A DNA stretch of 64,000 nucleotides from Folioceros fuciformis (lineage: Eukaryota), in the NCBI GenBank assembly GCA_049999805.1, contig JBNGIO010004611.1, forward strand, positions 1-64,000, read 5' to 3'. The notes under the pieces were generated by a model. It was not told the DNA's origin and ran no database searches. It worked only from the letters and a program-made list of their open reading frames with translations. The position numbers were made by a program, and so were the translations under genes. Every line of letters starts with the position of its first letter. The first letter of the stretch is position 1. Below, in pieces: positions 1 to 64,000 of the stretch.

Positions 1-749
1 GGGCTGCAGCCTCGGCAACGTTAGAATCCCAAGCCGAATATTCTTTCCTCCACCCTCCCGGGGGCCGGGCCCCCCGCACACACATCACCCACGCTAACCA
101 TGACTGTTACACATGGACCCAGCCCGAGCCTTATGACCCATAACCTCCAAACCATATCCAGACCTTTGTACAAGTCTCAGTTAAGCTTGTTGGAATTGTT
201 TAATAATTTTGCATCGTTTTACAAAAAATCTTGCTATGAGATTAACATGCTATGCTATTGATTGATGATAATGAAACATAAATATTCATCAAATCGTGTG
301 ATATTATAAAAAGTATTTCAAATAAAATTTCAAAGGTTTGGAAAAAAATAATAAAGTAAAAAAAGTAAGATATTCTTAAAGAAAGAAACGTGGGAAAGGA
401 GACAAGAAGGGAGAGGTGTGGAGTTGCGGGCCGCCGCCGTGAAGCCCAAGGCAGGAGGAAGGGAGGGACATGCGAAGGCGATGATTGGGCAGGCGGGCAG
501 GGGATGGGCTTGCCCTATAATCAGACTTCTTCTTCTTCTTGTTTGTGGATGGCTGGGTTCGGGAGAGTTGTTGGGCTAATCTTGGGATGGGTGGAAACAC
601 GATAATACCCGAGCGGGGCCGGCTGGGGGACCAGAAAGCAGTGCGGGGCCCAGGAATGCGAATTGGAATTGGAATCGCTGGCCTTCCTTTCTCTCTGTGT
701 CTCTTTTGCGCGCCTTTGGAATGCGCAACTGGCATCGGGTATGCCGAGA

Positions 750-875
750 GGAGGAGAGCAGAGACGGAGCCAGAGACAGAGCAGAAGAGAAGAGCAGAGA
801 CAGAGCCAAAGACAGAGCAAAAGAGAAGAGGAGAGCAGAGACAGAGCCAGAGACAGAGCACAAGAGAAGAGAAGA
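750..875. repeat. GA-rich imperfect tandem repeat, ~3 copies of a 36-41 bp unit (gaggagagcagagacagagccagagacagagcagaagagaa)
   Basis: Unit visibly repeated three times; it generates the spurious low-complexity ORFs (RAETEPETEQK / SVSALLFC) in all frames. Confidence 0.85.
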
Positions 876-2489
876 GAGGGCAGCGAGATGAAAGATTTGG
901 TTTCCCCTGGCCCTTGGGAGGTACGCTGCGATCCGAGCCCGATCCCATCCCGAAGAAGGCAGCAGCCAAGGCTGGTGGGAATGGAAAAGGAAAGGAACAC
1001 GTATGGCCCAGTTTGTTGATGGTGGTAATGCAAAAGGAAGCGGGGAGGAAACGCGGTGCCCCCTAAAGGACCAACACGTACGTGACCGGCAACCGGCAAC
1101 AGGCTGGGGCCAGCGCGGGGAGGAATATCTCGGGCTAAGGCCAACCAAGGCTGAGGAGGCTGATGAGAGGGCCCGAGGCTCGGGCCCGAGGCTGGGGCCG
1201 TCCGGCTCCGGACCTGGCCCCGGCCCCGGCCTCGGCCGTGTCAGAGCCCGTTATCGGACTAGGCTGACGTTCCGGATTCGATTCTGGTCCCCATTTAGGA
1301 TGCTATCATGTGTGAAGACGACCGCGAGGCGCGATTCGGATAATACATACACCACTTCGGGGAGCGGTGCGATGCTTGACTTGTGGCGACTCGTCTTCAC
1401 AAGTCCTTCTCTTCTCCTTCGCATTCCCTTCCCCTTCCATCCGATTCCATGCCTGCCCTGGTCTGCCCTTCCCCGGCACACCCCGCGCTACCCACTGGAA
1501 TTCCACCACCGGCTGCAGCCGGTCGCCGCCTTGTGTACCGGCAGTTATGCTGCCGTTGGGCCCAGCCTCGGGATGCAGAAACAACCGAGAGGGAAAGGCG
1601 GCGTGTGTGGGAACGGGAAAGCGGGTAGGTGAGACTACGCGTAGGACACTCGCACTTGCACTTGGGGTTACAACTTGCCACAAACCCATGGCTCCTGTGA
1701 GTGCGCTTGTCACGAGGCCGCTGCTGCACCTGCTGGCTATGGGAATGCGACGCAGATGCAGACGCAGGCGCAGGCGAGAAGAGAGGAAAGGAGAGGAGAC
1801 GAAAGATTGTTAACTCATAACTGCCTGTGTAACAAGAAGAAAGAAAAGCCATCTAAAGTGCTACTGTTGCATGCCTTGGTGTTGTGTGGTCTCAAAGTAT
1901 TGCACAGACCCAGGACTGGACATGTGTAGGGGTAGGCTGGTACTGCGAGGCCATGCACATGTACCCAGAAGTGCCTCTCAAATTGCTTTGCCTTTGCCCT
2001 AGCCCAATCTCCGCGTAGCCCTTCCTCGGCCAATGCCAACTCTCACTCAACGAAAGGCGTCTGACACCAACTGCCGCAGGGCTTATCGACAATGTGCACA
2101 ACTGCTCCAACTGCGACGGAGGCAGCAGCAGGGTGCACTGTGCCGACCTGGTCATGGCTGCTCATGTGTCGTGTATCCGCTTACATACATACAATATACA
2201 TGGGTAGTCCAGTGTTGTAGCAGGATTTGGACTGTCAGTCTGTGTTGTGATGAGCTGGACGGCCAATGGCTGGACAGTGGGAACCTACTCTACTGTGGTG
2301 TGCATGTGGGAGCTCATCCACTCCCTCACACTACTGCCACTCAAACACATTCCTCTCCATTGGCTGCTTCCTCTTCACTCATCACAGCGTCCCTCCAGTC
2401 CGGCCTAAACCAGGCAACTCCTACCAGGTCTGTACAGTGAGGGAACATGTGTGCATGTTACACAGCCTAGCTGCAGCCCCCTTTTATCA

Positions 2490-4631
2490 TCAGCTTGCGT
2501 GCTGGTGCTCGGAGGCTGGGTCGGGAGCCTGGGGATCGGAGGATGATGCTGCTCCTGCTGCTGCTGCTGGTTTCATCATTTTCACCGCAATGAGAGGACA
2601 CGGGCTGTTGTGAGACAGGTAGTCGCTCACGCTGCCGAGGAATGTCCTGCAAGCAAACCCACCAATGTCACACACACACACACATGGATGTGTTGTATTC
2701 GCACGTCAATAGCTGCAAATGGCCTGCGGAATCGAGACTGGATCTGGAAAAGAAATACAGTAACAAGGCCAAGGCTTGTCAGACTGCCCCAACAGTACCT
2801 GGCCAACAGGCTGTGCTCGTGGTAGCCCACCACTACAGCATCCGCCTTCAAAGCCTTCACTCCCTCCAACAGCTTCACCTCCGTCGGCCCTTGTACTACC
2901 ACCCCCTCGCACTTCATCTGCGCACGCCACACCACCCGGGAGGGAGGAGAACGAGGAGAAGAAACATCAGCAGCCAGCATCTTGCGACGCTTTCCATGCA
3001 CCTGCCATCCAACCAGTTGCAACCGTGGAAACTGTAAACCCCCCCGTCACCACTTGCCTGAGCTTCCCCGCACACATATTGCATGTACTCCTCCACCATC
3101 TTCTCACTTCCTTTTAGGACATCCACCTTTTCCTCGTCTTGGACTGCCGGCACAATCACGGACTGCACTCCCAAGGGACCTGGCCAAATTAGAGCCACCA
3201 CCTCAGCCAACCAAGTTAGCCAAATGTAATATCTCGCACGGGGGCCCAGCACGCCGCATGCTTTCATGGTTTTGGAGCCTTGGCGTGCACGCACCAGTCA
3301 CCAGTCCTGAAGACGACCCCAGACCCTGCGGTTGGACGTGGTAGATGATAACCCTGTCCGATTTGTTGCACAAGTTGTCAACCGCCCATACCAAAGCATA
3401 GGTTGACTACACAAACAAACGCATCGCATTTTTTCACACTGTGTCCCATGATTCTACAATCTCCAATCATCTGCTAACACATGACAACACCCAGGTGACG
3501 CCATTGTCAAGCACGCCTGTAGTGGGGATCTGGCAATCGTACCTCCTTGGAACCGTCCACAGCAACCACAACCTTTCTCGATAATCCTGATGATCCCAAA
3601 GGATCGTGATCCTCGAGGTGCTCCGATTGCCTCACGATTATCACAGAGCATGGAGAACGGTGCAAAACGTAGTCGCTTATGCTCCCTAGGATTGTTCTGA
3701 CACAACACAACACAAAACAAAACAAAACAAAACGAAACAAAGCACGACGTGAGTGTGGGCACACGGTCCCCTCAGAGTCTCAATGCCTCGCTTGGCCCAG
3801 ACATGCACACATCACTGGACCCGGACACTGTGTGTCCCACCTCTCCTATAAAAGCCCAGCACAAATCCACTGCCTCTTCCAACACCAACTACTGTATTCC
3901 ACCACCTTTTCAGCATTCCGTATCCATGACTGCCCACGCAAACAACATCCGCTCCCTTTCGTTTTGCCTCATCTACGATCCAGCCACCCGCTTCACCTTT
4001 CACAACTTCACCTTCGCATGCTATCTGGGGTGGTGTTCATGCCGTGCCCTGAATGAGCATTCTGGTCCTTTCTCACCCTCACAGTCACGACACCAAGAAA
4101 AGCACCTTCACCCTTTGACAAGAGCAAACTTACTCCACCACGAGCACATTGATCCATATACTTGTGGACGAGAGCTTTGGCGTCCTCAGCCGCAGCCTTT
4201 TTGGCAGCCTCCTCTTCTGTCATGGGTTTCAACACCCTCACTGCATACTCTGGACGGAACTTCGTCAGACACAACGAGGTTGGTTCGTCTTTCAACCTTC
4301 CCAATACTCAAGAGAGATCTAGGATTACGGATACCCACGCCTAACGCCGCACACAAATCTCAGCCCATGGGCTGTAGTGAGACACACTCTATGACATGCC
4401 ATTAGCAGAAACAAACTGGGGCTGAAGAGGGTAGCAGCACCCCACAAGGCTGTGCAACCCACCCGCAGCCAAATCGGGGTCTGCAAAGTTGTTCAGTCCC
4501 ACAAATGGAGCCACGTTGAGCACAATCACGTGGTCATCTTTCCTGAACAGATTGTGGAAGGCCCAGGTGAAGGCGTACGCAGAGGTCTCGCTCTCATCCA
4601 CAGCTACAACGATCTTCCTCGCCTGCGCCAT
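2490..4631 (-). CDS. Universal stress protein (USP-A-like) with two tandem USP domains, about 8 exons
   Basis: Spliced pieces on the - strand: MAQARKIVVAVDESETSAYAFTWAFHNL..DPDLAA / EYAVRVLK..YMDQCARGG / VVKGEAGGWIVDEAKRKGADVVCVGSHGYGMLKR / TILGSISDYVLHRSPCSVIIVR..SRKVVVAVDGSKE / STYALVWAVDNLCNKSDRVIIYHVQP / ..EKMVEEYMQYVCGEAQ / MKCEGVVVQGP..KADAVVVGYHEHSLLA / RTFLGSVSDYLSHNSPCPLIAVK..HAS*. IVVAVD and LGS(V/I)SDY..H..PC are USP hallmarks; GT-AG boundaries are present. Confidence 0.9.
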
Positions 4632-4853
4632 CTTCACGACCAACTACTCTTCGTCTGGTATTTACGCTTCCCTGCTGCTGCTTGCTAGAGTATGAAAGGA
4701 GGCGGTGAAGTGGACTCTTCCACGCGGCGGCCTGAAGTCTCGCAGAGCCTTCTGACGTGGCCTCCTTCTCCAGTGCCATCGGTGAAACCACGAGTCTCGG
4801 CTAGGTAATTTTCGTTTGCCCGCCCTGACGCTGGTCTCGGCAGCTGCGTTCCG

Positions 4854-5327
4854 ATGCGGCTGCACGCCTGGGAGATCTCAGTAGGTGCCGCTGCGACACG
4901 CTCCGGGTCCCCGTTGCTGGGCCTCCGGCACGTGAGGCCTGTGCGTAGGTCTTGTTCCCAGGCAGTCCAGGTGCGGGTGAGAGCAGCCCAAGGAGGGCGG
5001 CAGAGGCAGAGGCTGCGGCTGGTGGATGTGATCCGCCTCCTGCCCGGCTACACCACGACCTACTTCAAGAGTCCGTTCCGGAGGGCTTTGTGGGGCGGGA
5101 TCTCTTTGTTGGGCGGTTTCTATGTTGCCCAGACCATCAATCTGTCGTTCGGAGCTCTTGGAGTGAACGATGTCATCGCTGCTGCTGTCTGCGTGCTCTT
5201 CACCGAGTATGTGACTCAGTACTACCGCACTCGCAAGAAAGCATCCTTCCCAGCTGCTCTGCTCAACAATTTCAAGCTGGGTTTCACGTATGGCCTCTTT
5301 ATTGATGCTTTCAAGCTCGCCAGCTAA
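4854..5327 (+). CDS. Ycf20-like (DUF565) chloroplast protein, NPQ6-like
   Basis: Intronless 157-aa ORF with an Arg/Ser/Ala-rich transit-peptide-like N-terminus and the Ycf20 core SPFRRALWGGISLLGGFYVAQTINLSFGALGVNDVIAA...LLNNFKLGFTYGLFIDAFKLAS*. Confidence 0.9.
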   Translation: MRLHAWEISVGAAATRSGSPLLGLRHVRPVRRSCSQAVQVRVRAAQGGRQRQRLRLVDVIRLLPGYTTTYFKSPFRRALWGGISLLGGFYVAQTINLSFGALGVNDVIAAAVCVLFTEYVTQYYRTRKKASFPAALLNNFKLGFTYGLFIDAFKLAS

Positions 5328-6099
5328 CTGTAGGGCTTGTGGATTGCGGATTCCAAGTTCCTGTGTGACACATTTGACAATCGAGGGAGCAGGCCAGCCT
5401 CGCATCCGTGTTCCGAAGGTGACAGAGTGCAAGCGACTTGCATGGGATATCCGAACCTACAGACCTAGTTTGGCAGGCATCAAATATGTGGAGTGACCCC
5501 CAATCAGCCATGCTGCCTTTTGACATGGGGTAAGAACCTGAAGCTAGTTGTGAAGGTTGCTGAACTGGGTGGGCATTGTTCTCTACATTCATTTCACAAA
5601 CATCAATGTTCCCCCATGCTGTACGGGATACATTTTTTGTGCGGGATGTTCCAAATGTGAGTCACGAGCTAGGTATCGCACACAGACTTCAGGAACAAGA
5701 AGAAGAACCGACATCCACGCATGACCCTTTATGGAGAAAAGGCTTGCCTTCACTCGTGTGTTACACGCAGATGTTGCACTGGAACGCGTTGGGCTTGGGT
5801 GCTTAGCAAGTGTGGCTAGCTGGTGACGGCCATTGTAGAAAAGTCTGTTTCATTCACATGTGAAGCAGATGATTTAGGGTCCCAAGCTCTTGCGAAAGCT
5901 CCACCAGCCTGGCATGGACGAAGTGCATCCAGGCACGAGTGCTCACACAGCCCCTTACAACACTAGGACAAATATATTGCACGTGCAGCTGCAATGAGGC
6001 ACTCTGCTTCATCTGTACGCACTGAACAACAGCCTCCTTGAATGCAATGCGTCATTGAGCATGATTTGCTTGTGCGAGGGGCCTCTAAGGTTTGGAGAG

Positions 6100-6250
6100 G
6101 GAACAAGGACTGCAAAATCGAATATGTTGCCAGCAGTTTATGTACACAAAGTGTGGCAAGCTGGAGTGTGTGTAGCGTGTGTTTGATGAGCTTGGACAAA
6201 GAGATTTGATTCCATGGAGTACCTTGATGGTAGGATTGTCTTAGCAGGAA
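6100..6250 (+). pseudogene. Degenerate PLS-PPR fragment (part of L, S and P motifs)
   Basis: Reads EQGLQ..MYTKCGKLECV*RVFDELGQRDLIPWSTLMVGLS*Q, matching the EQGLQ..[30 protein letters not shown].GYSQQ motif of the PPR genes at 25-60 kb, with in-frame stops. Confidence 0.7.
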
Positions 6251-6952
6251 CACTCACAACAATATTAGCAAGGATCTAGACCCTAAGTGAGCCAAACCAT
6301 CTTCCTTTGCCCTAATTGTGTATTGTAACAAAGTGAGTCTCCTTTCTTTGACCTAATTATATATCCTATATATAATCTAAATTAAAAAAAAGTCTAGAAT
6401 CTGCAGCTTTGAAAATAAGGGGTTGGACGGAAAGGCGGCTAAGTTGTCTACGTTATGCACGGTGCTGTGTTGGAGGTGTAAGCTGAAAGCCTAGAATTGC
6501 CTCATAATACGGCCTAGGGAGAAAATATGTCGGTCCGTAACCACGTCCTCAGCCCAGTGTGTACACCGCTTGGCTCGGTTCGGCTCACCGCCTGGTATTC
6601 GGATATTAGAGCCGTGCTTTGCGAGGAAGGGAGCAGGGGATTGACGCCGCGAAGGATTTGAAAGGTATGCTCTGTGTTGCGCACTCAGGATTGCTGGTGG
6701 CGCAGTTTGCTGGTAGTCTCGATTGTTCGGCAAGCGGCCGCAGTCTGAGCGAAAGGAGGGCGTGTGGAAGGCGGCTGCGGCGGGTATGCACGGGCATCAC
6801 CTTGAGGGACAGGCAGTGGGGTTGGTTGTAAGTGCTAGCTTATCTACTGCTCTTTGCCTGCAGCCAGGGCATCATTTGCTCAACTGTCCGGGCTGTGGTC
6901 TGGGGAGAGCTGTTTCTCTCCAGACCTAGCAGCCTCAGGCGTGTGGTCGGCA

Positions 6953-8224
6953 ATGGAAGTCCAGACTTGTGGCAAGCCTATCGATAGCTTGCTGGAGAGA
7001 GTATTGTGCATGAACATCTTGTCTTCCGACTACTTCAAGGATCTCTATAGACTGAAGACCTACCATGAAGTCATAGACGAGATTTACAACCAGGTGGACC
7101 ATGTAGAGCCGTGGATGACGGGGAACTGCCGCGGCCCGTCCACTGCATTCTGCCTGCTCTACAAATTCTTCACCATGAAGCTTACGGTGAAGCAGATGCA
7201 GGGGTTGCTCAACCACGGCGATTCTCCTTACATCAGAGCGGTAGGGTTTCTGTATCTACGCTACGTAGGTGATCCCAAGACGCTGTGGGGATGGTTTTCG
7301 CAGTATGTGACGGACGAGGAGGAGTTTGCTCCTGGATCCAATGGCAGGAAGACGACTATGGGAGCCTATGTCCGGGACCTGCTGCTTGACCAGTATTACT
7401 TCGACACTCTGTTCCCACGCATACCTGTGCCTGTGCTGAGAAGTTTGACAGCAAACCTGGAACGTCTGAAGCTCTCAACACAGCCGTCTGGTGTGACAGG
7501 TACCAGTGGTCGCCATGCTGCAGATGATACTGCTCGACGGCCGCCTTCAGTCAAGGCTGCTCTGTCTGTTTCTTTTGGCCAGCGTGCTCCTCACCGTGCC
7601 TCCACTCGGGATTCTTCTCCGGTGCGCAGGAACTTGCCTATAGAGGCGCAACGAAATGGGGACGATCGTCGAGGGCAGCCCAGTAGGGACAGGGAGGCCG
7701 ACAGGGCCAGGGATAGGGAAAAGGACAGGGAGAGGGACCGCGACAGGGAGAGGGAGCGGGAGAGGGCCAGAGATAGGGATAGGGACAGGGATAGGGATAG
7801 AGACAGAGAACGGGATAGGGCTCGGGACAGACACCGGGATGAGCCTTCCAGAGACCGCGATCATGACAAGGCCAGGGAAAGAGATGGAGAACGGAGCAGG
7901 GGGGCAAGGGACCGCGGTCAGGACAGGCAAGATGATAGAGCTAGAGGCAGGGACCGAGACAGGGGTCCAGACAAGGATAGGAAAGGGGAGAACGATGCTC
8001 ACCGCAGCAGGAGTCGAAGTCCTGTCCGGTCAGGAAAGGCTGAGCGACTTCGCTCCCGGAGTCCAGCTGCGGACATTGCTCCTGCGTCAAACAGATTGAG
8101 CAAACTGCTAGACGTGTATGGTGATGCTAGTGCAAAGACTAAGGAGTCGGGTGATTATATGATCCGTGGCAAAGATGTCCAGTCAGAAGATGTCATTCGA
8201 TTGGGTGCCTCAACCTGGAGGTGA
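6953..8224 (+). CDS. PRP38B: Pre-mRNA splicing factor PRP38B-like (SRL1-like) with RD/RE/RS-rich C-terminus
   Basis: MEVQTCGKPIDSLLERVLCMNILSSDYFK..VDHVEPWMTGNCRGPSTAFCLLYKFFTMKLTVKQM..DSPYIRAVGFLYLRY is the PRP38 domain, followed by RDRDRE repeats and RSRSRSP. ATG at 6953; the CDS is uninterrupted; probable 5'UTR intron ending ttctctccag at ~6923. Confidence 0.93.
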   Translation: MEVQTCGKPIDSLLERVLCMNILSSDYFKDLYRLKTYHEVIDEIYNQVDHVEPWMTGNCRGPSTAFCLLYKFFTMKLTVKQMQGLLNHGDSPYIRAVGFLYLRYVGDPKTLWGWFSQYVTDEEEFAPGSNGRKTTMGAYVRDLLLDQYYFDTLFPRIPVPVLRSLTANLERLKLSTQPSGVTGTSGRHAADDTARRPPSVKAALSVSFGQRAPHRASTRDSSPVRRNLPIEAQRNGDDRRGQPSRDREADRARDREKDRERDRDRERERERARDRDRDRDRDRDRERDRARDRHRDEPSRDRDHDKARERDGERSRGARDRGQDRQDDRARGRDRDRGPDKDRKGENDAHRSRSRSPVRSGKAERLRSRSPAADIAPASNRLSKLLDVYGDASAKTKESGDYMIRGKDVQSEDVIRLGASTWR

Positions 8225-8988
8225 TCGATGTAGTCTTGTATAATCTACTAATGTTGATGGCTCTCGTGCACTGGCACACATGGTTGCAAAGGAGTTGTGT
8301 GATGATTCGGGTTAGGTTGTTGGCAGTAGATGAAGTTTGGTCTTAGCAAAGGATAGTGTAGTGGGTGTGCCAAAAATTGCCTGGGTCAGTTTTCCTCTCT
8401 TTTTTTTTTTTCACTGGAAGAAGCTGTCATAGCTTGATGCGCAGGAGTCAATGGAGTCCAGTACTGAAGGTGTGTGGGGTTGCCTGGTTCAGATTTTTGT
8501 TTGTCACTGGAGGAAGCTGTGAAAGCTTGATCCTTGGCGCATCATCGCATCCGCAGGTGGAGGTGCGTTACCACCAGGTACTCACATGCACCGCCGAGTG
8601 CACAAATCCTAGGTGCGAAAAGTGTAGTTGCTTCAGCTTATGTGAAAATTTGCCAGTCTTGAGGGGGTTGTCCATCAAGCGGGCATCCTATCACCCTTTA
8701 TGGGCTGGACGAAAGATTATCTTTTGCGTCGAATCATTACTGGTTCGTGTCTGTAAGTCACTAGGTTATGTACAACAGTCACATTGGGAACTGATTATCG
8801 CAAGTAATTTATCAATCAGCATCTTTAGGCATGATGGATTTTACGTCCAGCTGGAGACGATATTCCGTGTTCAATGGAGCCAAGGCTGCCAACTTCGCGC
8901 CACAACCATGTCGAGTGCTAACTGTTCTTCTTGTTCTTGCCTGACTGGTCATTGATCACAACACGAGTTTTCGTACGTAGGCCGAAAC

Positions 8989-9075
8989 GGTGGATAGCTG
9001 ACGTGGGCGGACGGGGCAGCGGATGGCCAACGCGGTAGGTTTGAAATTTGAATTAGCTTCCTCGGCTCTATAAAA
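8989..9075 (+). promoter_or_regulatory. Histone promoter: degenerate plant type I element (Oct/Hex) plus TATA box
   Basis: ggtggatagctgacgtgg (8989-9006) aligns to the reverse complement of the plant histone type I element CCACGTCANCGATCCGCG with an exact TGACGTGG half; tataaaaa at ~9068, about 115 bp upstream of the H2A ATG. Confidence 0.55.
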
Positions 9076-9185
9076 ACTGTCACAAATTCTCTGGAAACAC
9101 ATCGCACCTCCCTACATAGAAGATCTCCTGCATTTCCATCTCAAGACGAGCTTTTCGTGTCGTGCAAGCCATTGTAATTGGCAAG

Positions 9186-9671
9186 ATGACGGGCCGGGGC
9201 AAGAGCAGCGGCAAGAAGGCAGTGTCTCGCTCAGCGAAGGCAGGGCTGCAATTCCCCGTCGGCAGAATTGCCCGCTTCCTCAAGGCTGGCAAGTATGCAG
9301 CCCGCGTCGGGGCGGGCGCGCCCGTCTATCTTGCAGCCGTCCTGGAATATCTTGCAGCTGAGGTAATGCTCTGTTCTGTGTCATGTGTAAATTACATTCA
9401 TGAATGAAACGTGCAAATTGCAGTTGGTGACGAGAGTCCGTCATGTTTGCAGGTTCTGGAGCTGGCAGGAAATGCGTCCAGGGACAACAAGAAGACCAGA
9501 ATTGTGCCCCGCCACATCCAGTTGGCTGTGAGGAATGACGAGGAGCTCAGCAGGTTGCTCGGGACAGTGACAATAGCCAATGGAGGAGTGTTGCCTAACA
9601 TCCACTCCGTTCTCCTACCAAAAAAGACGGGTGGTGCGGGCAAGGGTGGCAAATCAGCCTCTGCCGAGTAG
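9186..9671 (+). CDS. H2A: Histone H2A (131 aa; exons 9186-9362 and 9453-9671)
   Basis: [46 protein letters not shown] | [52 protein letters not shown]; one GT-AG intron (9363-9452) at the usual plant H2A position. Confidence 0.97.
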
Positions 9672-11372
9672 GCTCGTCAGCAGGGACTGCACACTCTCTC
9701 AATGGTGTTTAGTAACACCACCTTTCCCGAGAAATCTTGACTGCTCTGTCTCGCTCGCACAAACGTTGGTGCTTGCATGTGGTGAGCCACTGTGACAGGA
9801 TCCCGTTCAGCCGAGGGTAAGTTCCTCTTCTTTCCTCTTCTCCTGTATCATCGTCCAGCTCCCTGACGTTGAGCGTCACGTGTGACTGGACTTCGGCATT
9901 AGGGCGTGGCGTGGGACAGGGGTAAGGGAGTGAAGAAAGGATATGCCACTTCCAGGAAACGGAATGTGTCACACGTGTGTTCTGCTCTACTTCCTAATGT
10001 GGGTTTCTTTGCGTGGACAGCAGTGCAGTTCTTTCACTTTGCGTGCGTCAGCGTGGGCCCGTTGGGATTTCATGATCCGGATTGGTGCCAAAATGCCGCA
10101 CGGGGGCATCTGATTCGTAGCGTATCCCTTATTTGCAACACCGTGATGCGGTTGCAGTGATAACTTACAATGACATGTTGCTACGATGTGTACATGATAA
10201 AGAGCACGAAAGTCTCCATCAATGTAAGGAATTAACGTTCAGCCAGTGCCCACAGGACGCCCGTGGCTGTGACTTTGTCGCTTGTGACGGGCCATGTGTG
10301 TGATAGCTAGCTGTCCACCGACCACACGCATCTCGCCGTCGTCTGCCAAATGCCACACCCAAGTAGCTTTGAGAAGGGGGCCAAGGCCAGCCGCTGATAA
10401 GCGGGCGAGCAAAAGCAGCAGCAGTGGAGAAAGAACTGCAGAGCCGTGCGCACCGCGTATATGGCATAAGGGAGTCGTGTGGTCGCAAGTTCCCGTCATG
10501 GTCCTGGGCATTTTGGTTGTTGGAATCCCAGGCGTGCCAGGGTTTCATGTCCAAAGTGTGGTGGGGTGTCACCGCCGGTAATGGACCAGATACGGGTGGT
10601 CCCGCGTCGCACTGCCAGCAACGGTCGGGAAGGAAACATGACGCAAGAACAACATTCCAGATATTTGAAGGGAGAGCGTACGGAGATCCGCAATGGGTCC
10701 CTGCATTCCCTGCGTCTCAATCTCCGAAGCGATGAATGCTTCACGAGCGTGAAATCCTACGTGGCATGTCGGAGACACAGCCCCCTGCATCAGTGGAAAC
10801 GGGAATCAAGCATAGCCACCAGCACATGCCGTGGTATCTCCACGGCATCTGGCATCCGTCTTGTGATGGTAAGAAAAAGCGTCGCTCTAGCGGTGGCTCG
10901 GTGGTGAAATCCCCTGCGCCCAGCTCACAGGATACTTCTGTCCTGCTGCCTATGAGAATCCGCAGGCTGTGGCGTCAGATATCTCTGTAGCTTCAACTGC
11001 AGCGACACAACTTCCCGACCCGAGTCTCTCAGTGCTGAGTTTAGGACTCGAATACGTAGTCGGTGGAGTGAGACTATCCCGTCGCCCAATCTGCACATAA
11101 AGGCAATCTCTTCCTCGCCTTTGCTTCCGGGCTTCCTGCTGGGCTTGGTGCCGGATTCCTCAATCAGTGGGGAGGGGGAATGGACCGCTTGCACCCTGTG
11201 GAGGAGTTGAGGGAGGAAAAGTTTTAGCTTTTAGCCTTCCTCCTGCTACTTCTCCTGCTCCTGCCGCTGCTGCTGCCGGCGTGCGCGGAGTTACTGTGCG
11301 TGGTTGCTGGTGCACGGTAGCCGGGGAGGATCAATGCTGTCTTAGCCCCCTGTCTGCGCTGACTTCCTGTAG

Positions 11373-13619
11373 GAGTGCGGGGCCTGCGCTTGATGGCCCC
11401 GCTTTTGATGAGCCTTGCGAGGGACGACGAGGCGTCGGAGTACATGAGAGGCCAGGTCGGGACAAGCTTCATGGACGAGGAGGGGACGTACAGCTCATTC
11501 GGAGGTTTTGTCAAGGGAGCTTGGAGTGCGTGGAGAAGAAGACCGGGTCGAAGGCAGGAGAGTAAGAACGTTAGGATATCATTTGCGAAATTGCCTATTC
11601 CCTCCTCCGCCTTCATAGGAGACAGGAACCTTGGGCGGGAGCAGGAGCTTGCTTTAACCGGGACGGAGTACGTTCCCACTGCCTTGTTTCGGCTACCGTT
11701 TTTTGAGGATGCGGATCCGGCGGAGGCAGATACAGCGCTCAATCATGTGTACGCCGGCACCATGGCCAGGACTCTCTCTCAGGTTGGTGAGGGCAGATGG
11801 CTTGGTGCCAGGATGGATGGATGGATGGACGAAATGTTGATTGAATGGGTGAGGGAATGAGTGAGTGAGTGAGTGACGGTTGGTTGGGGGTGCTGTGATG
11901 GCAGGTCGGTGGGCACCCGGTGGACACCGTCAAGACCCGGTTGCAGGTCCACGATCCTCCGCACGAGTTGATGAAGTGGAGGAAAAAAATTTCTAAGAAG
12001 GCCATCGGGATTGGACCGGTTGACATTGACAATTGGTTCTTCAAGGGTCCGGCAGATTTGTATCAAGGAGTCACGGGGGCGTTTCTTGGCACAGTCCCGA
12101 ATGCGTTCCTCTACTTTGTTGCGTATGAATGTAAGAGCCCTTGGTGTACCTGTGGGGAAGAAGCCTTCCGGAACAGAGCGCTGCCTTTGATTGAATGCGT
12201 TCCTTTTACCCTTCCCTTCACAACTTTTAATTTCCACCGATTTGTTGGCAGCCTCCAAGAAAAAGCTGGAGAAGTATCTGCCGCCAGGGCTGACCCATGT
12301 TGCATCAGCTTCCATTGGGACTGTCGTGGCTTCTGTAGTTCGAGTGAGCCTCCCCTTCCTCAATGTGGTTGTTGTAGTTTACTGCCAGCTTTCGTGTTTT
12401 CCTCTTCTTGGTTCCTTATTGCAATCTTGTTATATGCACCTCAGTCATGTTTGGGTTGGGTTGCCTTAATTGTCTCACAGGTGCCGGCCGACACTTTGAA
12501 GCACAGAGTACAGGCTTACATGCACGGGAATGGTGAGCAAACGCACTTCGCATGCTTCCTTCTCACATCGTGCTAAGTTGACAAGTTACTGCTGGTTTTT
12601 CTCTGTCGGTGACAGTCTTCGAAGCCTTCAAGTCCATCGTCACAACTGATGGGATTGGCGGCCTGTACCGTGGATTTTGGCCAACTCTTATGCGCGATGT
12701 CCCTGAAATTGTGATTCAAGTGACGTCTAGGCCTTCCAGTGCTTGAAATGCGCTAAGTCTTTTGTAGGTCTCGATGCATTCTAATGTGATTCTGCTGATG
12801 CAGTTTAGCGTGTATGAGAACTTGAGGCGCTTTCTGCAGTCCAAGAGAAAGGTCAACAAACTGACGTAAGTAGAGACGGCTGTCTGTCATCATTCTCCGT
12901 CCTCCAACTCTAGCGGCATGGTAATTTTTCGCAAGTTATGCTCTCACATGTCTATTCTCGCTTCTCAAAGTCCTTCCTTTCTGTGTTGTGTTGAGGCTGC
13001 AGGACACCCGAGCACTTGGTGCTTGGCGCAGTTGCAGGAGCTGTTGCGGCAACATGTACCATGCCAGTAAGCGTGCGCTCGAAGTTTACTGCTCCAAGTA
13101 GTAGATCCAGTGCTGCCCTTGTGGACCGGTTGTCTGTTGTTCATCAATCCCTTGCCTTGCTTCCACAGCTTGATCTTGTCAAGACTCGGCAGCAATGTGG
13201 AATGTCCGTCAGCGTCCACAGAGTCGCTCTGGCTGTGGTTGAAGAAAACGGAGTGCGTGGCTTATTTGCTGGGCTGGTATGCCAGTTTCTCATGCTGCCT
13301 CAACTTGCTCTGCATCTGGACCTGTACCTGCATGGCACTCTCATACTGACTGAGCTGTGTCCCTTGTGTTGTGCAGGGTGCTCGTGCATTCCATGTGTCC
13401 CTCATGTCAGCCCTCTTCTTTGGGCTTTTCGAGTACTGCAAGCTGGTAAGCTGCTGCACTTGCAGAGTCTCACTTCCTAAGCTGTTTCGATAAGCTAATC
13501 GACCGTTGTGTCAGGTGCTCAAGCCCGATCGAACTCCATCAGACAAGCTGTTCATCCCCAAAATTTGGAACAAAAGGCGGGATAAGATCTGGAAGCGACA
13601 ATTTGTATATACTGAATGA
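11373..13619 (+). CDS. Mitochondrial carrier family (SLC25) protein, SAM-carrier-like, at least 10 exons; 5' end unresolved (probably extends into 10.4-11.3 kb)
   Basis: Three Px[DE]xx[KR]x[RK] signatures across spliced exons (HPVDTVKTRLQ, VPADTLKHRVQ, MPLDLVKTRQQ) plus LYQGVTG, GIGGLYRGFWPTLMRDVP and GVRGLFAGL; ends ..KIWKRQFVYTE* at 13617-13619. Confidence 0.88.
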
Positions 13620-15028
13620 CGTTAAACCATCATTCTTTGTTTGTTGCTTGCTTGTTTAGCAAAAGGATGGGGAGGGGTGCACTTGGACATCATGCTGTCA
13701 AGCGCTTGTTTCAGCGGTGAGCCAAGAGTAAGGTGCATGTTATGAAAGGTTGTATGTTCAGGTTTGCTTAGCGAGTGCATGCCTGCAGTAGCTGTCAGTG
13801 GTCCAGCCATGCATCTATCCGTCCAGTCGAGAGCGAAGACAAAGGGGGGTTCTTACAAGTGGCATGGTCTGAAATACGTCCTTCTCGTCTTGCTGGAACC
13901 ACCAAACGTAGTGAACTTGGCTGAGGATCTGACTCCCTTCGCCTCAATTTGCAGGGTATCGGTGCTTGGTCTTCCGGGGAGAGTTCCATGGGACATTCCT
14001 TCGATGATACCTTTCTATCAATTTGTCGACATTAACTTGCTAGACTGTAATTCTCCGATTCATCTCCGGCCATCTTGTTTCTAGCGTACTCAGCGATAGC
14101 CGGCGTTAGGTGTGTACAGATTTATGGCGATATTTTTACCCTGATAAAGTGAACTGAAGAAATGTCCAATTTGAGGTAAAGCATCCTCGCAAATCTAAGT
14201 TCGTAGCCCCATTTTGCCCTCTTTGTTCGAACAAGGCACAATCAGATGCGCGACTTGCCTGTTTGCAGGTTAGAAGATTTCCAAGTGTCGGCGGATGTAG
14301 TGGTGTTACTGTTCTCCGACGCTCCAGCAAGCTTGCGCAAGCCAATAGTTGTTCTCGTGCCACTTCGCCTCGCTCTATGTAGAATTCAGGACACTCAGAG
14401 ACTAGAGCAATCTTCGGCAAAGACTGAAAAAACGTGCAACGAAAACGACCTAATGACCCCAGACATCCGACTAACTGCTCCCATTTCGTCTTCTTCCTCT
14501 TGGCGCACAGAACATTTGCGGCGGTTCGCAGGGAACGGCCATAAACGATTAGTATGGATGAGCAAGTGACGATCGATTTTGGAAGACCAACGCTTCGAGC
14601 TGGCAGTTATGGCAGTGGCCGTTAACATTCTTGTCGGCCGAAGTTGCGTTCGAAGGAGGAGCTCGAGTCTGGGGAGGAGAGGGAAAGCTCGTTACAAGGG
14701 CAAAGGATGGGGGATAGGACCGCGGTGGCAAAGCCTTCGTCTTTGCATGAAATGGCGGGAGCAGTCCCACAAATCTCTCCCCGTTCCCTCGGTTCTCTCA
14801 CTGATTCACTTCAGCCTAAATTTCTGTTTTGGAACACAGTTTGGTTGCTCCCGCCCTGTGCCACCGGCTCTCAAATTCTCCCCTCCGCTTGCCATCTCTC
14901 CCTCTGTTTGCTCTTTGTGGCCTTGCGGCACGATTTCATGAGCTCTGAGCGTGCGCCGTCCCCACCATCGGCAGCGCGGCCGGGTCATTGTTTCTGAAAG
15001 GGGCCTTCAAGGCAGCGTAGGTATCAAA

Positions 15029-16451
15029 ATGGGGGGCCGTCTGTACGAAGAGTTGGATCACCCCCGGATGGGGTCCCAACGTGCATCCACGGGAAGGAAC
15101 ACGGTGCTGGTGAAGCCCGCTTGTGGCAAGGTGACTTGCGGCTTCTCTTTCCCAGAAACATGATCAGGAACCAGTTGATGCTCCAACCTTCAGCCGTGGT
15201 AAAGCCACTTGTTGTTTTGGCAGGTGAAGGCTGTCACAATGTCACTACCGAGGTCTGGATTCATCTACGGAAACGTGATTCCACATGGAATTGGGGTGAA
15301 GGAAGGTTCTAAATTCTAACACCAGTTGCCAACATCTATGTGGGATGCAACGTGCGTCTAATGTCTGCATACTTGCGTTAACGCCGTATAGCTCCTTCGT
15401 GCGGCGGGCTCTGCAGTGATTATGCACCATGAGCAAGAGCATGAAGATGCAAAGCTCTCTTGTGGGCCAGACTTCAAGGCCATGAACAGAGCTGCTTGTG
15501 ACGCGTAAATATACTCATCCTGGATTACCACTACAGCCTTTTAAAATCCTGCTGTTCCCTCGTGAACTGTTTGGTCATGCTGAAAAGGTAGAGGATTTGG
15601 TGTGTTTGTTTCCCACCAGGGGATGCACAAATGCGCACGAGCAATATTTGTGGCGGAAGGATCACCTTATTCGTCTACCCGGAAGCAAACCACTGGTAAC
15701 TTAAGCTGTCGCACAAAATCACTTAGAATTATAAGTGTTCCCGCCAGAAGAATTCAAGCACAAACAGGCCATTCCTTCCGTCTTCATATGTACAATGAAA
15801 TGGCCGGAACCTGCAGAATTCTGGATATCCTCTTCCATCGCACAAGGATCCTCAGTACACTTACGGAAGCCCATTGGGATTGTGAGTAAAACATCCCCTA
15901 TTTCTACCAACGCTGCATGCACAGTGAGAGGGAAATATGTTTCTGACTGACCACCCCCTGCTCTTCATCCTCTTCTGCACAGGCATGTTCCCATCAACAA
16001 AGTGGTAGAAGGAGCATATGCCGATGAGTGGATCCAGATGAATTTGGTATACCAAAAAGAGTACCCCGTGTATGACCCACTGGATCCTCAGTACCTGGTG
16101 TACAAGTATACCCACCCGAAATCTAACAGAACTGCACAACTCATCAAGAAGTACTGCACCGAAAGGATGGTGCAGAAACCACCCAAGACGAGGTTTGTCA
16201 TATCGAGGTTTCAGAATGTACCGAAAAGGATAGACAACAACAACAACAACCCTCTTAACCGCAACAGACCAGCAAGCCCTTTCGTGAACTTCCCAGATCC
16301 CCCAAGACTTGCCCGTCGGTTGGACAGGCCATGGAACGGGAAGACGCTGGAGAAGGAACATGATAGACCAGTGCACAAGCAGCAGCAGCAGCAGGCGCAG
16401 GCAGCAAAGGCAGAAGACGGACATGGGAAGGGACCTGGGTGTGAGCAATGA
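15029..16451 (+). CDS. CFAP77: Cilia- and flagella-associated protein 77 (FAP77, axonemal microtubule inner protein), about 6 exons
   Basis: Spliced: RNTVLVKPACGK | VKAVTMSLPRSGFIYG..GVKE | ..PDFKAMNRAACDA | GCTNAHEQYLWRKDHLIRL | ..LPSHKDPQYTYGSP | HVPINKVVEGAYADEWIQ. Motif order matches the CFAP77 family as I recall it (L.K..GK..LP..F.YG..GV.E / MNR.A..G / YG.P / P..L...Y..W). Confidence 0.8.
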
Positions 16452-16514
16452 ATAGAAACAAAATTTTGATATCCCCTCGAATGATGATCTCCCCAAACAA
16501 CGAGTGTTGGTTTT

Positions 16515-18009
16515 CTAGGTAGAATCCGGTGTCCGGATTGTGGGAAATGCCAAATTCTTGAGGCTTGTTTTCCTCACCAACTCTCGCATCCGTTTGGGGG
16601 ACGGAGGCGGTGACAGATCAGGCGCTCCAGGGTCACCAAGTTTGACTTCCCGGCGCGTTTTGATGGGAGGCAACGCTTTCTGCAGCGCCAGATCCTTTTC
16701 CTGAAAACAAATGGATCATCTCGTCACTTGTGCCTCTCCAACCACTGAATAAGCCCTAAGACAAAAAGGAAAGAAAAGCACGACCGTGGTCTTACATCGT
16801 GGAAAAGCTCTCGTTTAGTGCTGTGTCTGGAGCTAACAGTGCAAGGTGATGATCCATCCACTGACAGACACCCCAGCTCGTGCTCAAATGACACTGCGGA
16901 CACCGAAACCAGGACTTGTGCTGGTCAGTACAGCGCACGCTTCTACGTGCCCAAGCGAGCACAATTCAGCAATTCAACGTTTACCAGAATTGGAATCGTC
17001 AAGCGACCGGCATTTGTTTTGTTCCGCTGCTCTAACCAGCACCGCGATCTCCTGCACGGTGGACATTCTTCGCAACAGCGCCGCGTTCGTTTCTCGAAAC
17101 GCTAGTACACGCTGCCTTCAACGAATTAGCACTTGGAGACAGAGGTCGATCTTGACTCAATATCTGATCCAACTCAACGAGATAGTCGACGGAAAATTTC
17201 CTGACCACTCCCAGTCCAAAGCGGCTGAGACTGAGGCTGAGGCGACTGGGCGGCAGAGGATCTAGCCCTCGAGCAGGCAGCACGCACGTCCAGAGCAAAG
17301 CAGAGCAGGCCGGGTCTACGAGTCTCTCGAACACAACAGATGTAGTCCGCTTAACCTCCAAGCGAGGCTTTGTTAAGTTAACGCAAGTCCGATAGGCACG
17401 AGACCGTTATACGATAAAATATGGGTACGGTCGCCGAGGCTGCAGCACGCGTTCTAATTCCTTTGCGCCAAGATCGGGACCTGAACATGGTGGCCGTCCC
17501 ACAAGCCGCCACAGAGGCAAGCGCAATTTCAGCTCTAGGATGTGGCCCCCTCCCAGTAGCAAGACTCCACCACAAGTCTGCCAACACCGCCTTCCTTGTT
17601 GTCGCTAGTGACAAACCCTAGTCCGTAACAGGCCACTCGCTATTCGCTTTCGTGGCTTTGCTGCACTTCATCATGAGGAGGATATAGAAAGCCAGGAAGG
17701 GCGTGTGGCTGTGGTTGGCACTGTCGGAGGACACACCTCTCGATCTGCTGAGATAAAGCCAGCTTCGACGGAGCTATCAGAGTAGATTGTGTGCTTTCCA
17801 TGCCTGATTCCTGAGGCGAAGAATGGTGGCCCTGGATTTTTACTTCGTCTTATTCTGCTACTTGTTCTCTGTGTTTGAGGAGAATGGATATGTGGCTTTA
17901 AGACTTGCAGTTTGGATCTGCGATGGCAAGTCTTGCTGATGAGCAGACCTGTCTTTCCTACGGTGAGAGTGGGCATTGCGTGCAGCAGGTTGGTCCCGAT
18001 GCATGGCAT
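16515..18009 (-). CDS. Probable multi-exon gene of unknown function between CFAP77 and CFAP99 (5' part unresolved)
   Basis: Exon-like units with AG/GT flanks on the - strand: FRETNAALLRRMSTVQEIAVL (~17037-17101), VDGSSPCTVSSRHSTKRELFHD (~16796-16860) and a terminal EKDLALQKALPPIKTRREVKL..SPPPSPKRMRELVRKTSLKNLAFPTIRTPDST* (16515-16700). No family recognised. Confidence 0.35.
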
Positions 18010-18170
18010 TTACGATATGAGCATCCTGATAAGGATGAGGACTCCCAGTTGCCACGACATTCTAGGGATTGATGAAGCACATTTCATGTTCGAAGGGATG
18101 CGTGGATGGTCCAGCGCTTTTTGCAAACCCTATCTGGTGCACACATGTAAACTAGGACAGTGAGGACAAC

Positions 18171-21100
18171 ATGGATGACGCCGTTAGTGATGCTCCGTCT
18201 GCGGCTGGGGAAGCAACGCCTTCCGCGGGAGGATCCAGCTCGCATGTGACTGACCAATTATTACACAAAATGAAAGCCAGGAAAAAGAATAGATTTACGG
18301 CCCGGCAACTTGTCTACTGTGCGGAGAAGCTGCTGGAGAGCTTCCAGTTCGAGCAGCTGACCGGAGAGACCCCCGATGCTCACGCCGACATCTTTCTCCC
18401 CAAATATCCTGTCACGCATCCCCATGACATCATCTTCCTCAAACAAGTACGATTCCTCCACCCTGTCGTCTCATGATCCTCCTCCCACCACCAAAGCCAC
18501 TTGCTGAGTTCAGCTGGCACCAACCTGCCATCCAGGCCTAATTGACAGCTTGACTGAGCGAAATTGAAAGGCGCTGTCGACAATCATGCAGGTTCTGTAT
18601 GGCTGTTACAGATATGAGCCGCTCATCAAGGCGTTTGAGCGACAGCTCTTTGACAACAAGCTGGGCGAGGTGAATTTTGCAGACCACAGCAAATACAGGA
18701 TTTTTGCCTATCTTCTTTTCGTTCGGCTTGAAGAGCTTACCTTCAAACTCTTCACGTAACACCTCAATCTATCCCCATGATTTTTTTTTCTGTTCTTTTC
18801 TTTTGCATGTTTGTACTTACGTCACAAAATGTTAAATGTATGAAAGCTTAGTTTAATTTATCATGTAAAAGTATGCGACTACAGAGTATTTGTGAACAGC
18901 CAAGATGCCCAAAAAATGCTTCCTTTCTTGGTGTTTATTTTTGAGGAAAATGGTTTAGTTAAAATTGTTAGAGAACATTGGCTCAAGCACTATGATTCCG
19001 AGGTGAGTTTTTTTCTCTTAATGTTGTATAATAATATCTTAACTTGTGCGATATGAAAACTAAGATGTTTGTTTTTAACGTGTTTCATTCTCCATCTTCT
19101 CTTCTTCATCTTCTCCTTGGGGTGTTACTATAGTACATTGATCAACTTATCAATGGCCTTTTTGTATGGCGTCAAGAATTCATGGAGCTCACCCAGAGGT
19201 AGAAGATTGTACTTATTTTTTGAATATTTTTATCAAAATTATTGATATTATTATTGACGAATCTTGTGAACTAATTGCAGGCAACGAGATAGAATTGAGA
19301 TCAAAGAAGGAAGACGTGGCTTCAAACCGACCATTCCTGATCCATTTGTTTTTTCATTCATCAAACCTCGACCACCACCTTCCCCACGCCCACCTGTAAG
19401 ATAAAAGTATCTTACTTCAAAAACATTCGCACAAAACTTTCATCTTTTTCCTATCATCTTTTTCCTATCGATCTAACCAAGTTTGATATTCAGTCACCAC
19501 CATTCAAAGCAACACGATGTCCACCACAATGGTTTGGCTTACCAAAGGAGCAACTTCAATTACCAAGTATCTCTTCAGAAAATCGACGAAAACAAGAAGA
19601 ATACTATGCTCGCTATCCACAATTTCACTTATGGGCATTCCATCGACCTTCAAACCTCGAGACAATAAAAGAGGAAGTAAGTTTCATGATAATTAGACAT
19701 TAGTTAATCACTTAACTTCTATTGAAAAGAATGTAGCAAAAGATGGGTCACACGCACAGATAATAAATATTTCATGCAAAAATTACAACAGGCAGAATTA
19801 AAGTTTCATGAGGAGAATGTATACATCCCAACATTTCAGCATCCCATTCCAGCACCACCCACAAATGAGGTATAGTCCAAATGAGGTAACAATACCTTAT
19901 TATGTATTGTTAGACTTTTTTTTTCAATTTTTTTCTTAATTTTGACTCACTATTAATATATTTTGCATAGATTTACCTCACAGCATCAGCTTTATTGAGA
20001 GAAGCTGCAGTCTTTCAAAGGAAAAGAGATGAGGATGTAGCAAAAATTGAAGCCATTAGAGTAGAATTGTTAGACGATTCAGCATTAAAGCAGGCACAGG
20101 TAAGTATTTACATATCTTCGTGATACTCTTATGAAGAGACTCTTACATCATGTACCATGATCATAAACCTGTACTAATTTTTCGTTGTAGAAAGAACAAA
20201 GATTGTTGGAAGAAGAATATGAAATTGTTTCACGCCAATTGTTGAAAGCATCTGTGATTGAAACAGAACATAATGCCAACATTGCAAGGCTGGCTATGGT
20301 AATTTTACTTTTATTTATTTATGGGTTGAAAAGATTATGAAATATAGTTGTAACAAAGAGTGAGCATGGGTCAGGAAGAGGAGAATAGAGAAGTTGCTGC
20401 AGCAGTTCGTCAGGAACATAAGAGATTAGATCTTATGAAACGTGAAGATGAGTTCACAGAAGTGATGATCCAAAAAATAAGATGTGAAAAGATCATTGAG
20501 GACAGAGCAAATATAAAGGTAGTAAACTACTCTTCTCTTTCAACTAATAAACTACATGTTATTGGGTAAAATGGTAGGATAAAAAAATATTTTGAATTTT
20601 ACTGAAGACTAACTAGGTATGAAGTTTTGAATCCATAGTTAGCTCACAATCAAGTGGTAGCACAAAAGAAACAAAAGTGGAAAAAGATTGTGAAAGAAAC
20701 CCATGAAAATGCCCAGAAGGTAGGAATTGAACGTGCAGTAGATGAACAATATAAGAAGGACCTTGTGAGACAATTACGGGTAAATATTATTCCATTAAAT
20801 TTGAGATTTATACTATTTTTACAAAATGGACATCAAGAAATGTATTTTACTTGGCTGTATATATACAGGCTGTGGAGTTGGAGTCGTGTCACTATCCAAA
20901 AGAAATTCCATTGTGGAATTATACCCACGGTTATGGTTTCCTGTCGGAGATATCCATGGCGCAAGCTCAATTTCAGTACAAACTGTGGAAGGAAAACGAG
21001 AAAACTTTGGAGGAGATGAGAAGAGAGGAGATTCAGCTCAAACAAGATTCTGTAAGTAGACCTAGATTTGTGAAAACGAGATGGGTTACTTGATGGTGTG

Positions 21101-21316
21101 TTTTCTAATGCTCTTCCCAAGTGGTGACAGAGGCGAGAAATGTTGATGGGAAAGGGTGTGTTTGTGGAGCGAATGCGATTGCTTGCTATAGCCAAAGGAA
21201 CGGCTCGTAGGGAAGGTGAGAAGTTGGCTAAGGATTCTAATAAGAAAGCTGCAGCAGCCATTGCGCGTCAACGAATCCTGGCTGCTATGGTGCATCCCAA
21301 AGTGCGAGTAGTGTGA
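18171..21316 (+). CDS. CFAP99: Cilia- and flagella-associated protein 99 (FAP99), many short exons
   Basis: Exon 1 (18171-18446) ..LVYCAEKLLESF..DIIFLKQ | VLYGCYRYEPLIKAF..DHSKYRIFAYLLFVRLEELTFKLF | RVFVNSQDAQKMLPFLVFIFEE..VREHWLKHYDSE | YIDQLINGLFVWRQEF, then coiled-coil exons, YGFLSEISMAQ and a final ..MVHPKVRVV*. The N-terminal pattern (VL.GC..Y..L / YL..RLEEL.F..F / SQ...KM..FL.F.F / W...Y) is that of CFAP99. Confidence 0.8.
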
Positions 21317-21609
21317 TGTGCCGCAAACCTCGTTTTCCAAGAAATGAATTTGTTTACAAGATTGACGGTATTAGCAGTTAGACCCGAGTTCTACAGTAGG
21401 AAAGAAAGCAGGCTAGAACGGGATGTGCTTACCCTTCCTCTTTGTCCAACCAGACTCCTCTAGTTCGGCAGTACCAGGATGGAAACCAGCATGACATTTC
21501 TGTTGATGAGTCCGAGTCCATCCAGATCCTTGCTAGCATCGAATGCTTCTTCATATGTTTAGGGTAGGGAATATGTACAGATAGCATGGAGGTGACTGGC
21601 AATCCTTAT

Positions 21610-23206
21610 TTAATACCAATCCACCCATTTGTCGGACGACTTTGGTTGCCGCTTCTTTGGAGGTTGGTATCTGCCATTCTCAAATCTTGCACGGGCGATT
21701 AGTCCTTCCATCAACAAGGCTACTTCGTCTGAGAGAGTGGCGTTCTCTATACATCTGATGGACAGACATCACATACCACATTTCGTTAGTATTAGACCGC
21801 TGACGAGGGATCAGGTGAAGCGTTTCACGCTGATTTACAGGTGGAGGTGCTCACCTTTGCAGAATCTCCTCCAGTCTCTTTCTCTGAAGAGGGGTGACAA
21901 AGTGGATGCAGTTTCTGGGGCACTGCCCTGCTGCTGTGTAAACTGAGTACTCGGAACCTTGACCTAGGAGGAGGGAGGGAGGGAGGGAGGCACATACAGA
22001 AAACACAGATGAGGAGGATGTAACAGGTTGTGGGAGATGGGAGACTGGGACAGCAGCAGGAGTGTGGATCCAAACCTTGAGATACAGCTCGTGCCCGACC
22101 AGTGTCAGTGGCTAAGGTGAACACGCCAGGGGCTCTTTGGACGCACGAGTATGGGCAGCCTGCAGTCATTTGTATGGCCCAACGTGTAAGATCACGCGAG
22201 ACAGAAGGAGGGATAGCAAAAGACTTCTCCCATCACATAGCAGGAAAGAAAACGAAAGTTAGGACATTTTACTTCTTCCGATACACTCTAGCTCGTTCAC
22301 AAACACATCTTCTGCGACACATTCTGGTTCCTCGAAAGGGTCAGCATTTCTCCTGTGCATGGACGACACGCGATTATCCTCCACAGTTAACAAGGTAATC
22401 ACAACATCACACCTTGCCAACTACAATCTCTTCCTACCTTCTGAGGAGCGACAAACGAGATGTGTCGCTGGACAGCAACTACAAGACGTTCGAAACAGGC
22501 ATTTTCACTATTAGCTCCAGCCATCCAATTGCCGATCCGCTTAGCTTCTTCACAGCGATGCTAAACCTTTCCTTCTTTGCTACACCTACCGAATCATGCA
22601 TGCTCCGATTGAATTCACCACTCACTCACTCACTCACTCACTCACTTCATAGGCTCGAAGCAAAAGTTGTGTGATGCCATTTGCGTCATCAGCTCCCTTG
22701 TACACATCCGGGTGATACTCTTTCACCTGAAAGGAAACGACTGACACGTCCTTCACAGGCCCAAACAACCATAAACAACCATAACCCCCGCCGCCCCATC
22801 CCCTCGCACCCCACTCCTCCCCAACCCCGTCAACATTTCCTGAAGAAACTTGGCCATACCCTTGCACGGAAAGCATCTTTTATTTCTTGCTCAGTGCATT
22901 CCTCTGTAACTCCTAGCACTTCATAGGGGTCAGCCTGCGACATCCACTCAGGACTTCCCACACCATTCTTGTCTGCATTGGCTCTCACTCCTCCTGTTCG
23001 AGATTCAACACACCAGCAACTGAGTTGCACAACGCCCACAAAAGGACAGGCCGACATAAAATGCAAAGTTCCATTCCCTTCTCACCCTGCAGCCTGTCCT
23101 GTGGTCCAAATTGCAAAACCTTGCTGGATCCCAGACCAGCTCCATGACACCAACTGGTGAAGCGTGGCTGCAGGAAATGAGCACAGGGAAAGGCCAAACG
23201 AGCCAT
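21610..23206 (-). CDS. Chloroplast DnaJ-domain chaperone with C-terminal 4Fe-4S ferredoxin-like domain (DJC82-like)
   Basis: Transit-peptide-like MARLAFPCAHFLQPRF; J domain DPYEVLGVTEECTEQEIKDAFRAR|VKEYHPDV (HPD motif); DPFEEPEC..DVFVNELECIGR|GCPYSCVQRAP..|..QCPRNCIHFVTP; C-terminus ARFENGRYQPPKKRQPKSSDKWVDWY*. Confidence 0.88.
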
Positions 23207-23530
23207 CTTAAACCAGAAAGCTCCACATCGGACGCGTTCTGTCCATCAAGCAAAACGATTCCTGGACTTTTTCTTTGTGGGATTCATCGTATCGACCATT
23301 TCAGCGTGGCTTTCGAGATAACACGACGCAGAAAAGCAAAACCAATTATTAAATAATGAATCAAGACTACCTAAACACATCAAATGTCTACCATCAACAC
23401 AGCTATCCAAATCAAATCAAACTCAGCAGCTTCTTCTAGGACATCATACACAGCTATCTATATTCTTGAAGTTCCAACTACATCCTTAGCCTTAGCGAAG
23501 AAGAATCAATATCCACTACTTGCCCTCTAC

Positions 23531-24199
23531 TCAAAAACATTTTACAACAGGCTTCCTCAAAGTAAGATCTGGTTTCTTCCTAAACTTATTGGAAGCTTCT
23601 TGAATACTTTGATCCGCCCAATTCACAACCCATGACTGCTCTCTTTTCTGCAACTCTTTCTTGCTGATCTCAATATTCCTCTTCTTTAAAACCGGTGGTG
23701 GAACATGCCTTATAGGTTTAGAAGGTTTCCTGAAGGAAAACTCCTTCCTCGAATGTGCTTCACCAACAAAACCAGGATCAAGGGTTGCTGAAGAGAGATC
23801 CAATTCATTATCCAAACTTGGGATATCAACCCCCCTCATGTTCAGTAACTCCATAACAACATCATCTAAGACATGATCTGATAATTCAGCACCCCTCACA
23901 TATTGTTGCACAGGTTCATTCTCGTATGTTAAAGCTTGCAGTTGGTGTTTGTAGTTTCCATTGATAGCAACAAAACCCTTCATCTTCTTTGGATTTTCGG
24001 GCGACAATCGACCCACACTAGCTATTTGAGAAGAAATGTAAGGAGTATTTGTTGCATTTGACAACACTGGTGCAGAATGAGCTTTGGCAGATTCCCTTCG
24101 ACCATTCAAGTCCCATTTCATTGATGTAGTATGAGAATTTGAAGATGGCCTTTTGGATTCTATCTTAACTCCTGAAGTTGAAAATACATTCATAAGCAT
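23531..24199 (-). CDS. Hypothetical 222-aa protein (single exon, Ser/Lys-rich, no recognised domain)
   Basis: 669-nt ATG-initiated ORF in AT-rich DNA where long ORFs are unlikely by chance; contains a helical-looking segment DHVLDDVVMELLNMRG. Confidence 0.45.
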   Translation of the reverse strand: MLMNVFSTSGVKIESKRPSSNSHTTSMKWDLNGRRESAKAHSAPVLSNATNTPYISSQIASVGRLSPENPKKMKGFVAINGNYKHQLQALTYENEPVQQYVRGAELSDHVLDDVVMELLNMRGVDIPSLDNELDLSSATLDPGFVGEAHSRKEFSFRKPSKPIRHVPPPVLKKRNIEISKKELQKREQSWVVNWADQSIQEASNKFRKKPDLTLRKPVVKCF

Positions 24200-25667
24200 G
24201 GATTAATGATGATAAGGAACCTCTTACTTCTTAAGTAGTAGCACATCAAAATTCAGCATATACTAATATTGTTCAACCAATTGCTTGAGGTTGAGGTTGA
24301 GGTCAATGTATGTAAATATATCTTCAAAAGTGTAGCTAAGAATATTAAATGAAGTACCATATTCTTTATTGATGGTAGCTTTTGCACCTTTCACTTTTCT
24401 TTCCATCACTCTCAAAAGCAAATCGTGTTCCCTATATGTCACACTCTTTCATTATTTTGAGTGACAATAACAATGCAAAACACAAGCAATAAAGTCTTCA
24501 TTCCATCCTCAATGTAATTGTAAACAACAATGGAAGAGGCAAAGTACTTTTAACAAGACTTGTACCATTTATCTATGACTTTATTTTTTATGAGCTTTGA
24601 TCTAATCATTTTATCTGGATGAATGATCCGGCACAAAACATATTTTGTTTTAAGTCGTCATCTTTCATCTTGTTTTGTTTTGTGGAACAAGCTTGCAAGG
24701 AGTAGTTTCCAATGCTCTAATGTGTGCCAATGTTTCTTGGGCGATGCCATTGTGCAAGATGTCTTCTTCTTTTAGCTTTCAGTGTGTGGTTTTTGTGAAA
24801 AATAAAAATAAAAATTAATTCTGGTCTTAAATTTTAATTTGTTCTTTCTTGCAAGAAGAAAAGCCATGTGCCATACTTCAGTGTCAGAAGTATGAGCTCA
24901 GTATCAACATTGATCCTCCTTTATATTGCAAGACTTAGTGAGCCTCCATGACAATATCTTCTCATGACTTATGACTTGTTTAGTTTGAGCTCTTATTATA
25001 GATCATAATCCATTCCCCAAATCTTTCCAGGCCACAAAACAAATTTGTTTTATGTGTGCTCCTTCCATTGAATGTTGCTCAAAACAATGATATGTAGCTC
25101 ATCATGATATAAAAAATATGAAAATATTTTAAGAGTGTAAAGATTGTTTGCTCATACTTAAGAATTTAAGGACAACAAGACCCATAAAAGGAGGAGAAAA
25201 TAGGTAGGTGTATTAATTTAAAAACGTAGAAAATCGTTATAACTACCATATATTATACAATCATATCATTTGTTTCACCATTTATAGTTCTTGATCAAAT
25301 TAATAATAAAGACGATTATAAACCAATGTTCGTATAAGTTTGCTTTAGCTTTTCTAGTTTATGCTTTAGTTTCTTGCAGCTTATACTGAAGTGATGTGAC
25401 TGGAGGTAGAGGACTATACCCAGTCAACCTCCTTGAATGTGGCATCAAAGGGTTGCTGTTGCCTCCAAAAATAGGGGTGTTTCAACCCCTGATGCGAATA
25501 TCGTCGTGAAAGTAGAGCAGATAGCAGATACACACCTTCCCCAGATGCTCAAGGAGCAGCCAGTTGTGCGTGTTCCACGATTCAAGCTTCTGTGACAACA
25601 TGGCATCATAAGGTTATTTGGTGTAAATCTGCACCAGCAGTCATGTATCCTTCATTGGCTCTATCCT

Positions 25668-27899
25668 TCACGCCTGGGAAAGAGCTGTTTCAGGTGTGCT
25701 TCGCTTCCTCTCCCCAACTGAAAAGCTATGCACCAGTCCGTTCAAGTCTGTCCACCAGCTCTGGCCCGGTTGCTTCCAGGCCCCAAGTACTTTCCTCCTC
25801 ACCTGCAACTCTGCTGCCTCCTCCCACATCTGGGCTGCGGTATATATGTTTGACATCGATACGTATGCTGCGGCATCTTTGTCATCTAGCTTAACTGCTT
25901 CATCAAAAGCACAGCGTCCTACCTCCACGTTGCCCCACTTCTGACAAGCACCCAATAGAGTATGCCAAACTGCATCAGGGGCCTGCACAGGCATTGTCCT
26001 CACGATCAATAGTGCTTCATCGAGGTGACCTGCACGACTTAAGAGATCGACCATGCATGAGTAGTGCTCTGTAGAGGGAGTGATGCCGTAGTCTCTGCTC
26101 ATAGTGTCAAACAACTCTCGCCCCTGGTTTACGAGACCTGCATGACTGCAAACTGTTAGTACACTGAGCAATGTGACGCCATTTGGCTGTGTGCCACCCG
26201 TTTTCATTCTGTGAAGCAAGTCCAACACCACATCGGTGTCTCCCTGGCGCGTGTATCCTGCTATCAGAGCATTCCAAGCGATGACCTCTCTTTCTGGCAA
26301 TGCATCAAACACCTGCTGTGCATTCACCATGCTCCCCGACTTTGCATACATGTTGATCAAACTGATGGATACCACTTCATCAGCTAGAAGCCCTGCTTCT
26401 TCAATCTGAGCATGAAGCTGCCTTCCCACGTTTAAAGCTGCCACACTTGCACATGCTTGCAGCAAGCTCACAAAGGTCACGGAATCAGGTTGAGCGATTC
26501 CTTCCTCTTGCATAACGCTGTAGAGGCCAAGGGCTTCCTGGCCCATGCCTTGTTGGGAATATCCAGCTATCATGGCATTCCATGTCACGACGTCTTTCTG
26601 ACCAAGTTTGTCGAACACGAGTTGGGCGTTCTCTATGCTCCCGCATTTTGCATACATGTTTATCAGACTATTGGCTACAAATACATCACCATGTAGCCCG
26701 TGACCTTTAATCTGTTTATGAAAATGCTTCCCCTTCTCTAAAGCTGGGCTACCAATGCTTGCGCATGCCTGGAGGAGGGTTGAAAATGTGACGGTATTCG
26801 GTACAGCTAAGCCTTCCTCTTGCATAGCACTGTAAACATCAAAAGCTTGTTTGGCCATGCCCTGCTGGGAATATCCTGCTATCATTGCATTCCAGGTAAC
26901 TACATTTTTCTGCGGGAGTTTATCAAACACCCTCTGAGCAACCTCTATCGTGCCACACCTCGCATACATGTTTACCAGGCTGCAGCCCACAACCACATCA
27001 CCGTCAAGACCTCGTCTTACAATCTGCCTGTGAAGCTCCTTACCCTGTTCCATGGCCGGAATACCAAGAGTTGCACATGCCTGCAGAAGGCCCACAAAAG
27101 TAACTCTATCAGGCGCAGCGATGCCTTCTTGTTGCATAGCTCTGTACAGACGAAGGGCTTCCTCACCTATGCCCTTCTGCGAATATCCTGAGATCATGGC
27201 ATTCCAGGTCACTACGTTCTTTTGAGGCAGTCCGTCAAACACTCTTTGAGCATCTTCCAAGCTGCCACACTTGGCATACATGTCCACCAAGGAACTACAA
27301 ACAAAATGATCACACTCAACCCCACTGATCAAGACATCAGCATGCACCTGCTGCCCAGTTTCCAGGTCTGCTGCCCGTGCAGAAGCCTGTAGGGCCGCCA
27401 CAAACACATGGCCATCCGGCTTCACACTTGAGCTGCGCATCTGATGATACAATTGTATGGCCTGCTTAGCTTGGCCATGCTGAACATGTGCAGAGATTAT
27501 GGAAGACCACATGTAAGCATCTGCCTTTTCAACGGTGAACACATCCATCGCTTCTTGCAATCTGGCCTGAGAGGCGTACATTCGCAGGATGTGGTTGCAC
27601 AGGAACGTGTCCGACTCAGACCCCTTTGTCACGGTGAGAGCATGGACACGACGACCCAGAATCAGATCCTTCGTCATCATACAGCGTTTCAGAACTCTTC
27701 GAAAGAGATCTTTCGGAATAAGACTTTCCGTCTGCGCCAGAACTCCCAGAGCCTCGACAGCTTGACTGAGCTGCCCCTGCTCACATAGCTTGCTTACGGT
27801 CTCCACCGTTACATCCCTTTCGTACCCTGCAGGCCTGAGAGGCTCAGGATCAGCCCGCCAACCCCAGTTCGAAGGAGGGGCAGGGCAACCCATCTGCAT
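25668..27899 (-). CDS. PLS-class PPR protein A (4 P1L1S1-type L motifs + P2L2S2-E1-E2 + truncated E+), organellar RNA-editing specificity factor
   Basis: Repeating VVTWNAMI.GYSQQG / VTF..LLQACA / SL.NMYAKCGS triplets; EHYSCMVDLLSRAG, VWHTLLGACQKWGN, AAAYVSMSNIY, WKQPGQSWWTD..VHSFSVG; no HSE/CxxCH/DYW. First ATG at 27899 (the ORF-track start is GTG). Confidence 0.93.
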   Translation of the reverse strand: MQMGCPAPPSNWGWRADPEPLRPAGYERDVTVETVSKLCEQGQLSQAVEALGVLAQTESLIPKDLFRRVLKRCMMTKDLILGRRVHALTVTKGSESDTFLCNHILRMYASQARLQEAMDVFTVEKADAYMWSSIISAHVQHGQAKQAIQLYHQMRSSSVKPDGHVFVAALQASARAADLETGQQVHADVLISGVECDHFVCSSLVDMYAKCGSLEDAQRVFDGLPQKNVVTWNAMISGYSQKGIGEEALRLYRAMQQEGIAAPDRVTFVGLLQACATLGIPAMEQGKELHRQIVRRGLDGDVVVGCSLVNMYARCGTIEVAQRVFDKLPQKNVVTWNAMIAGYSQQGMAKQAFDVYSAMQEEGLAVPNTVTFSTLLQACASIGSPALEKGKHFHKQIKGHGLHGDVFVANSLINMYAKCGSIENAQLVFDKLGQKDVVTWNAMIAGYSQQGMGQEALGLYSVMQEEGIAQPDSVTFVSLLQACASVAALNVGRQLHAQIEEAGLLADEVVSISLINMYAKSGSMVNAQQVFDALPEREVIAWNALIAGYTRQGDTDVVLDLLHRMKTGGTQPNGVTLLSVLTVCSHAGLVNQGRELFDTMSRDYGITPSTEHYSCMVDLLSRAGHLDEALLIVRTMPVQAPDAVWHTLLGACQKWGNVEVGRCAFDEAVKLDDKDAAAYVSMSNIYTAAQMWEEAAELQVRRKVLGAWKQPGQSWWTDLNGLVHSFSVGERKRSTPETALSQA

Positions 27900-29433
27900 G
27901 TCCGGAGCAGCCAACTGGGCATCCACCCAATCTGGCTTGCTGAATTGTTTAGTGAGGAGACCTCTTCAGATTCCGAGCGCCGTAAATCAGGAGAATGGGA
28001 ATTGTTCTCGCCTTCCCTGTTATTCCATCCGAGTCTAAGGTCCAGAAATAATCGTCAGCACAAGAGATCGTCGGTGGAGGACTTTTCTCCAGCCAGACAG
28101 TCTGGTGGACGAGCTGCGAGCCTGCTTTTCGCGGGTTCGTTGTGTGCCAAGGCTTGACCTCTTCAAGACAGGTAAGTCGGAGCTCTTCCCAGGACAGGAA
28201 AACTGTCCCACCAACAGATCCTGTGACCCTGCGCCAGAATCAAGAGTAATGCTACAGGTAGCTATGGCTAGCAGAAGCGCTGTAGATTGTAGCCTGAACG
28301 TACAATCTGCGGGCTAGCCAAGAAATTCCCTTGCATTGCTGATACGCAAACGATTCAGGCAATTGACTTCACCGGCATTCACCAAACAAACTGCTTTGCG
28401 AGGTCCGTTGCCACAGTTATCCAGTCTCTGCACGACAGATCTCCAAAATGTACTGCCAGCCGCAGTCTAAACCACCTCCACGGTTCCTCACTCCCTCAGG
28501 CCAATAGTTCTCCATCTGGTTTGCAAAGCAAGTGACTCAGGAAATCTGGCCTTTCTCCTGCTTTGCAAACTGGCTCTTGTCAAAACGAAATGCACACAGC
28601 TCACAAGCCCATCCAGAATCTTGTGTCTGATTTGCCAGCAATCTAGATACAAGTGTGATCTCCCCAATTCTCCCTGCTTGCCATGTCTCTCGAATTTTAT
28701 CCAGCAGTTTTGAAGCTGGCCTTCGTTTGCGAACAGACTGTTGCTGTTCAAGAGACTTGGTTTCCAGAAAACTGAAATACCAAGTACGACAGACTGGATT
28801 TGGACGTGATTCAAAACTTGCGATTGTGCCATCGCGCGAGCTCAGGTCGGCCAGTGATTTTTTTCTTAGATTCGCGCAATATTCACAGGGTTTAAGACGT
28901 GGTCTAACCATCAGCCTTCTTGGGAGCGCAGGAGGCTCAGCATATTTCGTGGACTACACCACGGCGTTTTGTCATGGAAGACATGGTCTCCATCCTTGTC
29001 ATCTAGGACACATAAGCCTGGTATTTGATGGATACGAGGAACCCGGTTTTGCCATCCGGGACATCTGCAGCACGCAGACGCATTCTGAATTTGCACTCAG
29101 GTACCTCTTGGTGGTAAGAGGGCGGTGTATCTCGTGGTAGGTTTACGATCACCTGTTTGTCGGTGGGGAGAGGAGAAGCTGGTTCACTGACGTTGGTTGG
29201 GGTTGGTCACTAGCACAAACGTGAGAAGAGGAAGCCAGTCCTGCAAATGAGGAAGCGCACCACTGTGATCTGAAAGGAGTCCTCTTACACCAAACCATCA
29301 TTGCATTGGTGTTGACTGAGAGGAAAGAAAACCTCCAATTCTGACGTGGGGAAGAGGAAACGGGGAGCTTTGACTGTCATGTTGGGAGCAGTATATGAAC
29401 TTATACATGCGTCCAATGTCTACTCGGTGAGTC

Positions 29434-32400
29434 ATGACTGCCGGCAGCATTGCACCTGACGTACGCGCAGGGGGCCGACAAGATCTGCTGCGGGCAGAAT
29501 TTCTCTGGACACGACAGATTGGTGGATTAACATGTCATCTTGGAGGAGCTCCGGTCTACCTGGCTGCAAGGAGTCAACTAATGGTAGAAAGTAAGGCCGC
29601 CAGGTGCAGCAGCCTTGCGAGCCACCCAGTCTGTGTGACCCGAGAATGGTCTACTGGCGAGGCTCGTTACCAGGGGGCCTTGTGGCGACAATTTTTCCTG
29701 GTCCTTGCATTTCGCCCTTGTTGCCGCCAGGAGTCTCACGATGTTACCTGGCTGAACAGCTTGAGGAAGCCAACTTGGATGGGTGCGCAGGTGGCTGCTT
29801 TGGACATTCACATGACTTCTTCTGCCTCTACATTCCAGTGGAGCTTGCCGAATGAACCTGACCGTCGCAGGCATATGAATGTGAGCAATCTATGTCAGCA
29901 GGGGCAGCTCCATAAGGCCGTTGAGGCTTTGGGCATTCTGGTGCAGACAGACTTTCGTGTTTCCAGGTCTCTCTTCTATACTGTTCTGAAAACTTGTTTT
30001 GATAAGAAGGATCTGGTTCTGGGTCGCCGCGTCCATGCTCTCTCCATTGAAGAGGGGTTTGAGTCGGACACCTTCTTGTGCAATCACATCGTGCGAATGT
30101 ATGCCTCTCATTCGAGGTTGCAAGAAGCGATGGACGCTTTCACATTCGTTGCAAAACCTGATGCCTTCATGTGGTCATCCATATTATCTGCGCATGTTCA
30201 GCTTGGACAAGCTAAGCAGGCCATACTACTGTATCATGAAATGCGCAGGTCAAGTGTAAAACCAGATGGCCATGTGTTTGTAGCTGCTCTGCGGGCCTGT
30301 GCCAAGGGATTAGATCTGAAAAGTGGGCAGCAGGTCCATGCTGATTTGGTGGCCAGTGGTGTCGAGCCTGATATGTTTGTTTGTAGTTGCTTGGTTGACA
30401 TGTATGCAAAATGTGGCAGCTTACAAGATGCTCAAAGAGTGTTCGATGGCCTTAGCAAGAAAGATGTGGTAACGTGGAATGCCATGATAGCAGCTTATTC
30501 GCAACAGGGCATGGGTCAAGAATCCCTTCGTCTACACAGGGTTATGCAACAGGAAGGCATAGCTGCACCTGATTCTGTGACATTTGTGTGCCTCTTACAG
30601 GCATGTGCGGGTGTGGGGATTCCAGCTCTGGAGACGGGAAAACAGCTTCACAGACAGATTGAAGAACAAGGACTTCAGGCTGATGTAGTAGTCGGCTGTA
30701 GCTTGGTAAACATGTATGCCAAGTGTGGCAGCCTGCAGGAGGCTCACAGTGTTTTTAATACACTTCCTCAAAAGAATGTAGTGACGTGGACTGCTCTGAT
30801 AGTAGGATATTCTCAGCAGGGCATGGGCCAAGACGCCCTCGATCTTTACAGTGCCATGCAAGAGGAAGGAATTGATGCACCAGATTCGGTGTCATTTGCG
30901 TGCCTCCTCCAGGCATGCTCAAATGTGGGTCCCCTGGCTTTGGAGAATGGGAAGCAGTTACATGCACAGATACGAGAACGACAGCTCCAGGATGACGCCA
31001 TTATAGGTTGTGGCCTGGTACACATGTATTCAAAGTGTGGCAGCGTGGAGGATGCTCAGAGTGTGTTTGACGGCCTTGGTCAGAAAGACGTGGTTACGTG
31101 GACCGCCCTTATATCCGGATATGTCCAGCAGGGCAGGGGTCATGAAGCCCTAAGTCTCTACAGTACAATGCAAGAAGAGGGAAACGTTGCACCCGATACT
31201 GTGACATTTATGTGCCTCCTGCAAGCATGTGCGGATGTGGCAGCTTTGCATCTAGGTAGGCAACTTCATGCACAGATAAGAGAACGAGGAGTTGAATCTG
31301 ATCTGTCTGTAGCCAACAAGTTGATCGACATGTATGCGCGATGTAACAGCCTAGACGATGCTCAGAGTGTTTTTGATGGACTTCGTCAGAAGGATGCAGT
31401 AACATGGACCACGCTGATAACAGGATATTCCCGGCAGGGAATGGGTGAGAAAGCCCTTAATCTTTACAGCTCAATGCAAAATGAAGGCATTGCTGCACCC
31501 GATTCTGTGACATTTGTGTCTCTCCTTCAGGCATGTGCAAGTGTCGGTCTCCAAGCTTTGGAGAAAGGGAAGCAGCTTCATGCACAGATAGGAGAACGAG
31601 GACTTCAGGTTGACGTAGTTTTGGGCTCCAGCCTGGTAACAATGTATGCTAAATGTGGCAGCTTACATGACGCGCAGTTTGTGTTTGACAGTCTCCCTCA
31701 AAAAAATGTGGTAACGTGGACGGCTCTGATATCAGGATATTCCCAGCAAGGTATGGGTGAGGAAGCCCTTCGTCTTTACAGCTCGATGCAACAGGAGGGC
31801 CTTGCTCCACCTGATTCCGTCACATTTGTGTCTCTGTTGCAAGCTTGCGCAAGTGTGGCAGCTTTGCATGCGGGAAGGCAACTTCATATGCAGATCGAAG
31901 AACAAGGGCTTCAAGCTGACGTTCTTGTCGCCATGAGTCTAGTGAATATGTATGCAAGGTCTGCGAGCATGACTGATGCACAACAAGTGTTCGATACATT
32001 GCCCGGAAGAGATGTCATTTCCTGGAATGCGCTGATTGCAGGATACGCTCGTCATGGACAGAGTGAGATAGTTTTCGACTTGGTTCACAGGATGAGAGAG
32101 GCTGGCACACGGCCAAATGGGGTTACATTCTTGAGTCTGTTAGCAGTATGCAGTCACGCCGGTCTAGTGACCCGAGGGCGAGAGTACTTCGAGGCGATGA
32201 GCGGACACTACGGAATCTCTCCTTCCACGGAGCACTACTCATGCATGGTGGACCTGCTGGGCCGTGCAGGCCACCTTGACGAGGCACTATCGGTGGTGAA
32301 GACAATGCCTCTACAGCCTGATGCTGCAGTTTGGTACAGTCTATTGGGTGCTTGCCAGAAATGGAGCAACGTAGAAATTGGACGCCTTGCTTTTAATGAG

Positions 32401-32703
32401 GCACTGAAGCTAAACAAGACAGATTCTGCACCATATGTTCTCATGTCAAACATATATAAAGCTTCTCAGATGTGGGAGGAGGCTGAGGAGATGCAGGAGA
32501 GGAGAGTAGGAATCGGTGCGTGGAAGGAGCCTGGCCAGAGCTGGTGGACAGACACCGGTGGGCTGGTGCATAAGTTTGTGGTTGGGGATGACAGGCATCC
32601 AGAGAGTGAAGCCATATATTCTCGGCTTAAAGAGCTTGTGCCTAGCATGAAAGAAAAAGGGTACGTGCCGCTTCCTGATTCGTCTTACCGGGTCACATCG
32701 TGA
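29434..32703 (+). CDS. PLS-class PPR protein B (6 P1L1S1-type L motifs + P2L2S2-E1-E2-E+)
   Basis: 1089-aa intronless ORF of PLS triplets ending WKEPGQSWWTD..VHKFVVGDDRHPESEAIYSRLKEL..MKEKGYVP..*; stops before the deaminase core. The true start may be M116 (29779) or M127 (29812). Confidence 0.95.
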   Translation: MTAGSIAPDVRAGGRQDLLRAEFLWTRQIGGLTCHLGGAPVYLAARSQLMVESKAARCSSLASHPVCVTREWSTGEARYQGALWRQFFLVLAFRPCCRQESHDVTWLNSLRKPTWMGAQVAALDIHMTSSASTFQWSLPNEPDRRRHMNVSNLCQQGQLHKAVEALGILVQTDFRVSRSLFYTVLKTCFDKKDLVLGRRVHALSIEEGFESDTFLCNHIVRMYASHSRLQEAMDAFTFVAKPDAFMWSSILSAHVQLGQAKQAILLYHEMRRSSVKPDGHVFVAALRACAKGLDLKSGQQVHADLVASGVEPDMFVCSCLVDMYAKCGSLQDAQRVFDGLSKKDVVTWNAMIAAYSQQGMGQESLRLHRVMQQEGIAAPDSVTFVCLLQACAGVGIPALETGKQLHRQIEEQGLQADVVVGCSLVNMYAKCGSLQEAHSVFNTLPQKNVVTWTALIVGYSQQGMGQDALDLYSAMQEEGIDAPDSVSFACLLQACSNVGPLALENGKQLHAQIRERQLQDDAIIGCGLVHMYSKCGSVEDAQSVFDGLGQKDVVTWTALISGYVQQGRGHEALSLYSTMQEEGNVAPDTVTFMCLLQACADVAALHLGRQLHAQIRERGVESDLSVANKLIDMYARCNSLDDAQSVFDGLRQKDAVTWTTLITGYSRQGMGEKALNLYSSMQNEGIAAPDSVTFVSLLQACASVGLQALEKGKQLHAQIGERGLQVDVVLGSSLVTMYAKCGSLHDAQFVFDSLPQKNVVTWTALISGYSQQGMGEEALRLYSSMQQEGLAPPDSVTFVSLLQACASVAALHAGRQLHMQIEEQGLQADVLVAMSLVNMYARSASMTDAQQVFDTLPGRDVISWNALIAGYARHGQSEIVFDLVHRMREAGTRPNGVTFLSLLAVCSHAGLVTRGREYFEAMSGHYGISPSTEHYSCMVDLLGRAGHLDEALSVVKTMPLQPDAAVWYSLLGACQKWSNVEIGRLAFNEALKLNKTDSAPYVLMSNIYKASQMWEEAEEMQERRVGIGAWKEPGQSWWTDTGGLVHKFVVGDDRHPESEAIYSRLKELVPSMKEKGYVPLPDSSYRVTS

Positions 32704-33307
32704 CATCTCAAAGCGATTGCAATTCATGCGTTGCAATCCCCCTCCAAGCTCTTCACCTTCCTTGCACCGTCCCTCAACCCGTAGTTCGAACATGATGCTG
32801 ATGAAAAACTTTCCGCGACAAGATCCATGATATTTTCCAGGGGTTGTCGCCAGAATCCGCAGTCAGTCTAGTGCAGTTCGGAAGGTGTCTGGTGTTGACA
32901 CTCTGGAAGCTGAGATATTCCATTCACACCAGGATGTGCTCCCGCGGGTGATGGCAGCCTGCATTCCACTTGATTCTCGTACAGCTACGGAATCGACTGT
33001 CGCGCAAGCTTATCTGAAGGTGCCGAATTGGAATCGGTAGACTAACGTGTGTTCCAGGAACAGTTGCAGATGACCTTTCTGTCTCGAATCCACGTCGTTG
33101 AAGCAAATGTCCGGCTGGGGAGAAGCGTTGCCGAGGCCTTGGATGGCGACAATTTGCGCAGGAACATTGCAGTTTGTTGGGTTCAATGGCAACATCAGGA
33201 GAGCTCTTCGCCTGCCTGGTGTCCGAGATAGGGAGTTCCACGAGTCGTGTGGCTAAATAGCAGTGTACGAGCTAGCTTGGGTACTTGCGCAGGTGGCTGC
33301 TCCGGAT

Positions 33308-35557
33308 ATGCAGATGGCTAGCTGTGCTCCCTCATCCATCGAACTTTCTTCTGCACGGTTCCACATGGGCGTGACACCTGAAGCTTTGAGCAATTTTTGT
33401 GAGCAGGGGCAGCTCATTGACGCGGTTGAGGCTCTCGGGGTTCTGGTGCAGTCGGGCTGTCGCATTTCGAAACCTGCGTTCTACACTGTGTTCCAGACAT
33501 GTGTGGTTAACAAGGACATAGTTCTGGGTCGCCGAGTTCATGCTCTCAGCGTGAAGCAGGGCTATGAATCGGACACGTTCTTGTGCAATCACATCCTCCG
33601 AATGTATGCTTCTCAGGGTAAGTTACAGGAAGCGATGGATGTGTTCACTGCGGTTGCCAAACCCAATGTCTTCATGTGGTCTTCCATCGTGCATGCCCAT
33701 GTCAAACAGGGGCAAAGTAAGCAGGCCATACAATTGTACCAGCAGATGCGCAAGTCAACTGTGAAGCCAGATGGCCATGTGTTTGTTGCAGCCCTGCAGG
33801 CTTGCGCAAGGGAAGCAGACTTGAAAACGGGAGAACTGGTGCATGCTGATGTGATGGCCAGTGGCATTGAGCCCGATGAGTTTGTCTGTAGTTGTTTGGT
33901 GGATATGTATGTCAAATGTGGCAGCTTGGAAGATGCTCAAAGAGTATTCGATGGACTCCCTCGAAAAAATGTGGTGACTTGGACTGCTTTGATAGTGGGC
34001 TATTCCCAGCAGGGCATGGGTGAGGAAGCACTTGGATTATACCGTGCTATGCGACAAGAAGGCATGGCTGCACCTGATGCCGTGACATTTGTGTGCCTCC
34101 TTCAGGCCTGTGCAAGTATTGGCATTCCTGCTTTGGAGACAGGGAAGAAGCTCCATCTAGAGATTAGAGAAAAAGGATTTCATGCTGATATTGCTATTGC
34201 AAACAGTTTGATAGTAATGTACATGAAGTGTTGCAGCCTACAGGATGCTCAGACCGTGTTTGACAGACTTGATAAGAAGGATGTGGTGACCTGGAATGCC
34301 ATGATAGCAGGATATTCTCAGCAGAAAATGGGTCACAAGGCCTTTAATTTCTATGATGCTATGCAAGAGGAAGGTATCTCTCCACCTGATTCTGTGACTT
34401 TTGTTTGTCTCCTGCAGGCCTGTGCAAATGTTGGTGCCGCCGCTTTGGAGAGGGGGAAGCAGCTGCATGTACAGATTGGAGAACGAAAACTTCACCTTGA
34501 CGTAGTTTTAGGCTGCAGTTTGGTAAACATGTACGCTAAGTGTGGTAGCTTAGAGGATGCACAGTGTGTATTTGACAGACTTCCTCAAAAGAATGTGGTT
34601 ACGTGGACAGCACTCATATCAGGATATTCCCAGCAAGGCATGGGTGAGGAAGCCCTTCGCATTTACAGCTCTATGCAGCAGGAGGGCATTGCTCCACCAG
34701 ATTCCGTCACATTTGTGTGTCTCCTGCAAGCGTGTGCAAGTGTGGCAGCTCTGCATGCAGGAAGGCATCTTCATTTTCAAATTGAACAACAAAGGCTTCA
34801 AACTAATGTATTCATAGCCGTCAGCTTGATAAACATGTATGCAAAGGCTGGGAGCATAGCTGATGCGCAGCAGGTCTTTGATGTGTTGCCTGAAAAAGAT
34901 CTTGTTGCGTGGAATGCGTTGATTGCAGGATACACCTCTCAAGGAGACAGTGAATCCGTCTTTGACTTGGTGCACAGAATGAGAGAGGATGGTATACAAC
35001 CTGACGGCATCACGTTCCTCAGTATGTTAACAGCTTGCAGTCATGCGGGCGCAGTGAAAAAGGGGCGAAGGTATTTTGAGGCTATGAGGAGACAGTATGG
35101 CGTCAGTCCCTCCATGGAGCACTACTCTTGCATGGTGGATCTCCTGGGTCGTGCAGGCCACCTTGAGGATGCATTAGCAATCGTAAGAGCCATGCCAGAA
35201 CTGCCGGATAACACAGTTTGGCACAGTCTCTTGGGTGCTTGTCGGAAGTGGAGCAATGTGAAGGTGGGACGTCAAGCCTTCCATGAAGCAATCAAGCTAG
35301 ATAAGAAAGATGTTGTAGCATATGTGTTGATGGCGAACATATACACTGGTGCTCAGATGTGGGAGGAGGCACGGGAGATCCAGGAGATCAGAAAACAATG
35401 CTGTGCATGGAAGGAACCGGGGCAGAGCTGGTGGACCGACATGGATGGACTGGTGCACTGTTTTGTGGTTGGGGATAAGAAGCATGCCGAGAGTGAGGCC
35501 ATCTATGCAAGCCTGAGACATCTGGTTAGTAGAATAGACGCTGAAGGGTGTGCATAA
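33308..35557 (+). CDS. PLS-class PPR protein C (4 P1L1S1-type L motifs + P2L2S2-E1-E2-E+)
   Basis: PLS triplets, E motifs and WKEPGQSWWTD..VHCFVVGDKKHAESEAIYASL..EGCA*. First ATG at 33308 (DMQM). Confidence 0.94.
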   Translation: MQMASCAPSSIELSSARFHMGVTPEALSNFCEQGQLIDAVEALGVLVQSGCRISKPAFYTVFQTCVVNKDIVLGRRVHALSVKQGYESDTFLCNHILRMYASQGKLQEAMDVFTAVAKPNVFMWSSIVHAHVKQGQSKQAIQLYQQMRKSTVKPDGHVFVAALQACAREADLKTGELVHADVMASGIEPDEFVCSCLVDMYVKCGSLEDAQRVFDGLPRKNVVTWTALIVGYSQQGMGEEALGLYRAMRQEGMAAPDAVTFVCLLQACASIGIPALETGKKLHLEIREKGFHADIAIANSLIVMYMKCCSLQDAQTVFDRLDKKDVVTWNAMIAGYSQQKMGHKAFNFYDAMQEEGISPPDSVTFVCLLQACANVGAAALERGKQLHVQIGERKLHLDVVLGCSLVNMYAKCGSLEDAQCVFDRLPQKNVVTWTALISGYSQQGMGEEALRIYSSMQQEGIAPPDSVTFVCLLQACASVAALHAGRHLHFQIEQQRLQTNVFIAVSLINMYAKAGSIADAQQVFDVLPEKDLVAWNALIAGYTSQGDSESVFDLVHRMREDGIQPDGITFLSMLTACSHAGAVKKGRRYFEAMRRQYGVSPSMEHYSCMVDLLGRAGHLEDALAIVRAMPELPDNTVWHSLLGACRKWSNVKVGRQAFHEAIKLDKKDVVAYVLMANIYTGAQMWEEAREIQEIRKQCCAWKEPGQSWWTDMDGLVHCFVVGDKKHAESEAIYASLRHLVSRIDAEGCA

Positions 35558-35720
35558 CCGACGGACCTGTCATTGCAGGAAAATACCTGATGATGAAGAG
35601 CAAGGCAGATCTTGTGTTGGAGACAGCCACACGCTGGCTATAGGCTACGTGAGATCTGAGGGCATCAGAACACTACGCGACAAAATTGTGGATGTGTGAA
35701 CTTTGTATAGATATCAGATA
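35558..35720 (+). pseudogene. Decayed DYW cytidine-deaminase domain remnant in the 3' flank of PPR C
   Basis: From 35583: IPDDEEQGRSCVGDSHTLAIGY..RTLR, then after a frameshift KLWMCELC, collinear with the DYW consensus ..EEKE..LC.HSEKLAIAYG..(I/L)R..KNL..C.DCH. Confidence 0.65.
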
Positions 35721-36233
35721 AGTAAGCAGGCTGTCACCCACGTGGTCCTTTGTCCGGGTAGAATGTACAGGTATGCCAACTGCCTACGGCATTTATTCTG
35801 TCGACGATGCAGATCTTTCCATCTGTGTTTCTGATTACATGACATATTTCCATACTTGAGCTGCGACGTCGAGGGCATTTCGGGAAAAGCAAGAGTTCCG
35901 TGCCTACCGTTCCGAGGGAGGGTGAGAAGGTAAGTTGCGATTGGTTGCTGTCACCTTGACTGGAGAATATGTAGAATTTGAACTCTGAGCGTCGTCCCAA
36001 AGTGATGACTACACTGTCATCTTACTTGTGGATGCATATACGTGCACCATGCAGAGTTTTTGCGCAGAAAGCCTTTTCTGGCACTCCTGTCGCTCACAGT
36101 TGCTCCAATCAGTTTAGCCATGAGTCATAAACAAACATAATTCACGCTCCTGGCAAAAGCGGCACTTTGACTAACTGTAATAGCTCTGCCATGTTTCACT
36201 TTAGGTTCAACTACAGCGTGAGTCATGGAGGTG

Positions 36234-38642
36234 TTAATACTGCCGGTGCTTTCTGTCACCCACCATGAAAATGTGTACCCCCTGCGCATCTTCAACCAAG
36301 CTCCACCCGGGCTCTTTCCAAGCGCAACGCTCCTTCCGTAATCTCTCCACTTCCCAAGCAAGCTGAGAAAGGCCAGCATCAGCGTACATGTGCGACATCA
36401 ATATGTATGCTGCGGCATGCTCTGGGGCCAGATGCACGGCACTCGCAAAAGCTTGTTCTCCTAGTACTACGTTGCCATGTTTCCGACAAGCGCCTAACAC
36501 GCATAAGAACGTTGCCAGATTAGGCTGCATGGGCATCGTTGACAAGACATCGATTACATTTGCAAAGCAGCCTGCACTCCCAAATAGATCGATCATACAC
36601 ACATAGTGCTCAATCAGTGGCACTATACCTTGGACTCCAGTCATCAATTTAAAGTACTCCACACCTTTGTCCACTTCACAGGCACGAGCGCACGCAGAGA
36701 TGAGAGAGACAAGGGTCACTCCATCTGGACTGATACCTGCCATCCCCATCGTCTCGAAACATTGAGATGCTTCCTTTTCAAGCCCGTGCTGAGCATACCC
36801 TGCTAACATAGCATTCCATGTCACCACATCTTTCTTCACCATGTTGTCAAACACCATGCGAGCCTCACGCAAGCTGCCACACTTAGCGTACATGTCGACC
36901 AGACAGTTGCCAATCTCTTGATCACCTGCAAGTCCTCTCGCTTGGATTTGGGTATGCAGTTGCTTCCCGATGTGCAGTGCAGCAATGCTAGCACATGACT
37001 TCAAGAGAGACACAAAGGTTACATGATCCGGAGCAGCGAAGGCCTCCTTTTCCATAGTTGCAAAAAGACTCAATGCTTCTTGCCCACGCCCATGCTGAGC
37101 ATATCCGGTGAGCATCACATTCCACGTAATCACATCTTTCGTAGGCAGATTGTCAAATACCTTGCAAGCTTCATCAAAACTGCCACACTTCACATACATA
37201 TCTACCAGGCAATTACCAATAACTATATTGGAATCCAAACCTTGTGCTTGAATCTGCGCGTGTAGCTGCTTCCCATGATGCAGAGCTTCAATGCTGGCAC
37301 ACGTCTTAAGGAGGCAGACAAAAGTGACCTCATCCGCTGGAGTAACACCCTCTTCCTGCATGCTCGCGTACAGGGACAGGGCTTCTTGCCCTAACCCAAG
37401 CTCAGCATACCCTGAGAGCATGGCGGTCCATGCCACCACATCTTTTGTCACCAGTTTCTCGAATACCCTGCGAGCATCATCTAAACTCCCACACTTTGCA
37501 TACATGTCAACCAAGCTGCTTCCAACAACCAGATCCGATTCCAGACCATGTTTCCAAATCTGGGCATGAAGGTGCTTACCCTGCTCCAAGCCTCCAATGC
37601 TTGCACAAGCTTTGAGGAGGCATGTAAAAATCACGTCACCAGCAGCAGTGATACCCTGGTGCTGCATAATTTCATAGAGTTCCAGCGCTTCTTGCCCAAG
37701 CCCATGCCGGGCATATGCCGCGAGCATGGTCGTCCATGATACGAAATCTCTTGTGGCCAGATGGTCAAACACCCTGCGGGCATCATCCAAGCTTCCACAC
37801 TTTGCATACGTGTCCACAAGGCAGTTGCCAACGACCAGATGAGATGCCAGCCCCATGTCTCCAATCTGACCATGGACTTCCTTCACCTGATGTAGCTCTC
37901 CATGGCTCCCACACGCTTTGAGGAGGCAAAGAAATGTAACATGATTAGGGCAAGTGTTGCACATAAGCTGCATATTTGCAAAAAGAGAAAGCGCTTCTTG
38001 AGAAAGCCCATGTTGTGCGTATGCTGCAAGCATAGCATTCCATGTCACCACATTTCTCGTGACCATATTATCAAACACCCTGCGGGCGTCATCTAAACTG
38101 CCACACTTGGCATACATGTCCACGAGGCAGCTGCCTATAAATACATTGGCATCATCCCCAGTTCTCAAAACCTCAGCATGGACTTGCCTGCCGAAGGTCA
38201 ACTCTGCTACGCCAGCTCTGGCACAAGCTTTCATGACAGCCACGAACACATAGTTGTCGGGCAGCACCTTGGACTGCCGCATCTGCAAATACAAACGGAT
38301 CGCATGCCCAGGCTGTCCATGTTCAGCATATGCGGAGATAATAGAACCCCATGAGTGAACATTTGGAGCAGCCAATTCACTGAACACCTGCTCTGCTTCT
38401 TGCAACCGGCCCTGAGAAGCGTACATGCAAATTAGGTGGTTGGCTAAAAACCTGTTTGACTGGTACCCACTTTTCAACACGATAGCATGGACTGTGTTGC
38501 CAGCAAGGACCTTATCATCTGCAGTGCATCTTTTGATAACCTGGTACAGGACATCTGTGGGAACATACAAATGCTGCCTCAGCAGGAGGTCCAAGAATTG
38601 ACCCGCCTGTTCCAGCTCCCTTGACCTGCTGCAGGTGCACAA
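36234..38642 (-). CDS. PLS-class PPR protein D, divergent subfamily (5 P1L1S1-type L motifs + P2L2S2-E1-E2 + truncated E+); start probably on an upstream exon
   Basis: PLS triplets with a different consensus (YAQHGLGQEAL, LLKACA, DDARRVFD..TRD); EHYVCMIDLFGSAG; WKEPGWSLVED..VHIFMVGDRKH. No ATG near the ORF start; a tgcagcag acceptor lies at ~38628. Confidence 0.9.
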   Translation of the reverse strand: MCTCSRSRELEQAGQFLDLLLRQHLYVPTDVLYQVIKRCTADDKVLAGNTVHAIVLKSGYQSNRFLANHLICMYASQGRLQEAEQVFSELAAPNVHSWGSIISAYAEHGQPGHAIRLYLQMRQSKVLPDNYVFVAVMKACARAGVAELTFGRQVHAEVLRTGDDANVFIGSCLVDMYAKCGSLDDARRVFDNMVTRNVVTWNAMLAAYAQHGLSQEALSLFANMQLMCNTCPNHVTFLCLLKACGSHGELHQVKEVHGQIGDMGLASHLVVGNCLVDTYAKCGSLDDARRVFDHLATRDFVSWTTMLAAYARHGLGQEALELYEIMQHQGITAAGDVIFTCLLKACASIGGLEQGKHLHAQIWKHGLESDLVVGSSLVDMYAKCGSLDDARRVFEKLVTKDVVAWTAMLSGYAELGLGQEALSLYASMQEEGVTPADEVTFVCLLKTCASIEALHHGKQLHAQIQAQGLDSNIVIGNCLVDMYVKCGSFDEACKVFDNLPTKDVITWNVMLTGYAQHGRGQEALSLFATMEKEAFAAPDHVTFVSLLKSCASIAALHIGKQLHTQIQARGLAGDQEIGNCLVDMYAKCGSLREARMVFDNMVKKDVVTWNAMLAGYAQHGLEKEASQCFETMGMAGISPDGVTLVSLISACARACEVDKGVEYFKLMTGVQGIVPLIEHYVCMIDLFGSAGCFANVIDVLSTMPMQPNLATFLCVLGACRKHGNVVLGEQAFASAVHLAPEHAAAYILMSHMYADAGLSQLAWEVERLRKERCAWKEPGWSLVEDAQGVHIFMVGDRKHRQY

Positions 38643-39223
38643 TTGAGATTTAAACTCTGCCAGCCTGAAATGACAGTCAAACGAACAGCACAGTTGTGTA
38701 GTGCTTCAAAGCTGCAAACTTTGACAAATTTCCGAAGTGTGTCCAACAAAGCGGCACCCCCTAGTTGCACACTCAAGAAGCAACTAACTGATACCAAACA
38801 GTCAGTCTACTCTCGTGTTCAAGTTCAGCTTCACCATTCTCGCTTGACTGACCTGCGAAATGAGCCTATCCGATGAGACCTCCTTATTTGTAACCCGCAG
38901 TCGCTGGGAACACTTGCAGCGGTTTTTCTGCTAACAGGAGAAGGAAAAGCCAAGGGCCGGCCGTATTTCCACCATGGCATCCTCAGACACTAGCAGACGC
39001 AATCTGTTAACATTCAATTTCAAAAGATTAGCTAAAACCGTGCAGAGCAGCTTTGGCTTCCTCCTCTGGCCATGGCTGACTACCCAATTCCCAAGTGAAC
39101 ACAGATCTCGGCCCTTAACACCTGAAGAGGACATTCTTGCCCCTCTGCAACATCTATTGGACACAATACATGGGCCGTCACGTCTTGTCAGTTGAAAGTT
39201 CACAACGCTCTCGACCTCCCGCC

Positions 39224-39990
39224 ATGGATGCGGGCTTCGACGAAATAGGAAGTGGGGATCGGAGGTCGGGCCTGGCCAAGGAGTCACGGACCAAATCTGT
39301 GAGGAAGATGTGCGTTTGCCCTGTTCTCTGGCTTTTCTATCGTCTAATTTGGTGCAGGTGGTGCGATTCTCCATTATGGGAGGGGAGCGGATGATGAGGT
39401 AGCGTCGTAGTGCGGGTTTTCACCACATGTAAGCATCTTGATGTTATGGTTTTCGCTGGTATAGATTTCGTGTGCACTAGTGAAGTGTGGATGGTGGAGT
39501 GTGCAGGAGTTCTTCTGAATTCACCTGTTGGTTGCAGAATGGAAGACATGCAGAGGCACAAGCCCGTGGCAGGTGAGGAGGGGATGAGCGAATTGTTCAA
39601 TAATGCTCATAGGATTGAGCTGAGGATCTTCGATGCTGCTACCGACAAGGTAAGTTGGGTGGGAGTATAGGGAGACAGAGAAGGAGCTCGTTTACGTCTT
39701 TGCTGTTTCTCATGCTGGCCATGTGCTGTGTCTGTTGTAGGAAGATTATCTTGAAAGGATATCGTCGAAGAAGAGCTAGCTGGGCAGAGCAAGGAGACAA
39801 GGAATTGATTATGCTGGTGACCCAGGTGAGAGGGGGAGGCTGGGGAGAAGGGCGTACGAAGTGGTGTGGTTAACGTAATCTACTGTCCTATGTCCTTGTC
39901 TAGTTGCTTTATTTCTTGCCTAACTGTGCTGTGTTAGACACGTTCGATGAGTTTCCTGAGGAAACAAACTCCGCAGCTCCATCTGATTCA
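39224..39990 (+). pseudogene. MED15 partial duplicate 1 (KIX exons 1-3 and start of exon 4); splices to a 78-aa KIX-only ORF ending at 39779
   Basis: Exons 39224-39309, 39538-39649 and 39741 onward, with introns, align to 45948-46720; translation MDAGFDEIGSGDRRSGLAKESRTKSVRKIMEDMQRHKPVAGEEGMSELFNNAHRIELRIFDAATDKEDYLERISSKKS*. Confidence 0.85.
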
Positions 39991-40009
39991 GCAGCAGGCA
40001 CATTATGAG

Positions 40010-40510
40010 CAGCCACCTCTCACCACCGGAGTCCAAGAAGCCCCATGTGCCACAGAAGCTGATATCACCGTAGTCAAGCTTCTCACCGAAATTGAAGAAG
40101 CCGCCTGTAAACACCGAAGTCGAGGAAGCCGCCTATTACCACCAGCGCCGAAGAAGCTACTATCACCATCAAGATCGAGAAAGCCACCTGTCACCACCGA
40201 TCGAGTCCTTGCCAATTATCCCCACCGCAGTTGAAGAGGCCGCCTATCAGCATTGGAGTGGAACAAGTCGCTTATGAGCACCGGAGTCGACGAAGCCGCT
40301 CGACAGGCAGACAGAGATGAAGCCGCTTACTGTGGAATTCGGAGGCGCTTCTCCCACGCTCATTAACATCCAGGACATCGCCCTGACGACTTGTTCTGCG
40401 ACGTTGGTCTGCTCCCCTGGTTGATTTAAATACGAATTTGGCAATTCGAGTTTACAGAGCGAAGCTGCGGAGTAGCTCCTGAGAAGGAATCGCAGTGTGG
40501 CCGGCCAGGA
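40010..40510 (+). repeat. Diverged copy of the MED15 upstream region (homologous to ~45145-45900) with fewer 28-bp units
   Basis: Shares ctctca(c/t)caccgga.tccaagaagcccc at the start and cccctggttgatttaaatacgaatttggcaattcg...ctcctgagaaggaatcgcagtgtggccggcca at the end with 45145-45897. Confidence 0.9.
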
Positions 40511-41104
40511 AGTCTGCAAGAACCTCATGTAGTTGCTTTGCATTCTCACCTCACATTCCATGTTTTATTAGGACCCCAACTTCACTACAATGTCATTCAT
40601 ATTCTGAAGGCTGGCCACAAGCCACTGATTTTCCATATTTGCAAGGCCCACATTCTGCACTTGCACGTTGTCCTGCACTAACTGCACTCTTTAGCGTCAT
40701 GGGGTACCTGCACACAACTAAACTCCCACAAACTCTCTGCAGTTGCAACACCCATGGAAGTGGGATTTGGATGCGATTTAGTAAACCATAGATACACACA
40801 CATTTCATTCATTTCCCAATGTTCATGACCATAAGTTATAGTGCAAAGTAACAACCTTTGCAGCTCCATTAGTGTGATGCCCTAAAACCCTTAATGAGAT
40901 CGTGTGAGGGAAGCATTGATCTGTTGTTGTGTGCGATAGGTGAGAGAAAAAAAAAAAGTCTTCTCTATCGCTCTATCGAGTGATGGTTGGATCATGATGG
41001 CTAGATTGAGACACCTGAAAGCCTCCCACTACCGAAATGGTCATGACCATTACCTTCAGAGTACGAGATCGTATACTATGTTGTGGTGTCATATAGATAT
41101 TCCA

Positions 41105-41690
41105 TACACATGCCCATTTCAGGTCAAGAAGGCTTGGGCGGTTTGTACAATATTCCTTATAGGTTTTAGCAAAAGATCTTCACCGCAGCAATTGATCAAG
41201 TATGTCGGTTCGGTGTTTTTGTTTTATTGCTATGTAGGTTCTCATATTGGCCATGTGCTATGTTTGTTGCAACACAATTATCTTCGAAAGATATATGTGA
41301 AGATGCTTTCACTCGATACTAGGGCGTAAGGTGGTGTGGCTGACAAAGGGATGGCAGGAGGAATTGCCCAGAGTGGTGACCCATGTGAGAACGTGAGGCT
41401 GTAGGGAAGAGCGTGCATGGAGTGGTGTGGCTCAAGTAGTCTATTATCCGATGTCCTTCTTCATTCGCTTTATTTCTTGTCTGACTGTTCTGTGTGCACA
41501 AGTTCCATGGATATAATGAGCAACCAAACTCAAGCAGCATTAAACAAAGCTCAAGTGCTTGTGCAACTTGGAGCTCCAAGCCTTGAAGGACAAGTATTCT
41601 CAAGACATGCGTGACCTTCACAACATCCTGGCTATGTGGTGTCTTTTGCAACAAGATTATCTTCAAATCATATCGTTTGAGATGATTTAG
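41105..41690 (+). pseudogene. MED15 partial duplicate 2 (3' part of exon 2, exon 3, start of exon 4, plus a second exon-3 fragment)
   Basis: cacatgcccatttcaggtcaagaaggcttgggc..ttgtacaatatt..aaaagatcttcaccgc.gcaattgatcaag; NYLRKIYVKMLSLDTRA*; indels and stops; AT-shifted relative to the intact gene. Confidence 0.85.
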
Positions 41691-43849
41691 ATAGAAGGAT
41701 GGGTTAACAATCTCATGGAGATAAAGAATTCCAAAAGTGCTATAATGAAATAAAATTTGTGAGAAGGATTGGGTGACTATTAATCTAAAACTTAGGCAGC
41801 CTCCAAGTGGCCTTACATGGCTTACCAAAATGCGAGAGAGATCAAATATTCTAGATATACGTATATGTATGTATATGGTATCTAAATCTAGTCGCTAAGG
41901 TACACTTCCTCTCCCTAAACAAACACACCAAAGTAAGGAACAATGGTCGAACACCTTCGAATCCGAGGTGTACTAAGCGTACTTTTTATTTAAGTTTCTT
42001 CCACAAAGCTATGTCATGAAATTGGTTTTCCTTAAGCAAGGCAGATATGGATCCATTTGTGCGCCAACCCTATGAAACAATGTTGTTGTATGTAAGTGGT
42101 AGTTTCAGTGGTCCACATGAGTGGCAAGTAAGCAGCTTTTCACCTATGACTAATTTCTCGTTGTCGCCTTTCATATTGTCCATTCTTGGGGTGTCTATAG
42201 GTGGCAACACCTTGGCACCCGTTGCTATGCGAGGGTTGGCAGCAGGTCCTTTCTTGCACATGCACCCGACACCTTAGCTTAAAGCTCATCTTCTCCAAAA
42301 TGAAGATTATGTGTCACCCAACACCTTAGCTTAAAGCTCATCTTCTCCAAAATGAAGATTATGTGTCAATCTTTCTAGTACCCACCAAACGACGACATCG
42401 CATAGTGAATGAGCAAGCCATTTATGAAGGCGAGGAATATTTGACTAGTGGCACCAAAGCACATGTATGTAAAGAGTATCATGTGATAAACCTCATCCAT
42501 GTAAGAGGTGGGATAAAGGCCGAATTCGACAAAACACTAAAACAAAGTTGGCTTTTTTGCTATAATTTAAGAGTCAATGATAATATATTCAAATTCTTGC
42601 CTCATAATCTTCCCAAGATTTTTTGATATATGGAGCAAGATGGTTATTATAGTAGCTACAATTTGCCATGATTTTAATATGAATTTGGAGCCTCTAGGTA
42701 GAAGTGGAAATAGATTTATATGGATTACGCTATGGACAAAGCTCACAATGCCATATTGAACAGTAATAGTTTGAAAAGTGTGCATGGTTTGACATTGTTG
42801 TTCTTTACATGCATAGTTGTGCTCATATTGTTTTGTGTGTGAGGCTCATATCTATTTATACAAGAGGTCAAGTATTTATACAAGAGGTCAAGTGTGGCCA
42901 GTTCTACGATAAGAGAAATTAGCAATGAAGGCATGGCTTAAAACAAAAAAAACTTTCCTAGAGAATGTAATTGATGCTATTAGCCTGTTGAGCTCTATGT
43001 CTAAGAAATTAGAAGTGCTTTAAGAAGAGGAAAGCATCATAACTATAAACTTTAGTTGCCTCTAATATGGCCACTATCATGTTTTGCCACTAATCGTCGC
43101 ACTCATGCATGGTTCATTAGTTAATAATACTCTTACCACACTACATTATTCACATATTAAGCACGGCATGATGGTGCTATAAAAGAAAAGTGTTTACTTC
43201 TTTTAGACACCACAAAATCTCCTCCACTTGCATCCATAAGTCTCAAAGCTATAGCTTGGCTATAGCTTGGCTTCTTAAATCCTTAATTGGGTCACATGAT
43301 CTTCAACCATATTTATAACTAAACAATGCATTGAAGAGAATGCCCCTTCAAGACAAAGGCTACTTTACAAAAACAAGAGAATACAAACTTATAGTTGGAG
43401 CGGACACCTCTAAGCTAAACTTTTATGCCTGCTACTTGAAGTCAAGTCAACACATTTAGTTATCTGTGTATCTAGTTGATTTTATATTATATTAGATTTT
43501 TTTTATTATCTTAACTAAATATTTATTAATTATCATTAAGATTACTTATTAGCATACCATAATTATTAATTAATTACTATTTGCATGCACCTAAGCGATA
43601 GCACACGATCATGCTTGACACCACATGTTCTAAGTATAAGTCTTGGTTCGCATTTGAATGAAGAGTTTGAGTGTAAGTTTAAAGGTCAGGGTCTATAGTG
43701 GAGGCATGGTCTATGAAAATTGAGACCATCCTAGCCTAAAGCTTGCAAAGCCTTATACATAGTATTTAAAGTATGATTTCTTAGAGTCCATACATCAATT
43801 GCGTTGCTATCAAAGTTCGACTTTTATTTTTGATAGATAGAATTTGGTT

Positions 43850-44410
43850 GTAACTTTCGTTCATAACAACTATTAGAGGCATGTTATGTGAGAACCAAGA
43901 CCACCATCGTGTAGGGTTTTACAATGGTTGCAACTTTCAGTATTCATAGCAGCTACTAGATGCATGTTGTTTTACAATGGTTGCAACTTTCAGTGTTCAT
44001 AACATCTACTAGATGCATGTTCTCAAACATGAAGCATGTTATGTGATAGGAAGCATGTTCATAGTAGCTACTAGATGCATGTTCTTTTACAATGGTTGCA
44101 ACTTTCAGTGTTCATAACAGCTACTAGATGCATGTTCTCTGACATGGAGCATGTTATGTGATAGGAAGCATGTTCGTAGTAGCTACTAGATGCATGTTGT
44201 TCTACAATGGTTGCAACTTTCAGTGTTCATAACAGCTACTAGATGCATAGTCTCTGACATGAAGCATGTTATGTGATAGGAAGCATGTGTGATAGGAAGC
44301 ATGTTCGTAGTAGCTACTAGATGCATTTTGTTTTACAATGGTTGCAACTTTCAGTGTTCATAGCAGCTACTAGATGCATGTTCTCAGACATAAAGCATAT
44401 TCTGTGACAA
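43850..44410. repeat. Composite minisatellite, ~115-bp period (ttttacaatggttgcaactttcagtgttcata(a/g)cagctactagatgcatgtt...)
   Basis: The tacaatggttgcaactttcag motif recurs near 43917, 43971, 44085, 44200 and 44331; gctactagatgcat occurs about twice per unit. Confidence 0.9.
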
Positions 44411-44509
44411 TGAGATTACCATTGCATAGAGTTTGCAAAGACCTTCATATGGGTACGTAAAGCATGATGCAAGCTCTAGACATGGATATATAGACCATGA
44501 TCTCTTAGA

Positions 44510-44980
44510 AGCCCCGTGTCATTTCTATCCCTTAGAATCTCTGCATAAATCTACATTTCTATCCCTTAGAATCTGCATGAATCTACACGTCAACTAAGCC
44601 TACCTACAACCAACAACTCTACATGAATCTACATGCCAACTAAGTTAGCCTACAACCAACAACTTTCAGCATTCATATGCTACTACTGGAGAGTCAAAGA
44701 GAGTTAAAAAAAACACAAAAAACTACTTTTGATTGCTCCTTAGACAGTAAAAATACTTCTCACAAAAAACTACTTTTGACTACCCCTTGGTCAATAAAAC
44801 TACTTCTCATAAAAAACTACTTCTAACTACCCCTTGATCAAAAACTACTTCAGACTACCCCTTATTCATTAAAACTACTTCTCACATAAAACTGCTTTTG
44901 ACTATCCCTTAGTCAATAAAACTACTTCTCATAAAAAAACTACTTCTGATTACCCCTTGGTTAGTAAAACTACTTCCGAC
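44510..44980. repeat. Short direct repeats and an aaaactactt/tacccctt minisatellite (~58-60 bp period)
   Basis: catttctatcccttagaatct x2, cctacaaccaacaact x2 and about 10 copies of aaaactactt(c/t). Confidence 0.8.
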
Positions 44981-45149
44981 CCTAACCCAAGTTGTTTATC
45001 ATTAGAGTTAAAGAAATAGCTTTTCACCATAGTCGAATCACCCGAGTCGGTAGAAGAAGCCGGTTTATCACCACAAGAGTCAAGCTTTGTCAATGGAGTT
45101 GATGAAAGAACCTATTAGCATAGCATGGGAGTCGAGGAAACGGCCTCTC

Positions 45150-45660
45150 ATCACCGGATTCCAAGAAGCCCCCCGACGCAAATATCACCTTAATCGAGCT
45201 TGTCACCGAAATCGAAGAACCCGCCTATTACCACCGAAGTCGAGGAAGCCACCTATTACCACAGAAGTCGCAGAAGCTGCCTATTACCACCGAAGTCGAA
45301 GAAGCCGCCTATTACCACCGAAGTCGAAGAAGCCGCCTATTACCACCGAAGTCAAAGAAGCCGCCCATTACCAGATCAAAGAAGCTGCGTATTAGCACCG
45401 AAGTCAAAGAAGCCGCCCATTACCACATCAAAGAAGCCGCCCATTACCACATCAAAGAAGCCGCGTATTACAACCGAAGTCGAATAAGCCGCCTATTACC
45501 ATCGAAGTCGAAGAAGCCGCCTATTACCACCGGAACTGAAGAGGCTACTATCACCATCAAAGTCGAGAAAGCCACCTGTCACCACCGATCGAGTCCTAGC
45601 CACTTATCTCCACCGCAGTTGAAGAGGCCGCTTATCGGCATAGGAGGAAAACAAGCCGCT
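45150..45660. repeat. 28-bp minisatellite (gccgcctattaccaccgaagtcgaagaa) upstream of MED15
   Basis: Roughly 12-15 imperfect copies plus 21-bp deletion variants (gccgcccattaccacatcaaagaa-type). The non-triplet period explains the rotating KKPPITTEV / EEAAYYH / RSRLLPPK translations. Confidence 0.9.
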
Positions 45661-45947
45661 TATGGTCACCGGAGTCGACGAGGCCACTCAAAAGGCAGAC
45701 AAAGATGAAGCCGCTTATTGTGGCAGTCGGAGGCGCTTCTCCCGCGCTCAATAACATCCGGGACACGGCCCTGACGACTTGTTCTGCCACAGTGTCTGCT
45801 CTACCCCTGGTTGATTTAAATACGAATTTGGCAATTCGGGTTTGGAAAGCGAAGCAGCGGGGTTGCTCCTGAGAAGGAATCGCAGTGTGGCCGGCCAAAG
45901 TTTGAGCTGGAAGTTTACAGTGACGACTAGAGTGTCGGCTTCCCGAC

Positions 45948-46984
45948 ATGGACGCGGGCGGCAGTGGAAACGGAAGTGGGGATTGGAGGTCGGGCCTGGC
46001 CAAGGAGGCACGGTCCAAAATTGTGAAGAAGATGTGAGTTTGCCCTCTCCTTTAGATTTGCTACTGTCTAATTTGGTGCCGAGAGTGTGATTTTCCTGGG
46101 GGCGGGAGTCTGAAGTGGAGGTAGCCTCGTAGTCGGGGTTTTCGGATGTTAGGATATTGATGTCATCAGAAGAGGGTTTTGGCTGATATAAAATTGGTGT
46201 GCACGAGTGAATGTTGGTATACTAGTGTGGAGGAATTCCTCTGAATGGACTTGTTATTTGCAGAATGGAAACTCTGCAGAGGCACATGCCCGTTTCGGGT
46301 CAGGAAGGGTTGGGCGAATTGTACAATATTGCTTATAGGTTTGAGCAAAAGATCTTCGCCGCGGCAATTGATCAGGTAAGCCGGTGGGAGTGTCGGTAAG
46401 TTTGGTGTTTGTGGTTTATTGCTTCGCAGTTTCTCATGCTGGCCATGTGCTGTGTTTGTTGCAGCAAGATTATCTTCGAAAGATATCTTTGAAGATGCTT
46501 TCGCTCGATACCAGGGCGCAGGGTGGTGTGGCTGACGGAGGGATGGCAGGAGGAATTGCCCAGGGCGGTGACCCAGGTGAGAGGGTGAGGCTGTGGGGAA
46601 GGGCGCGCATGGAGTGGTGTGGTTGAAGTAGTCTACTGTCCGATGTCCTTCTCCATTCGCTTTGTTTCTTGTCTGACTGTGCTGTGCTGCACAGGTTCCA
46701 TGGGTGTAATGAGGAACCAGACTCAGCCGGCACCAGGTGGGGCTCAGGTGCCTGGGCAACGGCCGCAGATCATATCTCAAACACTGCAGGGCACCATGAA
46801 CGGAGGTCTGCCCTCTCTTGGTGGTCTGGCAACAGCTCCTGGAGCTCTGAATGCTCTTGCACAGAATGCCCTAGCGACCACTTCTGTCTCAAATCTCGCA
46901 CAGAGTAATGCACTTGCTCAAAGGCAACAGCTTATGCAGCATCAACAACAGCATCGGCAGCTCCAGCAGCACCAGCTCCAGCAG

Positions 46985-47016
<32 letters not shown>

Positions 47017-47041
47017 GCAGCAGCAGCAACAACAACAACAG

Positions 47042-47072
<31 letters not shown>

Positions 47073-47118
47073 TGCAACAGCTGCAGCAGCAGCAGCAGCA
47101 ACAGCAGCAACAGCAGCA

Positions 47119-47190
<72 letters not shown>

Positions 47191-50100
47191 GCAACAGCAG
47201 CTGCAGCAGCCTCAGCAGCCTCAGCAGTTGCCACAGCCTCCACAGCTACAGCAACAGCAATATCAACAGCAGCAACAGATGCTGTTCCAGCACCGCCGGC
47301 AGCAGCAACTGTTAAAGCAGCAGCAGCAACAACAGCAACATCCATATCCACATACTTTGCAGCAGCAGCCCCAGACACTCCTGCATCCATCGTCCCAAGT
47401 GGCTCAATTGCAAAATGCAGTTCAGGGCATGCAGCAACAGCTTTACAAATTACAGCCGGGAAAGCAGCAGCAAGAGCAAACACAGCTGCAGTCCCAACAG
47501 GCTATCACTTCACAAAGTCAGTCACAGCAACAATCGCAGCAGCCACTGCAGATGCTTCCAGCTGTGACTAGCCAGTCACAGCGAATTCAACAGTCGGCAG
47601 GGCAGAGCCTCCTTGAACAGCAGCAGGTGCTACAGGCCAATCCCCAACGGGCTCTTCCTGAAGCCTCTTCTGGTTGGTATGGTAGGTCAACAATGTTATG
47701 TTTACAAGATTTGCCAAATTTTTGTTCTAATTTTTACTGACATTTGTTTGACAGCCTCCCTCGATTCATCAGGGCATTCCATTGGTGATCAACGTGATCT
47801 TGTGTGGCCCAAGGTGATGTCAGTTATGAATGCAAAGCTGGTTACTTGAAGATAGGCCTTGGTTTGGACTTTTGATCCATGTATAGCGATCGTGTGTAGC
47901 TCCAAGTCTTGAAGGAGAAGTATTATCAAGATATGCGTGACCTTTACCAAATGCTGGTCAACAAGAGCACACAGGTTTCTCGGCCCCCTATTCCCGTCCC
48001 ACTCCTTTCACTTCATTTTGCTTCTCCGTCTCCCTCCCGCTTTGGTGTCCTTCCCTCCATTTGCCTCATCTTTCTTCTCTCCCTCTCAGCTTCTCCCTCC
48101 CTTCTTCTACATGTCCTTCCTCTGCTTGTCTTCCCTTGCTCCCTCCCATTCTTTTGTCCCTCCCTCTTGGGGGCTTCCATATTGTACAGGGATTTGTGAT
48201 GGTGTGCTGATGCAAGGGTTGGTGAATATGTTAGACAATGCCGCCAGAACAGCACTCGAAGCTGCAGCACTACAAGGAAGTTCTCCAGCGGATGATCCCC
48301 TACTTGACCGTGCCAAAAGAGAGAGTACCAAAGGAGTTCAATCTAGAGAAGGTGGAGACCTATGAGAAGCAAATTGTGAGCATCATCGAGACATTCAAGC
48401 GGAGAAAGCCCTCTCAAACACAACCAACTCAGCAAGTTGGTCAACAAGGACACCAAGGTCAGCAGAGCGTGATGCATCAACCGGGCCTGTCAAGTCAGAT
48501 AATGCCAACGCATCAAGTACCGCTTCATCAATTGCAGCCTGGGGTCCAGACACAATCACTGCAACAACAGCAGCAGACGCTTTCACAATTGCAGCATCAT
48601 GACAAGCAAGGGCAGCAGGTACAACAACCACTGCGGCACATGCTTTCCCAAGTTCCTGTCTTGGCACTGCATCATTCTAACCTTTCATCCTTACAGCCAA
48701 ATGGTGGACATGGGCCACAACAAAACATGATGAATGTTCAACAGAATGGAGGAGTAAGTTCTCTTGCACAGAGCAACTTACCTGGTGCAGTACTGGGTGG
48801 AATTGGACAAGTGAGCATTCTGCAGCAGCAACAACAGCAAGTCCAGCAGCAGCAGCAGGCACAGCAACAGCAGCAGCAGCAAGTCCAGCAGCAGCAGCAG
48901 CAGCAGCAGCAGGCACTGCAACAGCAACAAGTCCAGCAGCAGCAGCAACAACAGGCCCAGCAGCAGCACGCCCAGCTGCAGTCCCAGCAGCAGGCCCCGC
49001 AGCTACAGCAGCAGCAAGTCCACCAACAGGCCCAGTTGCTGAAACAGCAGCAAGATCAGCTGCAAGCTCAGCAGCAACGACCACTTAAGGATCAAGAGGC
49101 ATCCAAGCTTCAACAGCACCGTCTTCAGATACACCAGCAGCATAGGCAACTGCATCAGTTGCAACCTCAGCAACTGCCATCTCAGCAGCCTCAGGAAATG
49201 TCAGCGGACTCCAAGGACCTGAAATCAAAGCAAGTCAAGCAGTTGCTGGGAAAACATAATCCTGTTGTTCAAAGGCAATTGCAGCCACAACAGCTCAAAG
49301 CTTCATCACCGCAAACAGTATCCTCTCCGCAGATTTTGCAGGCTCCATCTCCCCAACAACACTCTCCACAAACAGATCCATCAGCTTTTCCATCTACGGG
49401 TGCCATTCTCAAGAGTGGGACTCCAATTCAAGCTGCTACTCCTCCTTTTCGAACTCCTTCACCTTCTATGATGGTGGCTCCTTCACCACCTCCGGATGAG
49501 GTTGATGCTAAGGCGTCAATGACTTCTTCGACGCCTCACAATTTTGCAAGTACTGGTGGATCACAGGGGATTTTGACCAGCACACCGGGGATTTCTGCTT
49601 CACCTGCACCTGTGGACTTTTCTCCAAGCACAGGACAAGCGGATGGACAGCAGGTCTTTTCCCCAGGGACCCCAGCTGGAGAGAAGATTAATGAAACTAC
49701 ACGAGAGCGCTTATTAAGAAAGGTATGCATGATGGAAGTAGTGATGTCGTTAGACTTTGCAGTGGCAGTAGTTTGGTTCTTCTCAGTAAGGCTGTGTGAC
49801 TACTCTGTCGTATGCTACGTGTAAGTATGGAAGCATGTTCGAATATTCGAGCAAAGGATGTGTGTTTGTCGCCTTATGCAGTCCGGATAAGTAATGGTTT
49901 CAACTAGTAGCTTACAACATTGTAGGATGTAGTGAAACCTTTCTTGTGAAATGCCCCGTCTGTGTTCATCATTTGTCACACTAGGAATGGATCTGCTGTG
50001 CAGCTTGCGATTATGGACAAAAAGGGGATTCGAGCTGCCCTTGATGACCTTCTTGGGATATCAAGTGCATGGAGTAGCCTTGCTGCTTCAGCTCCTGGAA

Positions 50101-51188
50101 ATGGGTCAAAGTCTGCTGTTGGGGAGGATCTAGCTGCATCAACCAGGATAAGGCTGCATGCAAGATTAGAGAAAGATGGTTTAAGGAAGCTGAAACGATC
50201 ACTGGAATCTGTTACTGGGTGCGAAATTAATACTGATGGGAAGATCCGAAACACAGTGAGCAGCGTCCACCAGTGGGATCTTCAAGAGGAATCTATTCCA
50301 AGGATGATGAGGTCGAGAATGGAGGTTGACTCTGGATGCAGGGCTCCTGGACCCTTGTCTTGTGCTGCAGTTTTCGGTTTTGGAAAACCTGATCTTCTGA
50401 ATATTGGAGAGCTAATTGTGATTTGTTGGATACAATACTCTGAACAGATAAGTAACTACAGAAAGCTCCAGTTTGAAATTATGGAGGTGAACTCTAAGAT
50501 GATTGATACCGTCCTTAAAATAAGTGAAGAGGCAACAGAGGACGCTGCAGCTGAATCGAGGGACGGAATTGTTGTTACCTGTATATACCGAGGGTATACT
50601 GTTGCAGAAGAGTGGCGTGCTTGGTTCGAAATGGTTAGTTACGAAACTATTGAAATGAATTCACTTTTTCAGGAGATCGAGAGCGTTTTTTAGAGTGTTG
50701 GTTCTGTGCCTGAAAGCAGTCTCTGTGGCTTGTTCCGCTTGGTTGTTTGCCATGCAGACAAAGAGAATTCCTCTTGGGATCCTTGTTCCCCCAAACTATC
50801 CGGAGAAGCCTCCAACAATTTGGCCGGAGAGGATTCCAGATAATAGGTGGTGATCGCTCTCCCTACTTTGCTTTGAAAATTCTTGACAACTGTGTGAAGC
50901 TGATAAAGCTTTACATTTGCTTGTGGTAGCAATTCTTTTGACGTTTCCGTTCGCGACAAGTTCAATGCAATACTGCGGACTCGGCCAGAGCCATTGACTG
51001 TCAGCTCTATCGGAAGACTATGGAACCAGTGCTGTTGGGATGCTGCCCACGAGATGATTCTGACGAACCGTGAGCAGTCAGAGGTATCTAATGTATTCGA
51101 ATCCGCAGGTACAGTCTGGGAACCAACCACAGGTTTATTTCACGAAACACCTGGCCTGCTTCCAAAGCAAACCCTTGAAACTTTTTAG
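45948..51188 (+). CDS. MED15: Mediator subunit 15a-like (N-terminal KIX domain, polyQ middle, conserved C-terminal domain), about 11 exons
   Basis: GDWRSGLAKEARSKIVKKI|METLQRHMPVSGQEGLGELYNIAYRFEQKIFAAAIDQ|QDYLRKISLKMLSLDTR (plant MED15 KIX); polyQ; LKEKYYQDMRDLYQ; KVETYEKQIVSII; APGNGSKSAVGEDLAASTR; ILVPPNYP; KFNAILRTRPEPLTVSSIGRLW..GTVWE..*; GT-AG introns. Confidence 0.92.
46979..47200 (+). repeat. Coding CAG/CAA trinucleotide repeat (Q31-LQQL-Q39) in MED15
   Basis: Counted from codons 46979-47071 and 47084-47200. Confidence 0.95.
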
Positions 51189-52852
51189 CACTCCCGACAG
51201 TGATGGGACTGTGTAACATTACATTATTTTGGATCTTATCCTCCAAGGATCCTGCATTCCTAACATAACAGTGTAGCCTGTACTCAAGTGAAGAGCAGCA
51301 AAGGGTATCTGAAGGCCGAAGGGGGTCACTTGGGTGTTCTAGGATCATGGCTTGTTGGTGGCTGTTCATATTCCTATGTGGTCATAATCTTTGTACCAAA
51401 CTATCACAGTGCTCTTCATTGGACACAAAATGCTACGCTTGTGGATATATACATGGTCACTACTCTTTGAAGTATATTAGGTCTTGTACGATGAGGGTTA
51501 GCATTTCGGGGTTTGTATGCTCCAGTGCGGCACGCATGCAGAGATGCGTGAACACCCTGCTGTAGGGCTACGATTCAGCGGGTGGATACATTTAAAGATC
51601 CTCTGGTGGAACACATTCGAGGACCCTATGTTATTCCTGCAAGACCGTCTTCTCATAGGGTGGAGCATTGTCAAGGTAATTATGTTATTCCGGCAGGACC
51701 TCCTCCTCCTCCTCGACTGGAACACAAGTCAAGGACCCTGCATGACCACCACCTTCTCTCGGGTGGAATTCAAGGACCTATGTTACGCCTGCAAGACTGC
51801 CTGTTCCTGCCAGCGTGGACTTCCTATGCCAGCTAGTCCTTATGCAGGTGATGGGACCTCAGGTTACCCCTTGTTGGTGTGCAGGTGCAGGAGAGCCACA
51901 GCGTGGATCTCAAGTCTGTTGCCCATTCTCGATGCGAGAAGCAGGAGAGCCACGGTGTGGGTGTGGATGACGGTTGACCGCGTGGATGTGAGGTCTAACC
52001 TATGGAAGGATATATGGAAACATAGGTAGAGTATTGAAGATAGCTGGATAGACCCTTGGGCCAGGTACAACGAAACACTTTTCAGCACTTCAGGGCAGGC
52101 ATACCGAAAGACTCTTAAAGAACATTTAGGGCAGGTACATCTAAACTCTGGAGCAAGTGAAGTGTGAAACAAACCACCGGCCACAGCGTGTTGTGTTCCA
52201 GGCTAGCTAAGCATGAATCATGTCTGTAGCAATAGCATGGCTGAACGTGGCTGCGTTGAGCGGTGGAACTGCCATAGCCTAGGGTAGGAACATCATAGAC
52301 TCACAGTGGCAATCTTCACAATGGTTTCCTCTAGACGAAACGAGGGCAGGACAAATTTTCTCTCCTACCAATTAGAAATCACTATCCATTGGGCTACGCA
52401 CGCACGACCCTTTAATTCTGGATGCAACGAAACGACGGCCTCGGATGGGGCTTGGGTCCTCCCATCCGAACTTGGACACATCGCAGATTATCAATCCACC
52501 CATCCGGATTTGGACACATGAACGGCCGATCATATCATAGGGTATCACTCCCTCGGGGACTTAAACACATGATCAACCTAATTCATTTCAGGCTGTCAAT
52601 CTTCTTAGCGCGGCATCGACACAAATCGGCCACATGCCAGATTTTCTGACAAGTGGTAATTGTTTTTTAGAGGTTGTTTTTTGATTTGCTGAGAAAAAAA
52701 AAGTAACCTTTTTGCACCGGCCTACTCTATCGGTCGGGTCCTCACCGGCGAGTTCGTTCTGGCGCCAAATGCCTGCGGCAGGGCTTCCACCGACCCCGCG
52801 ACGGTGTCGTAAGGTGCCTCAAGCGGGTGACTCTCCAACCCTCGAAGAAAAC

Positions 52853-55756
52853 TCAGATTCCGTTCCCTCGCATGTTGCAAGACGAGGTACCAAGTTCTTT
52901 CATCTTGGGAATGAGCTGTTTCAGCCTTAAGTGTACACTCTCTGGAAGCTTGTCGCCAACTGAAAACGTGTGCACGAGTCCGTCCGCGTCTGTCCACCAG
53001 CTCTGGCCCTGTCGCTTCCATGCAGCACTTCGTTTTCTCCTCAACTGTATCTCTAACCCTTCCTCCCACATCTGGGCACCCATGTATATGTTCGCCATCA
53101 AGACATATTCTGCAGCATCTGGTTCCTCTAGCTTCACTGCTTCATCGAAAGCATGCCGTCCCACCTCAACATTGCTCCACTTCTGGCAAGCACCCAGTAG
53201 CGTGCGCCAGACTGCCTTATCAGGCTGTACAGGCATTGTCTTTACCACTTCTAGTGCCTCATCTAGTTGGCCCGCTCGACCTAGGAGATCCACCATGCAT
53301 GAGAAGTGTTCCATGGTGGGATGGATGCCGAACTGTCTGTTCATAGTTTCAAAGTATTCTTGCCCCTTGCTTACGGCGCCCACATGACTGCAAACGGTTA
53401 GTACACATAGGAAAGTCACGCCATTTGGATGTACGCCATGCTCTGTCATTCTCTGAACCAAGTCAAATACTACGCCACTGTCGCCCTGGCGGGTGTACCC
53501 TGCAATCATCGCATTCCAGGCAACGATGCCTCTTTCAGGTAATGCATCAAAGACTCGCTGAGCATCAACCATGCTCCCACCTTTTGCATACATACTTATC
53601 AAACCCATGGCTACAGGCACATCAGCTTCAAGCCCTTGTTCCTTAATCTGAGCATGAAGCTGCCTTCCTATATGCAGATCTGCAACACTTGCACATGCTT
53701 GCAAGAGGCACACAAATGTGACAGAATCTGGTGGAACACAACCGTCCAGTTGCATAGCCCTAACAAGACAGAAGGCTTTGTGATCCATACCTTGCTGGGA
53801 ATATCCAGCTATCAGGGCAGTCCACGTTGCCACATCCTTTTGGGGCAGCTTGTCAAAGACGCTATGAGCAAGGTGTGGGCTGCCACACTTTGCATACAAG
53901 TTCACCAAACTGCAACCTAAGGCCGCATCCACGTGAAGACCTTGTTCTTCTATCTGTCTATGAAACTGTTTCCCCTGTTCCAGAGCTGTTATACCAAGAC
54001 TTGCACATGCCTGCAGGAGGCACACAAATGTGACAGAATTTGGAGTTGAGATGCCCTCTTCTTGCATTGTGCCATAAAGCTCAAGAGCTTCTTGACCCAT
54101 GCTTTTCTGGGCGTATCCTGCTATCAGGGCATTCCACGTCACCACATTCTTCTCATCAAGTCCATCAAACACGCTCTGAGCATCATGAAGGCTGCCACAC
54201 TTTGCGTACATGTTTACTAAGCTGCAACCCAGAACCACATCAACCTTAAGTCCTCGTTCCTCAATCTGTCTGTGCAGGTACTTTCCCCTCTGTAGATCCG
54301 AGATACCAATACTTGCACACGCCTGGAGAAGGCATATGAACGTCACAGAATCAGGTGTTAGACTGCCTTCGTGTTCCATAACACTGTGAAGATGAATCAC
54401 TTCCTGAAACATGCCTTGCTGGGAGTATGCGGCCAACATGGCATTCCACGTCACTACATCTTTTTGCGAAAGTCCTTCAAACACGCTTTGGGCATCATCC
54501 AGGCTGCCACACTTCGCGTACATGTTAATCAGACTGTTGGCTACAATAACATCACTCTGAAGCCCTTGCTCTTCGATCTGTGCATGAAGCTGCTTTCCCA
54601 TCTTGAGAGCTGGGGTACCCCAACTTGCGCATGCTTGCAGTAAGCAGAGAAATGTTACAGAATCCGGTGCAGCAATGCCTTCCTGTTGCATTTCACTGTA
54701 AAGTCGTAGGGCTTCCTCACCCATGCCACACTTTGCATACATGTCCACCAAGCAACTAGAGACAAACCTATTAAGGTGAAGCTCGCTAGCCAACACATCG
54801 GCATGAACCTGCTGCCCACTTTCCAGGTCAGCTCCCCTTGCACAAGCCTGTAAGGCTGCTACGAACACATGGCCATCCGGTTTAACATTTGACCTGCGCA
54901 TTTGATGATATAGTTGAATGGCCTGTTTAGCTTGTCCATGTTGAACATACGCTGATATTATGGAAGACCACATGAAGGCATCTGGTTCCGGGACCGTGGT
55001 GAACACATCCGTCGCCTCTTGCAACCTGGCATGACATGCATACATTCGTAAGATGTGGTTGCACAAGAATGTGTCCGACTGATATCCCTGTTGCACGGTG
55101 AGAGCATGAATCCGGCGACCCACAATCAGATTCTGCTGGACCGTACATTCTTTCAGCACATTGTAAAACACAGTTTTGGAAAACCGATAGCCTGTCTTGA
55201 CGAGAACTCCCACAACCTCAACTGCCTCGGTGAGGTGCCCCTGCTGACATAATTTGCTCGCAGTTTCTGGAGTTAATCCTCGTTCACATCCCGGGGGCCC
55301 GCGAGGATCATGATGATCCGCCATCCACCCGCTGGATTGCGGGAGAAGACGATGTCCTGCCTGCATCTCTGGAGCAGCCACCTCTCCATCTACAGAATTC
55401 CACTTGGAAAAGTTACCCAGCCAGACGATCTCGTTGGACACTTTACCGTGGAAGTGGGGCGACCGATTGCTCTTGCTACGTTGCCTCAGAGAAACTGCAC
55501 CGCCCCTAAAGCAATGTGGCAACACGAGATTTTGGCAACCACTTTCTCTGGAGTCTCTTTCCCCATAGCCATCCAGATACTCTCGTGGACGGGCTGGTGC
55601 CGATAGCCATAACTCGTTAGAGCGGACCCACAATTCCCCTTTGCTCTGCAATCCCATGACCCAGGGTTGGAAAACATCCTTTTCACCGCAGATTATCGCC
55701 AGTCTACAGGGATCGATGCACAGTTGAAACATGTCGCCATCTTGTAGACGTCTCAT
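52853..55756 (-). CDS. PLS-class PPR protein E (5 P1L1S1-type L motifs, one fused S/P motif, P2L2S2-E1-E2-E+ partial)
   Basis: PLS triplets; EHFSCMVDLLGRAG; WKRQGQSWWTD..VHTFSVGD..RLKQLIPKMKELG*. First ATG is 55756; the family-aligned Met is 55366. Confidence 0.93.
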   Translation of the reverse strand: MRRLQDGDMFQLCIDPCRLAIICGEKDVFQPWVMGLQSKGELWVRSNELWLSAPARPREYLDGYGERDSRESGCQNLVLPHCFRGGAVSLRQRSKSNRSPHFHGKVSNEIVWLGNFSKWNSVDGEVAAPEMQAGHRLLPQSSGWMADHHDPRGPPGCERGLTPETASKLCQQGHLTEAVEVVGVLVKTGYRFSKTVFYNVLKECTVQQNLIVGRRIHALTVQQGYQSDTFLCNHILRMYACHARLQEATDVFTTVPEPDAFMWSSIISAYVQHGQAKQAIQLYHQMRRSNVKPDGHVFVAALQACARGADLESGQQVHADVLASELHLNRFVSSCLVDMYAKCGMGEEALRLYSEMQQEGIAAPDSVTFLCLLQACASWGTPALKMGKQLHAQIEEQGLQSDVIVANSLINMYAKCGSLDDAQSVFEGLSQKDVVTWNAMLAAYSQQGMFQEVIHLHSVMEHEGSLTPDSVTFICLLQACASIGISDLQRGKYLHRQIEERGLKVDVVLGCSLVNMYAKCGSLHDAQSVFDGLDEKNVVTWNALIAGYAQKSMGQEALELYGTMQEEGISTPNSVTFVCLLQACASLGITALEQGKQFHRQIEEQGLHVDAALGCSLVNLYAKCGSPHLAHSVFDKLPQKDVATWTALIAGYSQQGMDHKAFCLVRAMQLDGCVPPDSVTFVCLLQACASVADLHIGRQLHAQIKEQGLEADVPVAMGLISMYAKGGSMVDAQRVFDALPERGIVAWNAMIAGYTRQGDSGVVFDLVQRMTEHGVHPNGVTFLCVLTVCSHVGAVSKGQEYFETMNRQFGIHPTMEHFSCMVDLLGRAGQLDEALEVVKTMPVQPDKAVWRTLLGACQKWSNVEVGRHAFDEAVKLEEPDAAEYVLMANIYMGAQMWEEGLEIQLRRKRSAAWKRQGQSWWTDADGLVHTFSVGDKLPESVHLRLKQLIPKMKELGTSSCNMRGNGI

Positions 55757-55960
55757 GCGGGCCTGTCCCACACAGGTTTAGAGTGGCCCAAGAGTGGTTC
55801 TGAATTCTGCTAAGTGGGCCAAGATAGCTTGGTGCTAGACTGGTAGGTGAGATAGTGGAAGCCAGGACATGGATTGTTGGCTTAGACTCGACTTGAGCCT
55901 TGGCACTCATGGATGCTAACTACGTTGAGCAACTAGCCCAGCTAGCAAGCAGGATTAGCC

Positions 55961-58900
55961 ATGAGAGTCTGTAGCGTTGCATTCGATCGACGCAGTGGGC
56001 AACAGGAATTTCTGTTGGGAGAGTTATCGTGGACCGGACATACCAGTGGGTTGGAAAGAATTGCTCGAAGACCTGTGAGCTTGAATGTACGGAGCCACCA
56101 ACTGGCATGTAAGGAAGCCACCAGGGGCAGCAGGCTTGCAAGGCACCCAGCCCGCTCAAGAGAATGTCCAGCTGGAGAAAGATCTTCGACAGAACAGCTG
56201 GCTGCTCTGAACTGGCAGATGGATCATCGCCGTCTCCGCACAAGCGACTGGAGTCTATCGGATCGTCCTGACCCTGGTAGGCTTGCAAGATGCGAAACCG
56301 TGGTATCTCCTGAAACTGTGAGCAAACTGTGTCAACACAGACAGATTACTGAGGCCGTGGAGGCTCTGGGAATCCTGGTGCAGACATACCATCCTATTTC
56401 CACGTCTCTGTTTTATACTGTCATAAAAGCGTGCAAGGCTGAAAAGACCGTGTTTCTGGGTCGCCGAGTTCATGCTCTCACAGTGGTACAGGGGTACGAG
56501 TCGGACACGTTCTTGTGCAATCACATTTTGCGAATGTATGCTTCTCATGACAGGTTACAAGAAGCGATGGATGTGTTCACCGTGGTTGCTAAACCAGATG
56601 TTTTTATGTGGTCCTCCATAATTTCTTCGCATGCTCAAAATGGGCAAGCTAAGCACGCTATACAACTGTATTGCCAGATGCGAAGATCAAGTGTGAAGCC
56701 AGATGGCCATGTGTTTGTAGCAGCTCTGCAGGCTTGTGCAAAGGAAGCCGACCTCGAAACTGGACAACAGGTGCATGATGACGTTTTGGCCAGTGGATCT
56801 GAGCCTGATATGTTTGTTAGCAGCTGCCTGGTGGACATGTATGCAAAGTGTGGGAGCTTGGAAGACGCTCAAAGAGTGTTTGAGAGACTTCCTCAAAAGA
56901 ATGTGGTGACGTGGACCTCACTGCTAGCAGGGTATTCCCAGCAGGGTATGGGTCAGGAAGCCATTCGTCTTTACAATACCATGCAACAAGAAGGCATCGC
57001 TAAACCTGATTCTGTGACACTAGTTTGCCTGCTGCAAGCATGTGCAAGTGTGGGTACTCAAGCATTGGTGAAGGGGATGCAGCTTCATGCTCAGATTCGA
57101 GATCTAGGACTTGAGGCTGATGTGTTTGTAGCCAACACTTTGATCAACATGTATGCAAAGTGTGGCAGCATACAGGATGCTCAGAGCGTGTTTCACGGAC
57201 TTGGTGAAAAAGATGTTGTGACTTGGAATTCCATGATAGCGGCATACTCTCAGCAGGGCATGGGTGAGGAAGCCCTTCACCTTTACAGGGCTATGCAGCA
57301 AGGGGGAATGATTGCGCCCAATTCTGTGACGTTTGTGTGCCTCTTGCAGGCATGTGCGAGTGTGGGCACCCAAGCTTTGGAGCAGGGGAAACAGCTTCAT
57401 GTACAGATCGGCGACCACGGACTTGAAGCCGATGTGGCTATAGGCAATAATCTCATAAACATGTATGCCAAATGTGGCAGTCTGGGGGATGCTAGGACCA
57501 TGTTTGATCGACTTGAGATTAAGGATGTGGTGACGTGGACTGCCCTGATTGCAGGATATTCGCAGCAGGGAATGGGCGAAGAGGCCTTTCATCTTTACAG
57601 GGCTATGCTGGTCGACGGCGTTGCTACACCCGATGCTGTGACATTTGTGTGTCTCTTGCAAGGTTGTGCAAGCCTGGGCACCCGAGCTTTGGACACTGGG
57701 AAACAGCTTCATGCACAGATAAACGAACAAGGGCTTCAGCTTAATGTTTCTGTAGCGAACAGTTTGATAAGCATGTATGCAAAATGTGGCAGCATTGAGG
57801 AAGCTCAGAGGGTGTTTGATGGAATTAGTGAAAAATATGTAGCAACATGGAATTCCATGATAGCAGGATATTCTCAGGAGGGTATGGGTCAAGAAGCCCT
57901 TCATCTTTTCAGCGCTATGGAACAAGAAGGCTCTGCCGAACCCGACACTATGACATTTGTGTGCCTCCTGCAGGCATGCGCAGGAATTGGTGACGCAGCG
58001 TTAGCGGACGGGAAGCAGCTTCATGCACAGATTAGAGAAAGAGGAATTGAGGTCGACTTAATCTTAGGCTGCAGCCTGGTGAATATGTATGCGAAATGCG
58101 GCAGCTTGGAGGAGGCACAGAGTGTGTTTAACAGACTTGGTGAAAAGGACGTTGTGACGTGGAATGCCATGATAGCAGGATATTCCCAGCAAGGCATGGT
58201 TGGGAAAGCTCTTGAACTGCACACTGCCATGCAAGAAGCAGGGATAGTTACATCTGATTCTGTAACGTTTGTTTGCCTCCTGCAGGCATGTGCATGTGTG
58301 GGTACCCCAGCTTTGGAGATAGGGAAGCGGCTCCACGCACAGATTGGAGAACAAGGACTCGCAAGTCATTTGGCTGTGAGCAATAATTTGATAAACATGT
58401 ACGCAAAGTGTGGCAGCCTAGAGGATGCTCGGAGTGTGTTTTATGGGCTTGTTCAAAAAGATGTGGTTACTTGGACAACGCTAATAGCAGGGTTTTCTCA
58501 GCAGGGGATGGGTGATGAAGCCCTTGAACTTTACAGCGCCATGCAAGGAGAAGGCCTCCAGGCACTTGACTCTGTGACGTTTGTGTGCCTCCTGCAGGCA
58601 TGTGCAGCTGTGGGTTCCCCAGCTTTAGACATTGGGAAGCAGCTTCATGCAAAGATTGGAGAGCAAGGGCTTCAAGCTGACTTGTTTGTGGGCAACAGTC
58701 TGATCAGCATGTACGCCAAGTGTGGCAGCCTACAAGAAGCTCAGGACGTTTTTGATCGGCTTCCTCAACGAGACGTTGTGACCTGGACAGCTTTGATAGC
58801 AGGATATGGTGAGCAGGGGATGGATGTGGAAGCTCTGTCTGTCTACAGCGCTATGCAGCAAGGCTGTCGGACTCCACCGGATGTTGTAACATTTGTATGT

Positions 58901-59788
58901 CTCCTGCAGGCATGTGCAAGTTTGGCAGCATTGCATGCAGGAAAACAGCTCCACGCACAGATTAAAGAGCAAGGGCTGGAAGGTGATTCGGCAATAGCCA
59001 CCAGTCTGATAAACATGTATGCAAAGTCCGGCAGCATGTTTGACGCACAACAGGTGTTCAATTCATTATCCAAAAGAGACATAGTCACCTGGAATACCAT
59101 CATTGCAGGCTACAGCCGTCAGGGAGATAGCGAAGTCGTCTTTGACCTGATTCACAGAATGCAGGAGGCTCGCATTCGGCCAAACAGCATCACGTTCGTC
59201 AGTCTTCTGACAGTATGCAGTCACGCAGGCCTAGTGGACAAGGGACACGAGTACTTCGAGGCCATGAGCGGGCAATACGGCATCAGTCCCACCGCGGAGC
59301 ACTACTCCTGCATGGTGGATCTCCTGGGTCGTGCAGGCCATCTGCACCAGGCACTGGCGGTGGTGATGGCAACGCCTATACAGCTCGATGGCACAGTTTG
59401 GCACACTCTGTTGGGCGCTTGTCAGAAGTGGAGCAACGTGGAGATAGGGCGTTATGCTTTCTATGAAGCGATGAAACTAGACGAGAAAGACGCATCGGCA
59501 TACGCCTTGATGTCCAACATTTACACTAGCGTCCAGATGTGGGAGGAGGCAGAGCAGATGCATGTCAGGAGAACATCCATTCGCGCGTGGAAGCAGCCGG
59601 GCCGGAGCTGGTGGACAGATGTCGACGGGACAATTCATGGGTTTATGGTCGGGGATAGAAAACATCCCGAAAGCAAGAGTATACATGCAAGGCTGAAACT
59701 GCTCATTTCCCATGTGAAGAGAGAACGATATATTTCTCCACCGGGCTCGACGGTGGACATGGCGAACGATAATGACAACAGAGTTTAG
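55961..59788 (+). CDS. PLS-class PPR protein F (8 P1L1S1-type L motifs + P2L2S2-E1-E2-E+), longest of the cluster
   Basis: 1275-aa intronless ORF; WKQPGRSWWTD..IHGFMVGDRKHPESKSIHARLKLL..*; no deaminase motifs. The family-aligned Met is 56219. Confidence 0.95.
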   Translation: MRVCSVAFDRRSGQQEFLLGELSWTGHTSGLERIARRPVSLNVRSHQLACKEATRGSRLARHPARSRECPAGERSSTEQLAALNWQMDHRRLRTSDWSLSDRPDPGRLARCETVVSPETVSKLCQHRQITEAVEALGILVQTYHPISTSLFYTVIKACKAEKTVFLGRRVHALTVVQGYESDTFLCNHILRMYASHDRLQEAMDVFTVVAKPDVFMWSSIISSHAQNGQAKHAIQLYCQMRRSSVKPDGHVFVAALQACAKEADLETGQQVHDDVLASGSEPDMFVSSCLVDMYAKCGSLEDAQRVFERLPQKNVVTWTSLLAGYSQQGMGQEAIRLYNTMQQEGIAKPDSVTLVCLLQACASVGTQALVKGMQLHAQIRDLGLEADVFVANTLINMYAKCGSIQDAQSVFHGLGEKDVVTWNSMIAAYSQQGMGEEALHLYRAMQQGGMIAPNSVTFVCLLQACASVGTQALEQGKQLHVQIGDHGLEADVAIGNNLINMYAKCGSLGDARTMFDRLEIKDVVTWTALIAGYSQQGMGEEAFHLYRAMLVDGVATPDAVTFVCLLQGCASLGTRALDTGKQLHAQINEQGLQLNVSVANSLISMYAKCGSIEEAQRVFDGISEKYVATWNSMIAGYSQEGMGQEALHLFSAMEQEGSAEPDTMTFVCLLQACAGIGDAALADGKQLHAQIRERGIEVDLILGCSLVNMYAKCGSLEEAQSVFNRLGEKDVVTWNAMIAGYSQQGMVGKALELHTAMQEAGIVTSDSVTFVCLLQACACVGTPALEIGKRLHAQIGEQGLASHLAVSNNLINMYAKCGSLEDARSVFYGLVQKDVVTWTTLIAGFSQQGMGDEALELYSAMQGEGLQALDSVTFVCLLQACAAVGSPALDIGKQLHAKIGEQGLQADLFVGNSLISMYAKCGSLQEAQDVFDRLPQRDVVTWTALIAGYGEQGMDVEALSVYSAMQQGCRTPPDVVTFVCLLQACASLAALHAGKQLHAQIKEQGLEGDSAIATSLINMYAKSGSMFDAQQVFNSLSKRDIVTWNTIIAGYSRQGDSEVVFDLIHRMQEARIRPNSITFVSLLTVCSHAGLVDKGHEYFEAMSGQYGISPTAEHYSCMVDLLGRAGHLHQALAVVMATPIQLDGTVWHTLLGACQKWSNVEIGRYAFYEAMKLDEKDASAYALMSNIYTSVQMWEEAEQMHVRRTSIRAWKQPGRSWWTDVDGTIHGFMVGDRKHPESKSIHARLKLLISHVKRERYISPPGSTVDMANDNDNRV

Positions 59789-60109
59789 AAGGCAGGCCCT
59801 GACTACCTGGGGTATGAGATCTGCTGCGGCGGTGGTTATAAGTGTTCAGTTGTACAATTCCCCCGGTTGTGCAAATCCAACAGATGCTGCACCAGGACTG
59901 CCCCGAGCAAGAAAACTTCCACATCAATATTGCGAAATTTAATCATGTTTTCTGATAGGCCGTGCCCACAATTTGCCTATAGACGAAGCCTAACCCTCAC
60001 ACTGATCCTAACACATCTCCTTACCCCTTCTCCCCTTAACCTTAAAACCCCTAACCCTAACGCTCCGAATTGCATCATGTAGAGCCTGAGGCAAGCCAGT
60101 ATTGCCGTG

Positions 60110-61425
60110 TATACTTTACCTGCTGCCCTTGTTTACTTTGACGCTGCGATTGTTCAAGCGTCTGCTGCTGCTACTGCACAGCGCTTGTGTCTGACCCCAG
60201 ACTGCATTTGATGAAGCGGCACTTGATGTGCTTGCATCATCTGACTTGCCAGGCCCGGTTGATGCAACACACTCTGCTAACCTTGGTGTGCTTGTTGACC
60301 AACTTCCTGAGTTTGTTGTGTTCGAGAGGACCTTCTCCGCTTGAATGCCTCGATAATGCTCACAATCTGCTTCTCAAAGATCTCCAGCTTCTCTAGATTG
60401 AACTCCTTTGGCACTCTCTCTTTTCGCACAGTCAAGTAGGGGATCATCCGCTGGAGAACTTCCTTATAGTGCTGCAGCTTGGACTGATGTTCTGGCAGCA
60501 TTGTCTAACATACCCACCAACCCTTGCATCAGCAAACCATAACAAATCCAGGTACAATATACAAGCCCCCANNNNNNNNNNNNNNNNNNNNNNNNNNNNN
60601 NNNNNNNNNNNNNNNNNNNNNNNNNNNNNNNNNNNNNNNNNNNNNNNNNNNNNNNNNNNNNNNNNNNNNNNAGGTAGAGGAAGGGAGAGAGACTGAGGGG
60701 GAGAGAACAAAGACGAGGCAAATGGAGGGAAGGACGCCAAAGCGAGAGGGAGAAGGAGAAGCCAAAGAAAGGGAAAGGAATGGGACGGGAATAGGAGGCC
60801 GAGGAACCTGTGTGCTCTTGTTGACCAGCATTTGGTAAAGCTCACGCATATCTTCAAAATGCTTCTCCCTCAAGACTTGGAGCTACACACAATGGCTACA
60901 CATTGATTAGAAGTCCAAACCACGACCGATCTTCGGGTAACCAGCTCTGCATTCATAACTGACATCACCTTGGGCCACACAAGATCACGTTCATCACCAA
61001 TGGAATGCCCTGATGGATCGAGGGAGGCTGTAAAACAAAGTGTCAGTGAAGATAAGGATTATCTTACGCATTTCACAAGGTTGACCTACCATACCCACCA
61101 GATGACGCTTCAGGAAGGGCCCGTTGCCGATTTGTCTGTAGCACCTGCTGCTGTTCAACAAGACTGTGCCCTTCCGACTGTTGAATTCCCTGTTGTAGCT
61201 GACTACTTACAGCCGGAGGCATCTGGAGTGGCTGCTGAGATACATGCTGTGACACAGCCTGACTGTTCCATGTTAAGCCCATCGAGTTTCTCCAAAGCCT
61301 CTCCCTCTGACCTGGTCACCGCCCTGGGTAATTCCTGCTGCGATTCCTCCGCCAGCAGAAGACTACGCTCTGGTGTCCAGAGAAAGCCTTTTCAGCGATA
61401 GCTTTCGAAGATAATCTACCTGAAA
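60110..61425 (-). pseudogene. MED15 partial duplicate 3 (inverted; exon 3, end of exon 4 and following exons with introns; polyQ deleted)
   Basis: DYLRKLSLKRLSLDTRA*; QQPLQMPPAVSSQLQQ..RALPEASS; LREKHFEDMRELYQMLVNKSTQ; MLPEHQSKLQHYKEVLQRMIPYLTVRKERVPKEFNLEK..QQAHQG*; premature stops; introns align to 47.7-48.6 kb. Confidence 0.9.
60572..60671. other. Assembly gap (100 N)
   Basis: Run of n characters. Confidence 1.
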
Positions 61426-61720
61426 CAGCTAGCTATCGAATAGCACACCGGCCACCGGCCCTTCGAAGATGATCTTGCTCACACAACACAGCTATGAAAT
61501 AGCACACCGCCTACCGGCCCTTCGACGATGCTCTTGCTCACACAACACAGCTATGACATAGCACACCGCCTGCCGGCCCTTCGAAGATGCTCTTGCTCAC
61601 ACAACACAGCTATGAAATAGCACACCGCCTACCGGCCCTTCGAAGATGATCTTGCTCACATAACACAGCTATGAAATAACACACCGCCAACCGGCCCTCG
61701 AAGCTGATCTTGCTCAGACA
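61405..61720. repeat. 59-bp minisatellite, ~5 copies (gaagatgatcttgctcacacaacacagctatgaaatagcacaccgcctaccggcccttc)
   Basis: Successive 60-nt lines from 61441 to 61720 are offset by exactly one base. Confidence 0.95.
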
Positions 61721-62199
61721 AGACAGTCCTGGAATACCACCCTAGGAAAAAGGCAGAGGTGGTATTTTTCCCGTCCATGGGATTCAAATCTTCCGGAATG
61801 TTCACGAAATTTCGCGAATATTCCAAGACAAGCACCACACGGTTCCTCGTTACGCCGCACATCACTTACGCGCACACGACGGTACACTGCGCATCACTTA
61901 CGGGCAACGGCATTACACCGCGAGTCAGTTACGGCCTCACGGCGTTACTCCGCACATGACTTACGGCCCACGGTGTGACTTACGGAAACAGTCTGGAAAG
62001 GGAAGAGTACGAGATTCTGGACTGTTGCACCGTTCCTAATGGAAAGGAAAGCGTTGCTGCAACACACTATGAGGTCCTTGGGTTTAGGGCTTCCGTAAGT
62101 TTGCGGGGAACGTAGAGCTTGGTGTGCAAGTTGAAGAGCAATTGGAACCCTAAGCTTGGAGGCTGGCAGGCGTGGAGCGGAGAGGAATGAGGTAGCGAA

Positions 62200-62500
62200 G
62201 CTGATGATGAGCAAGCTGCATTGCAACATCTAATTGCACTAGCTGATGAAGGTCAGGCTTCGTTAGGGCATCTAACTGCGCTGGCTGATGAAGGACAAGT
62301 TCAGCAGGTCATCCCTAGGCACAATCCAGGAGACGCTTTTGCATCTGCAGGACAAGCTTCATCGGGGCATGGTGCTGATGAAGGAAAGCTTCATCAGTCT
62401 TGGCATGGAAGATGGTGAAGGAAAAGCTTCATCAGGGCAGAAAAGCTGATGAAGGAAAAGCTTCATCAGGCATCAAAACGAATGAAGGAAAAGCTTCATC
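62200..62500. repeat. Array of palindromic repeats ctgatgaag-(g)aaaag-cttcatcag, about 7 degenerate copies
   Basis: Perfect 9-bp stems near 62375 and 62446; degenerate copies near 62201, 62243, 62285, 62345, 62413 and 62482. Confidence 0.75.
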
Positions 62501-62682
62501 AAAAATTTAACTGCACCGGCTATCTGAGCCCATGGTTGAACACCCGGTTTAGATTGGCCTCCGCCTCTTAAGCGGCCATCGAAACCTGTACTTCCTTTTC
62601 CCCCATTTCGTCACTGTTCATATTGGCCTCCGCCTCTTAAGCGGCCATTGAAACGTGTACTTCCTTGTCCCCATTTCGTCAC

Positions 62683-64000
62683 AAGGGAAGACCTCACAAG
62701 ACAACTCTAGTGAAACAAGACAACTCTAGTGAAGGATCAAAGGAGAAAGCTGAAGGACCGCTAGAGGAGCTGCATGGTGAAGGAAGGAGAGGAGGAGGCA
62801 AGGAGGAGAGGAGAAAGAGAGGTCACACTCTCAGTGTCTCACTATGAAAGGGAGCTCAAGGGGGTATTTATACCCTCTAGTAGAGTTCCCTAGAAAGCTT
62901 CACAAGAAGTGCACAGGATGCTGCGCAAGAAGCTTCCTACATATTAGCTTAAGCTAATATAAACAAATGGTACTTAACTAGACACTAATCTTAGACTAAA
63001 CACATTAGTCTAAGCTCATTGGGCTGTATTAACCCTACAACCTCCCACTTAAAGGCCAATTTACTTTCATAGGAGAGTGGTCTACCTCATGCCATGAGTG
63101 TCCGAGCTTGTGCGAATTGCTCCGTAGAGAGCCCCTTGGTAAGAACATCTGCAGGGTTCTGACAAGTGTGAACTTTGACAAGCTGTACCCTCTTGTCTTC
63201 CAACACCTCTCGAATGAAGTGATACCTCACTTCCATATCTTTGGTCTTTGCATGAAACACAGGATTCTTCGCCAATTGAATAGCACTCTGGCTATCACAA
63301 TGCAACACTGGCAGCTCAACCTTGATCCCCAAATCTCCCACTAAACGAGCAAGCCACATGGCTTCCTTGCAAGCCTCAGTCGCTGCAACATACTCAGCCT
63401 CGGTGGTAGATAGCGTTATGCACGATTGCAAACGAGATCGCCATGAGACTACCCTTTCAGTGCACATGAAGACATAACCTGATGTGGACCTCCTTTTGTC
63501 CATATACCCTGCATAATCAACATCCGTATATCCCACAACAGATGCATCTTCACTACCAAAACATAAGCACAATGCTTTTGCACCATTCAAGTACCTCATA
63601 ACTCCTTTCACTACCTCCTAATGCTTCCTGCCAGGGTTTGACATAAACCAGCTAACCACTCCCACTGCAAAAGCAATGTCAAGACGTGTAGTAATCATTG
63701 CATACATCAAACTCCCTACAGCTGATAAGTATGGAACTTTCTCCGTTTCAGCTTTGTCTTCCGTAGAGCTTGGGCAATCCTTGCTCGACAGTTTCACATA
63801 TGGAGGCAACGGTGTACTCAATACCTTCCCGTTCTCCATGTTGAAACGTTGAAGCACCTTGTTAATGTATTCAGTCTGAGGTAAGTAAAGTAAACGCTTC
63901 TGTCTGTCTCGACCGAATACGCATGCCAAGAATATGGCTTGCCTCTCCCAAGTCTATCATGTCAAAGCGAGCATTCAACTTTGACTTTAACGCTGAAATC
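62683..64000 (-). mobile_element. Ty1/copia LTR retrotransposon 3' end (RT-RNase H, PPT, 3' LTR), inactivated; continues beyond the window
   Basis: VPYLSAVGSLMYAM..R.DIAFAVGVVS; GYTD.DYAG..D.RRSTSGYVF..VSWRS..LSTTEAEYVAA..LHCDSQSAIQLAKNPVFHAKTK..YHFIRE..NPADVLTK; in-frame TAG replacing W (63618-20) and a frameshift near 63930; PPT aagtgggagg (63041-63050) followed by TGTAGG (LTR start 63039); TATAAATA at ~62865-62872. The distal LTR boundary is uncertain. Confidence 0.93.

What the first reader, a model, noticed from the sequence alone, without database searches (positions are those of the whole stretch)
25668..59788. Six-gene PLS-PPR array with fixed caps and a variable core: a modular diversification locus for RNA-editing factors
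Seen: genes A, B, C, E and F share a near-invariant N-terminal block (SDTFLCNHI.RMYA...LQEA.D.FT..P..FMWSSI...GQAK.AI.LY..MR.S.VKPDGHVFVAAL.ACA) and C-terminal block (EHYSCMVDLL.RAG..WS/GNVE.GR..W(K)xxG.SWWTD). They differ in the number of central PLS triplets (4, 6, 4, 5, 8) and at motif position 5 and last (N/T/S/C; D/N). Two pairs are head-to-head (A/B, E/F). Established: PLS-E proteins specify organellar editing sites at one motif per nucleotide via positions 5 and last. Inference: unequal crossover or gene conversion between ~310-bp triplets generates new specificities locally, much like TALE arrays. Large hornwort PPR families are known; this locus-level mechanism is the part worth a look.
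Basis: partly seen in the sequence, partly recalled or inferred. Interest (0 to 1): 0.8.

Follow-up and report, generated by a model that had tools for sequence, protein, structure and literature searches.

The report
Old tandem cluster of PPR genes
Six neighbouring plant genes for RNA-binding repeat proteins differ in how many 104-residue repeat blocks they carry, but the copies are old and long diverged, so this is an ordinary tandem gene family with a few ancient recombination scars and not an active specificity-shuffling locus.

Summary
Six intronless PLS-class PPR ORFs lie at 25668-59788. Five of them (A, B, C, E, F) form one subfamily with homologous ends and 4, 6, 4, about 5 and 8 PLS triplets. 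The sixth, D, belongs to another subfamily.

All six have E motifs and a short stub of the DYW domain, but no deaminase.

The "fixed caps" are not near-invariant. They are 61-73% identical in protein, against 53-73% for any two central triplets.

Nothing resembles a TALE array:
- No two triplets exceed 77% nucleotide identity.
- Within-gene similarity (71.2%) equals between-gene similarity (70.4%).
- The longest shared exact stretch is 29 nt.
- The code positions 5 and last rank only 37th-59th of 104 columns for variability.

Synonymous divergence (dS) is 0.7-1.5, with dN/dS about 0.2.

Three old rearrangement scars exist:
- a chimeric triplet, B4;
- a 330-nt B-C conversion-like tract;
- a 93-nt microhomology deletion in E.

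Verdict: an old tandem family shaped by an early burst of duplication and triplet gain or loss, now evolving by point mutation under purifying selection. Recombining PPR clusters are already described for Rf-like genes. Interest is low to moderate.

The parts
25668..27899 (-). Gene A: PLS-class PPR with E1/E2 and a short DYW stub, 743 aa, 4 triplets (central 104-aa units at 26592-27215)
   Evidence: ORF; Pfam; units
29434..32703 (+). Gene B: 1089-aa ORF, 6 triplets (central units at 30466-31707). Homology to the paralogues starts near 29880. The upstream part of the ORF carries a block also seen upstream of A and F.
33308..35557 (+). Gene C: 749 aa, 4 triplets (central units at 33971-34594)
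36234..38426 (-). Gene D: PPR of a different subfamily, 5 triplets of 102-103 aa. Its frame stays open and homologous for about 84 further codons upstream (homology to about 38618) with no ATG.
52853..55756 (-). Gene E: 967-aa ORF, 5 triplets of which one is shortened. A conserved start candidate lies at 55366.
55961..59788 (+). Gene F: 1275-aa ORF, 8 triplets (central units at 56903-58774)
31090..31395 (+). Unit B4: a chimeric triplet of 102 aa, with a last-unit-type L motif and a central-type S motif. The junction lies near 31303.
   Evidence: identity by segment; segment trees
31555..31886 (+). B side of the B-C conversion-like tract (mid-L of unit B5 to mid-L of unit B6)
34442..34773 (+). 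C side of the same tract (mid-L of unit C3 to mid-L of unit C4)
54724..54725 (-). Junction of a 93-nt in-frame deletion in E. It fuses helix A of the first S motif to helix B of the next P motif (...MYAKCG|MGEEAL...). In the paralogues both ends carry the same four bases (GGCA).

Best explanation
This is an old tandem family of intronless PLS-class PPR genes in a land plant. Five paralogues of one subfamily, plus one unrelated PPR gene, each encode a lead-in of PPR motifs, a canonical first P-L-S triplet, 2-7 further triplets, then P2-L2-S2, E1/E2 and only the first 25-57 residues past the PG box of a DYW domain. They are therefore 'E+'-type RNA-binding specificity factors without their own deaminase. 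By analogy with angiosperm E+ proteins (inferred), they would need a DYW protein in trans to edit organellar RNA. The paralogues and their central triplets arose in one early burst of tandem duplication, when the copies were still similar enough to mispair. Whole triplets were gained or lost then, one triplet became chimeric (B4), and B and C later exchanged about 330 nt. Since then the genes have diverged by point substitution under purifying selection. There is no homogenisation and no sign of recent exchange, so the locus is now a frozen product of that burst.
For: Shown:
- The domain content is PPR plus E motif in 6 of 6 genes and no deaminase in any.
- Alignment to the last 200 aa of 8 DYW-bearing homologues stops at about residues 84-122 of that segment in all six genes, and no deaminase remnant occurs anywhere in the window.
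- Relatives with the same N cap and the same SWWTD PG box carry a full DYW domain. Among the 11 of 233 fetched PPR proteins with that box, 6 have the deaminase motif. The window genes are therefore truncated derivatives.
- First units and last units each form one clade across genes (last-unit clade support 100). The central units form a near-star radiation.
- dS is 0.67-1.55 between caps, the median is 1.11 between central units, and dN/dS is 0.14-0.32.
- Unit identities are at most 77% nt, and within-gene identity equals between-gene identity.
- The longest exact match between units is 29 nt.
- Homology between paralogues ends at the coding regions, with no similarity in the flanks.
- Scars: the B4 chimera, the B-C tract and the E deletion between GGCA microhomologies.
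- Contigs of two other organisms match parts of E, F and their spacer at about 84-94%, closer than any paralogue in the window.

From papers (passages read):
- The E+ subgroup is reported as enriched in hornworts, and angiosperm E+ proteins are listed in editosomes together with DYW2 (PMC13386178).
Against: - No whole genome is held. I could not test whether closer paralogues lie elsewhere, or whether the family is really confined to this locus.
- Triplet counts in other accessions or species were not obtained. The public contigs are short and the laying was swamped by paralogues.
- Two exchange events did happen, so recombination is not excluded as a slow, continuing process.
- Star-like trees have little power to detect old conversions.
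- Expression, organellar targeting and any editing role are not shown.
- A and D lack an obvious start or presequence.
- The taxon is not established.
Confidence: 0.68

Rival explanations
1. One reading: the locus is a working modular diversification engine. Unequal crossover and gene conversion between the ~312-nt triplets keep producing new RNA specificities, as in TALE arrays or Rf-like PPR clusters.
For: Triplet numbers differ between the paralogues. The order of S-motif types differs between genes (central units, 'C' or 'N' at position 5: A C-N, B C-C-N-C, C N-C, E N-C-C, F N-N-N-C-N-N). The B4 chimera and the B-C tract show that exchange can occur. The genes are adjacent and partly inverted, which favours mispairing.
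Against: No unit pair exceeds 77% nt identity or falls below dS 0.58. Repeats are not homogenised within genes (71.2% against 70.4%). Exact matches are at most 29 nt. Code positions are not hypervariable (ranks 37-59 of 104). dN/dS is about 0.2. The run test on the caps is not significant (best p 0.05-0.08 over 10 pairs each), and the AU tests do not reject either cap topology (p 0.11-0.12). Even the one conversion-like tract has since diverged by 14%.
Confidence: 0.1
2. Differential loss only. The ancestor carried a long array of five or more central triplets, and today's genes are deletion derivatives made by slippage or microhomology-mediated deletion, with no role for homologous unequal crossover.
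For: The one deletion whose junction can be read, in E, lies between 4-nt microhomologies and is not in triplet register. The orders in A, B, C and E can each be read as a contiguous part of an N-C-C-N-C series (my inference). B2+E2 and B5+C3 keep positional orthology.
Against: F (N-N-N-C-N-N) cannot be derived by deletion alone. B3 groups with B5/C3/F5 and not with E3/A2. B4 is a chimera of two unit types, which needs an exchange. All other length differences are exact multiples of one triplet.
Confidence: 0.12
3. Decaying relics. After losing the deaminase the genes became functionless and are slowly eroding.
For: All six lack the deaminase. E carries an internal deletion. D has no ATG ahead of its N-terminal motifs. 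In A, stop codons separate the conserved upstream block from the ORF.
Against: All six frames are open over 730-1275 codons. dN/dS is 0.14-0.32 over a dS of about 1. The E deletion is in frame and leaves a hybrid motif of normal length. Truncated relatives with the same ends occur among the fetched database proteins: P0036, P0091 and P0100.
Confidence: 0.1

Closest known systems
Restorer-of-fertility-like (RFL) PPR gene clusters of angiosperms, e.g. rice chromosome 10 (PMC5075784, passages read)
   Same: Tandem clusters of PPR genes. Whole motifs are inserted, deleted or duplicated. Genes are chimeric through unequal crossover or gene conversion. Altered motif strings imply altered RNA targets.
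   Different: RFL genes are P-class. They show high intra-cluster similarity, exceptionally high diversity at positions 5 and 35, and strong differences between species. Here the genes are PLS/E+ class, the unit of change is a 312-nt triplet, similarity is only about 70-78% nt, the code positions are not hypervariable, and every event seen is old.
E+ subgroup of PLS PPR proteins (C-terminally truncated editing factors). Reported as enriched in hornworts; in angiosperms listed in editosomes with DYW2 and NUWA (PMC13386178, passages read).
   Same: A PLS array plus E motifs plus a stub of the DYW domain, with no deaminase.
   Different: No function, partner or target is known for these genes. 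Pfam's Eplus_motif is below its cut-off in 3 genes and absent in 3.
Full-length DYW proteins with the SWWTD form of the PG box (e.g. P0289, and the Selaginella moellendorffii proteins P0263, P0280 and P0351)
   Same: The SWWTD box is shared. P0289 also shares the N-terminal lead-in and the EHYSCMVDLLGRAGH block. C-cap identity to gene C is 48-59% among those listed (P0289 59%, P0263 50%, P0280 48%, P0351 48%).
   Different: They keep the deaminase (CGHSE[KR]LA ... C[ED]DCH ... a C-terminal D/N-F/Y-W). The window genes end 25-57 residues after SWWTD.
TALE repeat arrays (recalled from general knowledge, not from a call)
   Same: A one-repeat-per-base code carried by two residues per repeat, and arrays of variable length.
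   Different: TALE repeats are near-identical in DNA apart from the code residues, and they recombine readily. Here the repeats are 63-77% identical and the code residues vary no more than the scaffold does.
Naegleria PPR-DYW gene with recently copied 104-residue units
   Same: A 104-residue PLS unit repeated within one gene.
   Different: There, three units are reported as 92-97% identical (recent copying within the gene). Here no pair exceeds 77%.

Membership tests
PLS-class PPR, E+ subgroup | Alternating P, L and S motifs in triplets | tested here: met
   Pfam PPR families hit in 6 of 6. Period of 101-104 aa in protein and 312 nt by TRF.
PLS-class PPR, E+ subgroup | E1/E2 motifs after P2-L2-S2 | tested here: met
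   Pfam E_motif at 28.4-49.7 bits against a cut-off of 27.3 in 6 of 6
PLS-class PPR, E+ subgroup | A partial DYW domain (PG-box region) is present | tested here: inconclusive
   Pfam Eplus_motif scores only 17.3-20.1 bits against a cut-off of 24, in B, C and F, and is absent in A, D and E. Alignment to DYW homologues nevertheless covers the PG-box region in all six.
PLS-class PPR, E+ subgroup | Deaminase core (HxE...CxxC) is absent | tested here: met
   No DYW Pfam hit. tblastn with 8 DYW tails finds nothing beyond about residue 122 of 200 at E below 0.1.
PLS-class PPR, E+ subgroup | Organellar targeting and a role in C-to-U editing with a DYW protein in trans | not testable with these tools
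   No targeting predictor, organellar genome or editome was available.
RFL-like recombining PPR cluster | Genomic clustering of close paralogues | tested here: met
   Five subfamily members lie within 34 kb.
RFL-like recombining PPR cluster | Chimeric genes or motifs produced by recombination | tested here: met
   B4 chimera; B-C tract
RFL-like recombining PPR cluster | Exceptional diversity at positions 5 and last | tested here: not met
   Entropy ranks 37-59 of 104 columns among 16 central units; dN/dS about 0.2
RFL-like recombining PPR cluster | High intra-cluster against low inter-cluster similarity, and strong structural variation between species | not testable with these tools
   No genome is held. 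Public contigs are too short.
RFL-like recombining PPR cluster | P-class motif composition | tested here: not met
   The genes are PLS triplets with E motifs.
TALE-like array | Near-identical repeats that differ mainly at the code residues | tested here: not met
   Units are 63-77% nt identical. The code columns have median variability.

The most novel reading that the evidence does not exclude
Tandem E+ PPR paralogues in a hyper-editing non-seed plant form a PLS-class counterpart of Rf-like clusters. Exchange of whole P-L-S cassettes between neighbours (B4, the B-C tract) would be a slow but real route to new editing-site specificities. The shared ends would act as a common docking module for a trans-acting deaminase.
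Probability: 0.2. Interest if true: 0.55.

Novelty: new member of a known kind. Interest (0 to 1): 0.3.

Why it matters
If cassette exchange between neighbouring editing-factor genes were frequent, it would help explain how plants with thousands of editing sites keep producing matching specificity factors. The evidence here points to the ordinary route instead: duplication followed by slow divergence, with rare exchange. The locus remains a clear, datable example of triplet-level rearrangement in PLS-class genes. I found that process described only for P-class Rf-like genes: searches returned RFL papers or nothing for PLS/DYW with unequal crossing-over or gene conversion. The library excludes most subscription journals, so this is no proof of absence.

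Tried and rejected
- **Whole-genome search:** no genome is held for this window.
- **Earlier notes of this scan:** none for this genome or sequence.
- **Sequencing runs:** no RNA holder listed.
- **Laying four runs at 80% likeness:** this laid 7642, 5839, 11383 and 14205 contigs, mostly from paralogous PPR genes.
  - The listed joints skip 637-1270 nt, not multiples of 312, and have sides of 23-56 letters. I do not read them as triplet-number variants.
  - Run X3 ('RNA?' is only a guess) has uneven depth and little cover of the E-F spacer. I draw nothing on expression from that.
  - No contig spans a whole gene, so triplet counts in other samples or species could not be read.
- **Cap-tree incongruence:** both cap trees are poorly supported, and the AU tests do not reject the other topology (p 0.11 and 0.12).
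- **Sawyer-type run test:**
  - Caps are not significant.
  - Among 210 unit pairs, 2 reached 0 of 500 permutations. Those runs are at most 27 nt and sit in conserved motif cores. With 210 comparisons I do not count them.
- **Window scan of the N cap:** several pairs are flagged at the same columns, which means a conserved region and not a pair-specific exchange.
- **Taxon:** a PRP38 gene in the window gave no close named relative. The best was 66% identity over the full length, or 86% over 57% of the query to a lycophyte protein. None of the listed hits that carry a source name (most have none) is labelled hornwort. The hornwort guess stays open.
- **Literature:** 'DYW' + 'PLS-class' + 'gene conversion' gave 0 papers. 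Searches failed on term format. I re-sent the first with a changed term and did not re-send the second.
- **Not attempted:** predicting RNA targets from the motif code, because no organellar sequence was available.
Full report
**What is there.**

With the standard code, the region 25668-59788 holds six long ORFs:
- A 25668-27899 (-)
- B 29434-32703 (+)
- C 33308-35557 (+)
- D 36234-38426 (-)
- E 52853-55756 (-)
- F 55961-59788 (+)

A/B and E/F are divergent (head-to-head) pairs. A tblastn search with C finds PPR homology at these six places and at one 108-nt hit at 6140-6247 outside the region.

All six hit the Pfam PPR families and the E motif above its cut-off. None hits a DYW deaminase family. 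The E+ motif appears, below its cut-off, in B, C and F only.

I took the last 200 residues of eight DYW-bearing homologues and searched the window with them. The alignments stop at about residues 84-122 of that segment in all six genes. Nothing in the window matches the deaminase core at E below 0.1. The genes are therefore PLS-E proteins that keep the PG-box region of the DYW domain and then end. (The motif names P1/L1/S1, P2/L2/S2, E1/E2 and PG box are from my knowledge of the PPR literature, not from a call.)

**Repeat anatomy.**

I anchored on the start of each P motif. Each of A, B, C, E and F then has:
- a first triplet of 101 aa;
- central triplets of 104 aa (a P motif of 36 aa and an L motif of 37 aa);
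- a last triplet of 102 aa;
- then P2-L2-S2, E1 and E2.

Tandem Repeats Finder independently reports a 312-nt period in B, E and F at 70-73% matches.

D has five units of 102-103 aa that are only 46-65% nt identical to the others' units, so it belongs to another subfamily.

In E, 31 residues are missing between the first S motif and the next P motif (...MYAKCG|MGEEAL...). In the paralogues both ends of the lost 93 nt read GGC|A. This looks like a microhomology-mediated, in-frame deletion that leaves one hybrid motif of normal length.

**How alike are the parts?**

| Part | Protein identity | Nucleotide identity | Pairs |
|---|---|---|---|
| N cap | 65-73% | 74-78% | 10 |
| C cap | 61-70% | 69-75% | 10 |
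| Central triplets | 53-73% | 63-77% | 136 |

The caps are not near-invariant. The core differs mainly in the number of units.

Central units of one gene are no more alike (mean 71.2% nt, 26 pairs) than units of different genes (70.4%, 110 pairs).

The longest exact match between any two units is 29 nt.

By Nei-Gojobori, dS is 0.67-1.17 for the N cap and 0.76-1.55 for the C cap. The median between central units is 1.11 and the minimum 0.58. dN/dS is 0.14-0.32.

Self-BLAST shows that similarity between paralogues ends at the coding regions, apart from a few bases.

Among the 16 complete central units, positions 5 and last of the P, L and S motifs rank 37th to 59th of 104 columns for entropy. 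They toggle between two main states: N/T, D/N and N/C. None of this resembles a TALE array or the hypervariable code positions reported for Rf-like genes.

**Trees.**

In a nucleotide tree of all 32 units:
- The first units form one clade, with D1 as sister.
- The last units form one clade (support 100).
- The central units form a near-star.
- A few cross-gene pairs are supported: B2+E2 (96), B5+C3 (93, with F5 at 78) and A2+E3 (72).
- One within-gene pair is supported: F3+F6 (85).

Trees of the N cap and of the C cap are poorly resolved. AU tests do not reject the other cap's topology (p 0.11 and 0.12).

The pattern fits one early burst in which the genes and the triplets multiplied at about the same time.

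**Recombination scars.**

I found three:

1. **Unit B4 is chimeric.** It is 102 aa long. On the L segment it falls inside the last-unit clade (support 91). On the S segment the last-unit clade (support 99) excludes it, and it sits among the central units. That is the signature of an exchange between a last unit and a central unit, with the junction between L and S.
2. **B and C share a conversion-like tract.** When the 3' parts of the five genes are aligned, B and C (tandem neighbours) show 13.9% differences over about 330 nt (B 31555-31886, C 34442-34773) against 27.4% elsewhere. None of 2000 permutations reaches this. The other nine pairs show 25-33% in the same columns, and none of them is significant. 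This is a pair-specific conversion-like tract, itself already 14% diverged.
3. **The deletion in E**, described above.

A control scan of the N cap flags the same columns in several pairs, which means conservation and not exchange. A run-length test on the caps is not significant.

**Relatives.**

The window's own proteins are not in the protein database. The closest full-length relatives are unnamed Logan proteins at 59%, 53% and 52% identity (P0036, P0100 and P0091). These three share the N-terminal lead-in, the EHYSCMVDLLGRAG block (EHYTCMTDLLGRAG in P0036; QHYNCMVDLLGRAG in P0100) and the SWWTD form of the PG box, and they are also truncated.

Among 233 fetched PPR proteins, 11 carry the box. 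Six of those have a complete DYW domain, including three from Selaginella moellendorffii. One of the six (P0289) has the same N cap. The subfamily therefore descends from full DYW proteins and lost the deaminase.

Contigs from two other coded organisms match parts of E, of F and of the spacer between them at roughly 84-94% identity. That is closer than any paralogue in the window, which suggests that E and F predate those species splits. Because the contigs are short, neither adjacency nor triplet counts could be read.

**Context from papers.**

- *Anthoceros angustus* genome paper (PMC7027989, passages read): a very large PLS-class expansion.
- A 2026 survey (PMC13386178; passages and the whole of section 6 read):
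  - PPR expansion in hornworts and lycophytes is attributed mainly to dispersed duplication linked to retroposition.
  - The E+ subgroup is stated to be enriched in hornworts.
  - Angiosperm E+ proteins are listed in editosomes with DYW2.
- Rice Rf-like clusters (PMC5075784, passages read): tandem duplication, unequal crossover, gene conversion and motif insertion or deletion are described as drivers of specificity change.

My searches found no such description for PLS or DYW genes. The library lacks most subscription journals, and supplements were not consulted.

**Verdict.**

The best reading is an old tandem family of E+-type PPR genes. Their differing triplet numbers and few mosaic junctions date from an early period of mispairing. 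The genes have since evolved by point mutation under purifying selection.

An actively shuffling, TALE-like locus is not supported. It is also not strictly excluded, because accessions, the rest of the genome, expression and RNA targets could not be examined.

Noticed in passing
39211-41631, 45144-49824 and (inverted) 60117-61427: A second duplicated family lies between and beside the PPR genes. Three copies of a glutamine-rich gene (long ORFs at 46643-47740 and 48238-49824) are 84-88% nt identical in places, which makes them younger than the PPR duplicates. They have no Pfam hit.
   Followed up: partly
60572-60671: A run of 100 N (assembly gap) lies just downstream of F, inside the inverted copy of the glutamine-rich gene.
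   Followed up: no
upstream of A (about 28230), B (29434-29560) and F (55961-56060); also at the starts near 27899, 29812, 33308 and 55366: Two conserved blocks lie ahead of the PPR motifs. One is an in-frame peptide-like block (G.Q[DE][LF]L..[QE][FL].[WC]) 327-438 nt upstream in A, B and F; it is open in B and F but cut off by stop codons in A. The other is the string AQ[VL]AAPDMQM at the putative start of A and C, with similar strings in B and E. Possible explanations are a presequence, a 5' exon or a conserved leader.
   Followed up: partly
38427-38680 (-): Gene D's frame stays open and homologous for about 84 codons upstream of its first ATG, with no ATG in that stretch. Either an upstream exon exists or the start has been lost.
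   Followed up: partly
all six genes, e.g. 35420-35440 in C: The PG box reads SWWTD in A, B, C, E and F (D reads SLVED). The same variant occurs in full-length DYW proteins, including three from Selaginella moellendorffii.
   Followed up: partly
43917-44407, 45204-45588, 61431-61726: Non-coding tandem repeats: a 115-nt unit x3 (94% matches), a 28-nt unit x14 (also at 40084-40299) and a 59-nt unit x5.
   Followed up: no
4809-5327, 6839-8224, 11899-12576: Other genes in the window: a DUF565 protein, a PRP38 splicing factor in one long exon, and an exon of a mitochondrial carrier.
   Followed up: partly
18000-26000 and 42000-44000: G+C falls to 36-41%, against about 50% in the PPR genes.
   Followed up: no
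52800-59800 (laid runs): Summed contig depth over conserved motif stretches reaches hundreds to thousands of times the single-copy depth (for example 8079 against about 9 in run X1). The genome therefore holds a very large number of similar PLS units.
   Followed up: no
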